A stretch of DNA of 64,000 nucleotides from a virus. The position numbers and the translations under genes were made by a program. The stretch lies in the IMG/VR virus record IMGVR_UViG_3300012642_000011, positions 256,001 through 320,000 of that record; one strand, 5' to 3'. A model generated the notes under the pieces. It worked only from the letters and a program-made list of their open reading frames with translations, had not been told where the DNA came from and searched no databases. This document shows positions 1-64,000 of this stretch, piece by piece. Every line of letters begins with the position of its first letter. Positions within the stretch are counted from its first letter, which is position 1.

Positions 1-156
1 TGGGTTTGTTTCCCTCTGCCGTGCTGATGGAATAAATCTAACACACCAGACGCTCCACGGTCAACCCGAAACGGCAGATTCGAGGAACTTTTTCTTGATG
101 TGCAGGGACGCTCCACTATGGCGACAAGTGAGAGTAAGAATCAGTTGCACATTCAA

Positions 157-165
157 GGGGACACA
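157..165 (+). repeat. GGGGACACA intergenic motif (one of about 75, all on the + strand)
   Basis: Exact 9-mer followed by an A/T-rich tail. Confidence 0.8.
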
Positions 166-202
166 GGATTCGTATTTTATAGTGACGCTGGATACACAAA
201 GC

Positions 203-236
203 CGCCCCAGCGATCATCGTGACCACTGGGGCGGCG
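203..236 (-). terminator. GC-rich hairpin (GCCGCCCCAG...CTGGGGCGGC) at the stop of 246..413
   Basis: 10-bp perfect stem. Confidence 0.5.
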
Positions 237-245
237 AGGTGGATC

Positions 246-413
246 ACCAACCGGCGTTGATCGCCTGTCGCTTGTTGGCGGAGCGGGTGCCCTTGCGCGA
301 CTTCACCGTGTGGCGCTGGGCGGCGGAGGAACGTCGCAGTTCCATCATCGCGTCGTAGCAGGCGCGGTTGCCGTTGTTGGCCGCGTTCTTGATCTTCTTG
401 TTCTTCGCCATGA
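246..413 (-). CDS. small basic protein, 55 aa (MAKNKKIKNAANNGNRACYDAMMELRRSS...)
   Basis: Manual translation. Below the 60-aa ORF-track cutoff. RBS CTCAAGGAGAGAAC 7 nt before ATG, conserved promoter/leader upstream (414-500), GC hairpin 203-236 at stop. Confidence 0.5.
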
Positions 414-597
414 TGTTCTCTCCTTGAGAGTTGTGGGGTTTGGCTCTTCCTCGCCCCTGTTGTCTCCTACTCTACACGATGAGACGCTCCATGTCAAATC
501 ATTCTCGGAACTTCTTTGGTTGAGGAGAAGACGTAGCGTTTATTGCGCTCTGGGGGTTCAGTGCGTGCTTCTGTCACATGCTGACGGGGCAACTTGA

Positions 598-606
598 GGG
601 GACACA
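598..606 (+). repeat. GGGGACACA intergenic motif
   Basis: GGGGACACAATGATAC. Downstream of a leftward gene. Confidence 0.8.
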
Positions 607-671
607 ATGATACTGCATTGTCAAACAACAAGCCCGACACCCTGATGAGTGCCGGGCTTGTTGTTGTGGAT

Positions 672-938
672 TCAGAGCAGGCCCATGAGCATGTAGTTCT
701 CGATGTGGCGGCGCACGTTGAGCGCGTGCTTCAGATCGTTTCGCGCGGCCTCATGGTCGAACCCCACGCTCATTGCGAGCATGCCGTAGAACGTGCGGAT
801 GACATCATTGACGTGCCCCAGCATCTCGTTCATCTGCTTGACCGTGAGATTATCGAGGATGCTGGTGGCGTCCTCATCATCGGTGAAAGAACCGAGATCG
901 TAGTAGGCGTTCAAGTTCTCGCCGGTCAGTTGCATCAT
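672..938 (-). CDS. hypothetical protein 88 aa
   Basis: ORF track. RBS GAAGGAGAGTCACC before ATGATG. Hairpin terminator 620-660 downstream. Confidence 0.6.
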   Translation of the reverse strand: MMQLTGENLNAYYDLGSFTDDEDATSILDNLTVKQMNEMLGHVNDVIRTFYGMLAMSVGFDHEAARNDLKHALNVRRHIENYMLMGLL

Positions 939-1124
939 GGTGACTCTCCTTCAGAGTGAGTGAAGACTTGGTTGTCTTCGTTGTTGATTTGATCCTAAGG
1001 CATGCAGCATCAGCGCGTCAAGCCCAGTGGAAGATTTTTTCGCATGATGTTACAAGCGGCAGGAGAGGGACACAAGTCTGCTGTATGCCGCATTCTCCCT
1101 GAAGTCAGAGATCTGCGGTACCTA

Positions 1125-1457
1125 TCACTTGATGGTCACGATGAAATCGCTTCCGTACTCATCCTTGCCCTCAAGCGTCTTAGCGTCGATCAGGCCGTTG
1201 AACTCCTTGATGCGATCAACGATGCCTGCCGTGCCCTTGCTTTCAGGCGTCCATCCCAGATGCAGACGGAGAGCGGGCGCATAGTCCTCGTAGTCAACGA
1301 AGACCGTGATCCCCTCGTGCTCCTTCTCGAACTGACGAGCAATCTGCTCAATGTTGGAATGCTTCGCCTTACCAGCACCGATGCTGTAGCCATAGGCGTC
1401 CAGTCGGGCACCACTCAGCGTAGGGGTGTTCTGGGTGAAGTGGTAGTGGTAGGACAT
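1125..1457 (-). CDS. hypothetical protein 110 aa
   Basis: ORF track. Conserved leader CTCAAGGAGAGAAAC-ATG and conserved promoter (1512-1541). Confidence 0.7.
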   Translation of the reverse strand: MSYHYHFTQNTPTLSGARLDAYGYSIGAGKAKHSNIEQIARQFEKEHEGITVFVDYEDYAPALRLHLGWTPESKGTAGIVDRIKEFNGLIDAKTLEGKDEYGSDFIVTIK

Positions 1458-1511
1458 GTTTCTCTCCTTGAGAGTTGTGGTCTTGGGCTGTTCCCTCGAC
1501 CTGATGAATTA

Positions 1512-1541
1512 ATAGTACCACAGGGGACGCTCCATACGCAA
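1512..1541 (-). promoter_or_regulatory. conserved early-type promoter (TTGCGT - aTGGAGCGTCCCCtgtgg - TACTAT) followed by the conserved leader
   Basis: -10 reverse complement at 1512-1517, -35 at 1536-1541. Invariant spacer TGGAGCGTCCCC. Same architecture seen at about 40 sites. Confidence 0.7.
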
Positions 1542-1704
1542 CACGATTGAGGGAACTTGCAGAATTGTTCAAAAGGGACACAGAAGTAGCGCTGGGTGGG
1601 ATTGGAAGCATGCAGCCCCGTTATCCTCTGGGTAGGGAGGATAGCGGAGCATGTGTAAGAGGGGAGTAGTGGTCAATACGCTTGACCACTACTTCCCCCT
1701 CCAT

Positions 1705-2019
1705 TCACTTGCGTCGCGCAATGCCAACGAGGAACTCGCTGAACTTTGTGCTCGTGAACACGGAATCATAGGGCACGTACAGCGTCCGATGAACGTCGTC
1801 GTACACACGGAAACGTACCTCAATGTCGTAGTTACGGTACGATACATCAACGGATGCGATGTAGCCCACGTGCCACGCCAGATCACCCATAACCACAGCG
1901 CGCAGATGCTCAACGTCCATTCGGTGCAGCGGGACGTACTCGCCCACAAGACACTCCGTGCAACCGCAGTCGTAGGGGTTGATAGCGTAAACTTTCCTGC
2001 CGTCAATGACCTTCGCCAT
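1705..2019 (-). CDS. hypothetical protein 104 aa (start trimmed to MAKVIDGRK...)
   Basis: ORF 1705..2103 trimmed to the ATG after the conserved leader CACAAGGAGCACATC. Hairpin 1662-1701 at the stop. Confidence 0.7.
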   Translation of the reverse strand: MAKVIDGRKVYAINPYDCGCTECLVGEYVPLHRMDVEHLRAVVMGDLAWHVGYIASVDVSYRNYDIEVRFRVYDDVHRTLYVPYDSVFTSTKFSEFLVGIARRK

Positions 2020-2153
2020 GATGTGCTCCTTGTGGAGTCGTGGTCTTGGGCTGTTCCCTCGACCTGATGACTCTACTCTACCACAAGGGACGCTCCATGT
2101 CAAAATGATTCAGAGCGTGGTGCCACCGTCAGGATGTGGCGCAGAAAGCATAA

Positions 2154-2162
2154 GGGGACACA
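2154..2162 (+). repeat. GGGGACACA intergenic motif
   Basis: GGGGACACAAGTCATC. Confidence 0.8.
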
Positions 2163-2297
2163 AGTCATCACCCTGATCACCAAGGTGCTGCTGTACCCAT
2201 TGGCACCTACAAGATGCTTCATGCTCACTGCCAAGATTGAGACACATTGGTGACACTGCCGCCCACTTGTGTGTCCAGACAGGCGGCAGTGTCATCA

Positions 2298-2756
2298 TCA
2301 GACCTTCACATCATACTGGGAGGTATGAGCAGAGACAGGAACGGGTTCGTAGCGCTTAGTCTTTGCGTTGCAAGACACTGTGGAGATGCTGACGTGCTGG
2401 AATGGCGTGGACGCTCCATCCCAGATAGCGTTGCCGTAAGCCGTCACCGCGCGAAGATGGTCCAGCATCTCCGACTCGTCTTCAGGGGCGGCGATCACCA
2501 TGCGATCCACCTGATTCATCCACTTCACCCAACGGTAGGTGTCCTCTTCAGCGCACCACGTGATCGTGTAATACGTGTCGTCATCAAAGAAGACGGACGC
2601 ATTGGCGTGGTGGTGGCCCTCGTGCTCGGGAGAACAAAGTGGGTTGTCAGCGTAATGGGCAGCAAGCATGGGGTTGTGGGTGAAGCGGAAGTGCCGCTCC
2701 TCATAGTGGGCATTCGTCTTCGTAGCGATAGTGCGCTTGATCTGGTTCAGGTTCAT
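2298..2756 (-). CDS. hypothetical His-rich protein 152 aa
   Basis: ORF 2298..2912 trimmed to ATG at 2756 with RBS GAGGGAG. Hairpin 2259-2296 at the stop. Sigma70-like promoter about 2795-2825. Confidence 0.65.
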   Translation of the reverse strand: MNLNQIKRTIATKTNAHYEERHFRFTHNPMLAAHYADNPLCSPEHEGHHHANASVFFDDDTYYTITWCAEEDTYRWVKWMNQVDRMVIAAPEDESEMLDHLRAVTAYGNAIWDGASTPFQHVSISTVSCNAKTKRYEPVPVSAHTSQYDVKV

Positions 2757-2978
2757 GGTGGTGACTCCCTCGTTATTATCTGTGCCTCCATCATAAGCAT
2801 GATGAAACCGTTGCGTCAAGGAAAAACTAAGGAAGTTAAAAGTCCTTAGTGCCACAGTCTCATGCTTGCGAGAGGTCAAATAAGAACGTTGCCGGTGGCT
2901 CTGGGGACACAATTACACTCCCGTAGATCATCGATGTGGATTATTGATTTCCCTCCTAGTCTGTGATACGATGTCACC

Positions 2979-3497
2979 ATGAGCACGAAGAAATCAAAGC
3001 GACTGGCGTACATTCTGCGTCACGATCCGGCATCTGCGAACACCACTGCCAGTGAGCAGGGTTGGGTCAGTGTGTCGGATATCATGCGTGCTCTCAACGT
3101 CACCATGTCTCAGTTGCAGGTCATCGTGAGCGAGGACAACAAGGGTCGCTACGAGTTCTCTGCAGACAATGAGATGATCAGAGCAACTCAGGGCCACTCC
3201 TACCCTGTCAACTTGGGATGGGAGAGCGTGCTTCCTCCTGCTATCCTCTACCACGGCACGGCTACGCGATTCGTTGAGTCCATCATGCGTGAGGGTCTGG
3301 TCAAGGGGTCGCGTCAGTGGGTCCACCTGTCTGCTGACACTGCTACAGCCTCGATGGTTGGTTCTCGTCATGGCGAGTTGGTCATCCTTGAGGTGGCAGC
3401 ATCTCGCATGGCAGCGGATGGTCGCTCCTTCTACCGCTCTTCCAACGGCGTGTGGATGGCTGAACATGTCCCTGTGGAGTACATCACCACCCTCTGA
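2979..3497 (+). CDS. kptA: RNA 2'-phosphotransferase, Tpt1/KptA family
   Basis: Motifs LAYILRHDP, RATQGHS, LYHGTA, VHLSAD...RHG..VIL, NGVWM match the KptA/Tpt1 signature along the whole length. Promoter TTGATT-17-TACGAT upstream. Confidence 0.9.
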   Translation: MSTKKSKRLAYILRHDPASANTTASEQGWVSVSDIMRALNVTMSQLQVIVSEDNKGRYEFSADNEMIRATQGHSYPVNLGWESVLPPAILYHGTATRFVESIMREGLVKGSRQWVHLSADTATASMVGSRHGELVILEVAASRMAADGRSFYRSSNGVWMAEHVPVEYITTL

Positions 3498-3580
3498 TAG
3501 CAGAGAATCTTGTGGCACACAGTTGTCACAGGATTCTCTCATGACGGACAGGGGACACAAAAACAGAACAACACCAACCA

Positions 3581-3632
3581 AACACTACGGCCCGCCGTTC
3601 CCTCGTGTGAGGTACTGGGCGGGCCGTAGTGT
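3581..3632. terminator. bidirectional hairpin terminator with conserved loop (GGCCCGCC-GTTCCCTCGTGTGAGGTACT-GGCGGGCC)
   Basis: Between convergent genes 2979..3497 (+) and 3638..3940 (-). Inner CCTC-GTGT-GAGG palindrome. Confidence 0.7.
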
Positions 3633-3637
3633 GGAGG

Positions 3638-3940
3638 TCACAGACCAGAGAGTTCAGACTTGACAGAACACATCCACGACGGGGTGATCTCGTTGATGCT
3701 CTCAACCATGAACTCCTTCTCGTTGAAGGCGTTGATGAAGTTGATCACGTTGTTGAACTTGAAGTAGGTGATGTAGTCATCACCAGAGAGTTCGCCGTTC
3801 TCGATCTTCACGGTCAGACCATTCACCTCGAAGGTGAAGTAGAAGACAGTCATCTCACCAGTGTGCATGCAGAAGTCACAGGTGCCCCAAGTGATGTCCT
3901 CCTGGCTGCTGTCAACGTTCACGATCTTCACGGGGTACAT
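3638..3940 (-). CDS. hypothetical protein 100 aa
   Basis: ORF track. Conserved promoter/leader 3941-4020. Confidence 0.7.
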   Translation of the reverse strand: MYPVKIVNVDSSQEDITWGTCDFCMHTGEMTVFYFTFEVNGLTVKIENGELSGDDYITYFKFNNVINFINAFNEKEFMVESINEITPSWMCSVKSELSGL

Positions 3941-4060
3941 GGTATCTCCTTGTGGAGTAATGGTCTCGGGCTGTTCCCTCGACCTGATGAATCAATAGTA
4001 GCACAGGGGACGCTCCATACGCAACTCCACAACGCGAATAATTTGAGTAGAGTCGTAGCC

Positions 4061-4522
4061 TCACCCCATACGGTAGGAGAAAAGCGTCTCGAAACCCTGT
4101 ACGCCCTCATCATCCACTGTCCCACGGCTTACATGAATCCAGTTAAAAGGCTCATTCTCGCCCTCCATGCTTGCCCCTGTCACATGCGGCAGATAGCCGT
4201 CGCCGTGGTGCTCGGGAACAGCAAGGGACGCTCCACTATCGATAGCGGCGCGCAAAAGATGATCGTGCATAGTGCCGATCTGGTTGCTCTTCAAAACTTC
4301 AATGACGTGAATTGCTTCCCCATCGTCCCCCTGAAACACCTGCTCACCTTGATTAGAAGTGATCACAGGGCCAAAATAGAAACAAGCATTCTTTACTCTG
4401 TCAATGAACTTGTTGACCTGATCCTCTGTGTCAACACGGAAGGCAGGCATCAGTGTCAGATGGAAAACAGATCCTTCACCGTGATCAACAATCACATAGA
4501 TCTTCATGTCCTTATTGTGCAT
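4061..4522 (-). CDS. hypothetical protein about 153 aa (start at MHNKDMKIYVIV)
   Basis: ORF 4061..4660 trimmed to an ATG with RBS AAGGAA. Start uncertain, alternative at 4504. Confidence 0.5.
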   Translation of the reverse strand: MHNKDMKIYVIVDHGEGSVFHLTLMPAFRVDTEDQVNKFIDRVKNACFYFGPVITSNQGEQVFQGDDGEAIHVIEVLKSNQIGTMHDHLLRAAIDSGASLAVPEHHGDGYLPHVTGASMEGENEPFNWIHVSRGTVDDEGVQGFETLFSYRMG

Positions 4523-4656
4523 CTTGGATTCCTTGTCTGAATATGAGTTTGTCAACAATCTATCATGGATGAACGTATAAGACAACCTTGTTTTCAGGCG
4601 AGGTCTCCTTAGGGACACAGGATACTCGTAGATGATCCTTTCCGAAGTCTTGGGGA

Positions 4657-4866
4657 TCACTCATTCCATGAAGCGAAATCTCCCCATGTGGACGTACCGG
4701 AATGATCGGTAACGGAATGATCTGCAGAACCGTTATGATCTGTGGTGTCCTTCTGATCGCCTTCGCGGATGAGTCGATGCGCTTCCTCGAAGACGCGACG
4801 ATGGTACTCCGCTTCGGTCTCACCTTCCTCGTAGGTAACGGCAGCGTGCTTCATTGCGTGCTTCAT
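4657..4866 (-). CDS. hypothetical protein 69 aa
   Basis: RBS AAAGGAGAGCATC before ATG. Confidence 0.6.
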   Translation of the reverse strand: MKHAMKHAAVTYEEGETEAEYHRRVFEEAHRLIREGDQKDTTDHNGSADHSVTDHSGTSTWGDFASWNE

Positions 4867-5164
4867 GATGCTCTCCTTTTCGTGTTGTCCTTGCCACTAT
4901 GGTAACAGGTTTAAAGGTATTACGGTAGGGGGTACATTCTTTGATTACTGGTAGGTTGCATGAGGGTGAGTCGCCTCTGGATTGTCTGACCTCGACAGAG
5001 GCTCTGTGTGCCCTTCTGACGCCTTCTAACACCCCCATCCCACTGTGAGGCATCAACGGTTGGAACGTTCTTCTACGAGCCGCACAGCCTCGTAGAGCAT
5101 ATATTCTCACTCGTGCGTGCTCACATGAGTGGCTTTGGGTGTCTGATGTTCTCGTGGACCCTTG

Positions 5165-5173
5165 GGGACACAA
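5165..5173 (+). repeat. GGGGACACA intergenic motif
   Basis: GGGGACACAAAATGGTG. Confidence 0.8.
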
Positions 5174-5187
5174 AATGGTGTGAGACG

Positions 5188-5228
5188 AAAAAGGCCCTGC
5201 CGTCCTCCCGTGTGGGATTCTGGCAGGG
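5188..5228 (-). terminator. hairpin terminator of the conserved-loop family (loop CGTCCTCCCGTGTGGGATTCTGG) followed by a U-run on the - strand
   Basis: Same internal sequence at 5655-5698, 16572-16618, 26683-26728. Confidence 0.7.
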
Positions 5229-5235
5229 CCTCGTA

Positions 5236-5475
5236 TCAGGCGAGGTTATCCGGCAGGTCTCCGGTCTCTCGCAGGGAACGCTTCACCGCCGACTTGGCGT
5301 TACGGATGCCAGAGGCGGACTTGGAAGTGGAGGGGCCGACGAACATGCGACCGTTGATGAGGCGGTAGCGGATGTGACCGGAACCCGTCTTGCCCTCCAC
5401 TTCGCCTAGGTTGTTCTTCACGATCCAATCGTGAAGTTCCTTGGCGATCCCCGTTGCTCCGATTCGCTTCCCCAT
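5236..5475 (-). CDS. hypothetical protein 79 aa
   Basis: ORF trimmed to the ATG after the conserved leader CTCAAGGAGAGATC. Conserved-loop terminator hairpin 5188-5228 downstream. Weak, unverified resemblance to HicA/YcfA-like small proteins. Confidence 0.6.
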   Translation of the reverse strand: MGKRIGATGIAKELHDWIVKNNLGEVEGKTGSGHIRYRLINGRMFVGPSTSKSASGIRNAKSAVKRSLRETGDLPDNLA

Positions 5476-5703
5476 GATCTCTCCTTGAGAGTTGCGGTCT
5501 CGGGCTGTTCCCTCGACCTGATGAATCAATAGTACCACAGGGGACGCTCCATCGTCTACTCCGCAGAGAATTTATTTTCAGCACTCTTGGAGGCAGATGG
5601 ACAAGGGGACACAATAATCGTATCCCTCTTGACTAAGAGGACAGGATACAGTTCGGCCCACCATCCTCCCGTGTGTGGGATTCTGGTGGGCCGAACTGTC
5701 TCA

Positions 5704-5913
5704 TCACGCCTTGACGGACTCCCACGTGTTCTCGGAAGTCTTCACCATGGTCATGTCCGTCACGTCCACACCGATGTGCTTGAGGCGATGCACAGCGGCC
5801 TTCTTGGCGATCTCGCGCGGGACGTAGGGGTAGATTGTGGACTCCACGAACTGAGTGCCGTTGTAGACGGTCACGATGTAGTCAACGCCGTTCTTGGTCA
5901 GGACTGCCTTCAT
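5704..5913 (-). CDS. hypothetical protein 69 aa
   Basis: Conserved leader and promoter (5975-6004). Terminator hairpin 5655-5698. Confidence 0.7.
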   Translation of the reverse strand: MKAVLTKNGVDYIVTVYNGTQFVESTIYPYVPREIAKKAAVHRLKHIGVDVTDMTMVKTSENTWESVKA

Positions 5914-5974
5914 GATGCTCTCTCCTTGAGAGTAGTAGGGATTACTCTGTGTGCTCTCCCTTGCTGATGAATTA

Positions 5975-6004
5975 ATAGTAGCACAGGGGGACGCTCCATG
6001 TCAA
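5975..6004 (-). promoter_or_regulatory. conserved promoter TTGACA-TGGAGCGTCCCCCTGTGC-TACTAT, leader variant 2
   Basis: Perfect -35 and a near-consensus -10 with an 18-nt conserved spacer. Drives 5704..5913. Confidence 0.7.
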
Positions 6005-6183
6005 TCCGAAGAAGCGTCGATCTTCTGCTTTTCGTTTGAGCGATTGCGGATCATCAAGGTGAAAGCATGGAAGAAGCACGCGGTGGCTACAGTGATCCCT
6101 GCCATCAGCGTTCTAATGGGAGAGGGGTCCGTGACAGCAGTGAATACATTAAAGACCGCAAATAATATGATGATATCCTTCAT
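6001..6183 (-). CDS. small hydrophobic (membrane) protein 60 aa
   Basis: RBS AAGGAAATC before ATG. Hydrophobic core. Confidence 0.5.
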   Translation of the reverse strand: MKDIIILFAVFNVFTAVTDPSPIRTLMAGITVATACFFHAFTLMIRNRSNEKQKIDASSD

Positions 6184-6377
6184 GATTTCCTTAGATTAGA
6201 TGACAATGTACTGTGAGAGATGGTAGCACGTGTGGGCATCGAGATCAACTTGTGACACAAGATGACATGGATAAAAATGATCCTCCCAAAGATTTGCAAT
6301 CAACGAGATGATGCTGTAGCGTGGACATCAGTTGGTGAGGGAGCCGCCCGAACCGCTTACTCCGAAAGGGAGTCGCC

Positions 6378-6707
6378 ATGTCGCTTCTTATCGAGAACAT
6401 GATCAACAGCCGCGAACTGTCGCCTGCTGCGCGGGACATGTCTGCTGCTGATGTCCTTCAGGCTTGGGTTGAGGCCAATGCAGCGGAGACTGTGAAGTTG
6501 GAGACCCTCGGAGTCGAGGAGGAGTCCCTGATTGGTGTGCTGGCTTTCGAGCGTGATGGGGACGCTCTGAGCGTCCTCCTGAACACTTTCGACAACCCTG
6601 TGGAGTCGAGCATGGAGATCTTCCTGATCGATCCCATGATGAAGGGCAAGGGTCAGTATGACTCGCAGGGTGTGTGGAAGGGTGCCAAGATGCTCGTGGC
6701 GCTGTGA
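6378..6707 (+). CDS. hypothetical protein 109 aa
   Basis: RBS AAAGGGAGTCGCC before ATG. Strong intrinsic terminator 6712-6760 (hairpin plus TTTTTG). Confidence 0.65.
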   Translation: MSLLIENMINSRELSPAARDMSAADVLQAWVEANAAETVKLETLGVEEESLIGVLAFERDGDALSVLLNTFDNPVESSMEIFLIDPMMKGKGQYDSQGVWKGAKMLVAL

Positions 6708-6878
6708 TCATAGGGTGAGGGTGATGGGAGGAATCCTGTCACCCTCACTTTTTGAGTGAGTATGGGGACACAATATACATGACATGGTTGTGATGTATGT
6801 CTGATGTGTTGTCGTATGTGTAACACTCAACCCCCTGCCGTTCTGTACTGATGCTGGCAGGGGGTTGAGTGGATCATC

Positions 6879-7136
6879 TCACTCCCAGTAGATGCTGTTC
6901 ATGTAGTCAATGGCTTCATCTGCCGTGCTGAAGGTCTTTTCGAACTCGTAGTTCTCATCATTCCACACGCTCACATCACCATTGGGATGGACGACGTAGA
7001 AGTGAAGCACATGCGCGTAGATGGTCACTTCCCCACTGTCCTCGTAGAGCACGGCAGGTTCCCCATCGGGGCCGGTCTCCTTGCTGATGAGGTAGTCAAC
7101 AACGCTCTGTGCGGTGGTGGTCTTGACGTTTGACAC
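6879..7136 (-). CDS. hypothetical protein 85 aa (GTG start)
   Basis: RBS AGGAGAGTATC before GTG. Hairpin 6828-6868 downstream. Confidence 0.6.
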   Translation of the reverse strand: MSNVKTTTAQSVVDYLISKETGPDGEPAVLYEDSGEVTIYAHVLHFYVVHPNGDVSVWNDENYEFEKTFSTADEAIDYMNSIYWE

Positions 7137-7255
7137 GATACTCTCCTAAGGTTGAGTGTTTAGGATTGATTACTGGACTTCATAGTGAAACCATAGCAGA
7201 GGGACGTGACAGGTGCAACACGTAATCCCGATTTCGGTGTTGCGCCTGTTGAGAT

Positions 7256-7522
7256 TCAGCGTCCGTTGAGCATGGCGTTTCGATCTTGCACAATGTCTTT
7301 GATGACACGATGAGTGAGTTCGTAACCAGTTGCCTCGAAAACGTCATCTGCCATGGCATGCATGACGTTGTGGCGGGCGTTCTGGCGTTGCATGCTGGCT
7401 GTCACGATGTTGCCCGTAGCGTTGCCTCGACGTGATTTCTGCAATGCTCGCTTGATCTTTGCGCGTTCCATCTTGTACGCATTGAATACGCGCGCATCCA
7501 CGTTGTCGCTGATGATTGTCAT
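7256..7522 (-). CDS. hypothetical basic protein 88 aa
   Basis: RBS CAGGAGACC before ATG. Confidence 0.65.
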   Translation of the reverse strand: MTIISDNVDARVFNAYKMERAKIKRALQKSRRGNATGNIVTASMQRQNARHNVMHAMADDVFEATGYELTHRVIKDIVQDRNAMLNGR

Positions 7523-7555
7523 TTCATGGTCTCCTGAATCCGTTATGGGGACGTG

Positions 7556-7711
7556 TCACTCTGCGATCAGAGCGTACATGAGAGCGTACATCATGACAGC
7601 ACAGAAGAAACTCAGGACAGCGCCCGTCACAACGTCGAAGCCGTTCTGAGTGGTCACGCACATTGCCATGAAGGCAACCATGGCGCTGAAGACAAGGTTG
7701 AAGACTCGCAT
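7556..7711 (-). CDS. small hydrophobic membrane protein 51 aa
   Basis: ORF 7556..7795 trimmed to the ATG after the conserved leader. Very hydrophobic sequence. Confidence 0.5.
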   Translation of the reverse strand: MRVFNLVFSAMVAFMAMCVTTQNGFDVVTGAVLSFFCAVMMYALMYALIAE

Positions 7712-8061
7712 GATGCTCTCCTTGTGGAGTAGTGGTCTTGGGCTGTTCCCTCGACCTGATGGGATCATCCTATCACAGTGGATTGTCCAGTTCAAGTCAG
7801 GGGTCAGGGGTGGTTAGGGGACACAGGAATCATGTGATGCCCATGCAGCAAGATGCAGTGCTACCTCATGCTGATTGGCTCGTGTTCCATGTGAGCGCAT
7901 AGGTGGATGGTGCTACCGTAGAGTTTCCCTGTGTGGCATGGAGAGGAGGTCAAAAGGGTAGTACCATGACTTGCTTGCCGGTGATTGAAAAAGTCTGATG
8001 TATAGTCATTATTTTTACGATATTTATAGGGACACGTATTGTCTTCAGCGCCAATAAAAGA

Positions 8062-8120
8062 AACCTGATTGATTTGTACTTATCACTCAATCAGGTTTCT
8101 TTTGTTTTGTCTGTAGTTAA
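8062..8120 (+). terminator. strong intrinsic terminator (AAAGAAACCTGATTGA...TCAATCAGGTTTCTTT plus TTGTTTTG) with no + CDS upstream
   Basis: 16-bp stem and T-run on the + strand. Lies in the 380-bp non-coding AT-rich region 7800-8180. Confidence 0.6.
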
Positions 8121-8182
8121 AAGAACAATGTGGCCCAGCCACCTGTACTATCAGGATTCACTGGGCCGCATTGCTATGTGGT

Positions 8183-8488
8183 TCATACGTTCACGATGGT
8201 GGCGTTCTTCATGTGCTGGTCGTAGGCGTCCACGATGATAGCGGCCAGCTGACCACGCTCGCTCACGTCGTAGCCGTTCTTGATGGCCCACGCTCGGATG
8301 GTGGCCGTGGTGGTCTTGGGGCGGTAGGAGGGGTTCTCGTCACGGAACTGGGCCACGAGATCCTTGGACAGACGACCACGGACGCTGACCTCGATGCCCT
8401 TGGACTTGGCCCACTGGCGGATGTCAGCGGCAGCCGAACGGCCAGCGATGAGGGTCTTGTCCTCGTTGTACTTGCGCTTGGTGGTCAT
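8183..8488 (-). CDS. Lsr2-like DNA-binding protein, two tandem C-terminal-type domains
   Basis: Two copies of the Lsr2 C-terminal motif (IRQWAKSKGIEVSVRGRLSKDLVAQF and IRAWAIKNGYDVSERGQLAAIIVDAY) with the RGR AT-hook-like core. Conserved leader/promoter. Confidence 0.75.
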   Translation of the reverse strand: MTTKRKYNEDKTLIAGRSAAADIRQWAKSKGIEVSVRGRLSKDLVAQFRDENPSYRPKTTTATIRAWAIKNGYDVSERGQLAAIIVDAYDQHMKNATIVNV

Positions 8489-8713
8489 GGTCTCTCCTAG
8501 GAGTAGTGGTTGGTGTTGAGATTGGCCCCTGTGGCCTCGCTGTTTGCTCTCAACCTGATGAATCAATAGTAGCACGGGGGACGCTCCATGTGCAACATGT
8601 GCAGCACGAATAATCTCGGGATAGTCGCAGCCCTCTATTGGATCACGTAAACTCGTGATAGTATGCTCACACATACCTATGGGGACACATAACTTGCTGT
8701 AAATAGTCAGGTA

Positions 8714-8751
8714 GCACAGTAGTGGTTTTCCTACTGTGCTACCTGACTTTA
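8714..8751. terminator. conserved hairpin AGTCAGGTAGCACAGTAG-N8-CTACTGTGCTACCTGACT after hexapeptide gene 1
   Basis: Near-identical copies at 10978-11018, 12510-12550, 13215-13258, each just 3' of a hexapeptide-repeat paralog. Confidence 0.65.
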
Positions 8752-8762
8752 TTTATTCGGAA

Positions 8763-9488
8763 TCAGGTCGCACAATCGTTTCCGGTCAACTTTGCATAAT
8801 CACACACTTGTGCGTTGCCAGACACTTGTGCATTTCCGGCCACAAATGCACAATCGTACACTTGTGCGTTACCGGACACTTGTGCGCTGTCTGTTACTTC
8901 TGCATCGTCAGATACCTGTGTATTACCAGTCACTTGAGCGTTGTCATAAATAAATGCTTCACCGGATACTCGTGCTTTACCAGACACCCGTGCGTTACCT
9001 GCCACGCGCGAGTTGCCATAAATTCGCGTGTTACCAGACACTCGCGCATTATCGTACACCTCTGCGTTGCCATATACTCGTGCGTTGTCATGCACAAGAG
9101 CGTCATCAAACACGTAAGCGTCGCCGGACACACAAGCGCTACCGTACACCGAAGCATTGCCAAATACCCAAGCGTTCTCGAACACTCGCGCGTTGCCGTA
9201 AACCCGCGAGTCCTCAGTGACGTATATGTTACCAAGCAACTCTGCGTTATCATACGCCTGAGCGTTCTCGTACACCCGAGCGTTATCAGTCACGTGCGCA
9301 TTGCCGTACACCTTCGCCTCATCATTGACCCATGCATTATCTGAGAGATTGTCCATGCTCTCCACATAACCGCCCAGATCCCCAGATTTCACCTCATGAT
9401 CGGGCAGGTCGCGTGTGGCTCGAATACGGTGGAGCGTTCGACCGTTGTAGTGAATCGTTTCATCTGTCAGTTCGTAATTCTTATTCAT
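8763..9488 (-). CDS. hexapeptide-repeat (beta-helix-like) protein with conserved N-terminal domain, paralog 1 of 6
   Basis: N-terminus MNKNYELTDETIHYNGRTLHRIRATRDLP...GDLGG, then about 30 consecutive V-x-[GDE]-[ND]-A-x hexapeptides. RBS CAAGGAGAAATC. Confidence 0.8.
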   Translation of the reverse strand: MNKNYELTDETIHYNGRTLHRIRATRDLPDHEVKSGDLGGYVESMDNLSDNAWVNDEAKVYGNAHVTDNARVYENAQAYDNAELLGNIYVTEDSRVYGNARVFENAWVFGNASVYGSACVSGDAYVFDDALVHDNARVYGNAEVYDNARVSGNTRIYGNSRVAGNARVSGKARVSGEAFIYDNAQVTGNTQVSDDAEVTDSAQVSGNAQVYDCAFVAGNAQVSGNAQVCDYAKLTGNDCAT

Positions 9489-9502
9489 GATTTCTCCTTG
9501 TA

Positions 9503-10258
9503 TTATTTAGTCCAGCGTGCGACACGGGCGCGGCACTGATCAATGACGGATTGGTACTCGGGACGTGCGTCACGAATGATTTCAGGGTCAGTGGTTTCAA
9601 CCCATGAATCCGAGTCGCAGAGGATCTGGTGATCATCAAGAGTGCCTGACTTGCAACCGATATGGAGAACATGATCATCCGTGGTGCGGTGCAGGGTCCA
9701 ATTGAATTGCCGATTGGTGCAGAGTGTGCCGATCATAATATGCTTTTCTTCAGCCACTCGCGCGTACCCAAACACGTGTGCGTTACCAAAAACTCGCGCG
9801 TACCCAAACACCCGTGCGTTACCACACACCCGTGCCCAATTGTACACTTGTGCGTCATCGGACACTTGTGCGTTGTCTGTTACTTCTGCATTCTCAAATA
9901 TGTGTGCCTTACCAGCCACTTGAGCTTTGTCATAAATAAATGCGTCATCGGACACTAGTGCGTCCCCGAACACTTGTGCGTCCCCGAACACTTGTGCGTT
10001 ACCGGACACGCGTGCGTTGCCATATACACGCGCGTCATCGTACACCAAAGCGTTCCCTGACACTCGTGCGTCATCGTACACCATCGCCTCATCAGCGACC
10101 CATGCGCTATCGGAGAGGTTGTCCAGATGTTCCACGAAGCCGCCCAGATCGCCGGGCTTTACAGCGTGGTAGGGTAGTTCTCGTGTTGCACGAATGCGGT
10201 GGAGCGTTCGACCGTCGTAGTGAATCGTTTCATCTGTCAGTTCGAAATGCTTATTCAT
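9503..10258 (-). CDS. hexapeptide-repeat protein paralog 2 (non-repeat C-terminal extension)
   Basis: Same N-terminal domain and hexapeptide repeats. Own promoter TTGCGC-18-TAGGGT. Only 14 nt from the downstream paralog. Confidence 0.8.
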   Translation of the reverse strand: MNKHFELTDETIHYDGRTLHRIRATRELPYHAVKPGDLGGFVEHLDNLSDSAWVADEAMVYDDARVSGNALVYDDARVYGNARVSGNAQVFGDAQVFGDALVSDDAFIYDKAQVAGKAHIFENAEVTDNAQVSDDAQVYNWARVCGNARVFGYARVFGNAHVFGYARVAEEKHIMIGTLCTNRQFNWTLHRTTDDHVLHIGCKSGTLDDHQILCDSDSWVETTDPEIIRDARPEYQSVIDQCRARVARWTK

Positions 10259-10467
10259 GGCGTCTCCTTGAAAATGGTAGGGATTATCTTATCAACGATC
10301 CTATGCTGCCCTTACCCTATCATATGGGACGCTCTATGCGCAACCTATTTCTTGTACTAATTGGGCTATATTGCGACAAGTGATGCCGAAGTTTACACAA
10401 GGGGACACAGTAGCGAAAACAGAGAACGGACAAGGCGACAGTCGATGCCACCTTGTCCGTTCTCTGA

Positions 10468-10779
10468 TCAGGCTGCGAGGTTGTAGTAATCCTTGAGGTC
10501 AGTGTTCTTGAACCCACCCATAGCGTGAGCGTTTCGCTCCGACATGGCCCACGTGCGGATCTTCTTGTTCTGGGTGCGGTGGAAGTAGTTCCGGTTCCGC
10601 TGGACTCGCGTTCCGAAGTTGACGATATCCTCGTAGTTCGCGTAGGTGGTGTTGTCCTTCTTGTTCTTGACACGATTGATGGTGCTCTCATCGGCGGGGA
10701 AAAGGTAGATGCCCTTGCCGGGAACGCGGATCTCGACATGACCCTTGACATCGGAAGCGAAGACCTGGAAGTTCTGCAT
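10468..10779 (-). CDS. divergent Lsr2-like protein 103 aa (RGR motif replaced by MGG)
   Basis: N-terminal HVEIRVPGKGIYLFP resembles the Lsr2 N-terminal domain. C-terminal KKIRTWAMSERNAHAMGGFKNTDLKDYY is an Lsr2-like DNA-binding motif without the Arg-Gly-Arg core. Conserved leader. Confidence 0.6.
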   Translation of the reverse strand: MQNFQVFASDVKGHVEIRVPGKGIYLFPADESTINRVKNKKDNTTYANYEDIVNFGTRVQRNRNYFHRTQNKKIRTWAMSERNAHAMGGFKNTDLKDYYNLAA

Positions 10780-11022
10780 AATCTCTCCTTGAGAGTGGTA
10801 AGGGTCGCTCTGTGTTGCTCTCCCTTGCTGATGAGTCAATAGTAACACGGGGGACGCTCCATGCGCAACCTGACAGCAGAAATAATCTAGGGAGGCTCAC
10901 AACCTCTCGATTGGATCACTTCAATTCGTGATAGTATGCTCACACATACCTATGGGGACACATAACTTGCTGTAAACAGTCAAGTAGCACAGTAGGGATA
11001 CAACTACTGTGCTACTTGGGTT

Positions 11023-11724
11023 TTACCACCTGCAATCAAACCAATTAATTTCATCAGTAACTATTGCATTACCGGACACCCGCGAGTTACCAATCACCCG
11101 CGCATATTCGCAAACCCTCGAACAACCAGTCACTATTGCATTACCTGACACCAATGCTCTGTCTGTCACTTGTGCATTACCATTCACCATTGCTCTTTCA
11201 GAGACCAGTGAATTACCAAATACCTGTGCGTCACCCCTCACTATCGCGTCATCGATAACCCTTGTTTTGCCGTGTACACGAGCATTGCCAGACACATGCG
11301 CATGACCGAACACCCACGCTTCATCGAATACTCGTGCAGAGATATATACATATGCGTAACCGAACACCCGTGCGTCACCATAGACCCACGCTTCACCGGA
11401 CACTGATGAATTACCACTCACCAATGCGTTGCCGAAAACCCGCGCACTATTGTACACATGTGCAGTACCAGTCACCAATGCATTACCGGACACCATTGCC
11501 TTACCATTCACTTTTGCGCCCCCTGATACCCGCGCGTCCCCGTACACCATAGCCTCGCCACCGACCCATGCGATATCTGAAAGGTTATCCAAACGCTCCA
11601 CAAAACCACCCAGATCACCTGACTTTACGCGGTGCTCGGGCAAGTCTTGCGTGGCGCAGATACGATGGAGCGTGTGTCCTTCATAGCGGATCGTCTCATT
11701 TGTTAGTTCAAAGTGTTTAGTCAT
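11023..11724 (-). CDS. hexapeptide-repeat protein paralog 3
   Basis: Conserved N-terminal domain plus hexapeptide repeats. RBS GAGGAAAACC. Confidence 0.8.
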   Translation of the reverse strand: MTKHFELTNETIRYEGHTLHRICATQDLPEHRVKSGDLGGFVERLDNLSDIAWVGGEAMVYGDARVSGGAKVNGKAMVSGNALVTGTAHVYNSARVFGNALVSGNSSVSGEAWVYGDARVFGYAYVYISARVFDEAWVFGHAHVSGNARVHGKTRVIDDAIVRGDAQVFGNSLVSERAMVNGNAQVTDRALVSGNAIVTGCSRVCEYARVIGNSRVSGNAIVTDEINWFDCRW

Positions 11725-11825
11725 GGTTTTCCTCGTGAAGTAATGATCTTTGTTTATTTCCTATAGTAGATTTTTAGATTTTCCATCGGATTATTTCATT
11801 TCTTGATCAGGTTACTCACAGACGC

Positions 11826-12347
11826 TCACCTGTGCATCACGGTCACTTCTGCGTCGCCAGACACTCGCACGTCACCTGTCATCCATGCTTCTCCAAACAC
11901 GCGTGCGTTACCAATCACATTCACGCTGTCGGCCACAACCGCTTCCCCATACACGTGAGCATTCTCAGCCACGTATGCATTACCGGACACTCGCGTGTCG
12001 CCATGCACTCGCGCGTCACCTGTCACCCATGCTTCGCCGTACACTCGCGCATTACCGAACACCCGCGCGCGACCATCCACCAGTGCGTTACCGGCCACCT
12101 GTGCATTACCAGACACCTCTGCATTGCTGTACACCTGCGCGTTATCATATACTCGCGCGTCATCGTACACCTTGGCCTCATCAGCAACCCATGCGTTACC
12201 TGAAAGGTTGTCCATGCCCTCCACAAAACCGCCCAGATCACCGGCCTTCACGTCATGAATAGGCAGGTTTCGTGTTGCACGGATGCGGTAGAGCGTGCGG
12301 CCCTCATGATTGATGGTCTCGTCAGTCAGTTCGAAGTGCTTATTCAT
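11826..12347 (-). CDS. hexapeptide-repeat protein paralog 4
   Basis: Conserved N-terminal domain plus repeats. Own promoter TTGCGT-17-TAGGGT. Confidence 0.8.
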   Translation of the reverse strand: MNKHFELTDETINHEGRTLYRIRATRNLPIHDVKAGDLGGFVEGMDNLSGNAWVADEAKVYDDARVYDNAQVYSNAEVSGNAQVAGNALVDGRARVFGNARVYGEAWVTGDARVHGDTRVSGNAYVAENAHVYGEAVVADSVNVIGNARVFGEAWMTGDVRVSGDAEVTVMHR

Positions 12348-12573
12348 AGTTTCTCCTTGAAATGGTAGGTGATGACCTTACCCTATCATGGAGACGACCC
12401 ATACGCAACATGTGCAGCATGAATGATCTATGGAGACTCACGGTATCTCAATTGGGTCATTTCAACTCATGAGACTACTAAAGGGACACAAAACGTGGTA
12501 CAAACAAGGCAATCAGCACAGTAGGAATCCCACTACTGTGCTGATTGCCTTTTATTGCTTGGAATCAGGCCGC

Positions 12574-13038
12574 TCAATCAGTGCCGATTACCGACATCTC
12601 ATCGAACACTCGCGCGTCGCCGGACACTCGTGCGTTACCGGACACCCATGCGTTACCGAACACGTTCGCATCACCGGACACCCATGCGCTACCGGAGACA
12701 TATGCCCCTTCGTACACCCACGCATTGCCATAGACCCATGCATCGTCGTACACACGCGCATTGCCAAACACTCGTGCGTTACCGGACACTCGGGCGTAAC
12801 CGAACACTCGCGCGTTGTCATACACTCGCGCGTTATCAGTCACGTGTGCATTGCCGTACACCTTCGCCATATCAGCGACCCACGCGTTATGTGAGAGATT
12901 GTCCGTGCCCTCCACGAAACCACCCAGATCACCCTGCAGCACGTTGTGCTCTGGCAGGTCGCGTGTGGCACGGATGCGATAGAGCGTGCGACCCTCATGG
13001 TTGATGGTCTCGTCAGTCAGTTCGAAGTGGTTGCTCAT
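12574..13038 (-). CDS. hexapeptide-repeat protein paralog 5
   Basis: Conserved N-terminal domain plus repeats. Confidence 0.8.
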   Translation of the reverse strand: MSNHFELTDETINHEGRTLYRIRATRDLPEHNVLQGDLGGFVEGTDNLSHNAWVADMAKVYGNAHVTDNARVYDNARVFGYARVSGNARVFGNARVYDDAWVYGNAWVYEGAYVSGSAWVSGDANVFGNAWVSGNARVSGDARVFDEMSVIGTD

Positions 13039-13268
13039 AGCGTCTCCTTGAGAGTGGTAGGGTGTTGTCCTATTGACGTTCCCGTGATTCCCTTATCCTA
13101 TCATGGGAGACGCTCCACATGCAACACTAGTGATCTAGGGAGGCTCACGACATCTCAATTGGATCACTTCAACTCGTAAGAATGCTAAAGGGACACAAAG
13201 TATTAAGTAAACAATCAGGTAGCACAGTAGTGGTATTCCTACTGTACTACCTGACTTTTGTTGCTTGA

Positions 13269-14084
13269 TCAGGTCGCTCGTTCGTTACCTAACACTCGTG
13301 CGTAACCATACACCAGCGCGTTGTCGGTCACCCATGCATCACCCTGCACCTGAGCGTTGTCTTCCACTCGCGCATAGGTGAGCACGCATGCGTTACCAAA
13401 CACTCGCGCGTTACCGGACACTCGCGCATAGTCAGTCACTTGCGCGTTATCGTACACCATTGCACCACCGAACACCTGAGCGTTACCGGACACCTGTGCC
13501 TCACCGAACACTTGGGCGTTACGAGATACCCACGCGTTACCGGACACCACTGCATCGCCGTACACTTGTGCGTCTTCATCAATATATGCACCACCGAACA
13601 CCTGAGCGTTACCGTACACTCGGGCGCAATCGGACACTCGTGCGTTATCGTACACTCGCGCGTCGCAAAGCACTAGCGCGTTACCCGTCACTCGCGCGTT
13701 ACCGGACACTCGCGCATAGTCAGTCACTTGCGCGTTATCGTACACCATTGCACCACCGAACACCTGAGCGTTACCGGACACCTGTGCCTCACCGAACACC
13801 CAAGCGTAACCGAACACTCGCGCGTCGTCGCCAATATATGCCTTACCGAACACCCATGCATCATTGGATACCCGTGCGTTACCAGATACCAGCGCGTTAC
13901 CAAACACATACGCCTCATCAGCAACCCATGCATCATCTGAAAGGTTGTCCAGACGCTCCACGTAACCACCCAGATCCCCAGCCTTCACATCATGATCGGG
14001 CAGATCTCGTGTCGCACGGATACGATAGAGCGTTCGACCGTAGCGGATGATGGTATCGTTTGTCAGTTCGAAGTGCTTGCTCAT
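13269..14084 (-). CDS. hexapeptide-repeat protein paralog 6 (longest, internal duplication)
   Basis: Conserved N-terminal domain plus repeats. Internal near-identical segment duplication (GNAQVFGGAMVYDNAQVTDYARVSGNARV twice). Confidence 0.8.
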   Translation of the reverse strand: MSKHFELTNDTIIRYGRTLYRIRATRDLPDHDVKAGDLGGYVERLDNLSDDAWVADEAYVFGNALVSGNARVSNDAWVFGKAYIGDDARVFGYAWVFGEAQVSGNAQVFGGAMVYDNAQVTDYARVSGNARVTGNALVLCDARVYDNARVSDCARVYGNAQVFGGAYIDEDAQVYGDAVVSGNAWVSRNAQVFGEAQVSGNAQVFGGAMVYDNAQVTDYARVSGNARVFGNACVLTYARVEDNAQVQGDAWVTDNALVYGYARVLGNERAT

Positions 14085-14337
14085 GATTTCTCCTTATGAA
14101 TGAGGGGCGATTCGTGTTTGCTGCCTTCGTCGCTAACGCAACTCTACCATAGGAAACACTCCACTATCAACTCTGAAACGAAACTTCAAGGTCAATTCTT
14201 ACCATCCTTTGAGTATAGGGGACACAAGTTGCGAGGGTGTTTCCTACAAGTCCTCATGGTCTCCCCATGTTGACAATGAGTTACCCATGTGTTAGATTTA
14301 AGTCATCAACAGGTTCATTGGTACAGGAGAGTGAAAC

Positions 14338-14709
14338 ATGAAGCAGGGATTGATCGTACTCATTGATGATCTGAGGTCATTCAAGGATGCTCAGATGATG
14401 GAGAATGCTGTAGTGATCCGCACAATCAAAGATGCGCTGACGTGGCTGGATGCTTCCAGTGGTGTTCATGTTGCCCAGTTGTGGCTTGACCATGATCTTG
14501 GCGAGGTGGATGGTGTTGCTACAGACGTGATGCCGTTCGTGAACTTGCTGGAAGAGCGACTTGCCTTGGGAGAGGACGCTCCGTATATTGACGATGTGAT
14601 CGTCCACACTTCGAACACTGTGGGTCGCTCTCGCATGATTGCTGCCTTGTCGGGCCGTGTGGGTCGCGTGGTGGTTGTGGACGCTGGCGCGTACTTCACC
14701 GCTCAGTAA
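14338..14709 (+). CDS. CheY-like receiver (REC) domain-like protein
   Basis: LIVLIDD (beta1 acidic pair) and LWLDHDLGEVDG (beta3 phospho-acceptor-like) then VIVHTSN. RBS CAGGAGAGTGAAAC. Bidirectional terminator 14712-14765. Confidence 0.65.
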   Translation: MKQGLIVLIDDLRSFKDAQMMENAVVIRTIKDALTWLDASSGVHVAQLWLDHDLGEVDGVATDVMPFVNLLEERLALGEDAPYIDDVIVHTSNTVGRSRMIAALSGRVGRVVVVDAGAYFTAQ

Positions 14710-14711
14710 GT

Positions 14712-14765
14712 CGCCCATACGGCGCAAGAAGGCCGATCAGTAATCACTACTACTGATCGGCCTTC
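14712..14765. terminator. bidirectional hairpin (GAAGGCCGATCAGTA...TACTGATCGGCCTTC)
   Basis: Between convergent genes. Confidence 0.65.
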
Positions 14766-14799
14766 TTGTCGCTGATGATCACTCCTTGAGGAGAACGGG

Positions 14800-15315
14800 T
14801 CAGATAGTCATGACTTTGTAGAATTCAACTTCCTCACCAGGCTCATGCCGACGTGAATTAATCAGGTCAATGCACAGGTACTGACCCTTGTCATTCTTCA
14901 GAGACCATCCGTTCTCATCAGAATCAAGCACACGAGACAAACCATTATAAAAATCCCTGTTTTTGATGTACTGGTACTCGATTTCAAGGGTCTTCTGGGC
15001 GTATTCACCTCGTGCGATTTCAGCAAGCATACGGATGGGTTCAGGCAGAGACTTCACCTCATCCTCAGAGAGATCCACGAAAGCATGCTCCTGAGTGGTC
15101 ATGGCAGCGTGGAACTCCTGCAACTTCTGTGACTTCTGTCGCTCTGGATTTGTGCTCATGACGTGCCAATACCTATTTTTCTGTACTCTCGTAATGAGCA
15201 TCTTATAGCAGATCTTGGCAATGTCCTCATCAGAGTGAGCGAGGTATCGGAGGTCTCCTGATGATTTGTTTGGGAAGGTGACAATCATAGGGTAATTCGT
15301 GTATCTCTGTTTCAT
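14800..15315 (-). CDS. hypothetical protein 171 aa (paralog pair A)
   Basis: ORF trimmed to the ATG with RBS AAAGGAGAAAACC. Shares FVDLSEDEVKSLPEP and DENGWSLKNDKGQYL with the next gene. Confidence 0.7.
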   Translation of the reverse strand: MKQRYTNYPMIVTFPNKSSGDLRYLAHSDEDIAKICYKMLITRVQKNRYWHVMSTNPERQKSQKLQEFHAAMTTQEHAFVDLSEDEVKSLPEPIRMLAEIARGEYAQKTLEIEYQYIKNRDFYNGLSRVLDSDENGWSLKNDKGQYLCIDLINSRRHEPGEEVEFYKVMTI

Positions 15316-15465
15316 GGTTTTCTCCTTTGATGGACATGTTTTCATTACAACATTACAAGACAATGTGTTCATTGTCAACACAGAAAACACAAGGTTTACT
15401 GATAATCAAGGGACACAAGACGTGAAGCGCCCCTGTAGAGACTGTTCTACAGGGAGGCTACACGA

Positions 15466-15978
15466 TCAGAAAGATTCACTGTGCTCTACGTAACACTCTT
15501 CGTACTGATGCGTTACCCGATGAGAGATCAAGATGTGGCTAAGATACCGATCACCCTTATTCCCTTTCAGAGACCAACCATCCTCGCCCATGTTCTTGAT
15601 CGAAAGGACGCCCTGCGCGAATGCCAAATCCTCCGAAAGATATGAATTCTCTCGCTTAACGGCCTCACGATAGGAACGACGAGCAGCGAGAGCGTTCTTC
15701 TTTACAGGATCAGGGAGGGAAAGCACTTCCTCCTCAGACAGATCAATAAAACTCTTTTCGCTTTCCTTCAGACGAGAGCGAAGACGCGATTCAGTCTCGC
15801 GCATTTCTTTTCGCGTTCGGTCGTAGTCGGGATACCAACCGTCCTCATCACGCTCAAGGAGGATCTTGCGGCATACCTTAGCCGTGTCCTCAGGGGAGTT
15901 GACGATAAAGAATCGATCAGCGTGCTTCTCATGGAAGACAAGGATGGCAGGGTATTCGATCTTCGAGGTGATCAGCAT
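15466..15978 (-). CDS. hypothetical protein 170 aa (paralog pair A)
   Basis: RBS GAAGGAGAAGTAATA before ATG. Paralog of 14800..15315. Confidence 0.7.
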   Translation of the reverse strand: MLITSKIEYPAILVFHEKHADRFFIVNSPEDTAKVCRKILLERDEDGWYPDYDRTRKEMRETESRLRSRLKESEKSFIDLSEEEVLSLPDPVKKNALAARRSYREAVKRENSYLSEDLAFAQGVLSIKNMGEDGWSLKGNKGDRYLSHILISHRVTHQYEECYVEHSESF

Positions 15979-15980
15979 TA

Positions 15981-16190
15981 TTACTTCTCCTTCTCGGAAA
16001 CAGTCAACAGTGGAGCGCCGCATGGAGAAACCACGGTGTAGTCGTCCAGAGAGCGATCAGAGGTGAGCAGGGTATCCCCTGCATCCTCGGCTGCCTTCAG
16101 GGTCTTGAACTCGCCTACGGTACGGCCAGAGACCTTCAGCGTGTACACCAGAGGGGACGTGACAGCATCAGTGATCAGAGCGTGCTTCAT
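15981..16190 (-). CDS. hypothetical protein 69 aa
   Basis: ATG 2 nt after the stop of the upstream gene. Likely translationally coupled. Confidence 0.55.
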   Translation of the reverse strand: MKHALITDAVTSPLVYTLKVSGRTVGEFKTLKAAEDAGDTLLTSDRSLDDYTVVSPCGAPLLTVSEKEK

Positions 16191-16192
16191 GC

Positions 16193-16402
16193 TCACACCT
16201 GCTCGATCTTGATGATCTGGAAGTTCATGTCCTCCTCAGTCTCCAGGAACGTGGCATCGGTGAGCAGGTTAATGGCTTCAGAAAGACCATTCGCCTGCAC
16301 GGTGACCGTTGCGTCCTTGGCGATGAAACCGTTGTCTTCCTCACGCGCAGCCGTGAAATTATCACCCTTGCGGAGCAGGAAGCGGGCGGTGTACTTGAAC
16401 AT
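16193..16402 (-). CDS. hypothetical protein 69 aa
   Basis: RBS AAAGGGAACACC. Promoter TTGCAA-17-TACGAT at about 16456-16485. Confidence 0.65.
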   Translation of the reverse strand: MFKYTARFLLRKGDNFTAAREEDNGFIAKDATVTVQANGLSEAINLLTDATFLETEEDMNFQIIKIEQV

Positions 16403-16624
16403 GGTGTTCCCTTTCGTTGGAATGGTTCAGGAAGTCTTACTTGATGGAATCATCGTATCACAGGTTTCTTCTTGTTGCAAACGTAACTGTGTCATTCAGG
16501 CAGCAGCGCCGCTTGGGACACAGTTTGAGTATGTTGTATGCTGCATATAAATGCTGCAGTTTTTAAACGGGGAAACGCCCGCCGTCCTCCCTGTGTGGGA
16601 TTCTGGCGGGCCGTTAGCCTTGGA

Positions 16625-17038
16625 TCAGAGGTTGCCGTTCATGTCAACGACGAACACGTAGGCGAGCACCTGACCATCTTCTCCGATCTCGGTGCTGACG
16701 ACACCCTTGTGGACGAGGCTGGCGAGGACGCCACCACGCTGGTTCTTGGACTCCCAGTTGTCCATCGGCATGATGTCGAAGTCGCCCCAGAAGTCGAACT
16801 CGCCGGAGGCTTCCAGAGCATCCTGGATGATCTCGGTGACCAGCAGGGTCTCCTTCTCGGTCAGGTTGTACTTCGCCTTCACCTCAGCGGCAACGGAAGC
16901 GGCGGTCTTGGTCTCGGTCTCGGTGCTCTCACCGGAGGCATCCAGAACAGCCTCAGTCATCTCGGCCATCAGCAGGGACTCCTTCTCGGTCATCTTGAAC
17001 TGAGTCTTCAGGTCAGCGGCGGTCTTGTTCTCGGTCAT
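16625..17038 (-). CDS. hypothetical acidic protein 137 aa with internal repeat (paralog pair B)
   Basis: Internal duplication (TEKESLLMAEMTEAVLDASGE and TEKETLLVTEIIQDALEASGE). Conserved leader/promoter. Conserved-loop terminator 16572-16618. Confidence 0.7.
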   Translation of the reverse strand: MTENKTAADLKTQFKMTEKESLLMAEMTEAVLDASGESTETETKTAASVAAEVKAKYNLTEKETLLVTEIIQDALEASGEFDFWGDFDIMPMDNWESKNQRGGVLASLVHKGVVSTEIGEDGQVLAYVFVVDMNGNL

Positions 17039-17211
17039 GATGCTCTCCTTGGGGAGTGGTAGGGATTGCTCTGTTTTGCTCTCCCTGTTGATGACTCAAC
17101 TCTAACATGTGGGGACGCTCCATGTCAACTGGTTTGAGCAATAATTTTTAGGCAGCCGAAACGCACAGTGTTATCACAGGAAACAGAAAGGGACACAGAA
17201 CTTCTCGCAGT

Positions 17212-17312
17212 ATCAAAAAGTGGACTGATTGCATAGGCAGCATGCAACCAGTCCACTCAAGTGAGGTTCTCTTGTTGGTATCACTCTACAACAGGGGACG
17301 CTCCGTTGTCAA
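17212..17312 (-). ncRNA. candidate small RNA: conserved promoter (TTGACA-18-TAGAGT, 17283-17312) firing directly into a hairpin plus U-run (17212-17258), no ORF
   Basis: Predicted transcript about 65 nt: ACCAACAAGAGAACCUCACUUGAGUGGACUGGUUGCAUGCUGCCUAUGCAAUCAGUCCACUUUUUG. Confidence 0.4.
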
Positions 17313-17437
17313 CTCGATCTCGGGACAATCTGCAGCCTTTTGGTCAGATAGGCATTAGGGACACAAGATACGAGTGCCACCTAAAAAGGAAGGGGAGAGC
17401 ACAGCGCCTTGTGGTCTCCCCTTCCTGTGGCAGTGTG

Positions 17438-17722
17438 TCAGACTCTGCAACCATCCGAAGTGACCGCGATCACTCGAACAGTGTCATCATCCATAGACAC
17501 AATGCCATCCTCAACCAGGTGCTCAATAATCATCATTTGACGTTCACGGCTATCCCAGTCCAGCAACGGCAGGGAGTCGATCTCCACAGAAGCGTCGTAA
17601 CGTCCAGTAGACGACAGCGCTTGGTGCATGATGTCAGTAAGCATGAAGCCCTCAGAAGTGCTCAGTCCCAGATCGTGTTCGATAGACAGGGCCAAGTCTT
17701 CAGCGTCCATGTGTGCAGTCAT
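17438..17722 (-). CDS. hypothetical protein 94 aa (paralog pair B)
   Basis: Similar to the C-terminal half of 16625..17038. RBS TAGGAGAACATC. Terminator 17385-17435. Confidence 0.7.
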   Translation of the reverse strand: MTAHMDAEDLALSIEHDLGLSTSEGFMLTDIMHQALSSTGRYDASVEIDSLPLLDWDSRERQMMIIEHLVEDGIVSMDDDTVRVIAVTSDGCRV

Positions 17723-17898
17723 GATGTTCTCCTATGAGTAGTGATGTTGCTTCTTGCAACATTTCGTATGTACAGAAATAATCTTACATGAGTAATTGGA
17801 ACATGTCAACCTACACCATGATCAGAACAGATGCAAGGAGGTAACGAGTTCGTCGTTTCGGTCTAGCACGGGGACGCTCCACGATCTTCGGAAATCAT

Positions 17899-17927
17899 GT
17901 TGCACATGAAGCGTCCCCGTGGTAGAG
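17899..17927 (+). promoter_or_regulatory. conserved promoter on the + strand (TTGCAC-ATGAAGCGTCCCCGTGG-TAGAGT) plus leader variant 2
   Basis: Same spacer motif, here in the orientation of a + gene (17993..18268). Confidence 0.65.
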
Positions 17928-17992
17928 TTGAGTCATCAACAAGGGAGAGCAACACAGAGCAATCCCGCACTACTCTCATCAAGGAGAACATC

Positions 17993-18268
17993 ATGAGCAA
18001 GCGTCGTGATGACATGGTTATCGCAGAACTGTCTTTTGAACTGGGTCGCATGGGATATGACCCGTATGGCACCTCTGAGCAGATCAAGATGCTGCCTCTT
18101 CGGGGTGGTCATCGGCTCTTCATTGACGGTCAGGAAGCCATGCAGGTCATGCAGTACATGGGGATGGCTGATCTTGCCTACTACGATTGTGGTCGGGGTG
18201 TGATCGAGACGGATAAGGGCGTAGATGATCTTCACGATCTGTTCCGCTCCATCCTGAAGGTCCAGTGA
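17993..18268 (+). CDS. hypothetical protein 91 aa
   Basis: Conserved + oriented promoter (17899-17927) and leader. RBS CAAGGAGAACATC. Confidence 0.7.
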   Translation: MSKRRDDMVIAELSFELGRMGYDPYGTSEQIKMLPLRGGHRLFIDGQEAMQVMQYMGMADLAYYDCGRGVIETDKGVDDLHDLFRSILKVQ

Positions 18269-18342
18269 TCCTGATGCCGCCCGTGAGGGTGGTGTCATAG
18301 GGGACACAATTCCTGAATTACCATACTGAGATCTGTTCTCAA

Positions 18343-18400
18343 CATGAACAACGTCCCGCTATCGTCTCTTTCGTGAGATTCTAGCGGGACGTTGTTCTTT
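18343..18400. terminator. bidirectional hairpin plus TTTTGCTTC
   Basis: GAACAACGTCCCGCTA...TAGCGGGACGTTGTTC. Confidence 0.7.
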
Positions 18401-18404
18401 TGCT

Positions 18405-18809
18405 TCAGATGCGGGTGTCAGGGAAGGTGTAGGAGGGGTCAACAAGGGCCTTCATGATCAGTTCCTTAGCAACTCCACCATGATCCTCACCCACAACAGG
18501 GGTCTGATGAAGGATACATTCCGCAATGCCGCGAACGTACTCATCGTAGGCGTTAGTAGGAGCGCCATAAGGGTCTTCGCAAAGACTACCCATCATGTAG
18601 ATCAGACGCTTGCGCTCTGCAAAATCGTCAACGATCTGAATCTTCTCATTGGGGATTCGCAGCGTGCCGATCTTGATGGGAACCTCCACCATGTCGCCAA
18701 TCACCTCCACCTCACCAGTGACAGTGATTTCCTCGCCATTATTCTGGACGATCTTCATGCCGTATCGAAGATCCTTGGGGGAAACAGTAGTCAGATTCCT
18801 GGTCATCAT
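18405..18809 (-). CDS. hypothetical protein 134 aa
   Basis: RBS CAAGGAGTAC before ATGATG. Bidirectional terminator 18343-18400. Confidence 0.7.
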   Translation of the reverse strand: MMTRNLTTVSPKDLRYGMKIVQNNGEEITVTGEVEVIGDMVEVPIKIGTLRIPNEKIQIVDDFAERKRLIYMMGSLCEDPYGAPTNAYDEYVRGIAECILHQTPVVGEDHGGVAKELIMKALVDPSYTFPDTRI

Positions 18810-18995
18810 GTACTCCTTGTCGTGGGGTAGTATTCATTTCCTATCACCATCAGGATACATGATGGAGAGGTGAAAGGCAACCTGCACGAGTTCTTATTTG
18901 TAGAGATGAAGTGGGGACACAGAATTATAACGTGAGGAAAAGCAAACGACCCGCTCTCATCCTCTCGGGAATCAAGCGGGCCGTTTGCTTTTGGA

Positions 18996-19337
18996 TCAGG
19001 CGTGAGCGGCCTTGTAGGCGTCGATCACGTCCTTGGGGAAGCGGCCACGGGTGCCGACCTTGTAGCCGTTCGCCTTGGCCCACTCGCGGACCTTGGCGGC
19101 GTCCTGACCCACCTTCAGGTCGGGGTTGACCTTGTAGGAGCGGACGACGCGGCGGACGGAGTTCTCGATGATCTTGTCGGACTTCTCGATCAGGAACGTC
19201 TCGTCCTTGATCTTCTCCACGGACTTGGAGTTCAGGGGAACCTCGTACACACCCTTGTTGGGGATGCGCACCTGAACCAGCTTGGCACCCATCTGCTTGG
19301 TGATCGCGTCCTGCAGGAAAGCCTGGGTCTTCGTCAT
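18996..19337 (-). CDS. lsr2: Lsr2-like nucleoid-associated protein
   Basis: C-terminal [32 protein letters not shown] is the canonical Lsr2 DNA-binding motif. N-terminal oligomerisation-like domain. Conserved leader/promoter. Confidence 0.85.
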
Positions 19338-19580
19338 GATTTTCTCCTTGATGAGAGTATTTCGGGATTGCTCTGTGTTGCTCTCCCTTGCTGATGAATC
19401 AAATGTACCACAGGGGACGCTCCATGTGCAACATGATTTCCGAAGATCGTGGAACTTTTCTACCCGTGAGAACAAAAGGCAGCATGAAGACCACACACAG
19501 ACAACCCACAGGGGACACAAGATGAGAGCAACAAGAAAGGGTGTGGACGTTTGTATGCGGCCACACCCCTCTTTGATCAA

Positions 19581-20012
19581 TCAAGCCATAGCGATTGGAC
19601 CCCAATTGTCAGGAAGGCGAACCCCTCCACCGATCACCCCGAACGGCTTGCCAAGTTCGGGGATGTGCTCCACGGCAACCAGCGCAATGCAGGCATTTGT
19701 ATACCCATCGAAAGGCTCATCACCGTAAGACGTGCCACCCATGGAGTAGTGAACATAGCCTGTGTCCGCAATCGGACTCTCAGCGCAATCATAAGGGTCT
19801 GCAAGAATAAACAGGCCATCGCTCACAATGTCCACCACAGCATCCCTGTCCTCAGGATCATCAAAAAACTCATCATAATCCCACACATCGAGATCACTCA
19901 TAAGATCATATGAGTGCCGCTCCACAAGAATGCGAACGTCCTCTCGTGTCAGGTCGCTGTTATCCACAGCGGAGTCCAGCGTCCACCCAACACTCACAAA
20001 CGATGCCGACAT
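19581..20012 (-). CDS. hypothetical acidic protein 143 aa
   Basis: RBS AGAGGAGAACC before ATG. Confidence 0.65.
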   Translation of the reverse strand: MSASFVSVGWTLDSAVDNSDLTREDVRILVERHSYDLMSDLDVWDYDEFFDDPEDRDAVVDIVSDGLFILADPYDCAESPIADTGYVHYSMGGTSYGDEPFDGYTNACIALVAVEHIPELGKPFGVIGGGVRLPDNWGPIAMA

Positions 20013-20274
20013 GGTTCTCCTCTTTCTCACAATTTAAACAATAGGGACGTGACACCATGCAGTATCGACGTAAAACAAGGTCTGCATTAGCGCCTCTTGC
20101 ACACAGTACCACGTTCTTCACACATGATCAACTCGAACGTGACACAACATGGGACGCTCCGCAGACCAGCCTCTCGGACAGACGAGAGCAGAGGAATTAT
20201 TTGACAGCAGACATGCACCCCTGATAACGTTCATCCTGTCAACAAGGAACCACGACACAGAGAGGGAAACGATC

Positions 20275-20508
20275 ATGAAGACCATCACGTCGCAGCATGA
20301 CCCCCGTATCACCTACATCGTCGTGGAGGAACCGTTCAAGATCACCCTGATCGACCACAAGCGTCGTCATCACACCGGACTCACCCTGAACATGGCGATC
20401 AAGGCCGCTGAAGATATGCTGTCCTCCGAGCCTATGCTGGCAGCATCTGATGTGCAGTGGTGGATGGATGCGCGAGAAGCCTACATGGACTACGATCTCA
20501 CCGCATGA
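20275..20508 (+). CDS. hypothetical protein 77 aa
   Basis: RBS GAGAGGGAAACGATC. Promoter TTGACA-18-TAACGT upstream. Confidence 0.65.
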   Translation: MKTITSQHDPRITYIVVEEPFKITLIDHKRRHHTGLTLNMAIKAAEDMLSSEPMLAASDVQWWMDAREAYMDYDLTA

Positions 20509-20674
20509 TCAGAGTGTGAGGTGAGATCGTAGTGGTCTGTGGCGAGGGGACACAATTATGCTAACAAAATAGTGGCGTTTTGGTAGATCGGGGACGTGAC
20601 ATGAAGATCATCCGGTGAGATGAACAGGGGGAGGGAGATGGGATCACTCCCATCTCCCTCCCCAGATCACGTTG

Positions 20675-21832
20675 TCAGCGACGGTTCAAGTACGCATTGA
20701 AGGCAAGAGACAGCGGCTTGATGAGAGGACGTGACCACTCGCCGTGAGTCTGCACCACGTCAGCGCCCACAGCCGTCTTGAACATGGTCAGGCCAGAAGT
20801 CTTGCCGTTCGCCTTCAATGATCCCGGCACGCCGATCAGGTCATACCACTTGCACCCATACTTCACGGCGTCAGAGATCATCTCCCACTGAACAGCGCGG
20901 GAAGCGTACATCTTACGATGCTCAGCACTGGAACCGCCGTACAGGTACCACAGAAAATCGCCCTGACGGATCGTGAGCGCTGCAGCAAGCGGAATGTCCT
21001 CGTGGTAAGCGACAATGACCTCAGCGTGGGCGATCTCCGAGCGATCAAAAACTTCAAGGAGACGCTCAAAGTAGGAGACAGGTCGGGGAGTGAACTGCTC
21101 ACGCTCTGCCGTCATCACATAGAGTGCGTGGAAATCATGCACGAGGGACGCTCCACGCTTGATGATCAGACCCTGCTTCAGAGACTTGCGCGTTTCGGAT
21201 CGAGAGGTCTGGTTCATGCGCATGAGGACGCTCTCGGCATCTGACTCAATCGGAATGCGTGCTTGAAACATGGGCTGACCATTACCGAAGTCCTCTTCGA
21301 TAGAAGGCTCCTTGAATCCAGCGCGAACCATGTCTGATTCAATGGAGATCTGGCGATAATCCACATCTGCCTGAAGTTCCATCAGGTGCTCGTACTGGTC
21401 GTCCTTGAGTGCCTTGCGTACCACGTCAGCATCCCAACGTCGGACAGTCTCAGGAAGACCCAGACGGAGTTCGAACGCACCAGTCTTCTTCACGTAGGAA
21501 GTCAGGGCAGGGAGCACATCAGAGATATGCACATCTGCGTTTACTACAGGACCTTCACTGATGTAGGCCAGAGACAGGTTGCCGATCACAGGGATCTTGT
21601 TCACGACAGGAAGCGGGCGGTAGAGGATCAGGGACGCTCCAACCAGAACGTCCTCATGGTAGATGCCTACGGACTCGTTGCGCCACTCGCTCTTGACCTC
21701 ACCCCAGTGTGGGTTCTGCAGGAAGGATGCAGCAGGACGGGTAGACAGATATGCCTCATGCTGATCTGCGGTGATAGCGCGGATCGTGTAGTCCTTGTTT
21801 GCCTTGATTGGCTTGGTTGCGGTAGCGGTCAT
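20675..21832 (-). CDS. FemAB-family / GNAT-fold aminoacyltransferase-like protein 385 aa
   Basis: Length and overall pattern resemble FemABX-type (Acetyltransf_6) proteins. The assignment is not verified. RBS TGAGGAAACT. Hairpin 20624-20664 at the stop. Confidence 0.8.
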   Translation of the reverse strand: MTATATKPIKANKDYTIRAITADQHEAYLSTRPAASFLQNPHWGEVKSEWRNESVGIYHEDVLVGASLILYRPLPVVNKIPVIGNLSLAYISEGPVVNADVHISDVLPALTSYVKKTGAFELRLGLPETVRRWDADVVRKALKDDQYEHLMELQADVDYRQISIESDMVRAGFKEPSIEEDFGNGQPMFQARIPIESDAESVLMRMNQTSRSETRKSLKQGLIIKRGASLVHDFHALYVMTAEREQFTPRPVSYFERLLEVFDRSEIAHAEVIVAYHEDIPLAAALTIRQGDFLWYLYGGSSAEHRKMYASRAVQWEMISDAVKYGCKWYDLIGVPGSLKANGKTSGLTMFKTAVGADVVQTHGEWSRPLIKPLSLAFNAYLNRR

Positions 21833-22029
21833 AGTTTCCTCATGGTTTAATTGTAGAAATGAATAGTTCTTGCCATGATCTTAGCACAATGCTTGCTACG
21901 AGAACAAATGCAAGCGCGTCTTTGTGACAGATTGTTTCGTACTATCCGCTTGGGGACACAAAATAATGTTGCGAGGGAATGAAAAACCCCTGCTGATCTC
22001 CACTCGGGAACCCAGCAGGGGGAGGAGGG

Positions 22030-22187
22030 TCAGTGACCCTGCGCCGCGTTGGCGGCGGCCACGACGGCGAATGGCTCGCCCTCGAAGGAGGTGTGGGTCT
22101 CACCCACCTTCACCGCCACGGCGGCGGAGGCAAGGGCCTCCACGTTGCCGATGGTGATGGCCTTGTTGTTGAGGATGATCTCCATGA
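22030..22187 (-). CDS. small protein 52 aa (MEIILNNKAITIGNVEALASAAVAVKVGETHTSFEGEPFAVVAAANAAQGH)
   Basis: Manual translation. Below the ORF-track cutoff. Conserved promoter/leader 22190-22270. Hairpin 21990-22028. Confidence 0.5.
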
Positions 22188-22445
22188 TGTTCTCCTTGTG
22201 GAGTAGTAGGGATTGCTCTGTGTTGCTCTCCCTGTTGATGACTCAACTCTACCATGGGGGACGCTCCACGTGCAAGTCTCGGCAAGATTATTTTTGAGGA
22301 TGTGTAAGCCGGCATGATGTGTGCAGTTCCGCAGGGGACACAAGAGAGGGCGAAATAATCTTCTGCCCTCATGTTGACTTTCGCCTCTCCTTGCCCTAGG
22401 CTTAGAGAAGAAGCAAGGAAACATTCGACTCACGAAAGAGAGACC

Positions 22446-22742
22446 ATGAAGCGTTCTAAGATGGATCTGGTTGCTGAACTCATCCTGTTCAGGGAAGAGA
22501 ACGGGTTTGAGGAAGATGTGATGTGGAAGCATTACGCTCCCATCCTCCTGAAGCACCTTGCTCTCGGCAATGACCGTGAGTTCCTTACCGCCATGCAGGA
22601 CGCTGTGGAGGCACATCGCTTGCAGTACGGTGTGGGTATCGTCCCGAAGCGACTTGTCGATCTTGAGACTTCCCTGTGGGAGAAGGAAGAGGCTATGCCG
22701 CGTGAGATCGGCCCGCGTGCTCGGCGTATGCAGCGTCAGTGA
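22446..22742 (+). CDS. hypothetical protein 98 aa
   Basis: RBS AAAGAGAGACC. Promoter TTGACT-17-TAGGCT. Confidence 0.7.
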   Translation: MKRSKMDLVAELILFREENGFEEDVMWKHYAPILLKHLALGNDREFLTAMQDAVEAHRLQYGVGIVPKRLVDLETSLWEKEEAMPREIGPRARRMQRQ

Positions 22743-22816
22743 GCATAGACGCTGAAGACCTGACACTAAAACGTCAGGTCTTCAGCGTTTCTGTGTCTCC
22801 CATCATGACGGGACGA

Positions 22817-22825
22817 GGGGACACA
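22817..22825 (+). repeat. GGGGACACA intergenic motif
   Basis: GGGGACACAGTATTCG. Upstream of a rightward gene. Confidence 0.8.
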
Positions 22826-22916
22826 GTATTCGAGAAGAACGCACTTGCTGTTGGGCTTGCTTATGCGCATGATGCCCTGTAGGCTGGGAGCATCCCCGAC
22901 AGCAAGGAATGGAATC

Positions 22917-23120
22917 ATGGCAGTTCAGACGATCACACGTTCGGGCACGATCACCATTGAGCACATTGTCCGAGTGGTCACGAGCGGATCGAACCACGCC
23001 TTTACCACGCCCCCGATGGAAGCATCCCGTGCTCTCCTGTGGGCCGAAGCGGAAAAGCGCGAGTATGGCTATGACAACGTGAAGATCACCTGTGATACGC
23101 ATTGCTGGTGTAAGCACTAA
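22917..23120 (+). CDS. small CxxCWC-motif protein 67 aa
   Basis: RBS GCAAGGAATGGAATC. C-terminal ITCDTHCWCKH shared with 34079..34255. Terminator 23136-23172. Confidence 0.6.
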   Translation: MAVQTITRSGTITIEHIVRVVTSGSNHAFTTPPMEASRALLWAEAEKREYGYDNVKITCDTHCWCKH

Positions 23121-23296
23121 AGGCAAGAAGGGATCAGCGATAGTAGGTAATCCTACTATCGCTGTTTTAATCTCTAGGGGAGGGGACACAACATGAGAGC
23201 AGCACGTATTCGTGTACCAAGTTGCTTTCAGGATGTCGCTGTGATAGTCTGATTCCAGTTGTTCACCAGTACACATCTCACTAAGGAGAGAGAACC

Positions 23297-23770
23297 ATGA
23301 AGATCAATGCCGAGACTCTTGCCAAGATCGATGCTATCGTGAAGGAAGGCATCCCGAAGATCGGCTACGAGGCTGTCATCCCTCTTGATCAGAAAGAGGC
23401 CGTGAACGCCGCTGCTCTGAACCACTGGGAGGATCTGGTCGAGATGCGGCCTGCGTACTTCGACGCTCTGAGCGACGGGTACGAGATCGAGGGATACCTG
23501 AACGGTAACGGTGTGGATCTCAAGAAGGTGATGGACGCGAGCGAGGACGTTGAGTTCGAGTCTGAGATTCTGGGCTGGGCTGGTGAACTGCAGGGTAACG
23601 CCGCTTCCATGACGTTCGCTCAGATGCGCGAGGGCTATTTCCGCGCCATCGTCATGGACTTCGCTCGTGCATGGGAGGCCCTGTACCGCGATGCTGTGGA
23701 GCAGGTCACGGGTGAAGATCACATGGGCGCGGGGGACGGCCTGACGTGGTGGGATGAGGAGCAGGACTGA
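23297..23770 (+). CDS. hypothetical protein 157 aa
   Basis: RBS CTAAGGAGAGAGAACC. Terminator 23783-23818. Confidence 0.75.
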   Translation: MKINAETLAKIDAIVKEGIPKIGYEAVIPLDQKEAVNAAALNHWEDLVEMRPAYFDALSDGYEIEGYLNGNGVDLKKVMDASEDVEFESEILGWAGELQGNAASMTFAQMREGYFRAIVMDFARAWEALYRDAVEQVTGEDHMGAGDGLTWWDEEQD

Positions 23771-23984
23771 TCTTCTGACGTAAGGGAGACGGGAGCAATC
23801 CTGTCTCCCTTACTCTTTGTCGCCATTGGGGACACAAAAATCCTCACACTACCTCTCATTGCTCTTGCCCAACGGGGACGCTCTACCACACAACGATATG
23901 CTGACTGGTGTGCAGTATCTGTTCGCTTTGACATCTGATGGAGAAGGTGTAGAGTAGAAGAAAACGACGATGAGAGGATGGATC

Positions 23985-24230
23985 ATGCGAGAGGTGCTGA
24001 GTGATAAGCCGCGTGTGACGCTCAAGGAAGCGCTGCTGACCACGCCGGGTATCGCTGAAGACATTGTTGAGTCTGTGCGAGATTATGATGATCCCCGCAC
24101 GAGTGATGAGACTCTAGAGGAGATTCAGGCATGGTGGGATCGGATTGGCATTCGAAACGTGATGCATGCACGAGCCGCCAAGGCTGAATTTGAATACCTG
24201 TGGAAGTATGAGCCGGATATGGCGTGGTGA
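23985..24230 (+). CDS. hypothetical protein 81 aa
   Basis: Start chosen at the ATG with GAGAGGA upstream. Alternative ATG at 23970. Confidence 0.6.
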   Translation: MREVLSDKPRVTLKEALLTTPGIAEDIVESVRDYDDPRTSDETLEEIQAWWDRIGIRNVMHARAAKAEFEYLWKYEPDMAW

Positions 24231-24414
24231 TCGGTCGCCCTTCGGGGCTTCGCCGCAAGGGACACAGAAAATAATCTGGTGCGGAAGCAAAAAAATTCCA
24301 CCAAGGGCTTGCATCATGCCGTCAGTTATGCCTATGATGGTTTCAGCAAGCAGCCCACATCCACGAACTCACCATTGATTTGGTGGAGACCATCAGCACT
24401 GAAAGGGACTTCCC

Positions 24415-24660
24415 ATGACGATTGACAAGATGCTCGCCAGCGACCTCTACGAGATGGCCGACGAGGACAACGGCCACGTTGAGGCTCCCACGGGATTCTT
24501 CGCCACTGTGCACATCGATGAGGAGATGCCCGGTCTCAAGCCCGGCCGCTACCTGTTGGTGACGGACAACTACGGTTTCGATTCGATCTACGAGGACTCG
24601 GACGGCCTCCTGTGGGATGAGAGGCTGAAGCAGTACTGCGAGTGGTACGACGAGGACTGA
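24415..24660 (+). CDS. hypothetical acidic protein 81 aa
   Basis: RBS AAAGGGACTTCC. Promoter TTGCAT-18-TATGAT. Terminator 24668-24706. Confidence 0.7.
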   Translation: MTIDKMLASDLYEMADEDNGHVEAPTGFFATVHIDEEMPGLKPGRYLLVTDNYGFDSIYEDSDGLLWDERLKQYCEWYDED

Positions 24661-24841
24661 TCCCGACATGCGCCCACCGATGATGACTCGGTGGGCGCAT
24701 GTTATCGACCAGCGTTCTCTGTAGGCAAAGACCACGATCTATTCCGAGATCGTGAACGCATGTTGAGGCAAGAGGACATAGGGGACACAGAATGCCATAC
24801 AGAGCGGGGAGTGAGTAGCCTGAAAGTTTTCCTTGCACGGC

Positions 24842-24870
24842 TTGACATGATCACCGCCATGTGTAATGAT
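24842..24870 (+). promoter_or_regulatory. sigma70-like promoter TTGACA-17-TAATGA with the conserved leader but a non-conserved spacer
   Basis: Leader TGATTCATCAGGTCGAGGGAACAGCCTAAGACC...CTCAAGGAGAG follows it. Confidence 0.6.
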
Positions 24871-24926
24871 TGATTCATCAGGTCGAGGGAACAGCCTAAG
24901 ACCATCACTCTCAAGGAGAGACTATC

Positions 24927-25361
24927 GTGGATCTTTACGATCAGTACAAGGATGCAGCAGAGGCTATTGACGACGCCGAGTACGGTGTGGCATTCCTCGT
25001 GCAGCCGGATGGTCAGTTCGAGCAGATGGATGAGTCTGCTCACTACAGCCTCCACTGGCATGGTGTGGATGAGCAGGGACGTGACATCCTCAAGGATGAG
25101 GATGATGGTGATGTCACTGACTGGGAGATCGCCACTGGCATGACGGGTCAGTACGGCTACAACGATCCGCTCATGCACGAGTCGGAGTACTTCGGTGAGA
25201 ACCTCCTTGCCAGACTCATGGAAGACCGCACGGAGCCTTTGATGATCGCACTGGCTGTTGTGGGTGACTACTCGGAGGAAGCGTTCGAAAGTGAGGATTC
25301 TGAAGATCTGGGAGAGCCTTTCTCGTGGGTGATCCTCTACCGTGAGCCTGATTCCCTCTGA
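24927..25361 (+). CDS. hypothetical acidic protein 144 aa (GTG start)
   Basis: Conserved leader on the + strand (24868-24923) ending CTCAAGGAGAGACTATC. Promoter 24842-24870. Confidence 0.7.
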   Translation: MDLYDQYKDAAEAIDDAEYGVAFLVQPDGQFEQMDESAHYSLHWHGVDEQGRDILKDEDDGDVTDWEIATGMTGQYGYNDPLMHESEYFGENLLARLMEDRTEPLMIALAVVGDYSEEAFESEDSEDLGEPFSWVILYREPDSL

Positions 25362-25535
25362 TCCGAAGGCAGTTTGTTGACTTGGTGTGATTCAAGTCAA
25401 CAAACTGTCTTTTTGCGCATCGAGAGGGGACACAGTTTTTGTGTGCCTTTCATTCTTTTCCTCACGTTGACATCACGCTTGCTCTCCTGTAGATTTAGTT
25501 CCAACAGGGCAGGACAAATTCCACTCAAGGAGAAC

Positions 25536-25931
25536 ATGATGAGCACGATGACTCGCAAGCAGATGGATCAGAAGGTCTACGATCTTCAGGAGATGCTGAT
25601 CGAAGCAGGTGTCGAGTGTGAGGTGGATCATGTGGACTATGATCATGCCGAGTATGGTATGGCAGTCCTCTTCGGCACCTACACTGGTGAGGCGGAGGAC
25701 GAGGAAATCTACATCAACTTCGGTGGCTCTGATGAGGACGTGGCGAACGGCGACGATCCCACGTGGCAGTTCTACGCCCTGATGCCGCTTGGGGGCGGCA
25801 AGGTAAAGGAGATCTGCGACGTGACGCAGATGGGCGCTGACACCCCGATGAGCGAGGTTCGCGCGTGGGCTTTGAGGCATCTGTGGATCGACAGGGTTCC
25901 GGCGCTGACGGGTGAGTACATCCAGTACTGA
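25536..25931 (+). CDS. hypothetical protein 131 aa
   Basis: RBS CTCAAGGAGAAC. Terminator 25943-25982. Confidence 0.7.
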   Translation: MMSTMTRKQMDQKVYDLQEMLIEAGVECEVDHVDYDHAEYGMAVLFGTYTGEAEDEEIYINFGGSDEDVANGDDPTWQFYALMPLGGGKVKEICDVTQMGADTPMSEVRAWALRHLWIDRVPALTGEYIQY

Positions 25932-26284
25932 TCACGCATAACAGAGACCCTGTAGGGAGAGTTTCCTACAGGGTCTCTTGTGTGCGTAGTAGAGGGGACA
26001 CAAGATCGCCAGTGCCGCGTATGTTCCTGCGATTCAAGCAATGTAGACTGTTTAGACATTTTGTAACCTTAGAGATCATTTGAGTGCAATATGTCTTCAC
26101 CTAGAGGTGATTCTGTTGACACTTTGAAATTCTGACTCGAAGAGCGATTGGACAAATTGCAACCTGCTGCATCCTGTAAGCGAACAACATCTTGCATGCA
26201 TCACACCCATGCTTGCATTCAATGCACGGGTAGTGTACGGTAGGAACTACCAAGCAAGATAACTTCCGAGAAGGAGAGCATGAG

Positions 26285-26578
26285 ATGACTGAGAACATTA
26301 ACGGACTGAACATCAAGGTCTACGACAACGGCGGGCGTACCTTTGATCGGTACACCGTGATCTACGTGGATGAGATCGAGGATAACGGCATGGGCAAGCG
26401 CCTTCCGTTCGGCGTCTTCATGAGCGACGATCCGACGCATCCTCAGGGTGTCTTCATCCGCGATCAGATCGAGGACAGCCCCCGTTTGGGCGATGTGATC
26501 CCGTTTGCCTCACTGCCGAAGAAGTGCCAGAAGTCCGTGTTGGAGGATGTGGAGGAAATCCTCGCCTTCAGCAACTGA
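26285..26578 (+). CDS. hypothetical protein 97 aa
   Basis: RBS GAAGGAGAGCATGAG. Terminator 26587-26635. Confidence 0.7.
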   Translation: MTENINGLNIKVYDNGGRTFDRYTVIYVDEIEDNGMGKRLPFGVFMSDDPTHPQGVFIRDQIEDSPRLGDVIPFASLPKKCQKSVLEDVEEILAFSN

Positions 26579-26733
26579 TGCCACCTAGCAACGCCTGACT
26601 GATTCCCCTTGAGGATGATGTCAGGCGTTGCTGTAGGTCACTTAGGGGACACAATATTTCTCTAAATGCAAAGAGGTTGCAGAAAGCCCGCCGTCCTCCT
26701 GTGTGTGGGGATTCAAGCGGGCCACGTGTGTCA

Positions 26734-26991
26734 TCACATTCCGATGCGGTGATGATACTTGCGCACAGCAGTGATCAGGTGATCAGCGTTTTTCTGGTCG
26801 GACTCTACGATCACGGCGTTTCGCTTGTGATCGCGGAAGATCAGAATCAACTTGCCGTTCTCCTTTGCCTCCACCGTGTACATGCCGTTCTCCGTGACGA
26901 TCAGGCCCTTGTTCTTCCCGATAGTCACTACAGATGATGTCACGATATTGCTGTCGGCAATCTGTCGTGTGGTCTTAGCAATGAGGTTCAC
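26734..26991 (-). CDS. hypothetical protein 85 aa (GTG start)
   Basis: RBS AAGGAGAAC. Promoter TTGCAG-17-TAGAGT at about 27040-27075. Conserved-loop terminator 26683-26728. Confidence 0.6.
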   Translation of the reverse strand: MNLIAKTTRQIADSNIVTSSVVTIGKNKGLIVTENGMYTVEAKENGKLILIFRDHKRNAVIVESDQKNADHLITAVRKYHHRIGM

Positions 26992-27215
26992 TCATGTTCT
27001 CCTTGTTTAGCGGCGTAGAAGGTGTGCCGTGTGTTCAACTGACTACGTTACTCTACACGAAACCTGCTTTGACTGCAAAACTGTGAGAACGTTGAAGAAC
27101 TCACATGGTGATCACAGCGAACTGTTAGCCCCACGACTTGCACCATCATGACTATGTATGCAAGGATGTTGGTACAAGAACTACATAACCCTACTACTTC
27201 AAGGAGAAGAACCTT

Positions 27216-27554
27216 ATGGTTGACACCGTATCCACCAGAGCATTGATCACTTACGATCCCTCAATCGAGCGTGATGTCTACGATGCGTATAAGGAGCACC
27301 GTGCTGACATCAAGGCAGAGCTGCGTCAGGCTAAGTCCAAGGTGATCATGAAGGCTTCTGAACAGCGTAACGAGGCCAGAGAGCGCGTGATGGAGTACGA
27401 CTACCCGTTCCTCGATCACTACACGATCAAGCACATCGTGTCTAAGTTCGAGCCGCTGAAGTCCTCCTACCATGAGCGCATCGAACAGATGACCAAGAAG
27501 GATGAAGACACTGTTCTTCCTCATGATGACAGGCCCCTGTTCTCTGCAGCATGA
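27216..27554 (+). CDS. hypothetical protein 112 aa
   Basis: RBS TTCAAGGAGAAGAACC. Terminator 27567-27602. Confidence 0.7.
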   Translation: MVDTVSTRALITYDPSIERDVYDAYKEHRADIKAELRQAKSKVIMKASEQRNEARERVMEYDYPFLDHYTIKHIVSKFEPLKSSYHERIEQMTKKDEDTVLPHDDRPLFSAA

Positions 27555-27682
27555 TCAAATGAAAGAGACCTGAGATCTATAACCAGATCTCAGGTCTCTT
27601 TCGCTTAAGGGGACGTGACAATCACAACAGGCTGGCGACACGATAAGGGAGCGTCGAAGCCACTGCCTTCAGGCCGCATGCG

Positions 27683-27847
27683 TCAGGGGTTGGGATCACC
27701 GTCAAGAGCATCCATCACCCTGCAAGCAAACTTCCACCAAGTACAGTCAACGTCCTCATCACTAAGACGGGGATCATGACCAGAACGTGCAACAGATCGA
27801 ACGGCGGCAAGGATGCTTTCGTCGCTGGGCGCTTCGTATCTCTCCAT
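27683..27847 (-). CDS. small protein 54 aa (MERYEAPSDESILAAVRSV...)
   Basis: Manual translation. RBS AAAGGAGAGAAAGAAC. Promoter TTGAAT-17-TACAAT upstream. Confidence 0.45.
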   Translation of the reverse strand: MERYEAPSDESILAAVRSVARSGHDPRLSDEDVDCTWWKFACRVMDALDGDPNP

Positions 27848-28193
27848 GTTCTTTCTCTCCTTTGTGTAGAAATGATTCCTCTGCAGTTGATTAATTCAAT
27901 GCTTTTGCAGGTCACAATGATTGTATCATGTCAAGCGCCTGTATTCAATAGGGGACATGACACCAAACGACTTGACGACGCTGCTCTTAACGCGCTGGCA
28001 GTGGAACACCATGCGTATGCTCTCTTAGGCCGTACACGCGATTCTGACGCGATCTCGCAGTTAGACAGCGTAGTTGTGAGCGGGACTCCTGTGATCACCG
28101 GAGAAAGCAACGTGACACCGTGGAGACGAAAAAAGAGGAGTGACGGTACTTGACCATCACTCCTCTTCGAGATTTCTCGCTACTACTTCAGCA

Positions 28194-28622
28194 TCAATGT
28201 GCCTGTGCAGCAGCCTTCATGCGCGACTCCTCCTGACGCCTATGCATATCCTCAAGCGCCGCTGCCTTCTCCTGACGCCTCTGAGCGACTACAGCAGCCT
28301 CAGCATCAGCAGCAGCCTGCGCCTTAGCAACCTTACGATCTGCCTCATCTCTAGCGGCATCAGCGGCTGCGAAAACCTTCGGGAACATGCGACGCTGGAC
28401 GGCCTCCTGATTCGCGCTGAAGTCAGCACCATAACTGGACGCACGGAGGTTCTCGCTCATCACCCCATCAAGGTCAGGTCGGGACGTGGGGATGACCTTC
28501 TGCACGTTTCTCGTTGCGTGAACAAACGCGCTAACAATGATGACACCAACGACAGCCAGAAGGCCGAGGAAGACGTAGCCGACGTAGGGGTGCAGGGTGG
28601 TTCCTGATGCAAGTACAAACAT
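28194..28622 (-). CDS. membrane-anchored Ala-rich protein 142 aa
   Basis: N-terminal TM helix. RBS AGGAAAAACATC. Bidirectional hairpin 28125-28170. Confidence 0.65.
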   Translation of the reverse strand: MFVLASGTTLHPYVGYVFLGLLAVVGVIIVSAFVHATRNVQKVIPTSRPDLDGVMSENLRASSYGADFSANQEAVQRRMFPKVFAAADAARDEADRKVAKAQAAADAEAAVVAQRRQEKAAALEDMHRRQEESRMKAAAQAH

Positions 28623-28723
28623 GATGTTTTTCCTATCTATGCGATGTGTCTAGAACATTGTCATCATAACACACTCTGCATCGAAAAACAACCGATATTC
28701 TGAACTAATTTTCTGAAGCCGAG

Positions 28724-28900
28724 AGATCAGAGGACCAAGTACAGTCCACTTGAGAGCATGGCGAGCACACTGACCATCATCTTGAACATCGTGATCAATA
28801 CGCCAGACTTGTTGAACCCATCCTTCAGGGCGCGCTGAGGGATGGTGAAGATAGCGATCACAGATGCGATCAGGACAACGACAGCGATGAACGTACTCAT
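28724..28900 (-). CDS. small membrane protein 58 aa (MSTFIAVVVLIASVIAIF...)
   Basis: Manual translation. RBS AGAGGAGAGACC. Two hydrophobic segments. Confidence 0.55.
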
Positions 28901-29092
28901 GGTCTCTCCTCTGGGTCGGAAGTGGTCTTGAACTTCTCATGCTATCACACATGTGGGAAGATCACCTCATCCCAAGAACGTGTCGCCTTTAGCATGCGAG
29001 GGGGGACGTGACACTGCAGGTACACCCAACGTGTATCTGACCACTGGTGCGTTTGATAAGATATTCCACAGGAACGTGTTGACAATCAAGAC

Positions 29093-29588
29093 AATGGAGA
29101 TGATGGATATGAACTTGCTTACTTACGCTATGAATGCTGGAACGCTGACTACTGCAAAGGCCGCTGTCACTAACAACTTTTATACTGTTGATGAAGAGAA
29201 GAAGGCACGTGAGTTATTCATTGCTGCCAACGTGGTGGATGCGTCTCGTGTCCTCAAGATGAGTCGTGGTGTGATCAGCCCCAAGAGCGGATGGGTGACT
29301 CGTGTGCTGTGCGCTGTGGACGCATGGAATACCGGAAAGATTATCGCCGGAAATGTTGCTACTATCGCTTCATATGATGGCGATGATTTCGGGGAGAAAA
29401 CAGAAAAGTTCGTCAAGCATCTTCGATCCAACAAGGCAAGAGTGAAGAGTGCTCGATCATTGAGTAACAGGTTCCTCAAATTGAAGAACAACGTGATGAG
29501 CGATCCTTCAGAGGTCAAGTCCCACGTGAAGACCTTCTTGTTTGAGGATCATGTGGAAGATGCTTCCCCAAGCAATGCCCGTATCTGA
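29093..29588 (+). CDS. hypothetical protein about 165 aa
   Basis: ORF track. Start ambiguous among ATGs at 29093-29108. Terminator 29625-29672. Confidence 0.5.
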
Positions 29589-29685
29589 GGAAGGCATTGT
29601 GGTCCCTGTGGGGACACAGATCAGCATGATCGGAACATGATAAAGTCCGACTGAAATTGATCAGTCGGACTTTATGCTTTCCCTG

Positions 29686-29913
29686 TCAGTCGTACAGAAG
29701 GATTTCCTGCACGTCGTTGCGGAGGGAGTTCACGATCTTGTTGGCGACCTTGTTGCCACCCACCTCGGAGGGGTCAACGTTCAGGCGGATGGAGAAGGAA
29801 CGCCCCTCGGGGATGACCACGAAGGAACCACCGGCACGGGTGACGAGGTTATCGATGGCATCCTCCTGCTTCCACGAAAGACGCTCGGGGGAGGAAACGG
29901 TGATCGAAGACAT
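29686..29913 (-). CDS. hypothetical protein 75 aa
   Basis: RBS TAGGAGAGCATCAC. Conserved promoter TTGACA-18-TAGATT. Confidence 0.7.
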   Translation of the reverse strand: MSSITVSSPERLSWKQEDAIDNLVTRAGGSFVVIPEGRSFSIRLNVDPSEVGGNKVANKIVNSLRNDVQEILLYD

Positions 29914-30118
29914 GTGATGCTCTCCTACGGAGTAAGTGGGAATCGGCTCTTCCTCTTCCCTGCTTGATACTCATAATCTATCACAGGGGACGCTCCACTG
30001 TCAACCATGTTTTGCACGTTGCTTCCGTGAGTAAACGATAGGCATAGGGACACAAGATGAGCGATCAATGAATAGGGGCGGCAGAGATGTGTTCTCTGCC
30101 GCCCCTATCGCGTGTTGG

Positions 30119-30550
30119 TCAGGGCTTGAAGTAGTGCCCGTTCATCATCTCCACGTCGATGGTCGCCATCACTGTCTCGGCCATCTTCTCGTAGTTCCCG
30201 CCCAGCATCTGGTACAGCAGGTTGGACGAGTCAGCGGAAAGCGTCTTGTTCATGTGGTCCTCTACGAAGGCAGCGTCATCCTCGAAGTGACCGAAGTGCG
30301 CATCATCAGCCGAGCGCACCAGATCGTCCAGATCATAAGCGGTCTTCATCTTCATGTTGAACAGAGTGGTATAAGCGTCGTACTTTCCAGCGTCCTCATC
30401 GTTCTCGACAGAGAACAGAAGGGGGTTCTCGATAGTCTCGACAGTGCTACGCAGATTCTCGATAGCATGGTAGATGCTCCCCACCGTGCCATCATGCTCG
30501 ATCTCGTAAGCGTCGCCCTGTGCGCTGTAGACAGTCATCGTCTGGGTCAT
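30119..30550 (-). CDS. hypothetical acidic protein 143 aa
   Basis: RBS TGAGGAGAGATC. Promoter TTGACA-18-TAGAGT. Terminator 30072-30116. Confidence 0.7.
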   Translation of the reverse strand: MTQTMTVYSAQGDAYEIEHDGTVGSIYHAIENLRSTVETIENPLLFSVENDEDAGKYDAYTTLFNMKMKTAYDLDDLVRSADDAHFGHFEDDAAFVEDHMNKTLSADSSNLLYQMLGGNYEKMAETVMATIDVEMMNGHYFKP

Positions 30551-30642
30551 GATCTCTCCTCATGAGTGAATGGTCTCGGATGGCTTCCTTAACCTCTGTG
30601 ATTACTCTACACGAAGGGACGTTTCACTGTCAACACGAGCGA

Positions 30643-30918
30643 TCACACCTCAAAACGCATGGAATAGAGTGGGTTCGCGCCGATCTTGTTCTCAGTCACG
30701 GAATAGCGAAGTTGTGTCATCGTGTTTGGAATGTATTCAGATCCGTTCATCCCCACCTCGTGATCCTTGATCCCCAGATGCAAGAACTCCTTGCTCACCT
30801 GATCCATGGCATCTTGTGCCGTCTTGTGGGCAGAGACGAACATATCGCCGCTCACGTCAATTGAATCCCGTGTCACAACAAGTCGCATTATGGTCAAAAT
30901 GTACACAGTATCGATCAT
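30643..30918 (-). CDS. hypothetical protein 91 aa
   Basis: ORF trimmed to the ATG with RBS CAAGGAGAAGAAC. Confidence 0.65.
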   Translation of the reverse strand: MIDTVYILTIMRLVVTRDSIDVSGDMFVSAHKTAQDAMDQVSKEFLHLGIKDHEVGMNGSEYIPNTMTQLRYSVTENKIGANPLYSMRFEV

Positions 30919-31086
30919 GTTCTTCTCCTTGTTTGTTTTGATTATTGTCAATGACACACTATATTTTCAGAACCCTTTTGTCAACACAGTCCCCACATCG
31001 AAATAAGGGGACACAGATCATGTGATGGCTGTAGTGACGATAGTACAACTAGTAGCACGAACAGGATCACAGAAGGAGGGAAGCAC

Positions 31087-31281
31087 ATGAACCTCAGAAG
31101 AGACAGAACCATAGCAGGAATCATTGCCTTGCTTATGCTCGTTGCTGTAGGCATCTATGCCCTCTACTCGGACATCCCTCTCGTGAGCGTAGGTGTTCTC
31201 ATCCTCGTCATCCTAGGGATCAGGGAGGTCTGGAAAGTACGCAAGGAACCAGACGCTCACGACACAGCAAACGACGACTGA
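31087..31281 (+). CDS. small membrane protein 64 aa
   Basis: RBS GAAGGAGGGAAGCAC. Two hydrophobic helices. Confidence 0.7.
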   Translation: MNLRRDRTIAGIIALLMLVAVGIYALYSDIPLVSVGVLILVILGIREVWKVRKEPDAHDTANDD

Positions 31282-31421
31282 TTCATAAGGGACGCTCCAT
31301 CGTGGTCTCCGTCTGGAAAATGTTTTGACCCAGAGTTGACACGTGTACAGAACGTGTGCAATGATTGATTCATCAGGTCAAGGGAACAGCCCAAGACCAT
31401 AACTCTCAAGGAGAGAGCATC

Positions 31422-31622
31422 ATGAAGGAAACTTTCAACCAGCCCGCCGCCCAGTGGACCTGCGATTGCGGCACCCTGGTGGAGCGGTGGCGCGGGCAGT
31501 CGGATGTCCAGTGCTACAACTGCGGCCAGTGGTACAACGCCTTCGGTCAGCGTCTGGTGAGCAACTGGGCCAGCGCCGCCCGCATGGCCGAGTACGGCGA
31601 GGTGTGGGACGAGGACTACTGA
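31422..31622 (+). CDS. small zinc-ribbon-like protein 66 aa (CDC...CYNC)
   Basis: Conserved + leader 31350-31420 (CTCAAGGAGAGAGCATC). Promoter TTGACA-18-AATGAT. Confidence 0.7.
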   Translation: MKETFNQPAAQWTCDCGTLVERWRGQSDVQCYNCGQWYNAFGQRLVSNWASAARMAEYGEVWDEDY

Positions 31623-31776
31623 GCATAGCCTCAGTAGCAGCCCGCCTAGTACCTCACACGAGGGAACGGCGGGCCGCTCCATATTGATTACTTGCTGGAT
31701 TTTGCATTCATGGGGTTATCATGGTAAGATAGGTAGACCATGAAAATACTCTGCAAATCAGCAAGGAGAATGGCGC

Positions 31777-32019
31777 ATGAGTGAAATCTTTGGAAGTTGG
31801 AACATCTGGGTGATCCTCGCTGTGACTATCGTCAGTTTCGCTCTGTTCGCTAAGGCGATACGTATGCGAGGCGATCATGACAGCAAGGCGGGAGGCGTAG
31901 CAGTTAATTCCGGTCTCTGCATCCTCGGCGTAGGCGTGATCGTGATGTCCATGATTGGTATTGCCTACCTGTCCGCGTCTTACACCAGCCATGTGGCAAA
32001 AGTGATCTTCGGCGGTTAA
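31777..32019 (+). CDS. membrane protein 80 aa
   Basis: RBS CAAGGAGAATGGCGC. Terminator 32036-32078. Confidence 0.7.
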   Translation: MSEIFGSWNIWVILAVTIVSFALFAKAIRMRGDHDSKAGGVAVNSGLCILGVGVIVMSMIGIAYLSASYTSHVAKVIFGG

Positions 32020-32207
32020 GGATCTGGCAGTGATGAGTGCTTGTGGGCGTAGATTGTCTACGCCCACAAGCACGTTCTGGACAGAAGCACACAGGGGACA
32101 CAGAATGTGTTTCATTTTAAATCCGGCATGATTGATTTTCTCGTATTGACGATCATTGCTCAATGGTGTACTGTAGAAGACAAAGGCAACTTCCAACCGA
32201 GGAGAGC

Positions 32208-32924
32208 ATGATGACCAAGGACATGTCGCAGATCACCATCGATCTCATGACGGCTACCCCTTCCGAGTTCGACACCGCTTACAGCAAGGCCATTGAGGAA
32301 GCCTTGCGTGTGGGTCAGCGTGCTGAGAGTGACCGTGAGAGCATCTGTAGGAGTTTCTACCCGTCGTATCAGTACCCTGACATGACGGATGCGGAGAAGA
32401 TGGATGCTGCTCGTGTCTCAGAGGATTATTTCATCAAGCGGTTCTACGATAGCTTCGTTGATCACAAGTCGCAGTATTATGCCCTTCAGGACGCTCTGAA
32501 GCGGTACGAGAAGGCGTTTGATGATCGTGGTGGGTGGTCACGATTCTTCATTGTTCGTGCTTCCAACGGGCACATTCATTCCTCCATGGGGTGCTCTACT
32601 TGCAACAAGAATGGTAAGCCTACTAACTTTGGCTGGCTGCCTGATCTGTCTGGTCTGAATGAGAAGGATGCTGTGGATGCTCATGGGGCCATCCTGTGTA
32701 CTGTGTGCTTCCCTTCCGCGCCTGTGGAGTGGACGAACCACTATGAGGAGCAGGAGAAGAAGAAGGCTGCTGAGAAGTGCTCTGGGTCGGGCAAGAGTTA
32801 CGATCCCTCGCTTCCAAACCGAACTGGCTACTACTCGGGCAACTGGGCTACCTGCCCTGAGTGCAGCAAGAAGGTCACCCTGACTTCCACCATGAAGTTG
32901 CGTTCTCACAAGCCTGAGAAGTGA
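32208..32924 (+). CDS. hypothetical Cys-containing protein 238 aa
   Basis: RBS CCGAGGAGAGC before ATGATG. Terminator 32931-32978. Confidence 0.75.
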   Translation: MMTKDMSQITIDLMTATPSEFDTAYSKAIEEALRVGQRAESDRESICRSFYPSYQYPDMTDAEKMDAARVSEDYFIKRFYDSFVDHKSQYYALQDALKRYEKAFDDRGGWSRFFIVRASNGHIHSSMGCSTCNKNGKPTNFGWLPDLSGLNEKDAVDAHGAILCTVCFPSAPVEWTNHYEEQEKKKAAEKCSGSGKSYDPSLPNRTGYYSGNWATCPECSKKVTLTSTMKLRSHKPEK

Positions 32925-33074
32925 CCTGAGTCCATTCCATATAGTGATCATGTGGCATCACTATATGGAATGGACTGTAAGGGGACACAGGATCGACATG
33001 ATGGCCTAGTCAGAGATCATGTGTTTCGGTTGCTATCATACGTGTGATGGAACGCGCAATACTTAGGAGCACTC

Positions 33075-33398
33075 ATGAGCAACCAGATTCGATTCAGCAA
33101 GGGCGAGGGAACACGCATTCTCGCGGAAATTGACATTGACCTGCAGCAACATGACGTGATCATGGACGTAGAGGATGCTGTAGAATGCGTGTCTGATAGA
33201 TCTGACATAGGGTACTCGCTGATGGATGGGTATCTCGCTGTGGGGGACGTGACATGCTCCGATGTGGTCTTTGCCCACCATGAGTTCAGAGAATCTTTAG
33301 TGCAAGCCGTAGAGGACGTGTACGAGGAACGTATACTGCAGATTCAAGCCATACTGGATGAGTTGATGAACAATCCGCCAGAGCATCACCACGGCTGA
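33075..33398 (+). CDS. hypothetical acidic protein 107 aa
   Basis: RBS TAGGAGCACTC. Confidence 0.65.
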   Translation: MSNQIRFSKGEGTRILAEIDIDLQQHDVIMDVEDAVECVSDRSDIGYSLMDGYLAVGDVTCSDVVFAHHEFRESLVQAVEDVYEERILQIQAILDELMNNPPEHHHG

Positions 33399-33530
33399 GA
33401 AATCTGTTGTAGAGTGGAGGGCATGGAAGACGCTCAGCGTCTTGAGAACTCGAATCTTCCGTGAGAGTTGACAATCTGCTTGCTTTGTGAAATGATGCTG
33501 AGAGGATTCATATAACCGAGGAGAATATTT

Positions 33531-33887
33531 ATGTTTGGCAATCTTTCCTTCTATCAGAACGCTGATGATCTGTCTACAGTGTTCTTCTATGTCGAGCGTG
33601 ATGGCGAGGAGTACGAAACTGAGGTCACCCTTACTGACGCTATCGAGTACGCTGTGCATAAGCCTACCCTGTACTTCCATCCGTACAGTAGGGGTATGAA
33701 TAGCCGTCCTGGTAGTGCTTACATCTTTGATGTTGAGTATGAAATGCCTGATGGTTTTGACACCATCGCTGTGCCGTCCAGTCAATACGCAAATACGCTT
33801 CCTGAATTCGTGGATCGTGCGCGTCGAGAGTACATTGATCATTTGCGTGGTGTGGCTGATCATCTGGAAAAGATTCGTGTGATCTGA
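33531..33887 (+). CDS. hypothetical protein 118 aa
   Basis: RBS CGAGGAGAATATTT. Terminator 33908-33955. Confidence 0.7.
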   Translation: MFGNLSFYQNADDLSTVFFYVERDGEEYETEVTLTDAIEYAVHKPTLYFHPYSRGMNSRPGSAYIFDVEYEMPDGFDTIAVPSSQYANTLPEFVDRARREYIDHLRGVADHLEKIRVI

Positions 33888-34078
33888 TGTTGAGACAGAC
33901 GTTCTGATAGTCCCGTATAGTGAGAAATCAAGTTCTACTATACGGGATTTTCCATGTTGCCCGAAGGGACACAGTTTTTAATAAATCCTTCCTGTGAATC
34001 GCCTGTTGAGTTGCCAGAGTGGTCGCCAGAGCATCCCTGATGGGGTACAATAGAGGTATCCGGCAAGGGGAGGGAATC

Positions 34079-34255
34079 ATGAAGACCATGGTACGAGAGC
34101 ACGAGGTGAGGGTGACCTTCGTTGGTCGCAACACGGCGTTCCACTCTGGGATCATGCTGGAATCTGTGGCCGTGGAGTTCGCAGAGAGCGAGCGCATGAA
34201 TCCCGAGACCACGGAGATCATCATTGAGTGTGACCCGTACTGCTGGTGCCAGTGA
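34079..34255 (+). CDS. small CxxCWC-motif protein 58 aa
   Basis: RBS AAGGGGAGGGAATC. C-terminal IIECDPYCWCQ, paralog of 22917..23120. Confidence 0.6.
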   Translation: MKTMVREHEVRVTFVGRNTAFHSGIMLESVAVEFAESERMNPETTEIIIECDPYCWCQ

Positions 34256-34293
34256 GTTTACAGTATTCTCACAGTTATCGTACATGAATGCAG

Positions 34294-34302
34294 GGGACAC
34301 AG
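34294..34302 (+). repeat. GGGGACACA intergenic motif
   Basis: GGGGACACAGAAATAATCTT. Confidence 0.8.
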
Positions 34303-34403
34303 AAATAATCTTCAACGAATATTGCTTGTCGTGTTGACAAGCCGTTTCTCATCTGATAATATTCATCGTAGATAAGAATTCAACGACGCAGACGAGGTAC
34401 ACA

Positions 34404-35222
34404 ATGTCGAAGACGTTCAAGACTGATCCCACAGACGTGCAGATTCGCCGCCAGATGAAGGTTGATCCGTACCGTTCCACGGAGAAGAACGGGGTTCACT
34501 CCCGTAGGGTGTACAAGAACAAGCACTACTTCCAGTACGACGTGATCTTCCGCGCCAACGAGGTGTCGCAGATGGAGGCGTTCTTGTCCATGCTGGACAA
34601 CAACAAGGACACCACCAAGATTCAGCACTCCACCCGTAGTCGTAGCCTCATCACGTACACGGTCAAGGGCATGAACGGTTACCTTCAGACCGGCTCCGCC
34701 TACACCTACGGCTCTTACGGATCGGTCTACGGTCGCAAGATCCGCGTGAGGACTAAGTTCGATCACATGAAGGGGTACAGCCAGAGCGATTTCGATGACA
34801 TCGTGGCCCGTGTCGCTGTTCACAAGAACAACAACTCCAAGACTCGCGGCGCGACCTACGACGTGTTCAACGTGATCACCGTGAACGAGGAAGTCACCTT
34901 GAACAACCCCAAGGACGACGAGAAGTACGAGTACGCGATGGGCCACGAGTTCGACAAGATGTTCCCTCGCTACCGTGACGCTTGGGAGTCCAACGAGATG
35001 GCAGCAAAGAGGCGATCCCTCAGGTCCTACCGTGAGGACGACCTTGACATGGGGGATCACCAGAGCGACCCTGCTATGGCGAAGTACGAGGACAATCTTA
35101 CCATGTTGGATTACAACTACCAGATTCCCTTGTTGCTGGACGACTACGACTTTGACGAGGCGTTGTGCCCGCAGACCGCAGACGGGCACTCCACTCTGGT
35201 TTACACCACGGAGTCCCAGTGA
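34404..35222 (+). CDS. hypothetical protein 272 aa
   Basis: RBS GACGAGGTACACA. Strong terminator 35228-35280. Confidence 0.8.
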   Translation: MSKTFKTDPTDVQIRRQMKVDPYRSTEKNGVHSRRVYKNKHYFQYDVIFRANEVSQMEAFLSMLDNNKDTTKIQHSTRSRSLITYTVKGMNGYLQTGSAYTYGSYGSVYGRKIRVRTKFDHMKGYSQSDFDDIVARVAVHKNNNSKTRGATYDVFNVITVNEEVTLNNPKDDEKYEYAMGHEFDKMFPRYRDAWESNEMAAKRRSLRSYREDDLDMGDHQSDPAMAKYEDNLTMLDYNYQIPLLLDDYDFDEALCPQTADGHSTLVYTTESQ

Positions 35223-35227
35223 TCAGA

Positions 35228-35280
35228 TGAAAGAAGGGGTACGGGAATTAAGTTTCCCGTGCCCCTTCTTTGTTTTTAAT
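35228..35280 (+). terminator. intrinsic terminator (GAAGGGGTACGGGAA...TTCCCGTGCCCCTTC plus TTTGTTTTT)
   Basis: End of the rightward gene block. Confidence 0.75.
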
Positions 35281-35327
35281 TTCAATGGAAGATGACAATG
35301 ATTAGGGGACACAGATAACTGTGTCAC

Positions 35328-35648
35328 TCAATCCTTGCTCACCTGTGTAGCACGATCCGCCTGCGCCATAAGAGATGCAACACGAAGCGGTGTCTCCCTA
35401 GCGTGAAAGTCATCCCAGATTTCTTGGAGGACGCTGTTGCTCGTGGGACGCTCTGCCGCTACGAACTCTTCTAGCCGGTTTTCCTTCACAGGGGCGATCT
35501 CGCGTGCTGCCTCGGCGATCTGATCTGCGTCTCCCACGTAGTCAAGAGCAATTAATTCTTCCGTCTCTTTGACAAGACGTGCTTTTGATTCAGGCATCTG
35601 CCCTCCACCTGTGTTCAAGGCATCTGATCCTGTGCTTGCTTTGTCCAT
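35328..35648 (-). CDS. hypothetical protein 106 aa
   Basis: RBS TCAAGGAGTACAC. Confidence 0.7.
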   Translation of the reverse strand: MDKASTGSDALNTGGGQMPESKARLVKETEELIALDYVGDADQIAEAAREIAPVKENRLEEFVAAERPTSNSVLQEIWDDFHARETPLRVASLMAQADRATQVSKD

Positions 35649-35770
35649 GTGTACTCCTTGATTGATGTCTTTTTACCATTGTAACAAATGGGATTATAGG
35701 TCGTTTCAATCATGAAGACAGAGCGCACTAAAAAGCGGGGAGGGGGATTGTTCTCCCCTCCCCGCTCATG

Positions 35771-36037
35771 TCACGGGTAGCGTTCGCCGTGAGCCTTCTT
35801 CCAGCCCTCTGGCTCCGTGTCATCAGAGCCATCCCAGAGCATTGCTGCGTGCAGTGCAACGCCGCCCTTGTCGTAGCACCAGTAGCGGTCATAGGTGCTG
35901 GGGAGGGACTTGGGTGTGGTCACCACGCGGTCATTGTAGAGCATGCTGAGCACGTCGATGTAGTGCGTGGGCGTCTCCTTGATGCGCCAGCCGCCGTCGA
36001 TCTTCTGGAACTGGTCGGGGTGAGGGAACTGTGTCAT
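35771..36037 (-). CDS. hypothetical protein 88 aa
   Basis: RBS GCAAGGAGAGACC. Terminator 35722-35768. Confidence 0.7.
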   Translation of the reverse strand: MTQFPHPDQFQKIDGGWRIKETPTHYIDVLSMLYNDRVVTTPKSLPSTYDRYWCYDKGGVALHAAMLWDGSDDTEPEGWKKAHGERYP

Positions 36038-36224
36038 GGTCTCTCCTTGCGTAGAGGTGCGTTTCTGTTCTCAGTGTAGCCAATGCGCGTGTAGATTACA
36101 AGACGGGAAATGAGTACCTCTGGGGGACACGATTTCGACATATTTAAAACACGCTGTACGTCTTGTTTATAGGCAATAAAAATCCGGCCCTGTGGTATGG
36201 TCCACAGGGCCGGATCGTTACTGA

Positions 36225-37229
36225 TCACTCACCATGCTTGGCAAGGAACTTGTTGTTGATGGCCTTGAAGTTGGCACGGTCGCCGGTCTCAGCGAACTCC
36301 TTGCCCTCACGGTTCCACCACACCACGCCCTCAGCCTGCACCTTGGGGTTGATCGTGGAGGTCATGCCGTTCACCTGCTCCACGGCCTGCTCTACAGTCT
36401 CAGGGAGAACAAGGTCGAGGTGCGGGACGGAATGCTTCTCCACGAAGGCGTCGAATGCCTCATCGGCAACAGGGGAAGACGCGGAGAACACCAGAAGACG
36501 GTTACCCTGAATCTTCAGCTTGTTGCCCTGAATTCCCTCGCCCACAATCTCGCCCTGAATGATAGCACCCTCGGGCATGATCTCTGCAAGACCAAGACGC
36601 TCCGCCATCTTCGCCTGCATAGACTCCGTGGGGTGAAGCGTCCAGTTGCGCCCTGCCACCACGATCTCGCCCTCACGCTTGAGGAACGTGGAGGACGTAC
36701 CATCCACCTTCTCCGTAGCAAACCACTCGTTGCGGTCAAGGGAGGCAAGGAACTCATCGGAGAGGTTCTGCACGCGCTCAGAATCGGTCTTACGAACACC
36801 ATGAGGGAACGGGTCCACCATCTGACCACCCATGGGAATCGGAGGCTCGAACTTGAACACGCCCAGACGCTCCGCCACAGCATCCACTTCGGACTGTGTG
36901 GAGTCAGCGTTCAGACCGAATCCCAGCGGGAGGATAAGACCCTGAGAGAACACGCCGCGCAGCTTCATGGTGCGGAGGACATGCCCACGAACGGTCTGCC
37001 CGTTGGGGGACGTGGCATCCTTGGAGGACTTCGCAGACAGGAAGGAGAACTCCGGCACGTCAGCGGGAAGGAAGGCGTCGATCTCGAAATAGAGAACAGG
37101 CTGACCAGCCTTGAACTCACCCTTCTTCACGACAGACTTCCAGCCGCCGATGGTGGCGACCTCGATAGCGTCAGCGTTCTCGATGGGATCGATTCCATCG
37201 ATCTTCTTGATGCTCATCATCTTGCGCAT
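36225..37229 (-). CDS. ATP-dependent RNA ligase, Rnl5 family (NgrRnl/DraRnl-like)
   Basis: Nucleotidyltransferase motif I EKVDGTS (KxDG). N-terminal domain KKIDGIDPIENADAIEVATIGGWKSVVKKGEFKAG. EPPIP, KTDSERVQNL, GRNWTL, IQGEIVGEGIQGN, FKAINNKFLAKH all parallel NgrRnl-type ligases as I recall them. RBS AAGGAGAGTGGAAT. Confidence 0.9.
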   Translation of the reverse strand: MRKMMSIKKIDGIDPIENADAIEVATIGGWKSVVKKGEFKAGQPVLYFEIDAFLPADVPEFSFLSAKSSKDATSPNGQTVRGHVLRTMKLRGVFSQGLILPLGFGLNADSTQSEVDAVAERLGVFKFEPPIPMGGQMVDPFPHGVRKTDSERVQNLSDEFLASLDRNEWFATEKVDGTSSTFLKREGEIVVAGRNWTLHPTESMQAKMAERLGLAEIMPEGAIIQGEIVGEGIQGNKLKIQGNRLLVFSASSPVADEAFDAFVEKHSVPHLDLVLPETVEQAVEQVNGMTSTINPKVQAEGVVWWNREGKEFAETGDRANFKAINNKFLAKHGE

Positions 37230-37347
37230 ATTCCACTCTCCTTGTGGTTGTTGTGCTCTTTCTCAAATAATCGTACTACACATGAGTGCCCCCTGTCAAC
37301 ATGGGATCACGTTAACAGGGGGACGCTCCACTTTGATCAATCATGGT

Positions 37348-37505
37348 CAGGGAGTGTTAAGCATCTGCTCCGTGTGGGTGTACTGCTCCTTGAGCATGGC
37401 GGTAATCTCCTCATCCGTCATAGAACTGAATCATCCGTCATAGAACTGAAGGCGGTATTCAGAGCAGATTCCAGAGCAGCGTTTTCAGCAGTGGTCAGTT
37501 TCATT
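37348..37505 (-). pseudogene. small-protein paralog disrupted by a 20-bp tandem duplication
   Basis: ATG at 37505 (RBS GGAGAATACA) gives MKLTTAENAALESALNTAFSSMTD, then a frameshift. Removing one copy of tcatccgtcatagaactgaa (37411-37430 and 37431-37450) restores a 46-aa ORF paralogous to 37590..37751. Confidence 0.5.
37411..37450. repeat. perfect 20-bp tandem duplication tcatccgtcatagaactgaa x2
   Basis: Direct adjacent repeat. Frameshifts the small gene 37348..37505. Confidence 0.8.
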
Positions 37506-37589
37506 GTATTCTCCTTTGTATCAACAGTGTAGGGACACAGTTTATTAACGTGTGGTGTAGCCGTTGTTGACTATCACCATGTGATCATG

Positions 37590-37751
37590 TCAATCCTGAG
37601 CGTACACCTGTGATGCATAATCAGGATCGTTGAGCATCTTCTTTACGTCAGCGTTCTGCTCCTTGAGCATGCTGGTGATTTCAGCATCCGTCATGGCGCT
37701 GAAAGCCTCTTTGACGGCAGACTTCAGTGCATTGTATTCGTTCGGTGTCAT
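37590..37751 (-). CDS. small protein 53 aa (MTPNEYNALKSAVKEAFSAMTDAEITSMLKEQ...)
   Basis: RBS CACAAGGAGAAAAACA. Paralog of the disrupted gene at 37348..37505. Confidence 0.6.
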   Translation of the reverse strand: MTPNEYNALKSAVKEAFSAMTDAEITSMLKEQNADVKKMLNDPDYASQVYAQD

Positions 37752-37937
37752 TGTTTTTCTCCTTGTGCGTAAAGGCATTCTATGGGGTGAGCATATCACA
37801 GGGAATACTCATATGTCAATGAGAAAGGGGCTGTGGTAGCAATAACCACCACAGCCCCAAACGAGATCACGTTAACTGTACAGCATGTACGCAACGCGGT
37901 CAACAACAGAACCATGGGGGACACAGGTAGTCTGAGA

Positions 37938-38423
37938 TCACCACCACATGTGCGGATAGACCTCTGCCCATATGCGCCACATCAGATGAGCGGCATCATC
38001 ACGCTCGCGCTCCTTGAGCACTTCCTTGTCATACATGTGGTCTCGATTGGACTCCCACTCTTCAAGATCCTTCTCGTCCACATCAGGTTCAGGTGTGAGG
38101 TAGAAAGCGCCCAGCGAGATCATGCGGTCTACGGCTTCCTTTACGGTGTACGTCACACCATCAACCTCGACCTTGTAGACCTCCATATCAATCACAGAGG
38201 AAGCCTTCTCTCTGTACATGCAGAGGCGTTCGTACAGGATCTCCGCCATGGTGTATTCCATGTTCCATGTCTGGGAAGCGTTGAATCCGTAGATAGCCTC
38301 TTCCTTCTTGAATTGACGCTTGTGCCTCTTGTTGATCTCTGCCTTTTCTTTGATCCTGCTCTTGACCTGCTTCTTATCCATCAGGTCGTAGATGTACTTG
38401 CGGCCCATGCGCTTCTTTACCAT
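37938..38423 (-). CDS. hypothetical protein 161 aa, basic N-terminus
   Basis: RBS TAAGGGAGACCATTC. Confidence 0.75.
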   Translation of the reverse strand: MVKKRMGRKYIYDLMDKKQVKSRIKEKAEINKRHKRQFKKEEAIYGFNASQTWNMEYTMAEILYERLCMYREKASSVIDMEVYKVEVDGVTYTVKEAVDRMISLGAFYLTPEPDVDEKDLEEWESNRDHMYDKEVLKERERDDAAHLMWRIWAEVYPHMWW

Positions 38424-38573
38424 GAATGGTCTCCCTTACGCCCTATAAGACTTACTTCTAGTGTAATCTATGATAGCAGAAAAATCAACGTTCAGATATA
38501 GGGGACACATAATTCGGCAGCATAAGGAAAGGGGAGGGATCGTGTTATTGATCCCTCCCCTTCTGAAATCAGA

Positions 38574-39416
38574 TCACCACGCGGGAGCACCCACGGGGAG
38601 GTTGGTGATGCCACACGTGCTCACAGCATCCGACAGAGCGGCCCGCTCAGCGTTGGTCACAGCGAGATCGTACTTGGACTTCACAGCGATCTGATGGGCG
38701 GCGATCAGGCAGCTACCGGAAGCGGAAGGAGCCTGCCACTCATCGAAAGAGTCATCGGACTTATCCTGATTCACCTTGGACGCCGTGGGAGCAAGGTTCA
38801 GAGGATCGTTGGCGATCTGGTAGCGCATGTCAGGGGAAGCCCATGCGTGAGCGCCGGAGTCCCACGCGTTGGAGAGAGCAACAATGTGGTCGATCTGAAT
38901 GCTCTTGGACACCTCATCTGCCGTGGTGGCAGAGATAGTCTTTCCCGTGTAGGGGTCAACCATCGTGCCGGAGAGCACACGGCACTTCGCGTTCACCTCA
39001 GCATCCGGCATGGCGGCGATCAGGGTCTCATCACGGGTATCACAGCCGTCCTTGTCGAAATCCATCCACGATCCGAACAGAGCCTCACGCTCGCCAGAGT
39101 AACCAGCGGCCTTGGCACCGTCGTAAGTGTCCAGAGCGTTCAGGGCCTCCATGGCATCCATCCCCGTGTAGGAGGAACCATCGAAGGAGGCATCAGAAGA
39201 GGACTCTCCACCAACCGCCTCAGACAGAGCATCCTTGCCCTTGTCCAGCATGGAGTCGATCTTCGCCTTGCCCTCGTCAAGCAGGGCGTCCGTGGCAGAG
39301 GAAGCAGCCTCAGTGGCCGTGCTCTCCACGGTGCTCTGAATGGTCTGGCAACCAGTGGCCGTCATGGCGGCGAGGGTGAGGGTGATGCCAGCGGTGATCT
39401 TCTTGAGCGTCTTCAT
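38574..39416 (-). CDS. lipoprotein with C-terminal DUF1524/HNH-type nuclease domain
   Basis: Signal peptide plus lipobox-like LAAMTATGC. C-terminal GCDTRDETL...DPYTG...IDHIVALSNAWDSGAHAW...NDPLNLAPTASKVNQDKSD matches the DUF1524 (GmrSD-C-like HNH) pattern. RBS CAGGAGAGACC. Confidence 0.8.
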   Translation of the reverse strand: MKTLKKITAGITLTLAAMTATGCQTIQSTVESTATEAASSATDALLDEGKAKIDSMLDKGKDALSEAVGGESSSDASFDGSSYTGMDAMEALNALDTYDGAKAAGYSGEREALFGSWMDFDKDGCDTRDETLIAAMPDAEVNAKCRVLSGTMVDPYTGKTISATTADEVSKSIQIDHIVALSNAWDSGAHAWASPDMRYQIANDPLNLAPTASKVNQDKSDDSFDEWQAPSASGSCLIAAHQIAVKSKYDLAVTNAERAALSDAVSTCGITNLPVGAPAW

Positions 39417-39632
39417 GGTCTCTCCTGAGTTGGGGAAGTGCTTCTTGTTGACCCCAGTATAGGCACATGGAGGCTTGGATTGCAAATCAACAGGACGCTC
39501 CATACTTCATGATGTCGTGGTGCTCTGCGTTTTCAGGGAGAAAAGAGCGACACCAGACGCGAGGGGACACTGTTTGATCGAAAACGCACAACAGGGGAGG
39601 AACAGGTTTCCCCGTCCCTCCCCTGCCGATCA

Positions 39633-40226
39633 TCAGTTGGACAAATCATCCAGCAGAGAAAGCGTCCTCATGAGTTCACCCACGCTCATTTCCAGACGGA
39701 AACGACGCGCCGTGCCATCAGAGTACGCCACCACACCAGTCACTCCTTCATGGCGGCTATTCTCCACGAAAGTCCCCTCGAACTCGCTCCACGTGTCATC
39801 CTTGACGTTCAGGACAGCCACCGCGCTACCGCGCTTGTTCCTAGTGAAGTCGTAGTCCTTCCAACCGTATTCAGAAACCAGCACATCTTCTGCCGTACCC
39901 TTCTTCGCCAGAACCTCTGCAAGAAGAGCCTTGAAACGGTCAGCGGAATGCAGTTCGTTGTCAGGACGCTCCGCCACCGCATCGACGGACACGTAGTGCT
40001 TCCAGAACTCATGCACAGCACGCTTGCCCATGTGGCCGGGATCGTAGTGCTCTTCCTCATAGAGATCTGCCACTTCCACGGCAGTCAGAGAAGAGTCAGC
40101 GTTCTTCATGACCTCATAGACGTTATCCGCCAAGTCATCGGTGAGGTAACATCCATACCCGTACAACAGGTTTTCTTCTTCCTCACACATGCTCATCAGG
40201 CGATCCTTGAATTCCTGCTTGTCCAT
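39633..40226 (-). CDS. hypothetical protein 197 aa
   Basis: RBS GTAGGAACCATC. Terminator 39588-39630. Confidence 0.7.
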   Translation of the reverse strand: MDKQEFKDRLMSMCEEEENLLYGYGCYLTDDLADNVYEVMKNADSSLTAVEVADLYEEEHYDPGHMGKRAVHEFWKHYVSVDAVAERPDNELHSADRFKALLAEVLAKKGTAEDVLVSEYGWKDYDFTRNKRGSAVAVLNVKDDTWSEFEGTFVENSRHEGVTGVVAYSDGTARRFRLEMSVGELMRTLSLLDDLSN

Positions 40227-40337
40227 GATGGTTCCTACTTTCGTTTAAAAGGGGATCTTGATTTCAGAAGTAATGCTACAGCCTGATGCAGCGTATGTCA
40301 ACTCGTGGTGTCATCTCTAAGGGGACGCTCCATATGA

Positions 40338-40724
40338 TCACAGCACAGCAAACGCTCCCTGTACCTCGACCAGCATCATGGGGGCAAGATCAACCTGTTC
40401 AGTTGCGCGTGCCACGTCCTCATGCATGTGTGCAGGGATGGTGTCATGCTCTCCCATGCGATCAGCCATGAGAGCGTAACCTGCCCGCATGAAGTCCTGT
40501 GCGCCGTTCTGAGAGACGGTCAGCGCAAGCATGTCGATCTGTGCCGGATGATCCTCTACGACGCTCTGAAAGGCGTTGGTGGCCGTCTGGAAGTTGCTCA
40601 CGTCAACGTCATGGAGAACATCTGCGTCCTCGCTCATTGCGTAACCCATCAGGCTCATGAGGGCACCCATGCTCATCTCATCCACGATCTGCTCGGCGTT
40701 CATGGTCTTCTCTGCGAAAGTCAT
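40338..40724 (-). CDS. hypothetical protein 128 aa
   Basis: ORF track. Weak RBS at the first ATG. Alternative start at 40703. Confidence 0.55.
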   Translation of the reverse strand: MTFAEKTMNAEQIVDEMSMGALMSLMGYAMSEDADVLHDVDVSNFQTATNAFQSVVEDHPAQIDMLALTVSQNGAQDFMRAGYALMADRMGEHDTIPAHMHEDVARATEQVDLAPMMLVEVQGAFAVL

Positions 40725-40861
40725 GGTGGAAGGATACCCTAGTGTCTGTCTGTTGTCAACATGTTACGGTCATGGGGACACAGGAATGGTTGTGCTGAAA
40801 GATCAAATCGAGGAGGGAGAGCGTCGATACTCTCCCTCCCCGATTCTTGACTTACACCTTG

Positions 40862-41392
40862 TCAGAAACTGTCTGTGATGCGATCTACGATCTTCTTGCA
40901 GGCAAGATCAAGCTGACGCTGCATGTTCTCGGAAAACGTTCCCACAGACTCGTCCTCATAGTCGTAATCGGGATTCACCAGAGCAATGTACTCATTGATC
41001 TCGTCATCAGTGATTCCGTTCACGATCCACTCACAGACCTCAGGAGAAAAATCCTCATCATTCATTTTCTCAGACGCGAACTTCCTGAAAAGCGAAGGGG
41101 TGATCGACTGAGCGAGGGTAGTCGGCTCACGAATAGCATCAGTCATAGCGTTCAGAGCACCACTGAAGTGAACAGCCATGATGTCGTCCACATACTCAAG
41201 GTACTCGGCGTCATCGCGGTAGGAAGAGAGGAACATGTGTACGCCCACGTTCTCGTCAAATCCCATGCTCTGTGTTGCACGGATGCGCTTCTTGGCGGAG
41301 GTCACCACAGCATGATCACGATCGTCATCGTACTTCTGGCTGTACTCGTCGAGAGCGTCGATCAATCGGTCGTACTTGTTCTTCGTCATCAT
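40862..41392 (-). CDS. hypothetical acidic protein about 176 aa
   Basis: Start at the ATGATG with TGGAGAAC upstream. Confidence 0.65.
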   Translation of the reverse strand: MMTKNKYDRLIDALDEYSQKYDDDRDHAVVTSAKKRIRATQSMGFDENVGVHMFLSSYRDDAEYLEYVDDIMAVHFSGALNAMTDAIREPTTLAQSITPSLFRKFASEKMNDEDFSPEVCEWIVNGITDDEINEYIALVNPDYDYEDESVGTFSENMQRQLDLACKKIVDRITDSF

Positions 41393-41465
41393 GTTCTCCA
41401 TTTCAATTCTGTGCAGTGGGAATCAATCTATTGCCAGAGTAGCCCATATGCGTTCTGATTGCAAG

Positions 41466-41747
41466 TCACTTCTGGATCAGGTGTCCGAAACGATTGTTCG
41501 CTTCAGCCAAAGCACGTTCGATCAGGTCAAGATCGTAGAACTCGCTCGCGTCCTCCCCGTTGACGATGCGATCCACATGAGAACGGAAAGCGGCATAGCC
41601 CTCATCGATGGGAGCACCCTTCATCATGTGGCGATCCACAAGGTCAGCCAAGTACTCAGCAGTGGAATTGGCGATCATGGAAGCATGATCATGTGCCTCC
41701 ACCTGAAGACCATACAGCCACTGGAAGTAATCGTAGGGGCGTGACAT
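41466..41747 (-). CDS. hypothetical protein 93 aa
   Basis: ORF track. Weak RBS. Confidence 0.55.
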   Translation of the reverse strand: MSRPYDYFQWLYGLQVEAHDHASMIANSTAEYLADLVDRHMMKGAPIDEGYAAFRSHVDRIVNGEDASEFYDLDLIERALAEANNRFGHLIQK

Positions 41748-41950
41748 CGTGAGATCCTGTCTGTTGGAAAGATGGTTGCAAAGAAAGTCAGTATCGAAGT
41801 AGTCCTGATGTGATCATAGCAGATGAGCAGCATGGATCACAACACCCTTCTTTCGTAATCTTTCTCTGCCCGAAGGGACACAATTTTATTCCTCATTGCG
41901 ACTATTTTGATATCATAGAATATGACCATTAATACAGAGGGGAATAGAAG

Positions 41951-42139
41951 ATGTCAGGTCTTTCAATGTTGAGCGCTATCATGCATATCATTGCCATTGT
42001 TGTCTTCGTGCTCTCTACCTTCAGTGTGATTCCTATGAACACAGGCAACCTTATTGGGATGTGTTTCTTCCTCGCAGGTGTTACTTTCTTTGTGATGAGT
42101 AGAGAGAAAAAGAACACAGGTCAGGTGTTGTCTGATTGA
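41951..42139 (+). CDS. small membrane protein 62 aa
   Basis: RBS AGAGGGGAATAGAAG. Bidirectional terminator 42150-42187. Confidence 0.65.
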   Translation: MSGLSMLSAIMHIIAIVVFVLSTFSVIPMNTGNLIGMCFFLAGVTFFVMSREKKNTGQVLSD

Positions 42140-42187
42140 CCACGAAAAACAAAGGGCCGCTGATTGATTTCAGCGGCCCTTTGTGCA

Positions 42188-42628
42188 TCACTTCAATCGC
42201 ACTACAGCATCATTGATGGGCATTTCCGTCTTACTGAAGTGAGCGTATTCCTTTACTCCATGGTCCGCGCCATAAACGCCCATCATTTTATACATGCCGG
42301 GACGCTCAAGAATGCTGATTGCCATGATTTCCCACATGAGATCAATCTCTGCATCATGTGCATTGTCTGCCTGCAAGAACAACACGTTCTCGTTACGAGT
42401 GACCATGCTCCACTCGGAATGCTCTGTGTGGGACGCTCCATCAATGTAGACAAGACCAGAAGAGTCCATAGTGACCACAGGGCCAGAAGGAATCATCATG
42501 TCAGAAGGGTCAAGGATGGCTTCACGCTCGCCGTTCTCATACACCACGAACAACTGGTTGTAGTGCAGGTTCTCCAAGTCCTCCACCATAGAAGGTACAT
42601 GCTTCAAACGTTCGTCTACAGCGATCAC
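42188..42628 (-). CDS. hypothetical protein 146 aa (GTG start)
   Basis: RBS GAAAGGAGTGACCA before GTG. Confidence 0.7.
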   Translation of the reverse strand: MIAVDERLKHVPSMVEDLENLHYNQLFVVYENGEREAILDPSDMMIPSGPVVTMDSSGLVYIDGASHTEHSEWSMVTRNENVLFLQADNAHDAEIDLMWEIMAISILERPGMYKMMGVYGADHGVKEYAHFSKTEMPINDAVVRLK

Positions 42629-42804
42629 TGGTCACTCCTTTCTGCATCTGTGCTCATTACTCATCCCATCCTCTCACATGGTGGAGGAAACGTCAAGCAC
42701 GGAACGAAGAATTAAAAGGGGACACAGAAGACTGACGACAAAGAGTACGATCACGTACCCTTTGCCTACGAAAGCATCATGCTACCATGTGCCGATAGGG
42801 ATCA

Positions 42805-43128
42805 TCAGCGGTTGTTGAGATAAGCACCCATCTGGGCCATCGTGGGCAGAGCCTTGCTCATGATCGTATTGCGAACGTGCTCGGGAGCGTCATCGACAGT
42901 CATCCCGAACTGCTTCAGGACACCATCGAGGATCTCATCCTGCAGCGACTGAGATGGCATCTGCATGCACACCTCATTCACGTTCATGCTCATCTCAAGA
43001 GTACGATAAGCAACCTTAGGGTCGCCTCCGAACTGGGGGAGCGACCAGCGCTCAGCCTGATTGCGCATCAGTGCCTCAGACGTGGCAGCAATGATGGCGT
43101 TGAACTCATCCATCGTGACCTTCTTCAT
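42805..43128 (-). CDS. hypothetical protein 107 aa
   Basis: RBS GAAGGAGAGTCATC. Confidence 0.7.
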   Translation of the reverse strand: MKKVTMDEFNAIIAATSEALMRNQAERWSLPQFGGDPKVAYRTLEMSMNVNEVCMQMPSQSLQDEILDGVLKQFGMTVDDAPEHVRNTIMSKALPTMAQMGAYLNNR

Positions 43129-43425
43129 GATGACTCTCCTTCATGGAGTTTATTGGCTGTGGGCTTCTCCCGTTGCCGTTTCATATTGAATGCTACTGGA
43201 CGATCAAGTGTATGTCAACCAGAGTTTTTGTTGAGTACAGGGGACACAATAATTATCACTCCGTGCTTGTTCGACACGCCCGAGCGCGTTGCTTACAAGA
43301 TCCGCTTGATATCAACGGTTTTGGAAGCGACACGCCGATGGTGTTGACATACTTTCCAACGTCTGCAATGATAGTCATATCAAGTCAGCAACCGGCTACT
43401 TGAGAAACTTCTGAAAGGAAGCACC

Positions 43426-43953
43426 ATGACTGAGACCACGAACACCATTGAGTCCACGTTCACCCTGACCAACGCCTGCCAATGCGCGTACTGCACGGAT
43501 TGCGAGCAGGGTATGGTCGTTGAGTACGGTGAGCCGTGCGTGGAGTGTGAGTCCAAGGATCACATGAACTACGACATCGAGTGCTACGGGTCGTGCGTGG
43601 ATAACATGGACTTCCTCAAGGACGACATCAAGGCGTGGCAGCGCATGCATCGCAACAAGTACGTGCTGGCGACGTGCAATGATACGCACCCGTTTCTCGG
43701 TCACCCTCGCACGGGGTACAAGGTCATGAAGATGAACTCCGATTTCTCGGACATGATCGCGCCGCACACTACGGATTGGTCGCAGCATTGGACCGTGGAG
43801 ATCAAGCGTGGCGGGACGCTCAAGTGTGTTCAGTCTCACCACGATCACCCGACCGGACAGTTCATCACGTTCGAGCCGCTGAAGCCCCACGAGCGCAAGA
43901 TGCTGGATGAGCAGGGTTACATCGAGCGCGACGACATGGAAATCTTCCTCTGA
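43426..43953 (+). CDS. Cys-rich (probable zinc-binding) protein 175 aa
   Basis: RBS GAAAGGAAGCACC. N-terminal CQCAYCTDC...CVECE...C..C cluster. Terminator 43963-44012. Confidence 0.75.
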   Translation: MTETTNTIESTFTLTNACQCAYCTDCEQGMVVEYGEPCVECESKDHMNYDIECYGSCVDNMDFLKDDIKAWQRMHRNKYVLATCNDTHPFLGHPRTGYKVMKMNSDFSDMIAPHTTDWSQHWTVEIKRGGTLKCVQSHHDHPTGQFITFEPLKPHERKMLDEQGYIERDDMEIFL

Positions 43954-43962
43954 CAGACAAAG

Positions 43963-44012
43963 AATAGCGTCCGCACAGAATGTGAGTGTTCTGTGCGGAC
44001 GCTATTCTATTG
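43963..44012 (+). terminator. hairpin terminator (AATAGCGTCCGCACAGAA...TTCTGTGCGGACGCTATT)
   Basis: 18-bp stem after 43426..43953. Confidence 0.7.
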
Positions 44013-44019
44013 TTGGTAA

Positions 44020-44028
44020 GGGGACACA
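44020..44028 (+). repeat. GGGGACACA intergenic motif
   Basis: GGGGACACAGAATGTGA. Confidence 0.8.
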
Positions 44029-44164
44029 GAATGTGATATACAGCCACTCATACTTCCGAAGAAATAACCCCTAGACCAACTTGACTTCCCAATTCGCTCA
44101 TGCAATGATGGTGCTAATAGGTCAGGGCAACGGGCGCTGACCACTACTATACAAGGAGAGCATC

Positions 44165-44557
44165 ATGATCACTCTCACCGCTGATAACGACTACCGCTTC
44201 CATGACGGACTCATCACTTCTGACAACGTTCCCGGCCCTGTTGCCGTTGCCCTCCATGATGACACCCGCGTTGACTGCGGAGGCATCTCCTACGCCGGTC
44301 TTGGAGACTGCGTTTCCGATGATCGCCATGCTGACGCTGGTCACATCGGCCCGAACGCTCATCACCTGATCCGTAACCTGAACGCCGTACCGGCTCTTCG
44401 TCCCACTGGCCGTCGCTACTACCTGATCCAGTATCGCTACAATGGGAACCTGTACGTTCTGCGTTGCCATGATCGTGCGCACTGCCGCTACGCGCTCTCC
44501 CACCTCGGTCACCTGTATGACAATGGCGTGCTTGACGACATTCTGATCATTAACTGA
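44165..44557 (+). CDS. hypothetical protein 130 aa
   Basis: RBS ACAAGGAGAGCATC. Terminator 44566-44607. Confidence 0.75.
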   Translation: MITLTADNDYRFHDGLITSDNVPGPVAVALHDDTRVDCGGISYAGLGDCVSDDRHADAGHIGPNAHHLIRNLNAVPALRPTGRRYYLIQYRYNGNLYVLRCHDRAHCRYALSHLGHLYDNGVLDDILIIN

Positions 44558-44630
44558 CTGAATGGAGGGGAAGGGATTTTATTCCCCTCCATTCACTCGT
44601 GTTAACAAGGGGACACAAGATTCGTGTTAA

Positions 44631-45029
44631 TCAGAACAACGTAGGATGCTCGTAGAACTCGTGGACGATCACAGGAACCTTCTTGCTCAATGCAATCTTC
44701 ATGCAGTTGCGAGTACCATAGGAGTCGCCATAAGGGAAGGCAACGCACAAGTCAACGCCGGTATCAACCATCTTGGCATTCCTGATGTAGCCTGCTGACT
44801 TGCCATACTCATCCCACTGTGCAGGATGAGCCTCAACAACCCAACCACGCTCGACAGCCCACTGCGCACCTATCGCATCTGCGCCACGCGCGTTGCCATG
44901 CACGAACACGTTCTCCTTGTCCTCGCCGTGCTGTAACACCCACTTGTCGTAAGCGTCATCAAGCGCTTCATATACCTCTGCAGCATGGTCATCCGTGAGA
45001 TTACGGCTTCCTGTGATCAGCATTCTCAT
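44631..45029 (-). CDS. DUF2493 (SLOG/YpsA-like) family protein
   Basis: MRMLITGSR...VHGNARGADAIGAQWAVERG...AQWDEYGKSAGYIRNAKMV...LCVAFP fits the DUF2493 pattern common in actinophages. RBS AAGGAGGAATCATT. Confidence 0.75.
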   Translation of the reverse strand: MRMLITGSRNLTDDHAAEVYEALDDAYDKWVLQHGEDKENVFVHGNARGADAIGAQWAVERGWVVEAHPAQWDEYGKSAGYIRNAKMVDTGVDLCVAFPYGDSYGTRNCMKIALSKKVPVIVHEFYEHPTLF

Positions 45030-45141
45030 AATGATTCCTCCTTGTTGTTCTCTGAGAATCATTCTATCAAGATAGAGAAACACGAGCAGAAGGGACACAA
45101 GAAGAAGCCCCAACAGGGGAACACCCTGTCAGGACTCGACC

Positions 45142-45537
45142 TCACATGCGGGACTTGATCATCTCAATGATCCCGTGTCGCTCAGCGTGAGCAATAGCGT
45201 CATCCATGGCATCATTCCACTCATGATCCAAACCAAACGAGTCAAGATCGTGGTCACGCTCACTATAGTTGAAATCCCCATGAGCACCGTTGTACTCGCT
45301 CAGAAGGTGGCGTCCTGTACTGTCGTACATGTAGGTGTCATCGTGGGCCGCGTAGTGACGCTCACTCCATCCGAACTCTCCCCAATCCTCCTCATACGAC
45401 TCGCCGTAGACGATGAGAGACAGGTGGGGGTACGTCTTGATCAATGCAGCAGCGTAAAAATCACACTCACCTTGCTGCCACCGCTCCCATTCGTCAATGA
45501 TGTAGCCTTGCTTATTCAAATCAGAAAGAGTTTTCAT
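45142..45537 (-). CDS. hypothetical acidic protein 131 aa
   Basis: ORF trimmed to the ATG with RBS GAAGGCGAC. Confidence 0.65.
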   Translation of the reverse strand: MKTLSDLNKQGYIIDEWERWQQGECDFYAAALIKTYPHLSLIVYGESYEEDWGEFGWSERHYAAHDDTYMYDSTGRHLLSEYNGAHGDFNYSERDHDLDSFGLDHEWNDAMDDAIAHAERHGIIEMIKSRM

Positions 45538-45761
45538 GTCGCCTTCGATTGTTCGGTGATGTGTACTTGGTGAACAGCCTACCATGTGTACTCCTCGCTA
45601 TCAAACAGATTGAAAGGTGATCGTGATGGTGGCAGGAGGTGAGAATGTGCCTAAAGGGGGACGTGACACACTTGCTTGGCAAATAATCTTCTGTTGGTTT
45701 GACACCTGTGGTCTTATCGTGTAAAGTCATCTCTGTCATCACCAAGCAATGAGAAGGAGGA

Positions 45762-46595
45762 ATGATGATGCAGGCTGAGATCTTCAAGACCGTGGAGACC
45801 ACGAAGAAGGTTGCTATCTCTGGCGATTGGCACGGTGATACCACGTGGGCGCTGGATATGATCAGGGCTGTCCATGATCGTGGCATCAAGGTCATCCTCC
45901 ACGTTGGTGACTTCGGGATCTGGCCGGGCAAGTCGGGTGCATCGTATCTGCGCAAGGTGAACAATGCTCTTGCTGATCGTGGTATGATCCTTCTGCTGAC
46001 TGCTGGCAACCATGAGGACTACACTCAGATCGGCAAGGCTGAGCAGGTGGAGGGCATGCCCGATGGGTTCAAGGCGCGTGCTCATGCTCCCCATGTGATC
46101 ATCCTTGATCGTCCGACTCGTTGGATGATGGGGGGACGCTCTTTCATCTCCGTGGGCGGTGCGAACAGCATTGACTTTCAGGGTGGCACCTTAGGCAAGG
46201 ATTACTGGCTGGACGAGCAGATCACGGATGAGCAGGTGGATCTTGCCCGTGAGGGTGGTCACGCTGAAATCATGATCTCTCATGATACTGCTACAGGCGT
46301 CATGGACGGCATCGTGGATTCTGCCTCCGAGTGGACGGAAGAGGGCTTTAAGTACGCTCAGAAGTCCTCTGACCAGTTGAAGCGCATCACGGACGATGTT
46401 CGCCCCGTGGTGAACTTCTTCGGGCACTACCACAGGTTCATTAACCGCACTGTGACGCTGCGCGTTCCGTTCATGGGCGATTACGCTATGCGTGCTGTGT
46501 GCTTGGACATGCAGAGGCGTGCTGGCAACACTGTCATCTTCGACATTGAGGCCATGCGCATTGATGAGGTCTCCATCTGGGGGCTGCGAGTGTGA
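45762..46595 (+). CDS. calcineurin-like metallophosphoesterase (lambda-phosphatase / Pnkp phosphoesterase-like)
   Basis: Motifs GDWHGD, VGDFGIW, GNHE, GHYH. RBS AGAAGGAGGA before ATGATGATG. Terminator 46599-46642. Confidence 0.85.
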   Translation: MMMQAEIFKTVETTKKVAISGDWHGDTTWALDMIRAVHDRGIKVILHVGDFGIWPGKSGASYLRKVNNALADRGMILLLTAGNHEDYTQIGKAEQVEGMPDGFKARAHAPHVIILDRPTRWMMGGRSFISVGGANSIDFQGGTLGKDYWLDEQITDEQVDLAREGGHAEIMISHDTATGVMDGIVDSASEWTEEGFKYAQKSSDQLKRITDDVRPVVNFFGHYHRFINRTVTLRVPFMGDYAMRAVCLDMQRRAGNTVIFDIEAMRIDEVSIWGLRV

Positions 46596-46760
46596 TGCTG
46601 TGGGGTGTGGTTGGTTACTGCTGATCACACCCCACAGTGTTACTTTAATCTTGAAGTTGTTGTTCTGCATTGTGACTGTAGGGACACAGAATACTCTTCC
46701 CCCAGAAAGCAAGAAGGGAGAGAGGGTAATTCCTCTCTCCCGTATGTGTTCTTGCTGTAG

Positions 46761-47006
46761 TCAGGAGACCACAGTGAAGGTAGCGACATGAGGGCCGAAC
46801 GTCTCGGTGACCTCCTTCATGCCCATCACCTCGATCTTGGTGCGCACATCTTCCATGCCGTTAGCAGTCAGCAGGGGCAGCGCCTCAGACATGGGGCCGG
46901 TGCTACGCTCGATCTCGTGGCCGTTGGAGTCACGAACCACAACCAGCAGGGTATCCTCCTTGATGGTGAGTCCGTCCTTGGTGGCCTTGATCTTGGTGTC
47001 CATCAT
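46761..47006 (-). CDS. hypothetical protein 81 aa
   Basis: Conserved promoter (47069-47098) and leader CTCAAGGAGAGAGACC. Confidence 0.7.
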   Translation of the reverse strand: MMDTKIKATKDGLTIKEDTLLVVVRDSNGHEIERSTGPMSEALPLLTANGMEDVRTKIEVMGMKEVTETFGPHVATFTVVS

Positions 47007-47068
47007 GGTCTCTCTCCTTGAGAGTCAGTAGGAATCGCTCTGTGTTGCTCTTCCTGTTGATGACTCAA

Positions 47069-47098
47069 CTCTAACATGCAGGGACGCTCCATGTCAAC
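47069..47098 (-). promoter_or_regulatory. conserved promoter TTGACA-TGGAGCGTCCCTGCATG-TTAGAGT
   Basis: Drives 46761..47006. Leader variant 2. Confidence 0.65.
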
Positions 47099-47171
47099 AC
47101 GGAAGAATAATTTCTTAGTCCATAGGTACGATGAGCATGCTGTTATGTGATGGTACATAGATCATGGATGA

Positions 47172-47180
47172 GGGGACACA
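47172..47180 (+). repeat. GGGGACACA intergenic motif
   Basis: GGGGACACAGTATTGATC. Confidence 0.8.
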
Positions 47181-47242
47181 GTATTGATCGCATAGAAATA
47201 GCGAGAGGGAATGGTGATAATCCATCCCCTCTCGCTATTGAA

Positions 47243-47755
47243 TCAGTTCATGTGGTAGGTGGACTTGTAGCCGTCCTCGTTGTTCTTTCCACCCTCGATC
47301 AGATCCTTGACCTTGACCTGCTCCCAATGAACTTCACCATCAACCCAACCGAACAGGATGTGCTCAGGGTCTCGCTGATCAATGATCACGGAGAGCCCAT
47401 CGGAAGTGTGATAGCCCTCGATCAGAGCCATGTAACCACCGGCCTTCTCTGCCTGAAAAGCCGTGTATCGGGACCGGAGATCGTCCGTCTTTGGCACACC
47501 ACGGGTAACGTAGAGTCCATATCCCATATGATCATTGTCATCACCCGCGTAGTTCTTTGCCTCCATATCCAACGAACTGATGTGGTCGTAGGAGGTAGTG
47601 ACCTTCTTGAAGATACGGGAGAGAGCCTTCTCAGGTGCCTTGTGGTCCTTGAGGGCGAGGGACAGGTTCTGATCGATCATGGTAGACCACTGGACAGACA
47701 CCATGTTCAGAGTGCCCTGCAGATCGATATGTGCGAAAGTAGCGCGCATTCCCAT
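47243..47755 (-). CDS. hypothetical protein 170 aa
   Basis: RBS TAGGAGACAATCAC. Terminator 47197-47240. Confidence 0.75.
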   Translation of the reverse strand: MGMRATFAHIDLQGTLNMVSVQWSTMIDQNLSLALKDHKAPEKALSRIFKKVTTSYDHISSLDMEAKNYAGDDNDHMGYGLYVTRGVPKTDDLRSRYTAFQAEKAGGYMALIEGYHTSDGLSVIIDQRDPEHILFGWVDGEVHWEQVKVKDLIEGGKNNEDGYKSTYHMN

Positions 47756-47958
47756 GTGATTGTCTCCTAATCAAGAGTGATGGTCTTAGGCTGTTCCTTC
47801 GACCTTGTGAGAACAATCTATCATGCAGGGAAGATCCATGTCAACACGTTAGCCAGAAACATCTATAAAGCGTTTCTGCTACTTTGAATCGTTCTCGTTA
47901 CATAGGGGACACAAAATATTCATAAGCAACTTACGGGTTCAGTAAGCGCATCAGAGGA

Positions 47959-48348
47959 TCAGGATTCTACCTCGAAATTGCTCACATAGGCATCAGGGTA
48001 GACGTTCTTGACGGCGTTGTTGGCCCACTGCACCCATTCATCAAGTCCGAGAACAAGAGGGAACGGTGCAGCGGGATCGTACTGGCGAGCAGTGTAGTCC
48101 ACTACGTGAGAGCAGTCGCTGTTGGCATAATGCACAGTGCCGTTGCTGAAATCGACGCGGACCATCGGGACTTCCGTGAACATGTAGAGTTCGCTTGACA
48201 CAGCATGGCAGTTGTTGTAGGCAACATCAGGATCAGAGCATGCATGAATCTGGATGAAGTCATCACTCACATGTGGACTGTGGTTGTACACTTCAACGTC
48301 AACGTACTCATTGAGCACATCAGTGATGCAGTCTGATCCCTTTGCCAT
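47959..48348 (-). CDS. hypothetical protein 129 aa
   Basis: ORF track. RBS TAGGATGAGCAC. Confidence 0.7.
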   Translation of the reverse strand: MAKGSDCITDVLNEYVDVEVYNHSPHVSDDFIQIHACSDPDVAYNNCHAVSSELYMFTEVPMVRVDFSNGTVHYANSDCSHVVDYTARQYDPAAPFPLVLGLDEWVQWANNAVKNVYPDAYVSNFEVES

Positions 48349-48477
48349 GTGCTCATCCTACAGGAAGATGATCTTGATGTCCAGAGTGAGAATCACGGGC
48401 AAGGGGACACGAAGCATGAGGGAACAGGAAGGGAGAGCACAACGCCCTGTGACCTCCCTTGCTCCCCTGCTAGTAGG

Positions 48478-48750
48478 TCACTGATCGTCTTCGGCAACCT
48501 CGATGTTGAAATCTCCACGGATAGCCATGTTCACCAGATCAGTGAAGAGGAAAACGGTGTTGCTCCCAGCAGCACGAACTTCCTCCACAGTCGCGTACTC
48601 ATGCGTCACCAGAGCAACATCTGCCTCGGTGAACTTGTCATCACCGTACTCGGGGTTCTTGGCCTCAACCTGTGCGTTGACGTGCTCCACGATGGGCGCA
48701 AGGTCAACAACGTCACCAGCGACCAGTTCAGCAATCGTCTTGATGGTCAT
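48478..48750 (-). CDS. hypothetical protein 90 aa
   Basis: ORF trimmed to the ATG with RBS TGAGGAGACCATT. Confidence 0.7.
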   Translation of the reverse strand: MTIKTIAELVAGDVVDLAPIVEHVNAQVEAKNPEYGDDKFTEADVALVTHEYATVEEVRAAGSNTVFLFTDLVNMAIRGDFNIEVAEDDQ

Positions 48751-48925
48751 AATGGTCTCCTCAGTATGAGTTCTTGAGTTGAACGGGTTTGTATCTTTCA
48801 GGTTCCAGACTACACTATGGGTGTCCTTTGTGCAAGTAGGTCTGTCTGCGTATAGTGTAGGGGACACAAGATAACTAAACCGCAGAGAGGGAGAGTACAG
48901 CATCTTGTACTCTCCCTCTCTCGTA

Positions 48926-49762
48926 TCAACTTGCTTCCAGCCATCCGATCTCTCGAAGAGCCTCGTTATCATTGTTCTGACGGAGGAGGAAGTTGCTGGC
49001 GATGGGCTTGACCTGAATGTTGTTCACCTGCTCCCACTCCATCAGGGCGTTCCATGCAGTGCAGACCTCACGGCGATTGGTCTTCTTGCTGGCGAAGTTC
49101 ATGTTCATGAAGGGGGACGTGACAGGGGCGAGAGTGTTGAACAGAGTGCGTCCAGATGAATGCCGAGCAATCGCCCACAACTCAAATCCATCAGGCTCAA
49201 AGCCGTTGTTGGAGACCTCCTTGATGAAATTACGCTGACCAATCACGCTGAACGTCTTCTTTGCCATCGACTTCCGCCCCTCCCACGTCGGGTAATCAGG
49301 AATGGGCGTAGGCATGAGCGTGAGGGAATCGGACTCAATGTAAGCATGGATCAGACGACGGCATGCTGCATTGGGCGGATAGCCCTTGACCTTGTTTCGA
49401 GGGGCGCGATCAAAGATCAGTGCGTTCTCCCACGCATCAAGCGTGTTGACCTGCAGAATGAACAGGTTGTCATCCTCACCGTTCACAATGCGGACATCAT
49501 CAGGAAGCATAGCAGAGTACTTCTCCACAGCCTTGACGACAGTCTTACGAGCGTTGGACTTGCGCTTGTTCTCCTTCGCGCGATCAATGATTCGCTGCGT
49601 GCTCTTCTTGCTCTGGTACACGTCCTTGTGCTTCTTGCTGGTGATCTGACGCTTCGTAGACGGCATCAGATCTTTCACAAAAGCAAAACAGCAGTAAGCG
49701 AGAGGAATGATAAGAGGGATGAGTACCGCTACGATCACGATGGTGAGGAATGACGGTTCCAT
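48926..49762 (-). CDS. membrane-anchored basic protein 278 aa
   Basis: N-terminal TM helix then a Lys/Arg-rich region. RBS TAGGAGAACATC. Terminator 48878-48925. Confidence 0.8.
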   Translation of the reverse strand: MEPSFLTIVIVAVLIPLIIPLAYCCFAFVKDLMPSTKRQITSKKHKDVYQSKKSTQRIIDRAKENKRKSNARKTVVKAVEKYSAMLPDDVRIVNGEDDNLFILQVNTLDAWENALIFDRAPRNKVKGYPPNAACRRLIHAYIESDSLTLMPTPIPDYPTWEGRKSMAKKTFSVIGQRNFIKEVSNNGFEPDGFELWAIARHSSGRTLFNTLAPVTSPFMNMNFASKKTNRREVCTAWNALMEWEQVNNIQVKPIASNFLLRQNNDNEALREIGWLEAS

Positions 49763-49945
49763 GATGTTCTCCTAAGAGTTATTGCCTTGGTCTGTTCTAT
49801 AGACCTGATACCTCTACTCTACCACAAGGGACGCTCCAGTATCAAGCGATACCCCCTGTTGCTGATCTCTGATCTTCATGCTATAGTAGACGAGTAGCCT
49901 TCAGTTGGTGGCTATGAACATCACACGAAAAAGGGAGTAGTGACC

Positions 49946-50080
49946 ATGGATCGCATCGATTTTCTCATCGCAGCAGGTTTGGATCAGATGGAGCGTGACC
50001 AGATCAAGCGAGATGCTGTGAACTTCATGAACGCCACGGGGATTGGCTTGGGAGCGTCGGAAGACTCAGACGACAAGTGA
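49946..50080 (+). CDS. small protein 44 aa (MDRIDFLIAAGLDQMERDQIKRDAVNFMNATGIGLGASEDSDDK)
   Basis: Manual translation. RBS AAAGGGAGTAGTGACC. Confidence 0.5.
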   Translation: MDRIDFLIAAGLDQMERDQIKRDAVNFMNATGIGLGASEDSDDK

Positions 50081-50197
50081 GCAGGGTGGGCAGGTGCTTT
50101 ATGCACCTGTTCATCACTTGAGGGGACACAAGTTACTATCCATAAAAAGTAGGGAGAGCATGATGATCATGCTCTCCCTACTTCGTTCTCAGGAAGG

Positions 50198-50635
50198 TCA
50201 CGGGAGCACGATTCCCACGCCCTTGAACCCCACCTGATCCTTGATCTCATCAATGGCACCAATGACATCGAGAGCAAACTGGACATACAGATCAGACTCA
50301 TGATTCATGTACGTACCACGCCCCAAGAGGGTGACGAAGACGTAATCGGAATCACCGATCACGTACTCGGTGCTGTGAGAACTACCAGTACCGTAAGTAT
50401 CCACAAGTGCATACAGAATGGCATCCACAGTCTTATGCACAATGGAAGGGAAGTGAGCGTCGAAGTCAATGGGATTGTAATCACCACCGATGTTCTCCAT
50501 GCGATCCTTGATGAAGGACTCATCGAAAACAGCCTTCACAGTGTCCTTGTGCTTGATCAGGATCGAGGTGAAGTCGATCTTCTCGGTCTCGTAGAACCCG
50601 ATGGCCTTGCTGGTGTCAATAGTGTATCCGTACAT
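50198..50635 (-). CDS. hypothetical protein 145 aa
   Basis: RBS CTCAAGGAGAAAAC. Bidirectional hairpin 50150-50190. Confidence 0.75.
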   Translation of the reverse strand: MYGYTIDTSKAIGFYETEKIDFTSILIKHKDTVKAVFDESFIKDRMENIGGDYNPIDFDAHFPSIVHKTVDAILYALVDTYGTGSSHSTEYVIGDSDYVFVTLLGRGTYMNHESDLYVQFALDVIGAIDEIKDQVGFKGVGIVLP

Positions 50636-50769
50636 GTTTTCTCCTTGAGAAATGTGCCTGATGGATTTTTGCTTCTACGAACACACTACAGGAGACAAGT
50701 GATCATGTCAACCTGTCTCCTGTAGTGCGTTACAGATCAGGGACGCTCCACCAACGTTTACAGGTGTTT

Positions 50770-50995
50770 TAATTCTGTGGATAACCCTGTGGATAAAATT
50801 GTGGATACTCAAGTACCCCCGAAGTGTCCATAAGTAAACCCTGTGGATACGCTTGTACGCAAGCGTTTTATCGAGCAGTTATCCACAGGTAGTGATCAGC
50901 ATGTGAGCAATAGTTATCCACAGCCTGTTGAGAACTGAAGAACACCTCGCAAACTCCTTGCATATCGCTGTGGATAACATACTTGTGGCGAGGAT
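50770..50995. promoter_or_regulatory. cluster of at least 7 DnaA-box 9-mers (TTATCCACA/TGTGGATAA, TGTGGATAC): candidate origin or DnaA-titration region
   Basis: TGTGGATAA at about 50775, 50787, 50968. TGTGGATAC at about 50799, 50841. TTATCCACA at about 50878, 50913. Weak TTGTGGCGA at about 50982. Non-coding, with an AT-rich stretch at about 51030-51045. Confidence 0.6.
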
Positions 50996-51079
50996 CGGGG
51001 ACACAAAATGATGTCATGCAAAAGTCGAGGGCAAGCACTCATATAAAAATCAATGGTGCTTGCCCTCGAACTCTCTTGA

Positions 51080-51253
51080 TCAGCGCGTCTCGATCAGCAG
51101 TGGGACGCTCCACTCCTGCTTGACATGGACAGGGGCGGGATCAGATGCTTCCACGTCTTCCATTCGCCCCCGAAGGATGCGCTGCGAATCTGCGCTCAGG
51201 GCCATCTTGTTGGGGTCGATCTTGACCAGACGGACGTTCTTGATGTTCTCCAT
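51080..51253 (-). CDS. small protein 57 aa (MENIKNVRLVKIDPNKMALSADSQRILRGRMED...)
   Basis: ORF trimmed to the ATG with RBS GAGGAGAAGTGATTCC. Faint, unverified AbrB/MazE-like pattern. Confidence 0.5.
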   Translation of the reverse strand: MENIKNVRLVKIDPNKMALSADSQRILRGRMEDVEASDPAPVHVKQEWSVPLLIETR

Positions 51254-51509
51254 GATGGAATCACTTCTCCTCATTGTTCACTGTTAGCAACGTGTTCATG
51301 TTACAGACCTTGCGTATCGTCGTCAACTTGGTGTAGAGAAGATGACCGGCAAGCATGCTCAACACGGATTGTCTCACACCTATCATAGATGACGATCTAC
51401 CGTTTGCATCATGGGACGCTCCATGTGTGTGAATCGGATTGACAACGCAGTGACCATGCTCTACTGTTTCTCATGTCGGCAAAAATCCTCAATCGAAGAA
51501 GGAACCATC

Positions 51510-51974
51510 ATGATCGATTACATCAACAAGACTCGCCCGCGTCTCACGCTTTCCGAGGAGACAACCAAGATCATCTCTCGTTGCATGGGTTTCGAGTACA
51601 ATGATGACTCTATGACCCCTGCCGCCGAACTGATGGATTACTACGAGGAGATGGATGGTGTTCACGTTCTGAACCACTACCGTCATACGCATACGGAGAG
51701 CATCAATTTCCGTCACATCGTGATCGATGGTGATATGGATGAGGCCACGTGGAATAGTATTGCTTACGGCAGCCTCTTCCGACTGTTCGCCAGTGGCATG
51801 GTGAAGTTCTCCGATGATCCTCGTGGCGGTGGTGTCATCCTGAAGGAATTTGACAAGACGATTTACTCGGTCCGTCTGACTGGTCACATCGCGGTTGACT
51901 TGGCGATTGCTAAGAACCCTGAGATGAGTTACGTGATCGCTGGTGCATTCGAGGCTGGCATGATGAGCGCCTGA
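51510..51974 (+). CDS. hypothetical protein 154 aa
   Basis: RBS GAAGGAACCATC. Promoter TTGACA-17-TACTGT. Terminator 51978-52012. Confidence 0.7.
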   Translation: MIDYINKTRPRLTLSEETTKIISRCMGFEYNDDSMTPAAELMDYYEEMDGVHVLNHYRHTHTESINFRHIVIDGDMDEATWNSIAYGSLFRLFASGMVKFSDDPRGGGVILKEFDKTIYSVRLTGHIAVDLAIAKNPEMSYVIAGAFEAGMMSA

Positions 51975-52135
51975 TAGCAGAGGGGGATGTTTGATTACGT
52001 CCCCCTCTGTCTTGCTGTTCTAAGGGGACACAGATTTAAATAACACTCTGCGAGCATGATCCAAGTTGACGTGTGTACTGATTGTGTGATACTCTTGATA
52101 CAGCACTACTGACAGACAGAGAAGGGAGAGGATGC

Positions 52136-52720
52136 ATGAAGCCGTTATTGTACATGGACATTGATGGCGTCCTCAACCCCTTGCGTTCTCGATCCAAAGG
52201 ACGCCCTGAAGGGTGGAACGCAGCGTATATGGACAATTCTGGCGATGAACCCATTGTCTTCCCATCAAAGAGGTTCTACAGGTACAAGAATCATGGGCAC
52301 ATCATCGTCTGGTACCCTGTGGACGCGCGTGAGTGGTTCGACGCTCTCAAGGATGTCTACGATGTCTGCTGGGCAAGCAAGTGGGGACGCTCCGCAAGCA
52401 CTGTCTACGCTGGACTTTTCGGTATGGAAGGCGAGATCCCGTTCCTCGACATTCCTAACATTCCAGAGGCGCAATGCCCCCTCTCGCGTTACACTGGCCG
52501 TCATGCCAAGGATTGCGACTGCCTGCACTCCAAGACGCTATTGCTGACCGATCACGCCGATGGTCGTCCGTTCGTGTGGGTGGATGATGAGGCGACCAAG
52601 AGGGACGTGACATGGTTGACCCAGAACGATCCACGTGGCCGTGCTTACATCGTGGACGGGTATCACGGATTGCGCCGTGGTGATGTCAACTCGTTGGTGG
52701 GCATGGCACAGGATCTCTAA
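52136..52720 (+). CDS. HAD-superfamily phosphatase-like protein
   Basis: Motif I LLYMDIDGVLNP (DxDGT-like). Later VWVDDEA. Terminator 52722-52772. Confidence 0.75.
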   Translation: MKPLLYMDIDGVLNPLRSRSKGRPEGWNAAYMDNSGDEPIVFPSKRFYRYKNHGHIIVWYPVDAREWFDALKDVYDVCWASKWGRSASTVYAGLFGMEGEIPFLDIPNIPEAQCPLSRYTGRHAKDCDCLHSKTLLLTDHADGRPFVWVDDEATKRDVTWLTQNDPRGRAYIVDGYHGLRRGDVNSLVGMAQDL

Positions 52721-52777
52721 AACAAGAACGGCGGCTACTCTGATTGATTACAGAGTAGCCGCCGTTCTTATGATTCA

Positions 52778-53050
52778 TCAGACGATGGCCTGCTGGTTCA
52801 AGGTGTCCGTGTTGATCAGCCCGCTCTCCACGGACGCCTTGAACGCCTCTGAGAGCGGGAAGACCCCGTTCTGGGCCATCCTCAGGCCGGAGACGTAATC
52901 GCTGATCTCGTTGGAGTGACGGACGATCACGGTCGGGGAGGTGATGTTCTTCTCGCAGAAGTACATGTCGGACTGGACGCCGTTCACGGCCACGTTGCCG
53001 ACGAAGATGCAGTTGTGGCAGTCGTGCTGGAAGCGGGGGTGGATGCTCAT
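52778..53050 (-). CDS. hypothetical protein 90 aa
   Basis: Conserved leader CTCAAGGAGAGAAC and promoter. Confidence 0.75.
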   Translation of the reverse strand: MSIHPRFQHDCHNCIFVGNVAVNGVQSDMYFCEKNITSPTVIVRHSNEISDYVSGLRMAQNGVFPLSEAFKASVESGLINTDTLNQQAIV

Positions 53051-53195
53051 GTTCTCTCCTTGAGAGTGGTGGTCTTGGGCGGTTCCCTTGACCTGATGCT
53101 CTTACTCTACCACGGGGGACGCTCTACGCGCAAGTGAAAGATTGTGGCCCGCTGATCTCTGAGTCAGCGGGCCACAATCTTTCGTGCTCTTGGGA

Positions 53196-53642
53196 TCAAT
53201 CTGAGTAATACCAAGAGATATCTTCTTCGATCTCGATACGGTAAGCGCCCTCAGAAATGATCAGATTAAGGCCGTGTTCCTTGAGAAAACTCTTCGGAAT
53301 GCCAATCACCTCTTCGAGCGCATCAAGCGCAATGTCAGTGAGGAGATCAGTGATGTGAATCACAACTGCCTTGTGAAGACGGTTACGATTGGTCACCTTG
53401 GTTACGCTGTCATCGTACTGGTAACCAACGCTATCTGAGACAGACTCCACGTAATCCTTGAACTTGTCTTTGTTGGATTTAAGAGCCATCTGAGTGAAGT
53501 GGTACTGGAAAGTTTTACCATTATCGATGCGATCCCAGATATCGTGAGGGTCATCGAACAGATCAGGGAACTGTTCATTCACCTTCTTCTCAAAGATGCC
53601 GTAGGCAGCATCGGACTCATTCTGGTTAATGATGATCTTCAT
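53196..53642 (-). CDS. hypothetical protein 148 aa (paralog pair C)
   Basis: RBS TCAGGGAGAAACATC. N-terminal MKIIINQNESDAAYGIFEKK similar to 53864..54361. Confidence 0.75.
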   Translation of the reverse strand: MKIIINQNESDAAYGIFEKKVNEQFPDLFDDPHDIWDRIDNGKTFQYHFTQMALKSNKDKFKDYVESVSDSVGYQYDDSVTKVTNRNRLHKAVVIHITDLLTDIALDALEEVIGIPKSFLKEHGLNLIISEGAYRIEIEEDISWYYSD

Positions 53643-53863
53643 GATGTTTCTCCCTGAAAGTAAGTGATTCGCTTGAACCTTTACATGACCTTACTACAGT
53701 GGACGCTCCATTGTCAACTCGATTCTCCATATGGATGATGAATCCGTTGTCGTACCCCCTGTACCGTATGTCCCAGTTCTCATTCTTAAGCAAGGGACAC
53801 GGATTATCGTGCAAGCAGATGGGGGACTGACAGGCGCTACCCATCAATCCCCCGTCTTTTCCA

Positions 53864-54361
53864 TTAATCGCGGCAATTACAACCGCAGTAGTGGATGTCA
53901 CGCTCAGCAGTACGCGCCGCGTACTCGATGTCATCGATGTAACTCGGAGCATTCACAAAATCGTTTCCAGAGAACGCGCTTGCCGGAACATCATCACGAC
54001 CCATCGCCTCGAAGAAGGACTCAACAACCATCGTGTCAATCGTCTCATGCATGTGATGCATGTACGCCTTTTTCAGACGGATCGTGCGGCTACGCTTGGA
54101 CTCGCCCGCCTCCTCGATGAAGCCGATCATCTTGGCGCTGGACTCCATCATCTCCTTGAAAGCAGCCTTGTTGGTATCCATGGTGGACATGATGATGTTC
54201 AAGATGTTATTGCGCAAGTCGCAGTCGCAAAAGTACACCATGAAGGACACGCTATCCCTGATCTCATCGAGGTTCCACAGCGCGCCACGCAGGGACTCCA
54301 TCTTCTTCTCGAAGATGTCCATTGCCTTCTTGGTCTCATCGGTGGTAACGAGGATCTTCAT
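53864..54361 (-). CDS. hypothetical protein 165 aa (paralog pair C)
   Basis: RBS CCAAGGAGAGACC. N-terminal MKILVTTDETKKAMDIFEKKM. Confidence 0.75.
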   Translation of the reverse strand: MKILVTTDETKKAMDIFEKKMESLRGALWNLDEIRDSVSFMVYFCDCDLRNNILNIIMSTMDTNKAAFKEMMESSAKMIGFIEEAGESKRSRTIRLKKAYMHHMHETIDTMVVESFFEAMGRDDVPASAFSGNDFVNAPSYIDDIEYAARTAERDIHYCGCNCRD

Positions 54362-54447
54362 GGTCTCTCCTTGGGAGTTATGCTCTCAATTGCTCTGATG
54401 CTCCGATTCTACCATGGGGGACGCTCCATGTGCAAACCATTCCTTCA

Positions 54448-54762
54448 TCACTTTTTGAAGCTCACACTGGTTCCACGTCGGGGGAAGACCACGTAGAAGC
54501 CGTCATGGACAGTATTCTGCCCATTCTCGATCACCTTGATCCTCTCCCCATCAAGCGTCTGAATGTAGATGGTGTTCCCCTCATCTTCGATCACAACCGA
54601 TGCATCCACCATGCCATCCCCTGCCTTGATCTCTACAGGCTCACCGTGATAACGCTTCAGGAAGTCCTGTAGAGATCTTTCGCTTTCGTCCACTTCTGTT
54701 CTCACAGGATTCAACTTCAGAAATCGGGTAGATGGATCGGATGTAATAGTGATTTTTCCCAT
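54448..54762 (-). CDS. hypothetical protein 104 aa
   Basis: RBS AAGAGAAAGAACTC. Confidence 0.7.
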   Translation of the reverse strand: MGKITITSDPSTRFLKLNPVRTEVDESERSLQDFLKRYHGEPVEIKAGDGMVDASVVIEDEGNTIYIQTLDGERIKVIENGQNTVHDGFYVVFPRRGTSVSFKK

Positions 54763-54799
54763 GAGTTCTTTCTCTTAATCGGTAGTGAACATGAATGAT

Positions 54800-54943
54800 T
54801 TATCGCACGTCGTAATCTTCGTCGTCGTCTACGGGTATGATCACGTCATCCCCATAAGCACGCTCTTCTTCCTCGTACTGCAGGTAGAATGGATCATCCA
54901 CAATGTGCTCGTTAACGTCAAAGTTCTCAGAATTGATTGCCAT
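54800..54943 (-). CDS. small acidic protein 47 aa (MAINSENFDVNEHIVDDPFYLQYEEEERAYGDDVIIPVDDDEDYDVR)
   Basis: Manual translation. RBS AAGGAGTAAGAA. Confidence 0.45.
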   Translation of the reverse strand: MAINSENFDVNEHIVDDPFYLQYEEEERAYGDDVIIPVDDDEDYDVR

Positions 54944-55102
54944 TTCTTACTCCTTGCCTTGGAAGATGGAATAGTTACACGGCTATTATGCCATATGAGG
55001 CCACAATATTCAACAATAGTATTGGGGACACAAAAATACACTACAGAAAAAGTATAGCAGGGAGACAGGATCACCCGTCTCCCCGCTATGCGATCCCTTA
55101 GA

Positions 55103-55345
55103 TCACCAGCCCAGTTCCTCACGCGCGGCGGAGGAAAGGTACTCGTCACCGCCCATTCCCTCCTCAGCGATGTACACCGCGCCCTCAGCCAGCGCCATGT
55201 CACCAATGGCGTGCTGAATGGGGTAGGAAGGCTGCACAGCAAGGCGAACAGGGGCCTCATACGCCGCGTCCTCGCCGTGCTCTTCCTCGATCTGATCCTT
55301 CAGGGACTGCAGAGTTTCGATCATCTCACCAAGGGTCATTGCCAT
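55103..55345 (-). CDS. hypothetical acidic protein 80 aa
   Basis: Second ATG chosen (RBS TGGAGAAGAAC). Conserved promoter/leader 55358-55440. Confidence 0.7.
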   Translation of the reverse strand: MAMTLGEMIETLQSLKDQIEEEHGEDAAYEAPVRLAVQPSYPIQHAIGDMALAEGAVYIAEEGMGGDEYLSSAAREELGW

Positions 55346-55437
55346 GTTCTTCTCCATTCAAAGTGATGGGGTCAAGTTCTTCTCAACCCCTGTTGATGGT
55401 CCTACTCTACCACGGGGGACGCTCCATCTACAAGAGA

Positions 55438-56160
55438 TCAGTTCGACTTTCTATTATTCTCCTTAGCCTCCATGATCTCATTGAAGACCACAGCCACCCA
55501 CACAGCATCCATAGCATCCACCTCATCTGCATTCTGGCGAGTGATCACGACCTCGTTGCCTGCAAAGTACCCGTAGTTACGGTCAACGTCCCACTCAACG
55601 TCCCCGTTACCATCCTTGAGACTGATCTTGCCAGCATCAAAAAGGGCGATCTGCTGCTCAGCCTTGCCCACGCTTTCCCCGTCCTTGATGACCTTCAAAG
55701 TCATGAGGAACGGGTTGAACTCCTGATCAATGAATCCGTTCTTGTTCCCCTCGTGATCAAACGTGCTCAACGAACGGGTGACGAATGGGATGGACTCTTC
55801 CTCAGCACCCATCACGTTGCCGTCCAGATCACGCATCACGTAAGTATCAGTGATCATTCTGAAGTACTCACCCTTGATGTGTGCAACCTCCACACCGTCA
55901 ACGGTGATATCCCACTGGTCATAGAACGTGAACGGACGCTTGTGAGCCACGATTCGATCAGCGTCTTCCAAGACCTGAATGGACTTCAGCGCCTGAGTAG
56001 AATCGCCCATTTCATTTTCCTGAGTGGAGACGGAAGAGAAGGAGGGCAGGGGTGCTCCGGTCACCAGAGCGCCACCGACACCCACGGTGGAGACAGCGAG
56101 GACGCTTGCGATTCCGAGCGCAGCCGTCTTCTTGGGCGTCATCATCTTGAACATGTTCAT
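55438..56160 (-). CDS. secreted/membrane-anchored protein 240 aa
   Basis: N-terminal signal/anchor MTPKKTAALGIASVLAVSTVGVGGALVTGA. RBS TGAAGGAAGTTC. Confidence 0.8.
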   Translation of the reverse strand: MNMFKMMTPKKTAALGIASVLAVSTVGVGGALVTGAPLPSFSSVSTQENEMGDSTQALKSIQVLEDADRIVAHKRPFTFYDQWDITVDGVEVAHIKGEYFRMITDTYVMRDLDGNVMGAEEESIPFVTRSLSTFDHEGNKNGFIDQEFNPFLMTLKVIKDGESVGKAEQQIALFDAGKISLKDGNGDVEWDVDRNYGYFAGNEVVITRQNADEVDAMDAVWVAVVFNEIMEAKENNRKSN

Positions 56161-56259
56161 GAACTTCCTTCAGTGGAATGGTCTTCTTTGGCTCCATAGT
56201 AAGCATACATCTCTTGTGTTGTCAACGATCACTCATGCTTGACATGCGAACCACAGAAA

Positions 56260-56268
56260 GGGGACACA
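56260..56268 (+). repeat. GGGGACACA intergenic motif
   Basis: GGGGACACAGAAATAATCTG. Confidence 0.8.
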
Positions 56269-56370
56269 GAAATAATCTGATCATCCTCTTGCTATCCGTG
56301 TTGACCTCTCGTGAAAGATCGTGTAGAGTCGTTCTTGTCAGCAAGACAGAATCACATCTCAAGGAGAATC

Positions 56371-57138
56371 ATGAGCATTTACGAGTGGGAGAGCGGGAAG
56401 ATCGTGCTTCCGACCAAGGACGTTGCGCCCCTGAAGAAGATTCTTCGGGATCAGGTGAACACGTTCCATTCGGATGTTCGCGCCAAGGCTGTGGAGATGC
56501 ACAAGTCTGCAAAGACCACTTCCACTAAGAAGTATGGCGAATTCTTCGGTTTCGACAAGCACTACTATGACGACTCCAAGAACACGATGGTAGAGAACGT
56601 CGCCCGTGACATTCTGAAGGGCATGTGGGAGAACGCGAACGCTGGGCGAGGGACGCTCCATGTTCCCACTGTGGCTGACGTTTCGCGTCATGCTCCCAAG
56701 ATGACGACCAAGGACAATCATTTCCGTGTTCTTGACAATCAGGGTTTTGATGCGGCTCTGATTCACTTCAATGGCCGCATTGTGGAGTGGGCTGTGGAGG
56801 AGAACAACCATGCTGTCGATCATGCGTACAGCGCTCCTCTTGCGCGGTCGCTCTTCAAGTACCTGCATCAGATCGAGTGGACGCGCGGCACTGGTGGTCA
56901 TGGTGTGGGCAACAACGAGATGAATACGGATAGCGATTACGTGGGCGGCGGGGCTAACTACGTTGCCTTCAGTTACGGCCCGCTTGGTGTCGAGGTGCTT
57001 GCACAGGGCGCGCAGATGAGCAAGAAGAAGTACCTCAGCACTCATCTGGACATTGACGAGAAGAAGCACGCTGACAACTCAGGCTACGAGCGCAGTCTGC
57101 CCCTTAACACTCGTCGTCCCTACAACTTCATCTGGTAA
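56371..57138 (+). CDS. hypothetical protein 255 aa
   Basis: RBS CTCAAGGAGAATC. Terminator 57146-57197. Confidence 0.8.
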   Translation: MSIYEWESGKIVLPTKDVAPLKKILRDQVNTFHSDVRAKAVEMHKSAKTTSTKKYGEFFGFDKHYYDDSKNTMVENVARDILKGMWENANAGRGTLHVPTVADVSRHAPKMTTKDNHFRVLDNQGFDAALIHFNGRIVEWAVEENNHAVDHAYSAPLARSLFKYLHQIEWTRGTGGHGVGNNEMNTDSDYVGGGANYVAFSYGPLGVEVLAQGAQMSKKKYLSTHLDIDEKKHADNSGYERSLPLNTRRPYNFIW

Positions 57139-57145
57139 TGTCGCA

Positions 57146-57197
57146 GTAAGAAGGGAGGGGGAGGAAATAATCCTCCCCCTCCCTTCTGGTATTGCTT
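57146..57197 (+). terminator. hairpin terminator (GAAGGGAGGGGGAGGA...TCCTCCCCCTCCCTTC)
   Basis: After 56371..57138. Confidence 0.7.
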
Positions 57198-57211
57198 AGG
57201 GACACAGAATG

Positions 57212-57688
57212 TCATATAGGTTTGAGAACACCTGTTACCATTGCCATGAGGGAGAAATCCGCATCCTCTTGGTCCTGCTTCATTAAATCTTGCACTGCAA
57301 GGTCGTATTTCTCAATGGCGGCTGAAGTGAGCATGTGATCAATGAAGACGCACTGAGCGTCAAATATCTCATCTCTGTCCGTGAAGAATGCTTTACTCTC
57401 CAAGGCATGCCTCATCAGGTTTTCATCAACCATGTCCAAGTGATTGTGATGTGCAAGGTCAGCCACAAGGTCTGGACGCTCTGTGAGCAGACGGTAGGTT
57501 GCTGGGGGTAGAGTGATCGCGTGAGCAGCTACGTCCGCCCCTAGTCTCTCCACTACGTGATTCAGGTCAGACGGGATTCTGAAAGCAAGTGTGGTCAAGT
57601 CGATGACGTACTTAGGGTCTTCCTGCATAACGAGATGAACTCGCCTGTGAAAATGCTGAGAGTGAGAAGAAGTATATGATTGACTCAC
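57212..57688 (-). CDS. hypothetical protein about 158 aa (GTG start proposed)
   Basis: No RBS at the track start 57712. GTG at 57688 is preceded by GGAAGGGAGG. Confidence 0.55.
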   Translation of the reverse strand: MSQSYTSSHSQHFHRRVHLVMQEDPKYVIDLTTLAFRIPSDLNHVVERLGADVAAHAITLPPATYRLLTERPDLVADLAHHNHLDMVDENLMRHALESKAFFTDRDEIFDAQCVFIDHMLTSAAIEKYDLAVQDLMKQDQEDADFSLMAMVTGVLKPI

Positions 57689-57818
57689 TGCGCCTCCCTT
57701 CCGTGCTAACATGTCGGCAGGTTAAATATCCGCAGAGCATGAAAAGGGACACAGTATGAGTGCATTCTTAGTACTGCAGATGGGAGTGCCTCCTCCATAG
57801 AGACACTCCCATCAATGA

Positions 57819-57956
57819 TCAACGACGGCGGCGGCGACGCTTCTGGTAAACAGAGGTGGTGCGGCGATCCTTGAAGAATGAGATGACTGCGAAAAACAGC
57901 GCCAGCGTCAAGACTGCAGCAACTGCCAGCATAACGAAAAGCATCTGTCCAAGCAT
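57819..57956 (-). CDS. small membrane protein 45 aa with poly-Arg tail
   Basis: RBS AAAAGGAAATATT. Hydrophobic helix plus RRRRRR C-terminus. Confidence 0.5.
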   Translation of the reverse strand: MLGQMLFVMLAVAAVLTLALFFAVISFFKDRRTTSVYQKRRRRRR

Positions 57957-58093
57957 AATATTTCCTTTTGTATTCGGGATGGGTTCTGAAGATAAAAAGT
58001 TGTAGGGGGTGAGCGATGACACACCACTCACCCCCATTGCTTCACACGCGAGATGCTCTCAGCCTACAGCATCTGGGTGCAGTGGTCAATCCA

Positions 58094-58261
58094 TCATCGG
58101 ATCACGATATCGAACTTCTTCCCATACTCGGTCATGATCTCAGAGCTCTCATACTCAATGAGATCATCCAAGGTCTCGCCGTCAAGGTCGTTGGACTCGA
58201 TGACCAGACACTCATTAAGATCGACAATGGTACCAGTGCCGGGGTGAACGATGAGCTTCAT
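58094..58261 (-). CDS. hypothetical protein 55 aa
   Basis: RBS GAAGGAGTACAAC. Confidence 0.6.
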   Translation of the reverse strand: MKLIVHPGTGTIVDLNECLVIESNDLDGETLDDLIEYESSEIMTEYGKKFDIVIR

Positions 58262-58336
58262 GTTGTACTCCTTCTGCTGATTGTTGAAAGTGTTCTGTGC
58301 TCTCGTGTTCAAGTGTACTCTACGTTGTCCTTCTTG

Positions 58337-58445
58337 TCAAAGCGAGATCTGGGAGATCTTCTCCTGAAGCGAAGCAACCATGGCAAGCGTCCGCTCCGCA
58401 GAATCCTCCATGTCAGTGATGACCTGATCAACAACAGCGGTCATG
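58337..58445 (-). CDS. small protein 35 aa (MTAVVDQVITDMEDSAERTLAMVASLQEKISQISL)
   Basis: Manual translation. RBS AGAAGGAGCATC. Confidence 0.4.
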
Positions 58446-58710
58446 ATGCTCCTTCTTGACGGATTGATCTTGTTGACACCATCATCTCACATGATCAGCA
58501 GCATGTCAACAGTGAAGATTTATTTCACGACACAAGCAGGTCATGAGGCCAATGCGTGCTGTAGGCACTCATTGGGGACACAAGATTTGAAAGAGGAGAT
58601 TCAACCTCAACCTCAACGATGATGCGGGGTACTGTTGTACGATCTGCACATCTGATACTTCAGGGGCCGTGACATTTGAAATCCGTCCCCCTTTCTGCTA
58701 TTCTGACCAC

Positions 58711-59325
58711 ATGAAGAAGACGATCATGCTCGTAGACATTGATGGCACGCTTGCCATCAACAATACGGCAGAGAGCAAGCCTCTCAACGGATTCAATAGC
58801 GAATGGGCAGAGATGACCATTTCCCGACTGGATCACCCTGAGATGTTCACAGGCGCAGTAGAGCAGTTGGCAAGCATCAATCGCGTCCTTGCCGACGATG
58901 CCAAGATCGAGGTGGCTGTGGACCTGACCATGCTCTCTGCCTTCTCGCAGATCGCTTCCCGCCCCCATGTGGAGTGTAAGTGGCTGACCATGTGGGAAGA
59001 CAAGGCTGTGGACTTGTTCGCTCCGTTCACGGGACTTGGTGAGGAATGGGACGTGCTGAAGAAGGGGGACGCTCCAAGAGATTGGAAACTGAGCGTTCTG
59101 GATCAGGTGGCTGGTAAGAACCCCGATACTCAGATCATCTTCCTTGACGATGACGTAGCCGTGCTCCCCTCTCATTTCGCCGCTTTGGAGGAGATCGTGG
59201 AGTCCCGTGAGAACGTGTTCGTGGTGGTTCCTACTCCTCACGTGGGCTTGACGGCTGTAGAGGTAGGATGGATTGGTTCTGTCGTGGACAATCCGAATAT
59301 GGTGAATGCACTGCTGTGTGAATGA
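58711..59325 (+). CDS. HAD-superfamily phosphatase-like protein
   Basis: Motif I MLVDIDGTLA. Later IIFLDDD. Start uncertain (track 58669, weak RBS). Confidence 0.65.
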   Translation: MKKTIMLVDIDGTLAINNTAESKPLNGFNSEWAEMTISRLDHPEMFTGAVEQLASINRVLADDAKIEVAVDLTMLSAFSQIASRPHVECKWLTMWEDKAVDLFAPFTGLGEEWDVLKKGDAPRDWKLSVLDQVAGKNPDTQIIFLDDDVAVLPSHFAALEEIVESRENVFVVVPTPHVGLTAVEVGWIGSVVDNPNMVNALLCE

Positions 59326-59445
59326 TGCTGGTGAGGTGGGACCAGATCTAAAAGGTCATACCTATCGTGAATGAGGGACACAAGTTTTCATGTAAACAGA
59401 AAGCGGGAGTGAGCGTTGTTCTCACTCCCGCTTTCTAAACCACTG

Positions 59446-59757
59446 TCAGGATGCCTTCAGGGCCTTTGCCTCAGCATGAGCGACGTTGATGCCTGCCACG
59501 TAACCGTTGATGGCGGCGTTCAGGATGGTATCCACCTGCTCGTAGTTGCTTTCAGTACGAGGCGTGGGGCACTCCACGAAGAACTCACCACGCCATTCGA
59601 GGTAGACGTTGTAGCCAGAGCCGTTCTCCACGGACTCTGCCCAGCCTTCGACATCGGAAGCGAAGGCTCCTGAGTAGATGCCGAGGTTATCCGTGTTCTT
59701 GCCGTTGTTTCGGGCTTCCTCGTTCGCGTAGTAATCCGTGGCAATCGCGTAGCGCAT
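59446..59757 (-). CDS. hypothetical protein 103 aa
   Basis: RBS CAAGGGAGAGAAAA. Terminator 59402-59444. Confidence 0.7.
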   Translation of the reverse strand: MRYAIATDYYANEEARNNGKNTDNLGIYSGAFASDVEGWAESVENGSGYNVYLEWRGEFFVECPTPRTESNYEQVDTILNAAINGYVAGINVAHAEAKALKAS

Positions 59758-59845
59758 TTTTCTCTCCCTTGAAAGATGTGGTGTTGCTTTCAGTAGTAAG
59801 CATACCTCATGCAAGGGTGCTTTGCAAGCAGAGGGGACGCTCCAT

Positions 59846-60091
59846 TCACTTCAGGAAGACGATGACCTCTTCCTTCTTCGTGATTGCCTTGTCTGGTTCG
59901 AGGGTCACGAGGCTTTCAGATGCCTTCTTCACCATCTTGAATGCAAGGGCAATCCCTCCGAGTACCATGATGACCAAGGAGATCAGCAGCCCTGCCTGAA
60001 GAGAGTCAGGCCAGCAAATCGCGTTCACGGCACAAGTGAGGAAGAGGGCTACAGTGGTGATGATGTATGCTTCAGGGGCGTAGCGGAGCAT
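59846..60091 (-). CDS. membrane protein about 81 aa
   Basis: Two hydrophobic helices. Start set at the ATG (MLRYAPEA) rather than the TTG track start. Confidence 0.6.
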   Translation of the reverse strand: MLRYAPEAYIITTVALFLTCAVNAICWPDSLQAGLLISLVIMVLGGIALAFKMVKKASESLVTLEPDKAITKKEEVIVFLK

Positions 60092-60280
60092 GGAGGTGCC
60101 TTTCAATGAGGAGTCTCTTCTATCGTTATCAGTCTATGCTACCATAACGGCCAAGCATCTTTGCGAGAACGCGGCATGGGGAATAGGGGGACACAGGATT
60201 GATCAGTGTTTCATGTCTGGGATGCTGAAGGGGGCAGGAGAGGTGTTCTACTCTCCTGCCCCTTCGCCGCAGACGACTAC

Positions 60281-60637
60281 TCAGAGTTCGGTGGAAAGAG
60301 CGCGGGCTACTCCCTTGCTGATATCCTCCATGAGATCACCATGGCGAGTGTACAGATCGTCCCAGATACGATCGTTCAGCGCACCGAAAGAACTCTGAAG
60401 AGATGTGAGATGATTGATCTGGGCACCACTCATATCGTTCAAGATATAATGAGCAGCCCTACAATCCTCATCATCAGGGTAGACCTGATCGATGGCATCG
60501 TGGACATCATCAGCACTCAGAGGCGTGAAACCCTCTTCAGAGCCGATCTTATATGCAGAAATCAGGGCCGATTCGGCATCGGGGTTCTCCCTGATCAGCG
60601 CGTCAAGGCCAGGGTGTCCAGTGGGCTTACTCGTCAT
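60281..60637 (-). CDS. hypothetical acidic protein 118 aa
   Basis: ORF 60281..61030 trimmed to the ATG with RBS CAGGAGAGAAA. Terminator 60228-60278. Confidence 0.7.
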   Translation of the reverse strand: MTSKPTGHPGLDALIRENPDAESALISAYKIGSEEGFTPLSADDVHDAIDQVYPDDEDCRAAHYILNDMSGAQINHLTSLQSSFGALNDRIWDDLYTRHGDLMEDISKGVARALSTEL

Positions 60638-60817
60638 TTTCTCTCCTGTGGGAATCGGATCTTTACTAACAGGATCTACTATACACCAGATCACTGCACT
60701 TAACAACCTATAGGGACGCTCCGCATGAAGACGAATCACTATCGTCATGATGGTTGACAATATGGAGCCTATGTGAGATATTGAAAGTGTCCTGACAACG
60801 AAAGCAAAGGGAAGACC

Positions 60818-61024
60818 ATGAAGATCAACGATGCCTCTGTCGAGGAGTTCCGTAACAAGTTCTGGCATGCCAACCACATCAATCCTCGCTCGTGGGAGGT
60901 GCTGACTGAGGATGACCATGATCTGTGGCGTGATCGCTACCAGAAGTTCATCAACGGGGAGTCCTTCACGATGCCCAACGGATTCAAGACGAAGGGGATC
61001 ACCCTCACCAGCGTGAGCAACTGA
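60818..61024 (+). CDS. hypothetical protein 68 aa
   Basis: RBS AAAGGGAAGACC. Terminator 61040-61082. Confidence 0.7.
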   Translation: MKINDASVEEFRNKFWHANHINPRSWEVLTEDDHDLWRDRYQKFINGESFTMPNGFKTKGITLTSVSN

Positions 61025-61093
61025 CCACACCTGAACTCACAAGCGGGATACGATGGAGTGTTTCATCGTATCCCGCTTTCTTTCCTACTCATA

Positions 61094-61102
61094 GGGGACA
61101 CA
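61094..61102 (+). repeat. GGGGACACA intergenic motif
   Basis: GGGGACACAATATTCAG. Confidence 0.8.
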
Positions 61103-61170
61103 ATATTCAGAACTAAAGCAAAAAGGAGAGGGAGACCATGATGCTATGGTCTCCCTCTCGCGTTTAGCGA

Positions 61171-61830
61171 TCACACAGCGGTCAGAAGGGACTGCACAAC
61201 GTCAGCGTTCGTGATCACGGGGGCAGGGGTGACAGGGAAGGGCTTCACCTTAGTCTTGGTGTGTGCCGACTGGTAGGCGAGGATCACCTGATTACGCAGC
61301 CGCCCAGTGTCAGCCACGGTGTACCCGTTGTCCTTGGCCCATGCGCGAATCTTGGCGGCGTTACGGTTCTTCCCCTTCTTGCTGGGCGACTTGATGAAGC
61401 GATCATCCTTGAAACCGTAAGCCTGAGCGTAGGCGATCAAGAGATCATTGGACAGGCGACCACGATCAGCGGTGGTGTAACCGTTCTCCTTGCCCCATTC
61501 ACGAATCAGAACGGAGTCAGGGACATGCTTGGTCTTGGTGGTCTTGACCTTCTCTTCCTTGGTGTTCAGGACATGGATGCGACCACCAGTGATGCTCTCG
61601 TCAACGGGGCAACCGTGAGCGACGTAGGACTCGACCACGGAGCGGTGCAGACGGCCACGGGTGCCGGTCTGGATACCCTGAGACTTGGCCCATGCCCGCA
61701 CCTGAACGGCGTTGTACGCGACGCCCTCCTTGTCTGCATACGTGGTGATCTGGGAGATCAGGTTGTGGAACTTGGCATCCACCTTCTCATCGGAAATGGA
61801 GTAGGTGGTGTTGTTGATGGTGATGTTCAC
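61171..61830 (-). CDS. Lsr2-like protein with three tandem DNA-binding domains (GTG start)
   Basis: Three repeats: VQVRAWAKSQGIQTGTRGRL, LIREWGKENGYTTADRGRL, AKIRAWAKDNGYTVADTGRL. RBS AAAGGATCATC before GTG. Terminator 61118-61160. Confidence 0.8.
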   Translation of the reverse strand: MNITINNTTYSISDEKVDAKFHNLISQITTYADKEGVAYNAVQVRAWAKSQGIQTGTRGRLHRSVVESYVAHGCPVDESITGGRIHVLNTKEEKVKTTKTKHVPDSVLIREWGKENGYTTADRGRLSNDLLIAYAQAYGFKDDRFIKSPSKKGKNRNAAKIRAWAKDNGYTVADTGRLRNQVILAYQSAHTKTKVKPFPVTPAPVITNADVVQSLLTAV

Positions 61831-61995
61831 GATGATCCTTTGTTCGTGTGCTCTGTTGTGTACTGATCCCATCCTATAACACCGGAGAAGTCAATGCAAC
61901 ATGTGATTCCATTGGTGCGTCATCTGTCGTCATATTTAATGGGGACACAGAATGAGAGCATGCGAGCACTTGGTGAGAGTGCTTGCTCATGGTGG

Positions 61996-62157
61996 TTACG
62001 TGTTGGCAACTACCATCATGCGCCCCACAAGGAATGCCCCGATGATAGCGGAGACAATAAGCATCATGGGGTTGAAGGCATTCAGATAGAAAAATGCGGC
62101 CACACCGATGGCGTTCAAGGTGACGAAGAGAATGTAAAGGAGGGAAATAAATCGCAT
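61996..62157 (-). CDS. small membrane protein 53 aa
   Basis: ORF trimmed to the ATG with RBS AAGAAAGATCATC. Confidence 0.5.
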   Translation of the reverse strand: MRFISLLYILFVTLNAIGVAAFFYLNAFNPMMLIVSAIIGAFLVGRMMVVANT

Positions 62158-62248
62158 GATGATCTTTCTTACAAGCAATGGAAGTGTACTTCCACAGTAT
62201 AGCACAAAACTCCCCTCCGTGTACAAACGGAGGGGAGTTTTTAGCGGG

Positions 62249-62476
62249 TCAGTGATCTGCGATCTGCATTACCACGGCCCAATGGTCGCCAGCATCCTGT
62301 GCTGACCACGACTGGACGTACTGGTTGAGCTTTCGCTTGGGGAGGTTGGGGATCTGGTTGTTGGTGAACATGTCAGTGGCAATCTTTGCTGCCTCATGCT
62401 TGTTCGCCACGTCCATGGGCGAACCGTTCTTTCGAATGGTCTTGCCCACGTTGTGCTTGATGATGATGTTCGTCAT
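62249..62476 (-). CDS. hypothetical protein 75 aa
   Basis: RBS AAAGGAGGACATC. Hairpin 62207-62244. Confidence 0.75.
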   Translation of the reverse strand: MTNIIIKHNVGKTIRKNGSPMDVANKHEAAKIATDMFTNNQIPNLPKRKLNQYVQSWSAQDAGDHWAVVMQIADH

Positions 62477-62622
62477 GATGTCCTCCTTTGACTTCTATAT
62501 TATACCATGTGGACGCTCCATACACAAGTGCCGACTCCACATGTATAATCTTGCAATGGTGTACATATAACGAGAAAGAGTGATCCCCCTACACCATTCA
62601 GGCGAGGGGGATCACTCAGGAC

Positions 62623-62970
62623 TCACTTGTTGTGAGCGGCGCGGTAACGCTTCACGGTGTCACGGGACAGACGGCCACGCTTGCCCTTCTCGATCAGGCC
62701 CTTCTCCTCAGCCCACGCGCGGATCTCGGCGGCGGAGTCGGAGACCACAACGGTATCCTTATCGGTGAACTGGTACTTCTTGCGGATCTTGTTCTTCAGG
62801 ATCTTCTCGGCGTTCTCAGCCACGAACTTGGGGTCCTGGACCTTGGTGGCGGACTTGGCGTTCAGCGGGACGATGTAGATACCCTTGTTCGGGATCAGCA
62901 CCTCCACGGGCTTGGCACCCATCTGCTTGGTGATCGCGTCCTGCAGGAACTTCTTCTGGGTCTTGGTCAT
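62623..62970 (-). CDS. lsr2: Lsr2-like nucleoid-associated protein
   Basis: N-terminus [37 protein letters not shown]-terminus AAEIRAWAEEKGLIEKGKRGRLSRDTVKRYRAAHNK. Paralog of 18996..19337. RBS GAAAGGAAGCATC. Confidence 0.85.
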   Translation of the reverse strand: MTKTQKKFLQDAITKQMGAKPVEVLIPNKGIYIVPLNAKSATKVQDPKFVAENAEKILKNKIRKKYQFTDKDTVVVSDSAAEIRAWAEEKGLIEKGKRGRLSRDTVKRYRAAHNK

Positions 62971-63683
62971 GATGCTTCCTTTCAAAGTGATCATTGTGAT
63001 CAGGATGTGTGTTCTTCTGTCTTGCTGGTATCCATGTTGCCACATTATTTCTTCCGTGTCAACTATGGATCTGCATTTTTCTCAAGGTTCCTTCTGCTTC
63101 TCTGTCGGCTTCCGTTGCCTTGATGAGTACATCATGGCACACCTTTAATCCCCGTGTCAACACTTTTGCCAAAATTTTCTCAAAAATCCTCTGACATGGG
63201 TGTTTACAAGAGAATCAGGGGGCTGAACAAAGGGACGCTCCACGAACTCACACCTGCTGCCTGTTGTAATAATTCTTATATAAGCCTTATATAAGCAAAA
63301 AGAAAGCATACAGGGACGCTCCACATACATAGCCTACAGGTCTGCAATCCTTCCTCTGCGACAAGAGAAGAGCGTTCAGAACACCTCTGCATGGGGACGC
63401 TCCACACATGCGGGATGAGGAGGTCACATCAGTGTGCTTGCTGGACACGCTGTACGCCGTTCTGAGGGCATGAAGGAGTGGCAAGCCATCAATGTTCGTA
63501 CCAGACCTAGAAACGCCCCACAGGGGCACACAGCCTCTCGTGGAAGGGCGTACAGCCGCCTAAGGTGACTTGTGAATCACTCCACGGTCATGGTTTCCCT
63601 GTAGGGACACAGAATGACGAAACATAGACAAAGCACCCTGTGTTCTCCCCGTCAAGAGAGCACAGGGTGCTTCAATGTGTCTA

Positions 63684-64000
63684 TCAGAAATCAGCCTGAT
63701 TCAGAACAGCCTTGACGTTGGCCCGATCCTTCTCAAAAGTGAGAGTACGATCAGCGTTATCGATCAGGGACTGGATCACGTCCTGCTTGGTTTCGTACCC
63801 GTCCTCGATCTCATCCTCGTCCACGTCGTCAAAGAACGTCCACGCATAACCGTTCTTGGTGCTCAGGATAGCATAGCGGCCCATGCCGTCGAAATCGTGC
63901 TCCCACAGAAGAGTGCCCTCAATCTGCTCCCACTTGTGCTTGCGCAGAGTATCCATGACAGGCGTGTAGAGCGCGGTGAAGGCATCCCCGTCAATGACCT
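63684..64000 (-). CDS. hypothetical protein, possibly 5'-truncated at the window edge
   Basis: ORF track gives 63684..63956. The frame stays open upstream to the window end and no RBS precedes the 63956 ATG. Terminator 63625-63680. Confidence 0.5.
   Translation of the reverse strand, partial: VIDGDAFTALYTPVMDTLRKHKWEQIEGTLLWEHDFDGMGRYAILSTKNGYAWTFFDDVDEDEIEDGYETKQDVIQSLIDNADRTLTFEKDRANVKAVLNQADF

Follow-up and report, generated by a model that had tools for sequence, protein, structure and literature searches.

Strand-locked motifs of an uncultured jumbo phage as putative asymmetric binding sites at transcription-unit boundaries

Three related motifs of 12-13 bases occur in an uncultured jumbo phage from skin-type metagenomes, in about 140 copies per 64 kb, and all three families lie on one DNA strand regardless of the direction of the neighbouring genes. 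Which process could require sites that always point the same way? The fixed polarity points to a DNA-recognising factor that acts directionally along the genome. The window, i.e., the whole stretch of 64,000 nucleotides that was analysed, belongs to a genome of 332-437 kb, about 82 kb of which are covered by the extended counts. Gene models are self-trained calls, according to which 65% of the window is coding and about 70% of the genes are leftward; rightward genes form blocks at about 22.4-27.5 and 31.4-35.2 kb and occur as scattered single genes, in agreement with the switching gene orientation described in the original prediction. The families are defined as rGGGACACA-RDAT (A), rGGGACGCTCCA (B) and rGGGAC-RTG-ACA (C), and the common pattern rGGGAC-N5-A fits all of them.

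Motif A had been predicted from the sequence as a 9-mer with about 75 copies, all on the + strand. The 9-mer GGGGACACA is found 51 times on the + strand and never on the - strand of the window, with 0.89 copies predicted by shuffles, and its 8-mer core GGGACACA is found 71 times and never in reverse, which confirms the strand-locked motif and, for the core, the approximate copy number. The strand bias is retained among one-mismatch variants of the 9-mer (25:5). The ratio becomes 85:1 when 82 kb of this genome are counted, and the single reverse copy lies just beyond the window edge at window coordinate -2387; the noted absence of reverse-complement copies thus holds within the window. All 71 core copies are located outside the gene calls, with 35 in -/-, 14 in +/- (convergent), 13 in +/+ and 8 in -/+ gaps, and one further copy at the window's left edge, ahead of the first called gene. 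When gaps of at least 100 nt are considered, A is present in 13 of 15 +/+, 11 of 12 +/-, 34 of 48 -/- and 8 of 17 -/+ gaps. The idea of one copy per intergenic region is therefore correct for about 72% of sizeable gaps by A alone and for 90% when the sister motifs are included (a + strand GGGAC-type site of some kind in 83 of the 92 gaps of this size). The sites of the three families are strand-locked and under selection.

Up to 22 kb, A sites are found on the + strand at 157-169, 598-610, 1066-1078, 1574-1586, 2154-2166, 2903-2915, 3551-3563, 4611-4623, 5164-5176, 5605-5617, 6764-6776, 7817-7829, 8681-8693, 10401-10413, 10954-10966, 12482-12494, 13189-13201, 14218-14230, 15409-15421, 16514-16526, 17189-17201, 17357-17369, 18300-18312, 18913-18925, 19511-19523, 20546-20558 and 21952-21964. 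Further on, and apart from the copies described below, they occupy + strand positions 23828-23840, 24258-24270, 24781-24793, 25994-26006, 26645-26657, 29610-29622, 30046-30058, 31007-31019, 32094-32106, 32981-32993, 33965-33977, 35305-35317, 37531-37543, 37917-37929, 38501-38513, 40774-40786, 41874-41886, 42718-42730, 43240-43252, 44020-44032, 44609-44621, 45091-45103, 46680-46692, 47172-47184, 47905-47917, 48860-48872, 50122-50134, 50997-51009, 55024-55036, 57198-57210, 57745-57757, 58574-58586, 59374-59386, 60187-60199, 61941-61953 and 63603-63615. Their spacing has a median of 806 nt and a mean of 965 nt, instead of the proposed 850 bp, and simply mirrors gene size (CV 0.65), which leaves the suggested likeness to Okazaki fragments unsupported.

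In at least eight rightward units, A ends 31-33 nt upstream of the -35 hexamer; among the + strand copies with a rightward promoter, this distance is 31 nt at 22334-22346, 22817-22829 and 23182-23194, 32 nt at 25426-25438, 34293-34305 and 56260-56272, and 33 nt at 52024-52036. One such unit, at 34293-34406 (+), consists of A, 32 nt, the -35 hexamer TTGACA (34334), the -10 hexamer TAATAT (to 34362) and the ATG at 34404. A is typically located 99-119 nt from the ATG of rightward units, farther than the 45-100 nt initially given, and at a variable distance of 5 to 27 nt from the preceding hairpin. The distance to leftward -35 hexamers varies between 4 and 124 nt, which does not support the earlier value of about 90 nt. 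With a distance of 12-23 nt to terminator hairpins, A is located outside them in normally non-transcribed DNA, and most transcription units have A in this spacer; the + strand copy at 61094-61106 is flanked by two convergent terminators. The reversed copy at -2387 forms a mirrored promoter unit, with 31 nt to the -35-like hexamer of a leftward gene and a hairpin 41 nt away; it has turned round along with its promoter. A is hence not independent of transcription but tightly coupled to transcription architecture, and the original view of a site that ignores transcription direction needs to be divided: the strand is indeed kept in +/+ and convergent gaps, which sets A apart from classical promoter or operator elements, whose orientation follows the gene, whereas the proposed independence from transcription does not stand.

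The second family, GGGGACGCTCCA (B), is absent from the original prediction and is found 54 times on the + and once on the - strand of the window, as is its short form GGACGCTC(CA), and 68:1 over 82 kb. The spacer of about 30 leftward sigma70-like promoters contains B at a constant position, where it directly adjoins both the -35 hexamer and an extended -10; two different leader families follow these promoters. Such + strand copies include 1523-1534, 2086-2097, 4006-4017, 5540-5551, 5987-5998, 8577-8588, 10850-10861, 17111-17122, 19413-19424, 22257-22268, 29986-29997, 47080-47091, 49827-49838, 53115-53126, 53699-53710, 54417-54428, 55415-55426 and 62509-62520. An example is the leftward unit at 5473-5617, which, read along the + strand, starts with the ATG at 5475 (minus strand), the SD sequence, a conserved leader and the extended -10, and continues with B in the spacer (5540-5551), the -35 hexamer, A (5605-5617) and the terminator of the upstream gene. 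The B-bearing leftward promoters resemble host sigma-A promoters. A and B are 47-103 nt apart, without helical phasing. Other + strand copies are located upstream of rightward promoters (17870-17881 and 31288-31299) or are intergenic (104-115, 10325-10336, 17294-17305, 20150-20161, 23874-23885, 37319-37330, 39491-39502, 40321-40332, 50739-50750, 51412-51423, 59833-59844 and 60712-60723). Three copies with an exact spacing of 81 nt (63231-63242, 63312-63323 and 63393-63404, all +) are found in a non-coding region of 700 nt, and this triplet looks like a binding array.

B is also present on the + strand within ORFs of both orientations, where 18 copies were observed versus 2.7 expected from synonymous shuffling; none of 500 shuffles reached 18, and genic B on the minus strand matches the expectation. 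Positive selection thus keeps B on the + strand whichever way the ORF runs, in line with the original view that the strand does not depend on gene direction. These genic copies lie at 2407-2418, 4224-4235, 6558-6569, 14572-14583, 32487-32498, 35444-35455, 39962-39973, 42298-42309, 42429-42440, 43812-43823, 46132-46143, 52383-52394, 56649-56660 and 59065-59076, three times in a FemX-like gene (21144-21155, 21224-21235 and 21630-21641) and once in a weakly supported ORF (51101-51112); the copy at 57472-57483 falls into a leftward ORF that is called in the relative L037 and absent from the self-trained calls. Rightward genes contain B and C copies at roughly double the density seen in leftward genes (P = 0.037).

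The third family, GGGGACGTGACA (C), had been noticed as a variant of A and proved to be real, as its form GGACGTGACA occurs 11:0 in the window and a looser pattern yields 14 sites. C stands in for A in gaps without A, as at 27609-27620 and, with the C-like sequence GGGGACATGACA, at 27951-27962; B and C copies fill motif-poor gaps no better than chance (P = 0.52). The copy at 45657-45668 is followed by the -35 hexamer of a rightward promoter after 30 nt, and a rightward gene begins about 100 nt downstream of the one at 29002-29013. The other + strand sites are intergenic (7200-7211, 7547-7558, 20043-20054 and 20590-20601) or within ORFs (16153-16164, 25075-25086, 33243-33254, 49113-49124 and 52601-52612), including a C-like site in an RNA ligase ORF (37006-37017).

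The A core GGGACACA is free of substitutions in relatives with 6-20% divergence elsewhere in intergenic DNA. Among relatives that are 94-97% identical, none of about 96 core positions is substituted, compared to 5.8% of other intergenic DNA (P ~0.003), and in L288 the numbers are 0 of 16 versus 20% (P ~0.03); the core is under purifying selection. The distant relative L040 has a variant of the motif on both strands; it tracks two divergent gene arms and flips between them like stoperators. Together with the mirrored unit at -2387, this qualifies the original view of a site that ignores transcription direction.

As best reading, we tentatively propose that the motifs are asymmetric binding sites at which a phage protein marks the boundaries of transcription units as well as early promoters, a function that is putative. 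A, B and C would be recognised by one phage-encoded DNA-binding factor, or a small related set, which would organise transcription units and have a polar action. On B, the factor may occlude leftward, presumably early, promoters; on A, it could separate neighbouring units by forming a boundary or roadblock, and could contribute an upstream element to rightward promoters, at about -72. Given an asymmetric site of constant orientation, the factor might affect only polymerases travelling in one direction. Across the region, it would then deal differently with leftward and with rightward transcription, and possibly with replication forks. The proposed system would parallel the operators plus stoperators of cluster A mycobacteriophages, with the difference that the orientation is genome-fixed instead of gene-fixed. 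Enrichment and polarity, selection on the A core, the regulatory-type placement with about one site per unit, the location of A outside terminators, the mirrored A unit, the B triplet and the flipping motif of L040 speak for binding sites.

Several observations speak against this proposal. The orientation of A ignores the direction of transcription, with +/+ and convergent gaps matching -/- gaps; this is not expected of a purely local regulatory role and breaks the stoperator rule. Of the 71 A copies, about 45 lack an adjacent rightward promoter, and the rightward promoters that do adjoin A have near-consensus -35 and -10 hexamers and hence no obvious need for an activator. B enrichment inside ORFs of both orientations is unusual for operators, and a silencer of leftward transcription would not predict the bias of genic B and C towards rightward genes. 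The missing helical phasing and the view of about 82 kb of the genome also count against binding sites, as does the search for a candidate DNA-binding protein, which found none, with Pfam and PHROGs silent for nearly all window genes. The main rival explanation is strand-specific nicking at the motifs, as in phages tf, phiKMV and T5, and the nick sites of phage tf are a documented precedent for strand-locked phage motifs that are independent of gene direction; we regard this explanation as somewhat less likely than binding sites. A host Chi-type signal, also considered in the original prediction, is argued against by host-like actinobacterial contigs, in which motif enrichment was looked for and not found.

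Reversed B sequences are rare. The sole minus-strand copy of GGACGCTC in the window, at 6569-6576, is near-palindromic with the + copy at 6558-6569. Where the conserved promoter/leader family of leftward genes occurs on the + strand, the spacer lacks a reverse-complement motif in two of three cases, which also favours the original interpretation; a degenerate reverse B, GGGGACGCTTCA, is located at 17907-17918 (-), within the spacer of a rightward promoter that belongs to this family.

The polar motifs of the window belong to three families, designated A (rGGGACACA-RDAT), B (rGGGACGCTCCA) and C (rGGGAC-RTG-ACA), for which 71, 54 and 14 sites were listed on the plus strand, i.e., the strand as presented. 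The original prediction had described about 75 intergenic motif copies locked to one strand, and this strand lock could be confirmed for family A: its core GGGACACA is found 71 times on the plus strand and not once on the minus strand of the window, and one-mismatch variants are distributed 25:5 in favour of the plus strand. For GGGGACACA, 51 copies were counted on the plus strand and none on the minus strand, with 0.9 copies expected in the window. The analysis covered around 82 kb, about a quarter of the 332-437 kb genome, and comprised the window together with 9.3 kb to its left (contig L034) and 9.0 kb to its right (contig L037). Over these 82.3 kb the ratio for A is 85:1; the claim that reverse-complement copies are absent thus holds within the window (71:0), but not for the extended region, in which a single reversed A is located at window coordinate -2387 in L034. 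The position profile of A reads W-R-GGGACACA-R-D-A-T, in which only positions 0-13 are informative and the flanks beyond are not conserved. A variant mentioned in the prediction was recovered as family C, whose form rGGGAC-GTG-ACA occurs 11-14 times on the plus strand and never on the minus strand. Family B is a second polar family that had been overlooked; its core GGACGCTC shows a ratio of 54:1 in the window and 68:1 over 82 kb.

All three families fit the 12-mer rGGGAC-N5-A followed by a pyrimidine. The three bases that follow the 199 plus-strand copies of GGGAC are ACA in 85, GCT in 52 and GTG in 16 cases, and the 41 copies on the minus strand are without a preferred continuation. A occurs about once per kb and the three families together about once per 0.5 kb, which amounts to around 140 sites per 64 kb, with at least 17 A-B pairs lying 47-103 nt apart. 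A scan of all k-mers revealed no other strongly polar family; it otherwise picked up only the complement of the Shine-Dalgarno sequence, whose strand follows that of the genes, and a coding repeat. CCGGACAC was rejected as a motif copy, its 16 copies being 18-nt coding repeats of five beta-solenoid paralogs. An origin of the bias in restriction-site avoidance, with GGGAC as a target of type III or type IIS enzymes, was likewise rejected, since 41 minus-strand copies remain and the bias is an enrichment and not a depletion. Searches with the motif pattern yielded only single chance matches in IMG/VR, in GTDB genomes and among the JGI metagenome matches listed, and searches for the motif strings in the full-text literature gave nothing relevant. 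A companion element, AATAATCT, shows a 9:1 bias towards the plus strand (e.g., at window positions 8609, 10881, 22354, 24270, 34304, 45682 and 56271) and lies 11, 20, 25, 31 or 32 nt downstream of the start of the GGGGAC core, roughly in helical register; GGGGACACAGAAATAATCT recurs three times.

Selection on the motifs was assessed by synonymous-codon shuffling, in which every protein and the codon usage of each gene were kept. Within genes, GGACGCTC was found 18 times on the plus strand compared to 2.7 +/- 1.5 copies in the shuffled sequences, and none of the 500 shuffles reached 18; on the minus strand, one copy was observed and 1.6 were expected. The 18 genic copies occur in all frames, eight of them in plus-strand and ten in minus-strand genes. 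The excess on one strand, with the other strand at expectation, shows that the strand lock results from one-sided positive selection rather than from avoidance. For A, no genic copy was observed and only 0.2 were expected, so its restriction to intergenic DNA reflects enrichment there and not exclusion from genes. Fetched metagenomic copies of the phage are around 100% identical to the window and therefore give no information on variation; more distant sequences do. In the relatives L278-L283, which are 94-97% identical, the 8-nt A core carries no substitution in 12 aligned copies, compared to 5.8% in other intergenic DNA, and in the relative L288 (around 80-84% identical), two A copies are intact against an intergenic divergence of 20%. 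The changes in the A sites of the relatives all fall into the degenerate flanks, and B is conserved less strictly than A.

All 71 A copies of the window lie outside gene calls. With respect to the strands of the genes to the left and right, 35 are found in -/-, 14 in convergent +/-, 13 in +/+ and 8 in -/+ gaps, and 47 of the 71 have a leftward (minus-strand) gene to their right. Counting only gaps of 100 nt or more, A occupies 13 of 15 +/+, 11 of 12 +/-, 34 of 48 -/- and 8 of 17 -/+ gaps. The motif was therefore correctly placed in intergenic DNA whatever the gene direction, in one genomic orientation. Independence of orientation from gene direction holds for the four gap types and for ORFs of both strands in the window, but not everywhere: the only cases that follow gene direction are the reversed A and the distant relative L040, which shares only FemX with the window (50% amino-acid identity) and carries GGGGACACGATAnTG on both strands, on the plus strand in its arm of leftward genes and on the minus strand in its arm of rightward genes. 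The Okazaki-like spacing proposed earlier did not withstand closer analysis. The median distance between A copies is 806 nt with a CV of 0.65, which mirrors the presence of one site per small gene, and adding B and C to A gives a spacing no more regular than adding randomly placed sites (P = 0.52). Even spacing was rejected, and so was gap filling by B and C. Genic B and C sites are around twofold denser in rightward than in leftward genes (18 in 12.7 kb compared to 21 in 29.1 kb, P = 0.037). Three copies of RGGGACGCTCCAC are placed exactly 81 nt apart at window positions 63231-63405, within the gap 62971-63683. These B copies lie in a stretch of about 700 nt without a convincing ORF, with AT-rich palindromes (CTTATATAAG, twice) between copies 1 and 2; the arrangement is reminiscent of iterons and may mark an origin or a locus with a regulatory function.

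Gene calls were obtained with a self-trained codon model combined with a ribosome-binding-site score; small or overlapping genes may be wrong. Promoters and terminators were assigned as consensus matches. Most leftward genes are preceded by a sigma70-like promoter that is close to the consensus and has an extended -10, and then by a conserved leader and the ribosome-binding site AAGGAG. Around 30 of these promoters read TTGACA-TGGAGCGTCCCC-nnTGn-TAGAGT on the minus strand, a layout in which B fills the spacer beside the -35, and this B-containing spacer is common to two different leader families. The leaders themselves, ...CAGGTCGAGGGAACAGCCCAAGACCAC... and ...CAGCAAGGGAGAGCACACAGAGTAATCCC..., are around 60 nt long, highly conserved and located between the extended -10 and AAGGAG (examples at leftward promoters are found at window positions 1457-1545, 3940-4030, 5475-5560 and 5913-6010); copies of both families are found on either strand and seem to provide the substrates for the shuffling of units among strains. 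The same promoter/leader family is present on the plus strand at genes 24927, 31422 and 17993. There, the reverse complement of B is absent from the spacer in two of the three promoters and only degenerate in the third, and a plus-strand A or B is found 18-52 nt upstream of the -35 instead.

The position of A is also tied to transcription signals. A lies outside the terminator hairpins, at a distance of 12-23 nt for leftward and 5-27 nt for rightward genes, in DNA that is not normally transcribed. In at least eight rightward units, 31-33 nt separate the end of A from the -35 of the promoter, and in one unit the end of C is 30 nt away from it; the A core is thereby located near -72 and typically 99-119 nt from the ATG. 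The distance from A to leftward promoters, in contrast, varies from 4 to 124 nt. From the fixed distances it follows that the right side of A always abuts the edge of the next unit, be it a rightward promoter or a leftward terminator. The reversed A is part of a mirrored unit that consists of a hairpin, 41 nt, GGGGACACA, 31 nt, TTACAT, a -10-like element and the ATG of a leftward gene; the region is absent from L288. In this unit (L034 13325-13402, around window -2387 to -2463), the -10-like element is located only about 8 nt before the ATG, which suggests a leaderless mRNA.

These observations fall into two groups that do not lead to the same conclusion. A process at the DNA level with a fixed polarity is suggested by the strand lock throughout all gap types, by the selection inside ORFs of both orientations and by the loss of the motif where the promoter family lies on the other strand. 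The exact spacing to rightward promoters together with the fixed place in leftward spacers, the presence of about one site per unit, and the reversed copy that flips with its promoter, along with the arm-wise flip in L040, argue for a protein that works with RNA polymerase. Combining the evidence on polarity and promoters, we tentatively favour a reading in which the motifs are asymmetric binding sites for a putative phage factor, an explanation that is possible, though short of probable. Bound to B, this factor would occlude the leftward early promoters; at A, it would mark unit boundaries and rightward promoters. The uniform orientation of the sites would restrict its action to one direction of travel.

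By analogy, such binding sites resemble the operator/stoperator system of phage L5, yet they depart from the orientation rule that defines this family. The stoperators of cluster A mycobacteriophages, bound by the L5 gp71-type repressor, have an orientation that correlates with the direction of transcription (PMC9283540). As in the window, the cluster A sites occur in phages of actinobacterial hosts as dozens of asymmetric 13-mer copies whose orientation matters, and they divide into a sub-class of early promoters and a sub-class of short intergenic gaps (PMC9283540). The window correspondingly contains many asymmetric sites of around 13 bp, with B in promoter spacers and A in intergenic spacers; their orientation, however, is the same in -/-, +/+, +/- and -/+ gaps and in ORFs of both strands and is not flipped for the approximately 30% of rightward genes. 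The window further differs from cluster A in its higher density (around one site per 0.5-1 kb), in its three discrete site classes and in belonging to a jumbo phage of 332-437 kb that is presumably lytic. A monomeric two-domain repressor with a HTH and a stoperator domain was not found among the window genes, which represent less than 25% of the genome, by Pfam or PHROGs, and no binding protein, nickase, primase or polymerase tied to the motif was found in the approximately 82 kb.

A conceptual likeness exists to the barrier sites of rDNA, at which a polar site is placed behind a terminator and upstream of the next promoter. The TTF-I Sal box and the sites of Reb1 and Fob1 are asymmetric protein-binding sites that act in one direction only; these systems are eukaryotic, their units are co-oriented, and a sequence or protein relationship to the window motifs is lacking. 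A wider and rather speculative form of the favoured reading is a genome-wide "polar boundary code", in which nearly every single-gene unit, whatever its direction, would carry a tag of 12-13 nt, always at the same side and on one strand. As the tags are same-sided and have sister sites in early promoters and ORFs, one factor could treat leftward and rightward polymerases differently. If true, RNA polymerase, the replisome or both would be discriminated by direction across hundreds of kilobases, a strand-selective control of a whole chromosome arm that has not been described for any phage and that would be distinct from gene-oriented stoperators as well as from nick sites, which are sparse in T5, tf and phiKMV.

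The main rival to polar binding sites, which appears doubtful but carries weight, is that the motifs are localized single-strand interruptions as in T5, phiKMV and the tf/LUZ24 group: a putative nickase would read rGGGAC-N5-A and cut the plus strand, possibly between the conserved A and Y (positions 12/13). Nicks on one strand keep the complementary strand intact, and this alone would explain the strand lock. No phage phenomenon other than the nick sites of tf, the LUZ24 group, phiKMV/LUZ19 and T5 has been documented with this signature. The tf genome carries 14 copies of the 9-mer TACT/RTGMC, exclusively on the top strand despite two convergent transcription units; the one-mismatch variants of this 9-mer are all on that same strand, and related phages have a slightly different consensus (PMC3517423). 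The LUZ19 nick motif was described as "the only detectable intergenic motif" (PMC3604761), and an intergenic location is shared by the phiKMV-group motif and A. The same independence of gene direction is seen here (A 85:1 and B 68:1 over 82 kb), as are a bias of one-mismatch variants to the motif strand (A 25:5) and a slightly altered consensus in a relative, and the one-sided positive selection, which includes ORFs, the conserved core and the confinement of A to non-transcribed spacers are all consistent with nicking. The layout common to the window motifs, with a fixed half-site, five bases and A/Y, is reminiscent of type IIS-derived nickases, and the lower density of genic B and C sites where the plus strand is the template fits the cost of a nicked template. 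Known nicked genomes, however, have a few to around 15 major sites (4-14 per 40-120 kb), whereas the density here, with about one A per kb and one site of any family per 0.5 kb, is 3-10-fold higher than in any of them, and the close A-B pairs and the three B sites at intervals of 81 nt are difficult to reconcile with interruptions. We know of no nick site with a fixed distance to promoters or a place in promoter spacers, and neither the exact 31-33 nt to rightward -35 hexamers nor the near-saturation with one site per unit and the fixed spacer position of B would be predicted. In addition, A is absent from rightward ORFs, in which a plus-strand nick would affect the non-template strand, the variant motif of L040 occurs on both strands, the consensus is unrelated to those known (TACT/RTGMC, CGACxxxxxCCTA/CTCCGG and R/GCGCRGG), and a nickase was not identified in the DNA examined. 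Promoters for a phage-specific RNA polymerase or sigma factor, all directed rightward, are unlikely. They would be sense for rightward and antisense for leftward (early) genes and would switch the region from leftward to rightward transcription. A conserved intergenic motif present about once per unit is the commonest signature of phage promoters, and both the abutment of A to the left edge of the right-hand unit (a rightward -35 at 31-33 nt or a leftward terminator at 12-23 nt), with a more variable distance to the left-hand unit, and the lower density of genic copies in leftward genes agree with it. Moreover, positions 1-8 (GGGGACAC) match seven of eight bases of GGTGACAC and GGGCACAC, which are the -12 to -5 specificity regions of the SP6 and K11 promoters, and the bases W (position 0) and A (position 12) agree with -13 and -1. 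Promoters of the T7 family, however, are conserved over around 23 bp (-17 to +6), with an AT-rich -4 to -1 region and a purine (G) at +1. The motif has only around 13 informative positions, with nothing conserved upstream of position 0 or downstream of position 13 and neither a TATA nor a +1 G; the would-be +1 is a pyrimidine in 74-85% of the copies (63 of 85 A, 44 of 52 B), and the -4 to -1 bases of B are TCCA and thus not AT-rich. About two thirds of the A copies, the 47 of 71 that point at a leftward gene, would drive antisense RNA only. A variant -35 (GGGACA) was rejected as well, as A has no partner element at 16-19 nt and neither a -10-like nor a -35-like partner at any fixed distance, and so was a reversed -10, because the reverse reading THYTGT-GTCCCC lacks the conserved A of the actinobacterial -10. 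No single-subunit RNA polymerase gene was found within 82 kb of the 332-437 kb genome.

Lagging-strand priming, which we consider distinctly unlikely, would make use of the minus-strand sequences TGTGTCCCC, GGAGCGTCCCC and TCACGTCCCC. Each of these contains 5'-GTC-3', the recognition trinucleotide of T7-type primases, and A contains GTGTC, a genuine T7 site; since all families share GGGG|AC, a putative primer would always start with AC, in line with the rule for T7 and T4 primases, and primers would begin pppAC... in the plus sense for leftward-moving forks. The polarity that is independent of gene direction and extends into ORFs is in agreement with priming, and a leftward fork would be co-directional with the approximately 70% of leftward genes. 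Primases normally need only 3-5 bases, however, and the length of 12-13 nt, the stronger conservation, the intergenic restriction of A and the fixed promoter distances remain unaccounted for; the sites are unevenly spaced, with B and C not filling the gaps, and the one reversed copy flips with its promoter. When the skew at third codon positions was split into coding-strand and genome-strand parts, the plus strand proved weakly G- and T-rich (GC +0.043 +/- 0.019; AT -0.046 +/- 0.026), which suggests rightward rather than the required leftward forks. The same, weakly leading-strand-like character of the plus strand, the strong one-strand skew with a G-rich 5' end and the selection of B and C inside genes regardless of gene direction would suit Chi- or KOPS-like signals that orient a helicase-nuclease or translocase, such as the host AdnAB/RecBCD, an FtsK-like pump or the packaging motor. 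That the motifs serve this purpose is nevertheless very unlikely: A is exclusively intergenic (71 of 71) and precisely placed at fixed promoter and terminator distances, unlike Chi or KOPS copies, which are scattered over coding and non-coding DNA with no set distance from either; B and C are also found within ORFs. The length of 12-13 nt, the division into three separate classes and a density well beyond that of all known orienting signals likewise speak against this role. A signal of the Chi or KOPS type would be expected in excess, with the same skew, in the host chromosome. A host Chi-type signal is without support, as A and B have only 0-1 copies in around 37 kb of host-like Micrococcaceae-type contigs (68-71% GC) from the same habitats, a small sample that may not stem from the true host. 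Hardly credible, finally, are recombination or cassette-boundary sites, either integron-attC-like or T4 PeSL-like, at which single-gene units would be inserted in a fixed orientation. It is true that A marks the left edge of each unit in either orientation and that relatives differ by whole units: in L282, a different beta-solenoid gene, a further paralog, is joined to the 19.4-kb unit, in L288, around 6 kb are replaced by a 0.5-kb unit, and in both, A stays with the unit on its right. The three breakpoints, however, lie 57, 75 and 122 nt from the nearest A, inside repeated promoter/leader DNA, so that A was rejected as the crossover point and ordinary homologous recombination between repeated promoters explains the rearrangements. 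In integrons, the boundary site attC is an imperfect inverted repeat that holds the breakpoints, and A shows neither property; B sites inside ORFs are incompatible with a cassette boundary, and no recombinase was seen in the DNA examined. The PeSLs of T4-type phages accompany arrays of small genes, each with an early promoter and a stem-loop, and share with the window the repeated regulatory DNA that serves as a substrate of unit shuffling; they are, however, promoter-terminator repeats that follow gene orientation, whereas the GGGGAC motifs are separate elements with a genome-fixed polarity. The probability not assigned to any of these readings falls to something else that is not considered here.

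Should the sites be bound by a polar factor or be nicked, they would provide a handle on how hundreds of single-gene units on both strands of a 330-440 kb actinobacterial phage are coordinated; to our knowledge, the mechanisms that coordinate such units are essentially unknown in jumbo phages. The unusually clean signal, i.e., around 140 sites per 64 kb with a bias of at least 50:1, a core left unsubstituted in diverged relatives and selection inside ORFs, makes the question directly testable. The finding would also widen or narrow the scope of two phenomena that are not well understood, namely the strand-specific nicks found in T5, tf and phiKMV, and the orientation-dependent transcriptional roadblocks formed by stoperators, and the motif represents a compact signature by which this uncultured phage lineage can be recognised in metagenomes.

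By exact-protein look-up, the window was placed on the 332,269 bp metagenomic contig ENA ERZ27289831 k141_11150, at around 123.7-59.7 kb in reversed orientation, and on many other contigs; a later look-up lists a contig of 437,576 bp. The window has a GC content of 52% and encodes around 110 small genes, the longest of which has at most 435 codons; by our own gene calls, about 70% are leftward and 30% rightward, and few have a recognisable function. The latter encode a FemX-like transferase, an RNA ligase, a Tpt1-like RNA 2'-phosphotransferase, a metallophosphoesterase, a GmrSD/HNH nuclease, five beta-solenoid paralogs and about five Lsr2-like proteins. The best FemX homologues come from Micrococcaceae, related bacterial contigs stem from human-skin metagenomes, and no cultured relative was present in the phage collection; taken together, this suggests that the element is an uncultured, presumably lytic jumbo phage infecting a high-GC actinobacterium. 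The window uses the standard genetic code. TGA/TCA is around fourfold commoner than TAA or TAG in all frames over the whole window, and an alternative code was rejected, as the excess of TGA is equal in all six frames and reading TGA as sense would create overlapping ORFs on both strands.

Several of the gene groups are worth describing. An RNA-repair-like set consists of an RNA ligase with a PHA02142 OB domain (window 36225-37229, minus strand), the Tpt1/KptA-like 2'-phosphotransferase (2979-3497, plus strand) and the metallophosphoesterase (45765-46595, plus strand), near a cluster of at least eight tRNA genes to the right of the window (L037 91-2561); tRNAs were the only RNAs detected with Rfam. 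The RNA ligase is 37.5% identical to that of a Microbacterium foliorum phage record (191,968 bp). Phages that share the ligase, namely Arthrobacter and Microbacterium phages of around 190 kb as well as L238 and L239 with 34-37% GC, have an unrelated organisation, and the motif is absent from them. The five adjacent beta-solenoid paralogs (YdcK/hexapeptide/bactofilin-like) have an 18-nt coding periodicity and are located on the minus strand at window positions 8763-14084. The number of Lsr2-like genes is unusually high for a phage: at least five were found, with one to three copies of the Lsr2 DNA-binding domain (window 8183-8488, 18996-19337, 61171-61830 and 62623-62970; L034 10989-11486), and several of them share an N-terminal MTKTQ... 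domain resembling a divergent Lsr2 oligomerisation domain. With such an N-terminus and C-terminal domains that appear AT-hook-like, these paralogs are unlikely to be the sequence-specific binder. The largest motif-free interval (3.4 kb) contains a gene for an IS605-type TnpB (OrfB/Cas12f-like) at L034 15891-17102 (around window -6163 to -4952), and the gene lies within the 6-kb segment in place of which L288 has the 0.5-kb unit. The most over-represented short palindromes of the window are GATC (598 copies), CATG (589 copies) and TGATCA, which occurs 83 times compared to around 16 expected copies.

Follow-up and report, generated by a model that had tools for sequence, protein, structure and literature searches.

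This locus raises the question of why one short sequence recurs, almost unchanged, between the −35 and −10 elements of so many promoters. The window, i.e. the whole 64-kb stretch analysed here, belongs to a ~332-kb contig of a giant, as yet uncharacterised phage that infects an actinobacterium, probably a Micrococcaceae-like host. It contains ~110 small genes according to our own models, which were called from codon usage and Shine-Dalgarno (SD) sites and match the collection's calls wherever both exist. Most of these genes have their own promoter, leader, SD and terminator. The initial annotation had described the promoters as sigma-70-like, in agreement with our finding of an extended −10 (TGnTAnnnT); they are best explained as host-type SigA promoters. 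Dozens of small genes are expressed from copy-and-paste promoter/leader cassettes, for which the best explanation is the order terminator, motif B (see below), SigA promoter with extended −10, leader, strong SD, ORF. The window as a whole is best explained as a cassette-built region of accessory small genes.

The sequence TGGAGCGTCCCC, with at most one mismatch, occurs 42 times, compared to 0.37 expected (shuffle mean; shuffle maximum 3); with a single exception, the copies are on the minus strand. Exact matches to its core GGAGCGTCCC, referred to as motif A, number 37 on the minus strand and zero on the plus strand, or 54 and 2 if one mismatch is allowed. The recurrent spacer is therefore real, but the ~40 promoters originally assigned to it reduce to ~24 in which motif A is flanked by a TTGnnn −35 on one side and an extended −10 on the other. 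These copies, about half of the total, span −30 to −19 in spacers of 17-18 bp. They occupy a fixed place, 1-2 nt 3' of TTGnnn and 6-8 nt 5' of TAnnnT: 23-25 are on the minus strand, and the sole plus-strand copy so positioned is at 17908. Each motif position carries 1.4-2.0 bits of information; in the −35, TTG carries 0.9-1.5 bits and the remaining hexamer positions ~0.2-0.3 bits. The motif-A promoters are:

62474-62527, minus: TTGTGT / TGGAGCGTCCAC / TGgTATAAT, short leader, start of gene 62249-62476
55343-55433, minus: variant-2-like leader, hairpin GGGGUUGAG..CUUGACCCC, gene start
54359-54435, minus: diverged leader with anti-SD box ACTCCC, gene start
53640-53717, minus: TTGACA, TGGAGCGTCCAC, TAAGGT, gene start
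53048-53133, minus: TAGAGCGTCCCC, variant 1 leader, gene start
49760-49845, minus: diverged variant-1 leader, re-registered GGUC..GACC hairpin, gene start
47004-47098, minus: variant 2 leader, compensatory stem AGGAA:UUCCU, gene start
29911-30004, minus: variant-2-like leader GGGAA:UUCCC, gene start
22183-22275, minus: variant 2 leader; −10/discriminator patch converted in the ortholog of strain contig L206
19335-19431, minus: variant 2 leader, of the same type as the L206 patch
17213-17312, minus: no ORF, followed by an 18-bp terminator hairpin and U-run
17036-17129, minus: variant 2 leader, gene start
13036-13124, minus: GGAGCGTCT, diverged variant-2 leader, start of beta-solenoid paralog
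10777-10868, minus: variant 2 leader, gene start
10256-10343, minus: TAGAGCGTCCC, diverged variant-2 leader, start of beta-solenoid gene
8486-8595, minus: expanded 77-nt leader with GUUGAGA:UCUCAAC outer stem and inner hairpin, start of Lsr2-like gene
5911-6005, minus: variant 2 leader, gene start
5473-5558, minus: poor −35 TAGACG, variant 1 leader, gene start
3938-4024, minus: variant 1 leader, gene start
2017-2104, minus: variant 1 leader, start of gene MAKVIDGRK
1455-1541, minus: variant 1 leader, gene start
409-498, minus: GGAGCGTCT, variant-2-like leader GGGG:CCCC, gene start
1-64, minus: TTGACC, GGAGCGTCT, TAGATT; leader cut by the window start
17900-17995, plus: TGAAGCGTCCCC, variant 2 leader, start of plus-strand gene; the only copy on the plus strand

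The plus-strand cassette duplicates the one at 19423 in inverted orientation. The unit at 17213-17312 is either an orphan or a candidate ~70-nt RNA.

Outside promoters there are ~28 copies of motif A (up to one mismatch): nine in minus-strand genes, seven in plus-strand genes and the others intergenic. Exact copies within minus-strand genes number five (0.03 expected), and three lie antisense within plus-strand genes (0.01 expected), with each of the three frames represented. The degenerate copies listed in the initial annotation were all found, at 46-57, 104-115, 17870, 23874, 31288, 63231, 63312 and 63393. In the decayed promoters at 17870, 23874, 40321 and 63393, a perfect motif A has been retained while the −10 has eroded. 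Copies outside motif-A promoters include:

63394-63403, minus: stand-alone, intergenic, decayed −10; first of three at 81-bp spacing
63313-63322, minus: stand-alone, intergenic
63232-63241, minus: stand-alone, intergenic, 5' of a different promoter
60713-60722, minus: stand-alone, immediately 5' of the −35 of plain promoter TTGTTA-N17-TATAGT
59834-59843, minus: stand-alone, 5' of plain promoter
59066-59075, minus: antisense within plus-strand gene 58711-59325
56650-56659, minus: antisense within plus-strand gene 56371-57138
52384-52393, minus: antisense within plus-strand gene 52136-52720
51413-51422, minus: stand-alone, 5' of the plus-strand promoter of gene 51510, in opposite orientation
51102-51111, minus: stand-alone, intergenic or within a doubtful 57-aa ORF
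50740-50749, minus: stand-alone, ~25 nt 5' of the −35 of a plain promoter
42430-42439, minus: within minus-strand gene 42188-42628; kept in strain contig L204
40322-40331, minus: stand-alone, 5' of plain promoter; own −10 decayed (TAGAGA)
37320-37329, minus: stand-alone, ~25 nt 5' of the RNA-ligase promoter −35; kept in L204
31289-31298, minus: stand-alone, 5' of plus-strand promoter 31336, in opposite orientation
21631-21640, minus: within FemX gene, encoding G-A-S-L
21145-21154, minus: within FemX gene, encoding G-A-S-L in a loop variable among homologs
20151-20160, minus: stand-alone, intergenic
17871-17880, minus: stand-alone, decayed −10 TAGACC, back-to-back with plus-strand cassette 17900
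4225-4234, minus: within minus-strand gene 4061-4522
105-114, minus: stand-alone, intergenic, 50 nt past a motif-B copy

The orientation of motif A is unflipped in seven of seven copies in plus-strand genes and in all copies beside plus-strand promoters; the strand lock holds whichever way the genes point. Two companion motifs share both the lock and a GTCCC core: motif B (ATnYTGTGTCCCYW; 71-76 copies, all intergenic) and TGTCACGTCCC (11 copies). Motif B is as strand-locked as motif A, yet is found 5' of promoters in both orientations.

Segregating sites were counted among five diverged strain contigs, which are non-independent samples: 1/135 positions segregate in motif A (P=0.0009 vs the intergenic rate), 1/152 in motif B (P=0.0003), 13/530 in the leader (P=8e-6), 1/60 in the −10 and 7/70 in the −35, compared to 315/4693 (6.7%) in other intergenic DNA. 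The same conservation trend is seen in L204 and L206. Motif A is thus too conserved for a neutral spacer, as had been suspected, and the pattern indicates purifying selection on motif A, the −10 and the leader, but not on the −35. As a DNA element, motif A is short and asymmetric, keeps to one strand throughout and is selected in its own right.

Both leader variants described in the initial annotation are present, and variant 1 or 2 is carried by ~22-24 genes (12 variant-1 hairpins; ~10-12 copies of variant 2 and its derivatives). Leaders are 44-77 nt long, typically 53-64, and their folds agree across copies. Compensatory changes support the 5' stem-loop that had been proposed. Pairing reaches 94-94.5% in the variant-1 hairpin, where G:C pairs have been replaced in a compensatory manner by A:U and C:G; the covariation score of this hairpin, from an alignment fitted to the model, exceeds 499-500 of 500 shuffles and every slid control. 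The variant-2 hairpin is 82% paired, with double changes at three pairs. A conserved ACUCYC box at the leader 3' end is able to pair with the GGAG(AG) SD; such an anti-SD box lies 5' of 29/76 GGAG SD sites, compared to 12% by chance. The RNA probably starts ~4-7 nt 5' of the conserved stem-loop. Most likely, the leader standardises mRNA stability and translation initiation; it could be a shared target of an RNase or translational repressor. The same leaders follow promoters in which motif A is absent or decayed, and a further hairpin is included here:

24842-24929, plus: promoter of TTGACA-N17-TGtAATGAT type without motif A, variant 1 leader
31336-31424, plus: promoter without motif A, variant 1 leader
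44117-44167, plus: diverged variant-1 hairpin GGUCAG..CUGACC with compensatory C:G pair, before plus-strand gene
7709-7795, minus: promoter with decayed motif TGGACAATCCAC, variant 1 leader
47753-47844, minus: promoter with decayed motif TGGATCTTCCC, variant-1 leader with compensatory A:U pair
30548-30633, minus: promoter with decayed motif GAAACGTCCC, variant-1-like leader GGUU..GACC, GGA:UCC

In strain contig L295, the MAKVIDGRK gene and its leader run from a promoter lacking motif A. Given this case and those at 24842 and 31336, the promoter does not require motif A, and the leader is not tied to it; promoter and leader are modules that can be uncoupled.

What, then, does motif A do? Of the earlier suggestions, that of the 11-mer being a binding site in itself fits best, because half of its copies lie beyond promoters. 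Our tentative reading, which we would put a little short of an even chance, is an autonomous polar protein-binding site, operator/stoperator-like, within modular promoters. It would be bound asymmetrically by a sequence-specific protein, probably a monomer, presumably encoded by the phage beyond the window. From a site flanked by the −35 position and the extended −10, the bound protein would occlude RNA polymerase and switch about two dozen promoters together, off or on; at other sites it would be a polar roadblock for polymerases moving in the dominant (minus) direction, and plus-strand genes would escape control. Asymmetric operator/stoperator sites have precedent in actinophages (PMC9283540), and the proposed roadblock resembles the system of Cluster A mycobacteriophages. 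However, stoperators track the local direction of transcription and motif A does not. As no copies are flipped in or near plus-strand genes, a roadblock must be assumed to target antisense or read-through transcripts. Also counting against this reading, no lysogeny functions were seen. When the 110 predicted window proteins were all scanned against Pfam and PHROG, no HTH domain, no sigma domain and no candidate motif-A-binding protein emerged; four Lsr2-like proteins were the only such matches.

A strand-specific role of motif A at the DNA level is a serious rival. The strand lock of motif B beside promoters of both orientations points to a process that reads the strand, not the gene. A positive promoter element would equally fit the combination of an invariant motif A and an unconstrained −35. 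An obligatory element or a specialised sigma factor, the latter suggested in the initial annotation, is not supported, given that the promoters at 24842, 31336 and in L295 carry the leader without the motif. MerR-like geometry is likewise not supported, given spacers of 17-18 rather than 19-20 bp, a dyad of only 3+3 bp and a strictly asymmetric site that is strand-locked 37:0.

The cassettes themselves are exchanged between strains. The L206 ortholog of promoter 22267 bears the −10/discriminator patch of a 19423-type cassette, indicating that gene conversion swaps patches between cassettes; purifying selection and gene conversion together maintain the similarity of the promoter/leader copies. 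In L295, L298 and L299, a two-gene insertion of ~1 kb has duplicated leader sequence at its borders, and a deletion in L204 has its junction at a −35. Promoters and leaders are crossover points: between strains, whole gene cassettes are acquired, disappear or receive a different promoter there. The breakpoints of gene insertion and deletion within leaders or promoters are reminiscent of T4 PeSLs. These recombination junctions, the strand lock, the intragenic copies and the two companion motifs go beyond the initial annotation.

Motif A, the near-invariant word between the −35 and −10 elements, is repeated far beyond chance. Allowing up to one mismatch, we count 42 copies of TGGAGCGTCCCC in the window, compared with a mean of 0.37 and a maximum of 3 in dinucleotide-preserving shuffles, which confirms the repetition reported in the initial annotation. 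A full listing of the copies, with the flanks of each, also recovered every degenerate copy named there and both of the leader variants it quoted (two conserved types of 5′-UTR with a stem-loop ahead of the Shine-Dalgarno sequence). The feature is real and non-random, and its first description was partly right. About 24 copies do occupy a fixed promoter position, but some 28 others in the set with up to one mismatch lie outside promoters, either in intergenic DNA or within genes. The 10-nt core, GGAGCGTCCC, is found 37 times on the minus strand of the window and not once on the plus strand when matches are exact, and 54 versus 2 times when one mismatch is allowed.

The promoter copies (23-25 on the minus strand and one, at 17908, on the plus strand) share the layout TTGnnn, 1-2 nt, GGAGCGTCC, 6-8 nt ending in TRTGn, and TAnnnT. 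Each position of motif A carries 1.4-2.0 bits of information in these copies, compared with 0.9-1.5 bits for the TTG of the −35 element and almost none for the remainder of that hexamer. The TTG is present at 17-18 bp spacing in nearly all copies; the other hexamer positions are variable, and the region is unconstrained between strains. The TRTG/TGn positions, with TG at −15/−14, reach 1.3-1.6 bits, and the TA and final T of the −10 element are invariant in the 26 aligned copies by construction, having been the selection criterion. We read these elements as SigA/sigma-70-type promoters with an extended −10. A conserved YATCA at the place expected for the predicted transcription start is only suggestive. 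Promoters with motif A in the spacer (A-type promoters) are concentrated at 0-22 kb and 47-62 kb of the window.

The suggestion of a MerR-type operator fails on three counts: the spacers are 17-18 bp rather than 19-20 bp, only GGA/TCC (3+3) is symmetric, and orientation is biased 37:0. Given this bias, the site must be read asymmetrically. Two other promoter readings were rejected. A sigma-54 −24/−12 element (TGGAGC-N5-CTGT) would lack the GC at −12, and half of the copies are without the downstream part; to our knowledge, RpoN is absent from Actinobacteria. An ECF-type reading with CGTC as the −10 finds no conservation 16-17 bp upstream.

A typical minus-strand unit consists of the stop of an ORF, a T-run hairpin, motif B (another word, described below), 30-55 nt, an A-type promoter, YATCA, the leader, AAGGAGA and ATG. 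This order of terminator, motif B, promoter and leader recurs throughout the window, and we refer to it as a cassette. Many terminators share a 3′ arm ending in CTCTCCC followed by TnCTTTTT (for example 50145-50175, 48885-48915, 61115-61145 and 17380-17410, all on the minus strand); being alike in sequence as well as in shape, they look like copies of one module. One A-type promoter is followed by no ORF, and may specify a ~70-nt RNA or be an orphaned promoter-terminator pair:

17213-17312, minus strand: A-type promoter and, ~25 nt further on, an 18-bp perfect hairpin with a U-run (−29.5 kcal/mol, z = −4.5)

Outside promoters, copies of motif A are found 10-50 nt upstream of the −35 elements of unrelated promoters (for example at 37320, 40322, 50740, 59834 and 60713), and perfect copies are retained in promoter-like remnants whose −10 has eroded (17871, 23875, 40322, 63394). 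Eight exact copies lie inside ORFs, five in minus-strand genes (0.03 expected) and three antisense in plus-strand genes (0.01 expected). With one mismatch allowed, the in-gene copies fall in all three reading frames and in both relative orientations, so the signal resides in the DNA or in minus-sense RNA, and a peptide motif is ruled out. None of the seven copies inside plus-strand genes is flipped, nor is there a flipped copy beside any plus-strand promoter. The sole plus-strand copy, at 17908 (TGAAGCGTCCCC), is part of an inverted duplicate of the 19423 cassette. The orientation therefore belongs to the DNA strand and not to the local gene. Across the window and both flanks, this strand lock spans at least 84 kb irrespective of gene orientation, with one exception; motif A and its two companion words persist on the same strand for at least 9-10 kb past each window end. 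The motif strings were absent from the literature searched.

The first companion, motif B (logo ATnYTGTGTCCCYW), was detected by k-mer counting and is commoner than motif A, with minus:plus counts of 71:0 for TGTGTCCC and 76:0 for GTGTCCC. Five of its 71 sites in the window are:

63604-63611, minus strand: motif B
61942-61949, minus strand: motif B
32095-32102, minus strand: motif B
17190-17197, minus strand: motif B
1575-1582, minus strand: motif B

Motif B never occurs inside a called gene (0/71, P=3e-34) and is present in 68 of the 106 intergenic gaps. Whichever way the genes run, its place is between terminator and promoter, ~65 nt past the upstream stop and 105-135 nt ahead of the next start, in minus-minus and plus-plus pairs alike. 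Its position thus tracks transcription units, but its orientation does not. We rejected motif B as a plus-strand ribosome-binding site or as a −35 element (there is no conservation 17 bp downstream), and set aside a promoter for a phage polymerase (the orientation is wrong for the 32 plus-strand genes).

The second companion, motif C (TGTCACGTCCC(C)), occurs 11:0 on the minus strand:

52602-52612, minus strand: motif C
49114-49124, minus strand: motif C
45658-45668, minus strand: motif C
33244-33254, minus strand: motif C
29003-29013, minus strand: motif C
27610-27620, minus strand: motif C
25076-25086, minus strand: motif C
20591-20601, minus strand: motif C
20044-20054, minus strand: motif C
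16154-16164, minus strand: motif C
7201-7211, minus strand: motif C

Some of these copies are intergenic and others fall in genes on either strand; one, at 7208, lies in a promoter spacer, where motif C fills the position normally taken by GGAGCGTCCC. Motif C reads as motif B with a 3-nt insertion, and GTCCC(C) is common to all three words, the reverse complements being GGGGAC-ACA, GGGGAC-GTG-ACA and GGGGAC-GCT-CCA. GTCCC itself is found 166 times on the minus strand of the window and 28 times on the plus strand. Together, the three words amount to ~140 sites per 64 kb. Spacing has a coefficient of variation of 0.62 (0.98 for random placement) and a largest gap of 1.56 kb (2.5 kb for random placement).

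The stem-loop postulated in the leader held up in a covariation test, which revealed compensatory changes. A covariance-model search found 12 window copies of the variant-1 hairpin (GGUC-GA-GGG-AACAG-CCC-AA-GACC); variant 2 (AGGGA-16 nt-UCCCU) and its derivatives account for ~10-12 more. Pairing is 94% across 12 distinct copies of the variant-1 hairpin, and two pairs are changed on both sides (G:C to A:U or C:G), giving a covariation score of 0.184 versus 0.103 in shuffles, which 1 of 500 shuffles reached. With 27 distinct copies from all strains, in an alignment fitted to the model, pairing is 94.5%, there are five compensatory cells, and none of 500 shuffles matched the score. For the variant-2 hairpin, pairing is 82%, both sides have changed in three pairs, and 3 of 500 shuffles reached its score. 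Both variants end in ACUCYC, 2-5 nt and GGAG(AG), a box located 3-12 nt ahead of the ATG with hairpin 1 upstream. In all copies tested, the predicted fold comprises a 5′-proximal stem-loop and a weak hairpin in which CUCUC or CUCC pairs with the Shine-Dalgarno sequence. Of 76 genes, 29 have a tetramer complementary to the Shine-Dalgarno sequence within the 14 nt preceding GGAG, compared with 12% of random 14-mers. From pairing and covariation, the 5′ stem-loop is reasonably supported, while the hairpin that pairs with the Shine-Dalgarno sequence is plausible but weak. Rfam gave no match at gathering score anywhere in the window.

The closest parallels to the leader are the SAS/ESAS elements of Cluster K mycobacteriophages and Cluster EF Microbacterium phages, in which a conserved ribosome-binding-site box lies 3-8 nt before the ATG and an imperfect inverted repeat lies upstream at a variable spacing, in a subset of non-structural genes of one orientation (PMC3203893, PMC7302621). 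Our leader likewise has a conserved box at the ribosome-binding site and an inverted repeat upstream, but the sequences are unrelated (ACTCYCAAGGAGAG versus GGGATAGGAGCCC), the box being related to neither GGGATAGGAGCCC nor GGGAAAGGACCCC, and the element is fused to a promoter. The compensatory changes seen here are consistent with an RNA hairpin, whereas the Cluster K authors found none.

Promoter and leader are separable modules. The plus-strand promoters 24842 and 31336 have a different core without motif A, yet an almost identical variant-1 leader; at the minus-strand promoters 7795, 47844 and 30633 the leader is present and motif A has decayed. The plus-strand promoters form a family of their own, TTGACA-N17 followed by TG(T/C/A)AATGAT, which lacks motif A and may represent a separate temporal class:

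24842-24870, plus strand: TGnAATGAT-family promoter
31336-31365, plus strand: TGnAATGAT-family promoter
33468-33496, plus strand: TGnAATGAT-family promoter
~43380-43410, plus strand: TGnAATGAT-family promoter
~44090-44115, plus strand: TGnAATGAT-family promoter

Most contigs carrying this phage are identical, but a few come from diverged strains. We compared five that are 87-98% identical (L295, L297, L298, L299 and L300), and two others, L204 (13 kb, ~92%) and L206 (6.4 kb, 97-99%). Because the strain contigs share ancestry, they are not independent trials.

Table. Reference positions varying across L295, L297, L298, L299 and L300 (P values are relative to the intergenic rate)
Ordinary intergenic DNA: 315/4693 (6.7%)
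Coding DNA: 292/10018 (2.9%)
Motif A: 1/135 (0.7%), P=0.0009
Motif B: 1/152 (0.7%), P=0.0003
−10 element: 1/60 (1.7%), P=0.082
Spacer between motif A and −10: 1/70 (1.4%), P=0.047
Leader: 13/530 (2.5%), P=8e-6
−35 region: 7/70 (10%), P=0.9, no constraint

None of 45 positions in non-promoter copies of motif A segregates. The other two contigs agree: in L204, 110 of 111 aligned positions match in the motif B cores and 44 of 45 in the exact copies of motif A, and in L206 motif A is identical at 27 of 27. Motif A is a DNA word in its own right, strand-locked and kept by purifying selection.

The same contigs shed light on cassette evolution. In L206, the ortholog of promoter 22267 has its own flanks and its own leader end, but carries a patch of −10, discriminator and hairpin start from a 19423-type cassette; this is a short gene-conversion tract that left motif A untouched. 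L295, L298 and L299 contain two extra genes, each with its own motif B, promoter and variant-1 leader, and this insertion is flanked on both sides by the same leader sequence (8871-8922 of the reference contig L202). The MAKVIDGRK gene downstream of it (1705-2019) has an A-type promoter in the window; in L295, the same leader follows a plain promoter, TTGACA-N17-TAGGGT. Motif A is thus dispensable for the combination of promoter, leader and gene. L204 lacks 1,075 bp with two genes, and the deletion junction is at the TGTTGA of a −35 element. The conversion patch, the insertion and the deletion junction show that the cassettes are recombination substrates through which genes are gained, lost and given new promoters; promoter and leader are modular, selected and recombining. 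An IS605-family OrfB/TnpB gene at L202 15856-17329 (~5-6.4 kb beyond window position 1) is missing from L297, and is an insertion polymorphism inside the phage.

In this respect the cassettes resemble the PeSLs of T4-like phages, short terminator/promoter repeats that flank small ORFans in plastic regions and within which the indels and replacements between close relatives break (PMC2839356, PMC4122927). Both systems have repeats flanking small ORFan genes and strain indel or replacement junctions within them, but ours adds a long conserved 5′-UTR in two variants, and its strand-locked words A and B also occur outside cassettes. The lineage is unrelated: our phage is not a T4-like myovirus and probably has an actinobacterial host, judging from the best phage matches of its RNA ligase (Arthrobacter and Microbacterium phages) and from its Lsr2-like and FemX genes.

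What motif A does is harder to decide. We tentatively favour, while rating it somewhat short of probable, a protein site that is read asymmetrically, gates promoters and elsewhere forms a polar block similar to a stoperator. A sequence-specific protein would bind motif A in one orientation. At −30 to −19, between the −35 position and the extended −10, it would gate about two dozen promoters jointly; at the other sites it would block polymerases moving in the dominant direction, as the stoperators of Cluster A phages do (PMC9283540). Plus-strand genes would escape through promoters without motif A, their own TGnAATGAT family. No candidate for an A-binding protein was found among the window proteins.

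The operators and stoperators of Cluster A phages (L5, TipsytheTRex) are dozens of copies of an asymmetric 10-13-bp word in uniform orientation, some in promoters and others in short intergenic spaces, in phages that infect actinobacteria and use the host RNA polymerase (PMC9283540). Motif A is similar in being asymmetric, with 54 copies at up to one mismatch, ~24 in promoters and the rest intergenic or in genes. The density is similar or higher here (about one motif A per 1.2 kb and one motif B per 0.9 kb), in a genome ~6 times larger. However, motif A also occurs in ORFs, is one of three related words, and is oriented independently of local transcription, with only the 17908 cassette on the plus strand. 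Cluster A phages are temperate and encode a repressor with HTH and stoperator domains; no repressor or lysogeny module was seen in the window. Orientation that follows transcription is the defining feature of stoperators, and its lack in our phage speaks against the stoperator-like reading.

The main alternative, which we consider doubtful, is that motifs A, B and C are strand-specific DNA signals for a one-way DNA machine and not part of the promoter apparatus. They could be preferred sites for lagging-strand priming, could load or orient a translocase or a recombination nuclease in the manner of KOPS or Chi, or could be targets of site-specific nicking or modification; motif A in promoter spacers would be historical, carried along as the promoter cassette multiplied. 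The absolute strand lock over at least 84 kb whatever the gene orientation (37:0 for motif A, 76:0 for GTGTCCC, 11:0 for TGTCACGTCCC) and the copies inside ORFs, in all frames, sense and antisense, are as expected for such signals. So are the shared GTCCC(C) core, with G-Y-GTC in all three motifs, and the depletion of GTCCC on the opposite strand (28 versus 166); T7-type primases start at GTC. Evasion of Type III/ISP restriction, for which sites must be head-to-head, could further strengthen the one-sidedness; EcoP15I sites in T7 are uniformly oriented. The sites are also more evenly spaced than random, but this is largely accounted for by regular gene size, and cumulative GC skew is flat. Moreover, the 10-14 conserved positions go far beyond the needs of a primase or a Chi-type system, and motif A is at one exact position in ~24 promoters, with motif C in the same spacer position at 7208. 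Motif B, for its part, is never in genes (0/71) and, for genes on either strand, occupies an identical position with respect to terminator and promoter, which ties it to transcription-unit boundaries.

It is unlikely, but conceivable, that the three words together constitute a genome-wide, strand-polar punctuation code with at least one site per transcription unit, coordinating or insulating ~100 gene cassettes and read by a one-way machine, for which the replisome or primase, a DNA translocase, and polymerases blocked in one direction only are candidates. We know of no phage for which such an organisation has been described.

Less readily still would motif A be a positive element, with an activator or sigma-remodelling factor bound at about −25 replacing the −35 contact and defining a temporal class of promoters. 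Analogues exist in the T4 MotA box and in the '−26 element' of PafBC (sigma adaptation) in actinobacteria, and as in these a conserved element lies just upstream of an intact −10, with a weak −35. Motif A is invariant and at a fixed distance from the −10 in promoters, the −35 hexamer is poorly conserved in the genome and unconstrained between strains (7/70 versus the 6.7% background), and A-type promoters are clustered (0-22 and 47-62 kb) like a regulon. However, the PafBC and MotA elements are confined to promoters, whereas half of the copies of motif A are elsewhere, without a −10 at the right distance and equally conserved (0/45), some of them inside ORFs. Extended −10 promoters need no −35 in any case, the same gene and leader can be served by a promoter without motif A, and the strand lock in regions of plus-strand genes would go unexplained.

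Finally, that the spacers are identical merely as recent cassette copies homogenised by gene conversion, with no separate function, is very improbable: conversion between cassettes is directly visible and cassettes are recombination junctions, but motif A is better conserved than the −35 and as well as the −10, survives in decayed promoters and ORFs, is oriented 37:0, and was spared by the L206 patch that altered the −10 and discriminator.

Other lineage-specific repeats of actinobacteriophages, such as the 17-bp palindrome of Cluster O (34 copies) and the 18-bp asymmetric motif of Cluster EC (12 copies), are mostly intergenic and well conserved, their function not being known (PMC4351075, PMC7302621). 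Compared with these, copy numbers in our phage are far higher, the strand lock is absolute, and the embedding between −35 and −10 is precise. As far as we found, none of the compared systems has both so many copies and an absolute strand lock that holds across genes of either orientation. Mobile regulatory cassettes and a repeated asymmetric site are known kinds of feature; the strand-locked three-word system is truly unusual.

The 'invariant spacer' is thus redefined as an independent strand-locked word with two siblings, at ~140 sites in 64 kb. The strain-to-strain evidence shows the turnover of accessory genes in a giant phage, with standardised promoter/5′-UTR cassettes serving both as expression parts and as recombination handles, and carries the PeSL concept over from T4-like phages to actinophages. 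Should the sites turn out to act as operators or polar roadblocks, stoperator-type silencing would reach beyond small temperate Cluster A phages; should replication or translocation machinery turn out to read them, they would represent a new class of signal in phage genomes. The cassettes also provide compact, naturally validated promoter and leader parts for Actinobacteria.

Contigs from numerous samples carry the RNA ligase gene of this phage with 100% DNA identity, and the longest such contig (ENA ERZ27289831, k141_11150) measures 332,269 bp, which makes this a jumbo phage; the window corresponds to ~59.7-123.7 kb of that contig, reversed. Searches for relatives were negative. No record of the phage collection matched 20 kb of the window by megablast, and IMG/VR scans with the RNA ligase, two motif patterns and the leader pattern returned nothing or single chance matches. 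A metagenome scan with the loose pattern TGGAGCGTCCCN{2,6}TGNTA gave one-hit chance matches among the matches listed. RNA-ligase homologs of 58-69% identity belong to unrelated phages of low GC content or to bacteria without the motifs, and the region in Arthrobacter phage Racecar has no comparable words. A bacterial contig with type I-E cas genes (L011) contains no tandem-repeat array, and hence no CRISPR array to compare with the phage.

Our gene models, called from codon usage and Shine-Dalgarno sequences, comprise ~110 genes (78 minus, 32 plus) covering 66% of the window, most of them without a family match. The 110 window proteins include no HTH protein, repressor, integrase or lysogeny module. 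At least four Lsr2-like proteins (the actinobacterial nucleoid silencer family) are the only DNA-binding proteins recognisable in or next to the window:

8183-8488, minus strand: Lsr2-like protein
61171-61830, minus strand: Lsr2-like protein
62623-62970, minus strand: Lsr2-like protein
L202 10989-11486: Lsr2-like protein

An RNA-repair set consists of an RNA ligase, Tpt1, a cyclic-phosphate-processing REC domain, HAD_SAK_2 and a metallophosphoesterase, and there is also a GmrSD/HNH protein. This toolkit suggests counter-defence against host anticodon nucleases:

36225-37229 (minus), 2979-3497 (plus), 45765-46595 (plus), 52136-52720 (plus) and 38574-39416 (minus): RNA-repair genes (including Tpt1, a 2′-phosphotransferase, and excluding cREC_REC) and the GmrSD/HNH nuclease

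The host is probably actinobacterial and Micrococcaceae-like, to judge from the Lsr2-like genes, the ligase, whose best phage matches are Arthrobacter and Microbacterium phages (~190 kb) at ~40% identity, and FemX, an unusual cargo gene that gives the best clue to the host:

20675-21832, minus strand: FemX (lipid II:glycine glycyltransferase)

The best named relatives of FemX are in Micrococcus, Citricoccus, Yaniella and Nesterenkonia (42-54% identity), with Propionibacteriales at ~40%. Both copies of motif A in this gene encode G-A-S-L, and one of them is in a loop that is variable among homologs.

There are no tRNA genes in the window; a cluster of eight (Val, Thr, His, Arg, Leu, Asn, Glu, Leu) lies just beyond window position 64000, at 1-2600 of the reference contig L203, on the majority gene strand. 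The window also encodes six YdcK-type beta-solenoid paralogs, whose coding repeats give rise to GTGTCCGGTAACGC and CACTCGCGC, two abundant words that have nothing to do with the regulatory motifs:

8763-9488, minus strand: beta-solenoid paralog
9503-10258, minus strand: beta-solenoid paralog
13269-14084, minus strand: beta-solenoid paralog
three more, minus strand: beta-solenoid paralogs

Follow-up and report, generated by a model that had tools for sequence, protein, structure and literature searches.

Do RNA-mending genes spread across 56 kb and both strands of a phage genome add up to one repair pathway? The genes in question (Table 1) lie in a stretch of 64,000 nt, here called the window, of the 332-kb contig of a jumbo phage, and the window represents an accessory-gene region. 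Judging by the many Lsr2-domain genes and the homologs from actinobacteria and Arthrobacter phages, the host is probably actinobacterial. The initial annotation had listed five genes here, for an RNA ligase, Tpt1, a metallophosphoesterase (MPE), and two HAD phosphatases, and every one is a genuine gene, the ligase, Tpt1, and Metallophos profiles all being matched. Family membership, intact catalytic residues, and gene linkage that recurs in other phages are demonstrated. With somewhat better than even confidence, we favor a scattered phage RNA-repair and NAD/ADP-ribose tool-kit made up of two loosely coupled modules, A and B. Given the scatter over 56 kb and two strands, co-regulation finds no support in this genome itself.

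Table 1. Positions of the genes and of the upstream element within the window
Feature	Position	Strand	Remarks
Tpt1/KptA, NAD+-dependent RNA 2'-phosphotransferase	2979..3497	+	172 aa
cREC, cyclic-phosphate-processing receiver-like domain protein	14338..14709	+	123 aa; overlooked in the initial annotation
Rnl5-family RNA ligase	36225..37229	-	334 aa; NgrRnl/DraRnl, DRB0094-type; ATP-dependent, nick-sealing
TGGAGCGTCCC element, one copy	37320..37330	-	91 nt upstream of ligase start
YAcAr (YspA/cpYpsA-related) SLOG protein	44631..45029	-	132 aa from ATG with good RBS; overlooked in the initial annotation
Metallophosphoesterase (MPE)	45762..46595	+	277 aa; dimetal site complete
HAD1, stand-alone HAD_SAK_2 phosphatase	52136..52720	+	194 aa; motif I DIDGV, motif IV VWVDDE
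HAD2, HAD_SAK_2 paralog, highly divergent	58711..59325	+	204 aa

Ligase, phosphatases, and cREC

The assignment of the ligase to Rnl5 (NgrRnl/DraRnl) is borne out by a full-length alignment with NgrRnl (5cot; E 4.6e-46, residues 2-333 on 5-338), by a score of 170.6 against the TIGR02306 RNA_lig_DRB0094 equivalog cut-off of 151.15, and by matches to Pfam PF21189 (6.5e-28), PF09414 (4.7e-11), and phrog_968 (1.4e-57). An OB-like domain at the N terminus is combined with an adenylyltransferase domain, whose motif I is EKVDGTS (Lys174). The ATG start is preceded by aaggagag. Farther upstream, the TGGAGCGTCCC element is strand-specific and goes with minus-strand genes; it probably marks a minus-strand promoter class, a role suggested by the TTGACA...TAGAGT frame at its other copies, and the copy before the ligase has poor -35 and -10 hexamers.

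We surveyed 80 IMG/VR loci around Rnl5 ligases, representing 43 lineages, and counted the lineages with a given gene within 10 kb. HAD_SAK_2 accompanies the ligase in at least 11 of the 43 lineages, lying 1-2 nt upstream of it in the closest large-contig relatives (L105, L106, and L107), whose ligases are 46-51% identical to that of the window, and also adjacent to it in L109 and L149. T4 Rnl1-type ligases (15/43), AAA_33 kinases (8/43), CCA/PolyA_pol (6/43), and cREC (5/43) are found there too, and tRNA genes, including arrays, occur at 38 of the 80 loci. The closest ligase from a cultured phage (Arthrobacter phage Racecar, 40% identical) is encoded inside a tRNA array, and in the matching block of phage Atuin a HAD2-like phosphatase gene adjoins those for tRNA-Thr and tRNA-Cys. 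In a T4-like Aeromonas phage, rnlA and pseT lie 2.3 kb and 4.6 kb, respectively, from the gene for an Rnl5-type ligase.

By sequence comparison, HAD1 and HAD2 are divergent paralogs within the “Swiss-army-knife” HAD_SAK_2 family, which is not the family of the Pnkp HAD. HAD1 covers the entire HAD_SAK_2 profile at 27.4 bits (cut-off 27.5), PF18143 is present in 5 of 5 of its homologs, and its AF2 model (pLDDT 77) gives weak matches to HAD-superfamily folds only. HAD2 retains D9, D11, T93, K126, D146, and D147; its own sequence matched no family in profile searches including Pfam and phrog, and 50 of its 59 aligned relatives match HAD_SAK_2. The two families align with 99.8% probability in hhalign (E 1.5e-28), and by tblastn HAD2 resembles the HADs of ligase/tRNA loci (L108-L110) and Arthrobacter phage “phosphatase” genes. 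HAD1 is predicted to be an RNA-end 2'/3'-phosphomonoesterase. Some stand-alone HAD_SAK_2 homologs are located among nucleotide-metabolism or ordinary cellular genes, one of them among adenylosuccinate synthetase, dCTP deaminase/dUTPase, and Lyase_1 genes, which makes a nucleotidase role possible.

The cREC protein matches PF20274 (2.2e-14; 54.3 bits, cut-off 27), conserves the acidic residues of LIDD and LDHDLG, and is matched at E 2.4e-4 when cREC genes linked to ligases serve as the profile; its gene is preceded by an ordinary TTGACA-N17-TAGATT promoter. It is predicted to open 2',3'-cyclic phosphates.

For the ligase, HAD1, and HAD2, the proposed heal-and-seal role is plausible, with independent gene neighborhoods elsewhere in its favor. 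In module A, metal-independent host RNases would leave a 2',3'-cyclic phosphate for cREC to open, and the 2'- or 3'-monophosphate so formed would be taken off by HAD1, HAD2, or both, before the ligase could seal the 3'-OH/5'-PO4 break in a duplex context, e.g., in a nicked tRNA arm. As already noted in the initial annotation, the window has no P-loop kinase ([AG]x4GK[ST] is absent from its ORFs of at least 60 aa), and no 5'-kinase candidate occurs in its two flanks, of which ~7 kb and ~10 kb were examined. The 5'-kinase must come from another part of the genome or from the host, unless the breaks concerned do not need it.

Tpt1, YAcAr, and the metallophosphoesterase

Tpt1/KptA was likewise correctly recognized: it matches PF01885 (1.7e-41), phrog_5470 (2.6e-56), and the closest solved Tpt1 (PDB 7kw8; 6.1e-41), which we take to be that of Runella slithyformis, and its Arg-His-Arg-Arg catalytic tetrad (R14-H15-R68-R112) is intact and invariant in the alignment. 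The Runella enzyme is reportedly inept at removing a terminal phosphate. Terminal 2'/3' phosphates are taken off by some Tpt1 enzymes (PMC6573784).

In a survey of 80 Tpt1 loci from 37 lineages, the recurrent neighbors were NAD synthase, nicotinamidase-type isochorismatase, NAMPT, PRPP-synthase-like, NADAR, and Thg1-like genes. An unrelated phage lineage has a YAcAr gene ~1 kb away from Tpt1, and one lineage of 27 members shows the order MPE (of the window's family) ... NAMPT - HAD-like - Tpt1 - x - x - YAcAr. The YAcAr protein of the window (PF10686, 1.1e-14) is predicted to bind or process NAD/ADP-ribose derivatives and is a likely partner of Tpt1.

The MPE matches PF00149 (4e-7) and phrog_1649 (3.9e-38), and its metal ligands are all invariant among 57 homologs. 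It is an active-looking metallophosphoesterase as annotated, but not of the lambda-phosphatase/Pnkp type, since its motif II reads HVGDFGIWPG rather than GDxxDRG. It groups structurally with Dbr1, GpdQ, Rv0805, and Mre11-type phosphodiesterases, and its fold is of this phosphodiesterase type (Dbr1/Mre11/GpdQ-like). Its homologs adjoin Prim-Pol/WhiB, YqaJ/NADAR/RecX, or ordinary cellular genes; the family is found at none of the 80 ligase loci, and 3 of the 37 Tpt1 lineages have a member no farther than 10 kb from Tpt1. Its membership in the kit is doubtful, and if linked at all, it belongs to the Tpt1/YAcAr (NAD) side; the gap between YAcAr and MPE in the window is 0.7 kb.

Module B would consist of Tpt1 with YAcAr as an NAD+-dependent adjunct, in which Tpt1 may use NAD+ to remove a 2'-phosphate, terminal or junctional, beyond the reach of the phosphatases, and YAcAr, possibly with the MPE, may handle NAD/ADP-ribose-derived products.

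One pathway, two modules, or independent genes

Could the genes instead be independent accessories without a coordinated pathway? Tpt1, YAcAr, cREC, and perhaps the MPE would then form an NAD+/ADP-ribose network that counters NAD- or cyclic-nucleotide-based host defenses or ADP-ribosylates 5'-phosphorylated nucleic-acid ends, the HADs would be nucleotide phosphatases, and the ligase would seal RNA-containing nicks in duplex DNA or RNA. We consider this unlikely, though far from negligible. It accords with the dispersal within the window, the dominance of NAD+ salvage genes and NADAR around Tpt1, the NADAR, YqaJ, and RecX genes near one MPE homolog, and the HAD_SAK_2 homolog among nucleotide-metabolism genes; moreover, loss of DraRnl makes Deinococcus radiation-sensitive (PMC5397189), and Tpt1 enzymes are reported to ADP-ribosylate 5'-phosphate ends. 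However, HAD_SAK_2 adjoins Rnl5 ligase genes in several lineages, Arthrobacter phages carry ligase and HAD in tRNA arrays, and cREC is linked with ligases but occurs at 0 of the 80 Tpt1 loci (37 lineages).

Less probable still, and in our judgment quite improbable, is the linear pathway proposed initially, in which the five genes together replace T4 Pnkp and Rnl1: the MPE would act as a Pnkp-like cyclic phosphodiesterase/phosphatase, the HADs as 3'-phosphatases, and Rnl5 as the sealer, after which Tpt1 would, as it does when yeast tRNAs are spliced, clear the 2'-phosphate left where the ends were joined. All five enzymes appear catalytically intact, and the co-occurrences of MPE with Tpt1, as well as the single case of an Rnl5 ligase near Tpt1, could fit. 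Yet neither the type of the MPE nor its absence from ligase loci agrees with this pathway, the kinase is absent, and Rnl5 enzymes, whose only known activity is duplex nick sealing (PMC5397189), were characterized with 3'-OH/5'-PO4 nicks (PMC4408790), not 2'-PO4 junctions. A conserved ligase/Tpt1 pair is contradicted by the surveys, with Tpt1 at 0 of the 80 ligase loci and an Rnl5 ligase near Tpt1 in only 1 of the 37 lineages, on one viral contig (L044), 2 kb apart. Calling the pair eukaryal-style conflates ligase families, because in fungi and plants Tpt1 works with Trl1, a ligase that requires a 2'-PO4 end. Finally, we give hardly any weight to the genes being decaying, horizontally acquired, and unused passengers: their scatter, the extreme divergence of HAD2 (one match only in a word-indexed search), and the lack of an obvious Shine-Dalgarno sequence before Tpt1 and HAD2 would fit, but the ORFs are full length, catalytic residues are conserved throughout (ligase, MPE, HADs, and Tpt1), and the same protein sequences turn up on 5-23 independent metagenome contigs, drawn from several samples.

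Comparison with known systems

The proposed two-module kit shares with T4 Pnkp and Rnl1 the logic of healing a 2',3'-cyclic phosphate/5'-OH break before an ATP-dependent ligase seals it, including 3'-end healing by a HAD-superfamily phosphatase. In contrast to T4, the window has no P-loop kinase, its HADs are of another family, its ligase is a duplex-nick sealer rather than the anticodon-loop ligase Rnl1, and T4 has no equivalent of its Tpt1 or cREC. With fungal/plant Trl1-Tpt1 splicing it has in common a Tpt1 with the full tetrad, and its predicted cyclic-phosphate opener could give a 2'-PO4; however, it lacks a Trl1-type ligase, a 2H cyclic phosphodiesterase, and a GTP-dependent kinase, and Tpt1 and Rnl5 are as a rule not co-localized. 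Clostridium thermocellum Pnkp-Hen1 resembles the region in combining a binuclear metallophosphoesterase with an RNA ligase, but the window MPE lacks GDxxDRG, and kinase, fused ligase domain, and Hen1 are missing. NgrRnl of Naegleria gruberi and DraRnl of Deinococcus radiodurans share the full-length two-domain architecture and nucleotidyltransferase motifs of the window ligase, likewise without a C-terminal appendage, whereas the window ligase is phage-encoded.

The nearest likeness is to jumbo-phage kits of KptA, RNA ligase, 2H/cREC, SAK-HAD, and calcineurin-like enzymes, described by Iyer, Anantharaman, Krishnan, Burroughs, and Aravind in 2021 (PMC7824862, section 3.4.9), who also mention rare divergent actinophage ligases outside Rnl1 and Rnl2, and by Iyer et al. 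in 2022 (PMC9503650, section 3.7.3), the enzymes' roles being predictions in both papers. Those kits are clustered, whereas the genes here are scattered, with an Rnl5 ligase, two divergent HAD_SAK_2 paralogs, no tRNA gene in the window, and no polynucleotide kinase, 2H, Macro, or NADAR in the ~81 kb examined. The shared parts are an ATP-dependent RNA ligase, a stand-alone “Swiss-army-knife” HAD, cREC, KptA/Tpt1, YAcAr SLOG, and, in some cases, a calcineurin-like enzyme. An RNA-repair kit has already been predicted for large phages, and the window is a further example of it rather than a new system.

Genome setting of the putative repair genes

Gene calls based on codon usage place about 100 mostly small genes in the window (104 in total, of which the minus strand carries 74 and the plus strand 30), with matches to phage-specific PHROG families at E values down to 1e-99. 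Long antisense open reading frames (ORFs) that shadow many of the real genes are probably a codon-bias artifact; one of these, a 432-amino-acid ORF antisense to the ligase (36234-37532, plus strand), matches no Pfam or PHROG family and was rejected as a gene. The homologs of the metallophosphoesterase (MPE) and of the HAD proteins come from actinobacteria and Arthrobacter phages, and a nucleotide similarity search against cultured phages found no match for the window. We conclude that the window is a stretch of accessory genes in a jumbo phage genome. Several metagenome contigs encode ligase, Tpt1, and HAD2 proteins of identical sequence; the longest of these contigs (332,269 bp, ENA ERZ27289831 k141_11150) contains the window, reversed, at about positions 59744-123743. 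Proteins with Lsr2 DNA-binding domains are encoded by at least five genes, and a single protein can have as many as three such domains; this unusual paralog richness suggests an actinobacterial host.

Features of the window and of compared viral loci (L007 is a stretch reaching beyond window position 1)
Feature	Position	Strand	Evidence or remark
Tpt1/KptA	2979-3497	+	
Lsr2 DNA-binding-domain genes	8183-8674, 18996-19580, 61171-61872, 62623-63045	-	domain matches
Lsr2 DNA-binding-domain gene	L007:6475-6972		domain match
Six-gene paralogous array, YdcK-type beta-solenoid (hexapeptide/bactofilin-like) proteins	8763-14093	-	phrog_5070, phrog_7964, E down to 1e-99
cREC domain protein	14338-14709	+	PF20274, 54.3 bits vs. 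27; LIDD and LDHDLG present
FemAB-family/GNAT peptidoglycan-bridge-type aminoacyltransferase homolog	20675-21832	-	PF02388, 1.4e-45
Rnl5-type RNA ligase	36225-37229	-	
GmrSD_C/HNH (DUF1524-type) nuclease domain protein	38574-39503	-	domain match
YAcAr SLOG protein	44631-45029	-	domain match; 0.7 kb from MPE
MPE	45762-46595	+	
HAD1	52136-52720	+	
HAD2	58711-59325	+	
IS605 OrfB/TnpB (Cas12f-like) gene	L007:859-2070		within phage contig, ~5-6 kb beyond window position 1
TGGAGCGTCCC motif, examples	1524-1534, 17112-17122, 22258-22268, 37320-37330, 47081-47091, 55416-55426	-	
GGGGACAC(A/G)GAA motif, examples	24780-24805, 44019-44044, 57197-57222; near 2979, 32163, 34404, 52136, 56311		plus-strand genes
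HAD_SAK_2-ligase pairs	L105:9396-11002, L106:9601-11002, L107:9424-11002		260-325-kb viral contigs

Ligase, phosphotransferase, and HAD phosphatases

The initial annotation had proposed, from sequence alone, that five genes form an RNA heal-and-seal kit, and all five prove to be real genes belonging to the superfamilies it named. The ligase resembles NgrRnl and DraRnl in having an N-terminal OB-like domain (PF21189, PHA02142 OB-fold, residues 5-102) and a C-terminal adenylyltransferase domain (PF09414, RNA_ligase, residues 168-323) without a C-terminal appendage. Its residues 2-333 align with residues 5-338 of Naegleria NgrRnl (5cot, E 4.6e-46), its motifs I, III, IV, and V (EKVDGTS, QGEIVGEGIQGN, AEGVVW, and FKAINN) pair with their NgrRnl counterparts, and K174, D176, G177, E227, E300, G301, and K322 are invariant in the homolog alignment. 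The domains, the end-to-end alignment with NgrRnl, and a score above the equivalog cut-off of TIGR02306 (RNA_lig_DRB0094; 170.6 vs. 151.15 bits) bear out the Rnl5 assignment. The only breaks that this family has been shown to seal are 3'-OH/5'-PO4 nicks in duplexes whose 3' strand is RNA (PMC4408790), and its physiological role has been called uncharted (PMC5397189); by analogy, the window ligase is predicted to seal 3'-OH(RNA)/5'-PO4 duplex nicks.

The reading of a full-length Tpt1/KptA is borne out as well. The protein matches PF01885 over profile positions 5-176 of 177 (142.7 bits vs. a gathering threshold of 26) and aligns with solved Tpt1 structures, including 7kw8, relative to which the Arg-His-Arg-Arg tetrad is intact (LRH at 14-15, R68 in IRATQGHS, R112 in SRQWVHLS); the tetrad is also invariant among four phage Tpt1 proteins. 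Scores under the NCBIfam equivalog cut-offs for bacterial KptA (best, NF002014, 202.1 bits vs. 239) mark it as a divergent family member and no exact equivalog of bacterial KptA. It is predicted to remove internal and/or terminal 2'-phosphates in an NAD+-dependent manner; Tpt1 enzymes differ in specificity, and some take off terminal 2'/3' phosphates (PMC6573784).

Both HAD genes probably belong with HAD_SAK_2 (PF18143), the "Swiss-army-knife" (SAK) HAD family. HAD1 scores 27.4 bits against a gathering threshold of 27.5 over profile positions 1-138 of 139, and all five of its homologs examined contain this domain. HAD2 has no direct family match in Pfam or PHROG, and a word-indexed homolog search returned a single near-identical match (99% identity). 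An exhaustive phmmer search returned 68 relatives, and HAD_SAK_2 was matched by 50 of the 59 that were aligned. HAD motifs I to IV (DxDG nucleophile, Thr/Ser, Lys, acidic pair) are present: D8, D10, K133, D150, and D151 of HAD1 are invariant in its family alignment, and D9, D11, T93, K126, D146, and D147 of HAD2 fall at invariant or nearly invariant columns. Because direct BLASTP aligned only the N-terminal motif of the two proteins, we compared their families by hhalign, which related them at 99.8% probability. Sequence searches of both against the PDB gave nothing useful, and a moderate-confidence model of HAD1 matched, weakly, only HAD-superfamily folds. Stand-alone HAD_SAK_2 homologs can also sit amid nucleotide-metabolism or cellular genes. 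On one phage-like contig (L019:1-5625), a homolog lies downstream of an adenylosuccinate synthetase (PurZ-like?), a dCTP deaminase/dUTPase, and Lyase_1, a gene order hinting that some members work in nucleotide metabolism.

Two further genes, encoding a cREC domain and a YAcAr SLOG protein, were absent from the initial annotation. By the prediction of Aravind's group, this family would open either 2',3'-cyclic phosphates or the cyclic phosphate of ADP-ribose, and PMC9503650 describes it as experimentally uncharacterized. The window protein would then supply the first healing step. A single-sequence scan of IMG/VR found no relatives of cREC; the cREC genes of ligase loci, overlooked by single-sequence phmmer, were recovered by unbiased clustering of neighbors.

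The metallophosphoesterase and the search for a kinase

Pfam, PHROG, and homolog alignments confirm that the MPE belongs to the calcineurin superfamily and retains every metal ligand. Its proposed assignment to the lambda-phosphatase/Pnkp subtype is rejected on two counts. Lambda-phosphatase and CthPnkp-type (PPP) enzymes share the signature GDxHG ... GDxxDRG ... GNH[DE], whereas motif II of the MPE reads HVGDFGIWPG (family consensus GDFGIWPG) and lacks GDxxDRG. Moreover, the closest structural neighbors of its model (pLDDT 95.4) are Dbr1, aq_1956, CWF19L1, TT1561, Lmo2642, GpdQ, ADPRibase-Mn, and Mre11, with the PPP phosphatase PP5 far lower; a sequence search against the PDB gave nothing useful. 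Homologs elsewhere lie beside Prim-Pol/WhiB, beside YqaJ/NADAR/NERD/RecX, or amid cellular genes.

The T4-type Pnkp/Rnl1 pathway has a P-loop polynucleotide 5'-kinase, whereas none was found in the window. No ORF of at least 60 amino acids in the window contains a Walker A motif, in line with the initial annotation, which had seen no kinase P-loop. A profile derived from the kinases of ligase loci likewise had no match there. The initial annotation had suggested seeking a 5'-kinase elsewhere in the genome; none turned up in PHROGs, Pfam, or the annotations of the flanks, which extend about 7 kb past one window end and 10 kb past the other, and the 5'-kinase step is without a candidate in the stretch examined. 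Over the same span, per-ORF PHROG searches, Pfam searches of concatenated ORFs, and precomputed annotations detected no 2H, Macro, NADAR, RtcB, or second ligase. Concatenated-ORF Pfam scans drop weak matches, such as Metallophos, and the scan was repeated per ORF.

Gene neighborhoods in other genomes

The genes of the putative kit lie 3 to 22 kb apart on both strands, with the HADs 15 to 22 kb from the ligase rather than adjacent to it, and no evidence of linkage is visible within this genome. Five of the seven genes are on the minority plus strand (30 of the 104 called genes), a weak, post hoc observation. Therefore, we turned to neighbors in other genomes.

For Rnl5, 80 IMG/VR loci (43 lineages at 70% identity) were surveyed, and neighbors within 10 kb were counted per lineage. 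T4 Rnl1-type ligases were found in 15 of the 43 lineages, HAD_SAK_2 in at least 11 (several directly adjacent), AAA_33 kinases in 8, metallophosphoesterases of a family different from the window's in 7, CCA/PolyA_pol in 6, and cREC in 5. The window's own MPE family was found in none of the 80 loci, and neither was Tpt1. In the closest large-contig relatives (L105 to L107, ligases 46 to 51% identical), HAD_SAK_2 ends 1 to 2 nucleotides before the ligase start, and the pair looks operonic. tRNA genes are found in 38 of the 80 loci, and a tRNA gene search of the window found none. HAD2 is directly similar to the HADs of tRNA-rich ligase loci (L108 to L110). Among individual phages, the ligase of Arthrobacter phage Racecar lies within a tRNA array, tRNA-Thr and tRNA-Cys genes adjoin a HAD2-like phosphatase in phage Atuin, and a T4-like Aeromonas phage has rnlA 2.3 kb and pseT 4.6 kb from its Rnl5-type ligase.

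The Tpt1 survey (80 loci, 37 lineages at 80% identity) gave a different set of neighbors: NAD synthase, nicotinamidase-type isochorismatase, NAMPT, a PRPP-synthase-like protein, NADAR, a Thg1-like protein, and ATP-dependent DNA ligase recur in three to four lineages each. Of the 37 lineages, 1 has an Rnl5 ligase nearby (L044, at a distance of 2 kb) and 3 have a member of the window's MPE family; cREC is found in none. One lineage of 27 members (L094:1942-11865 and 26 similar loci) carries an NAD+ island that includes an MPE of the window's family, Tpt1, and YAcAr. Its genes run from the MPE via the nicotinamidase-type isochorismatase to PRPP-synthase-like, NAMPT, HAD-like, Tpt1, two unknown ORFs, and YAcAr; an adenylosuccinate-synthetase-like gene is also present. 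In three cultured phages, Tpt1 neighbors are almost all hypothetical, with no homologs of the kit within 8 kb.

Two proposed modules and how they might meet

These surveys group the ligase, both HAD_SAK_2 phosphatases, and cREC with a ligase/kinase/CCA/tRNA neighborhood, which marks phage RNA repair, probably of tRNA. Tpt1 and YAcAr belong to an NAD+-centered neighborhood, and the MPE possibly does too. The single RNA-repair kit of the initial annotation survives in part for the ligase and the HADs, with cREC fitting the same role; the case for including Tpt1 is weak, and inclusion of the MPE is unsupported. Trl1, not Rnl5, is the fungal partner of Tpt1, so the initial annotation was inaccurate in likening these two genes to the usual ligase/Tpt1 pair of eukaryal-style tRNA splicing.

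The two modules could meet at the 2'-phosphate, since opening of a cyclic phosphate would leave a 2'-phosphate suited to Tpt1, and certain members of the Tpt1 family can act on terminal 2'/3' phosphates (PMC6573784). A yeast-like pathway built from unrelated parts would have cREC open the 2',3'-cyclic phosphate to a 3'-OH/2'-PO4 end, Rnl5 seal that end to leave a 2'-PO4 junction, and Tpt1 strip the junction phosphate with NAD+. We regard this pathway as improbable. If true, it would provide the long-sought natural substrate for bacterial and phage Tpt1 and the first demonstrated cREC activity.

Recurrent promoter-like motifs and other genes

The 11-mer TGGAGCGTCCC occurs 50 times in the window with at most one mismatch (1.29 expected), 49 times on the minus strand. 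Many copies sit upstream of minus-strand genes in a sigma-70-like frame, TTGACA-N2-3-TGGAGCGTCCCC-N4-5-TAGAGT, after which come a conserved 5' leader and a ribosome-binding site (AAGGAGA), and some lie antisense within plus-strand genes, including HAD1 and HAD2. The element probably represents either a class of promoters specific to the phage or a regulator site. A repeat search revealed a second motif, GGGGACAC(A/G)GAA, about 60 to 100 nucleotides upstream of many plus-strand genes, which otherwise have ordinary TTGACA-N17-TAnnnT promoters without a conserved spacer. Once reverse complemented, the minus-strand motif has GGGGAC in common with this second one.

FemAB enzymes use aminoacyl-tRNA as a substrate, and the phage FemAB homolog is a possible further tRNA connection. 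The GmrSD_C/HNH protein carries a lipoprotein-like signal (LAAMTATGC) at its N terminus; its gene shares the strand of the ligase gene and lies 1.3 kb upstream of it. The YdcK-type paralogs have a common N-terminal domain (HFELTDETI..GRTL.RIRATR.LP), and their relatives are dispersed among very diverse phages.

Comparison with predicted phage RNA-repair kits

If the genes cooperate, the window holds a compact set of an Rnl5 ligase, two HAD_SAK_2 paralogs, cREC, and Tpt1 with no kinase nearby. Such a set could test cREC and HAD_SAK_2, families that exist only as predictions, and could reveal the in vivo roles of Rnl5 ligases and non-fungal Tpt1, questions raised by the Shuman laboratory. No experimental study of phage Rnl5, cREC, or HAD_SAK_2 emerged from a search of the literature. 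The parts list of jumbo phages has already been described by Iyer et al. in 2021 (PMC7824862, section 3.4.9) and 2022 (PMC9503650, section 3.7.3): ATP-dependent RNA ligases (among them "rare divergent versions from actinophages"), together with polynucleotide kinases, 2H or cREC, PNK-HAD or SAK-HAD, KptA, and, on occasion, calcineurin-like enzymes. Compared to those kits, the window instance is scattered, lacks a kinase where examined, and combines an Rnl5 ligase with two SAK-HAD paralogs. It is a new example of an already predicted, mostly untried kit, and otherwise an ordinary annotation finding. The neighborhood data refine the published picture by placing cREC and HAD_SAK_2 with ligases, kinases, and tRNA arrays and Tpt1 with NAD+ salvage, NADAR, and YAcAr.
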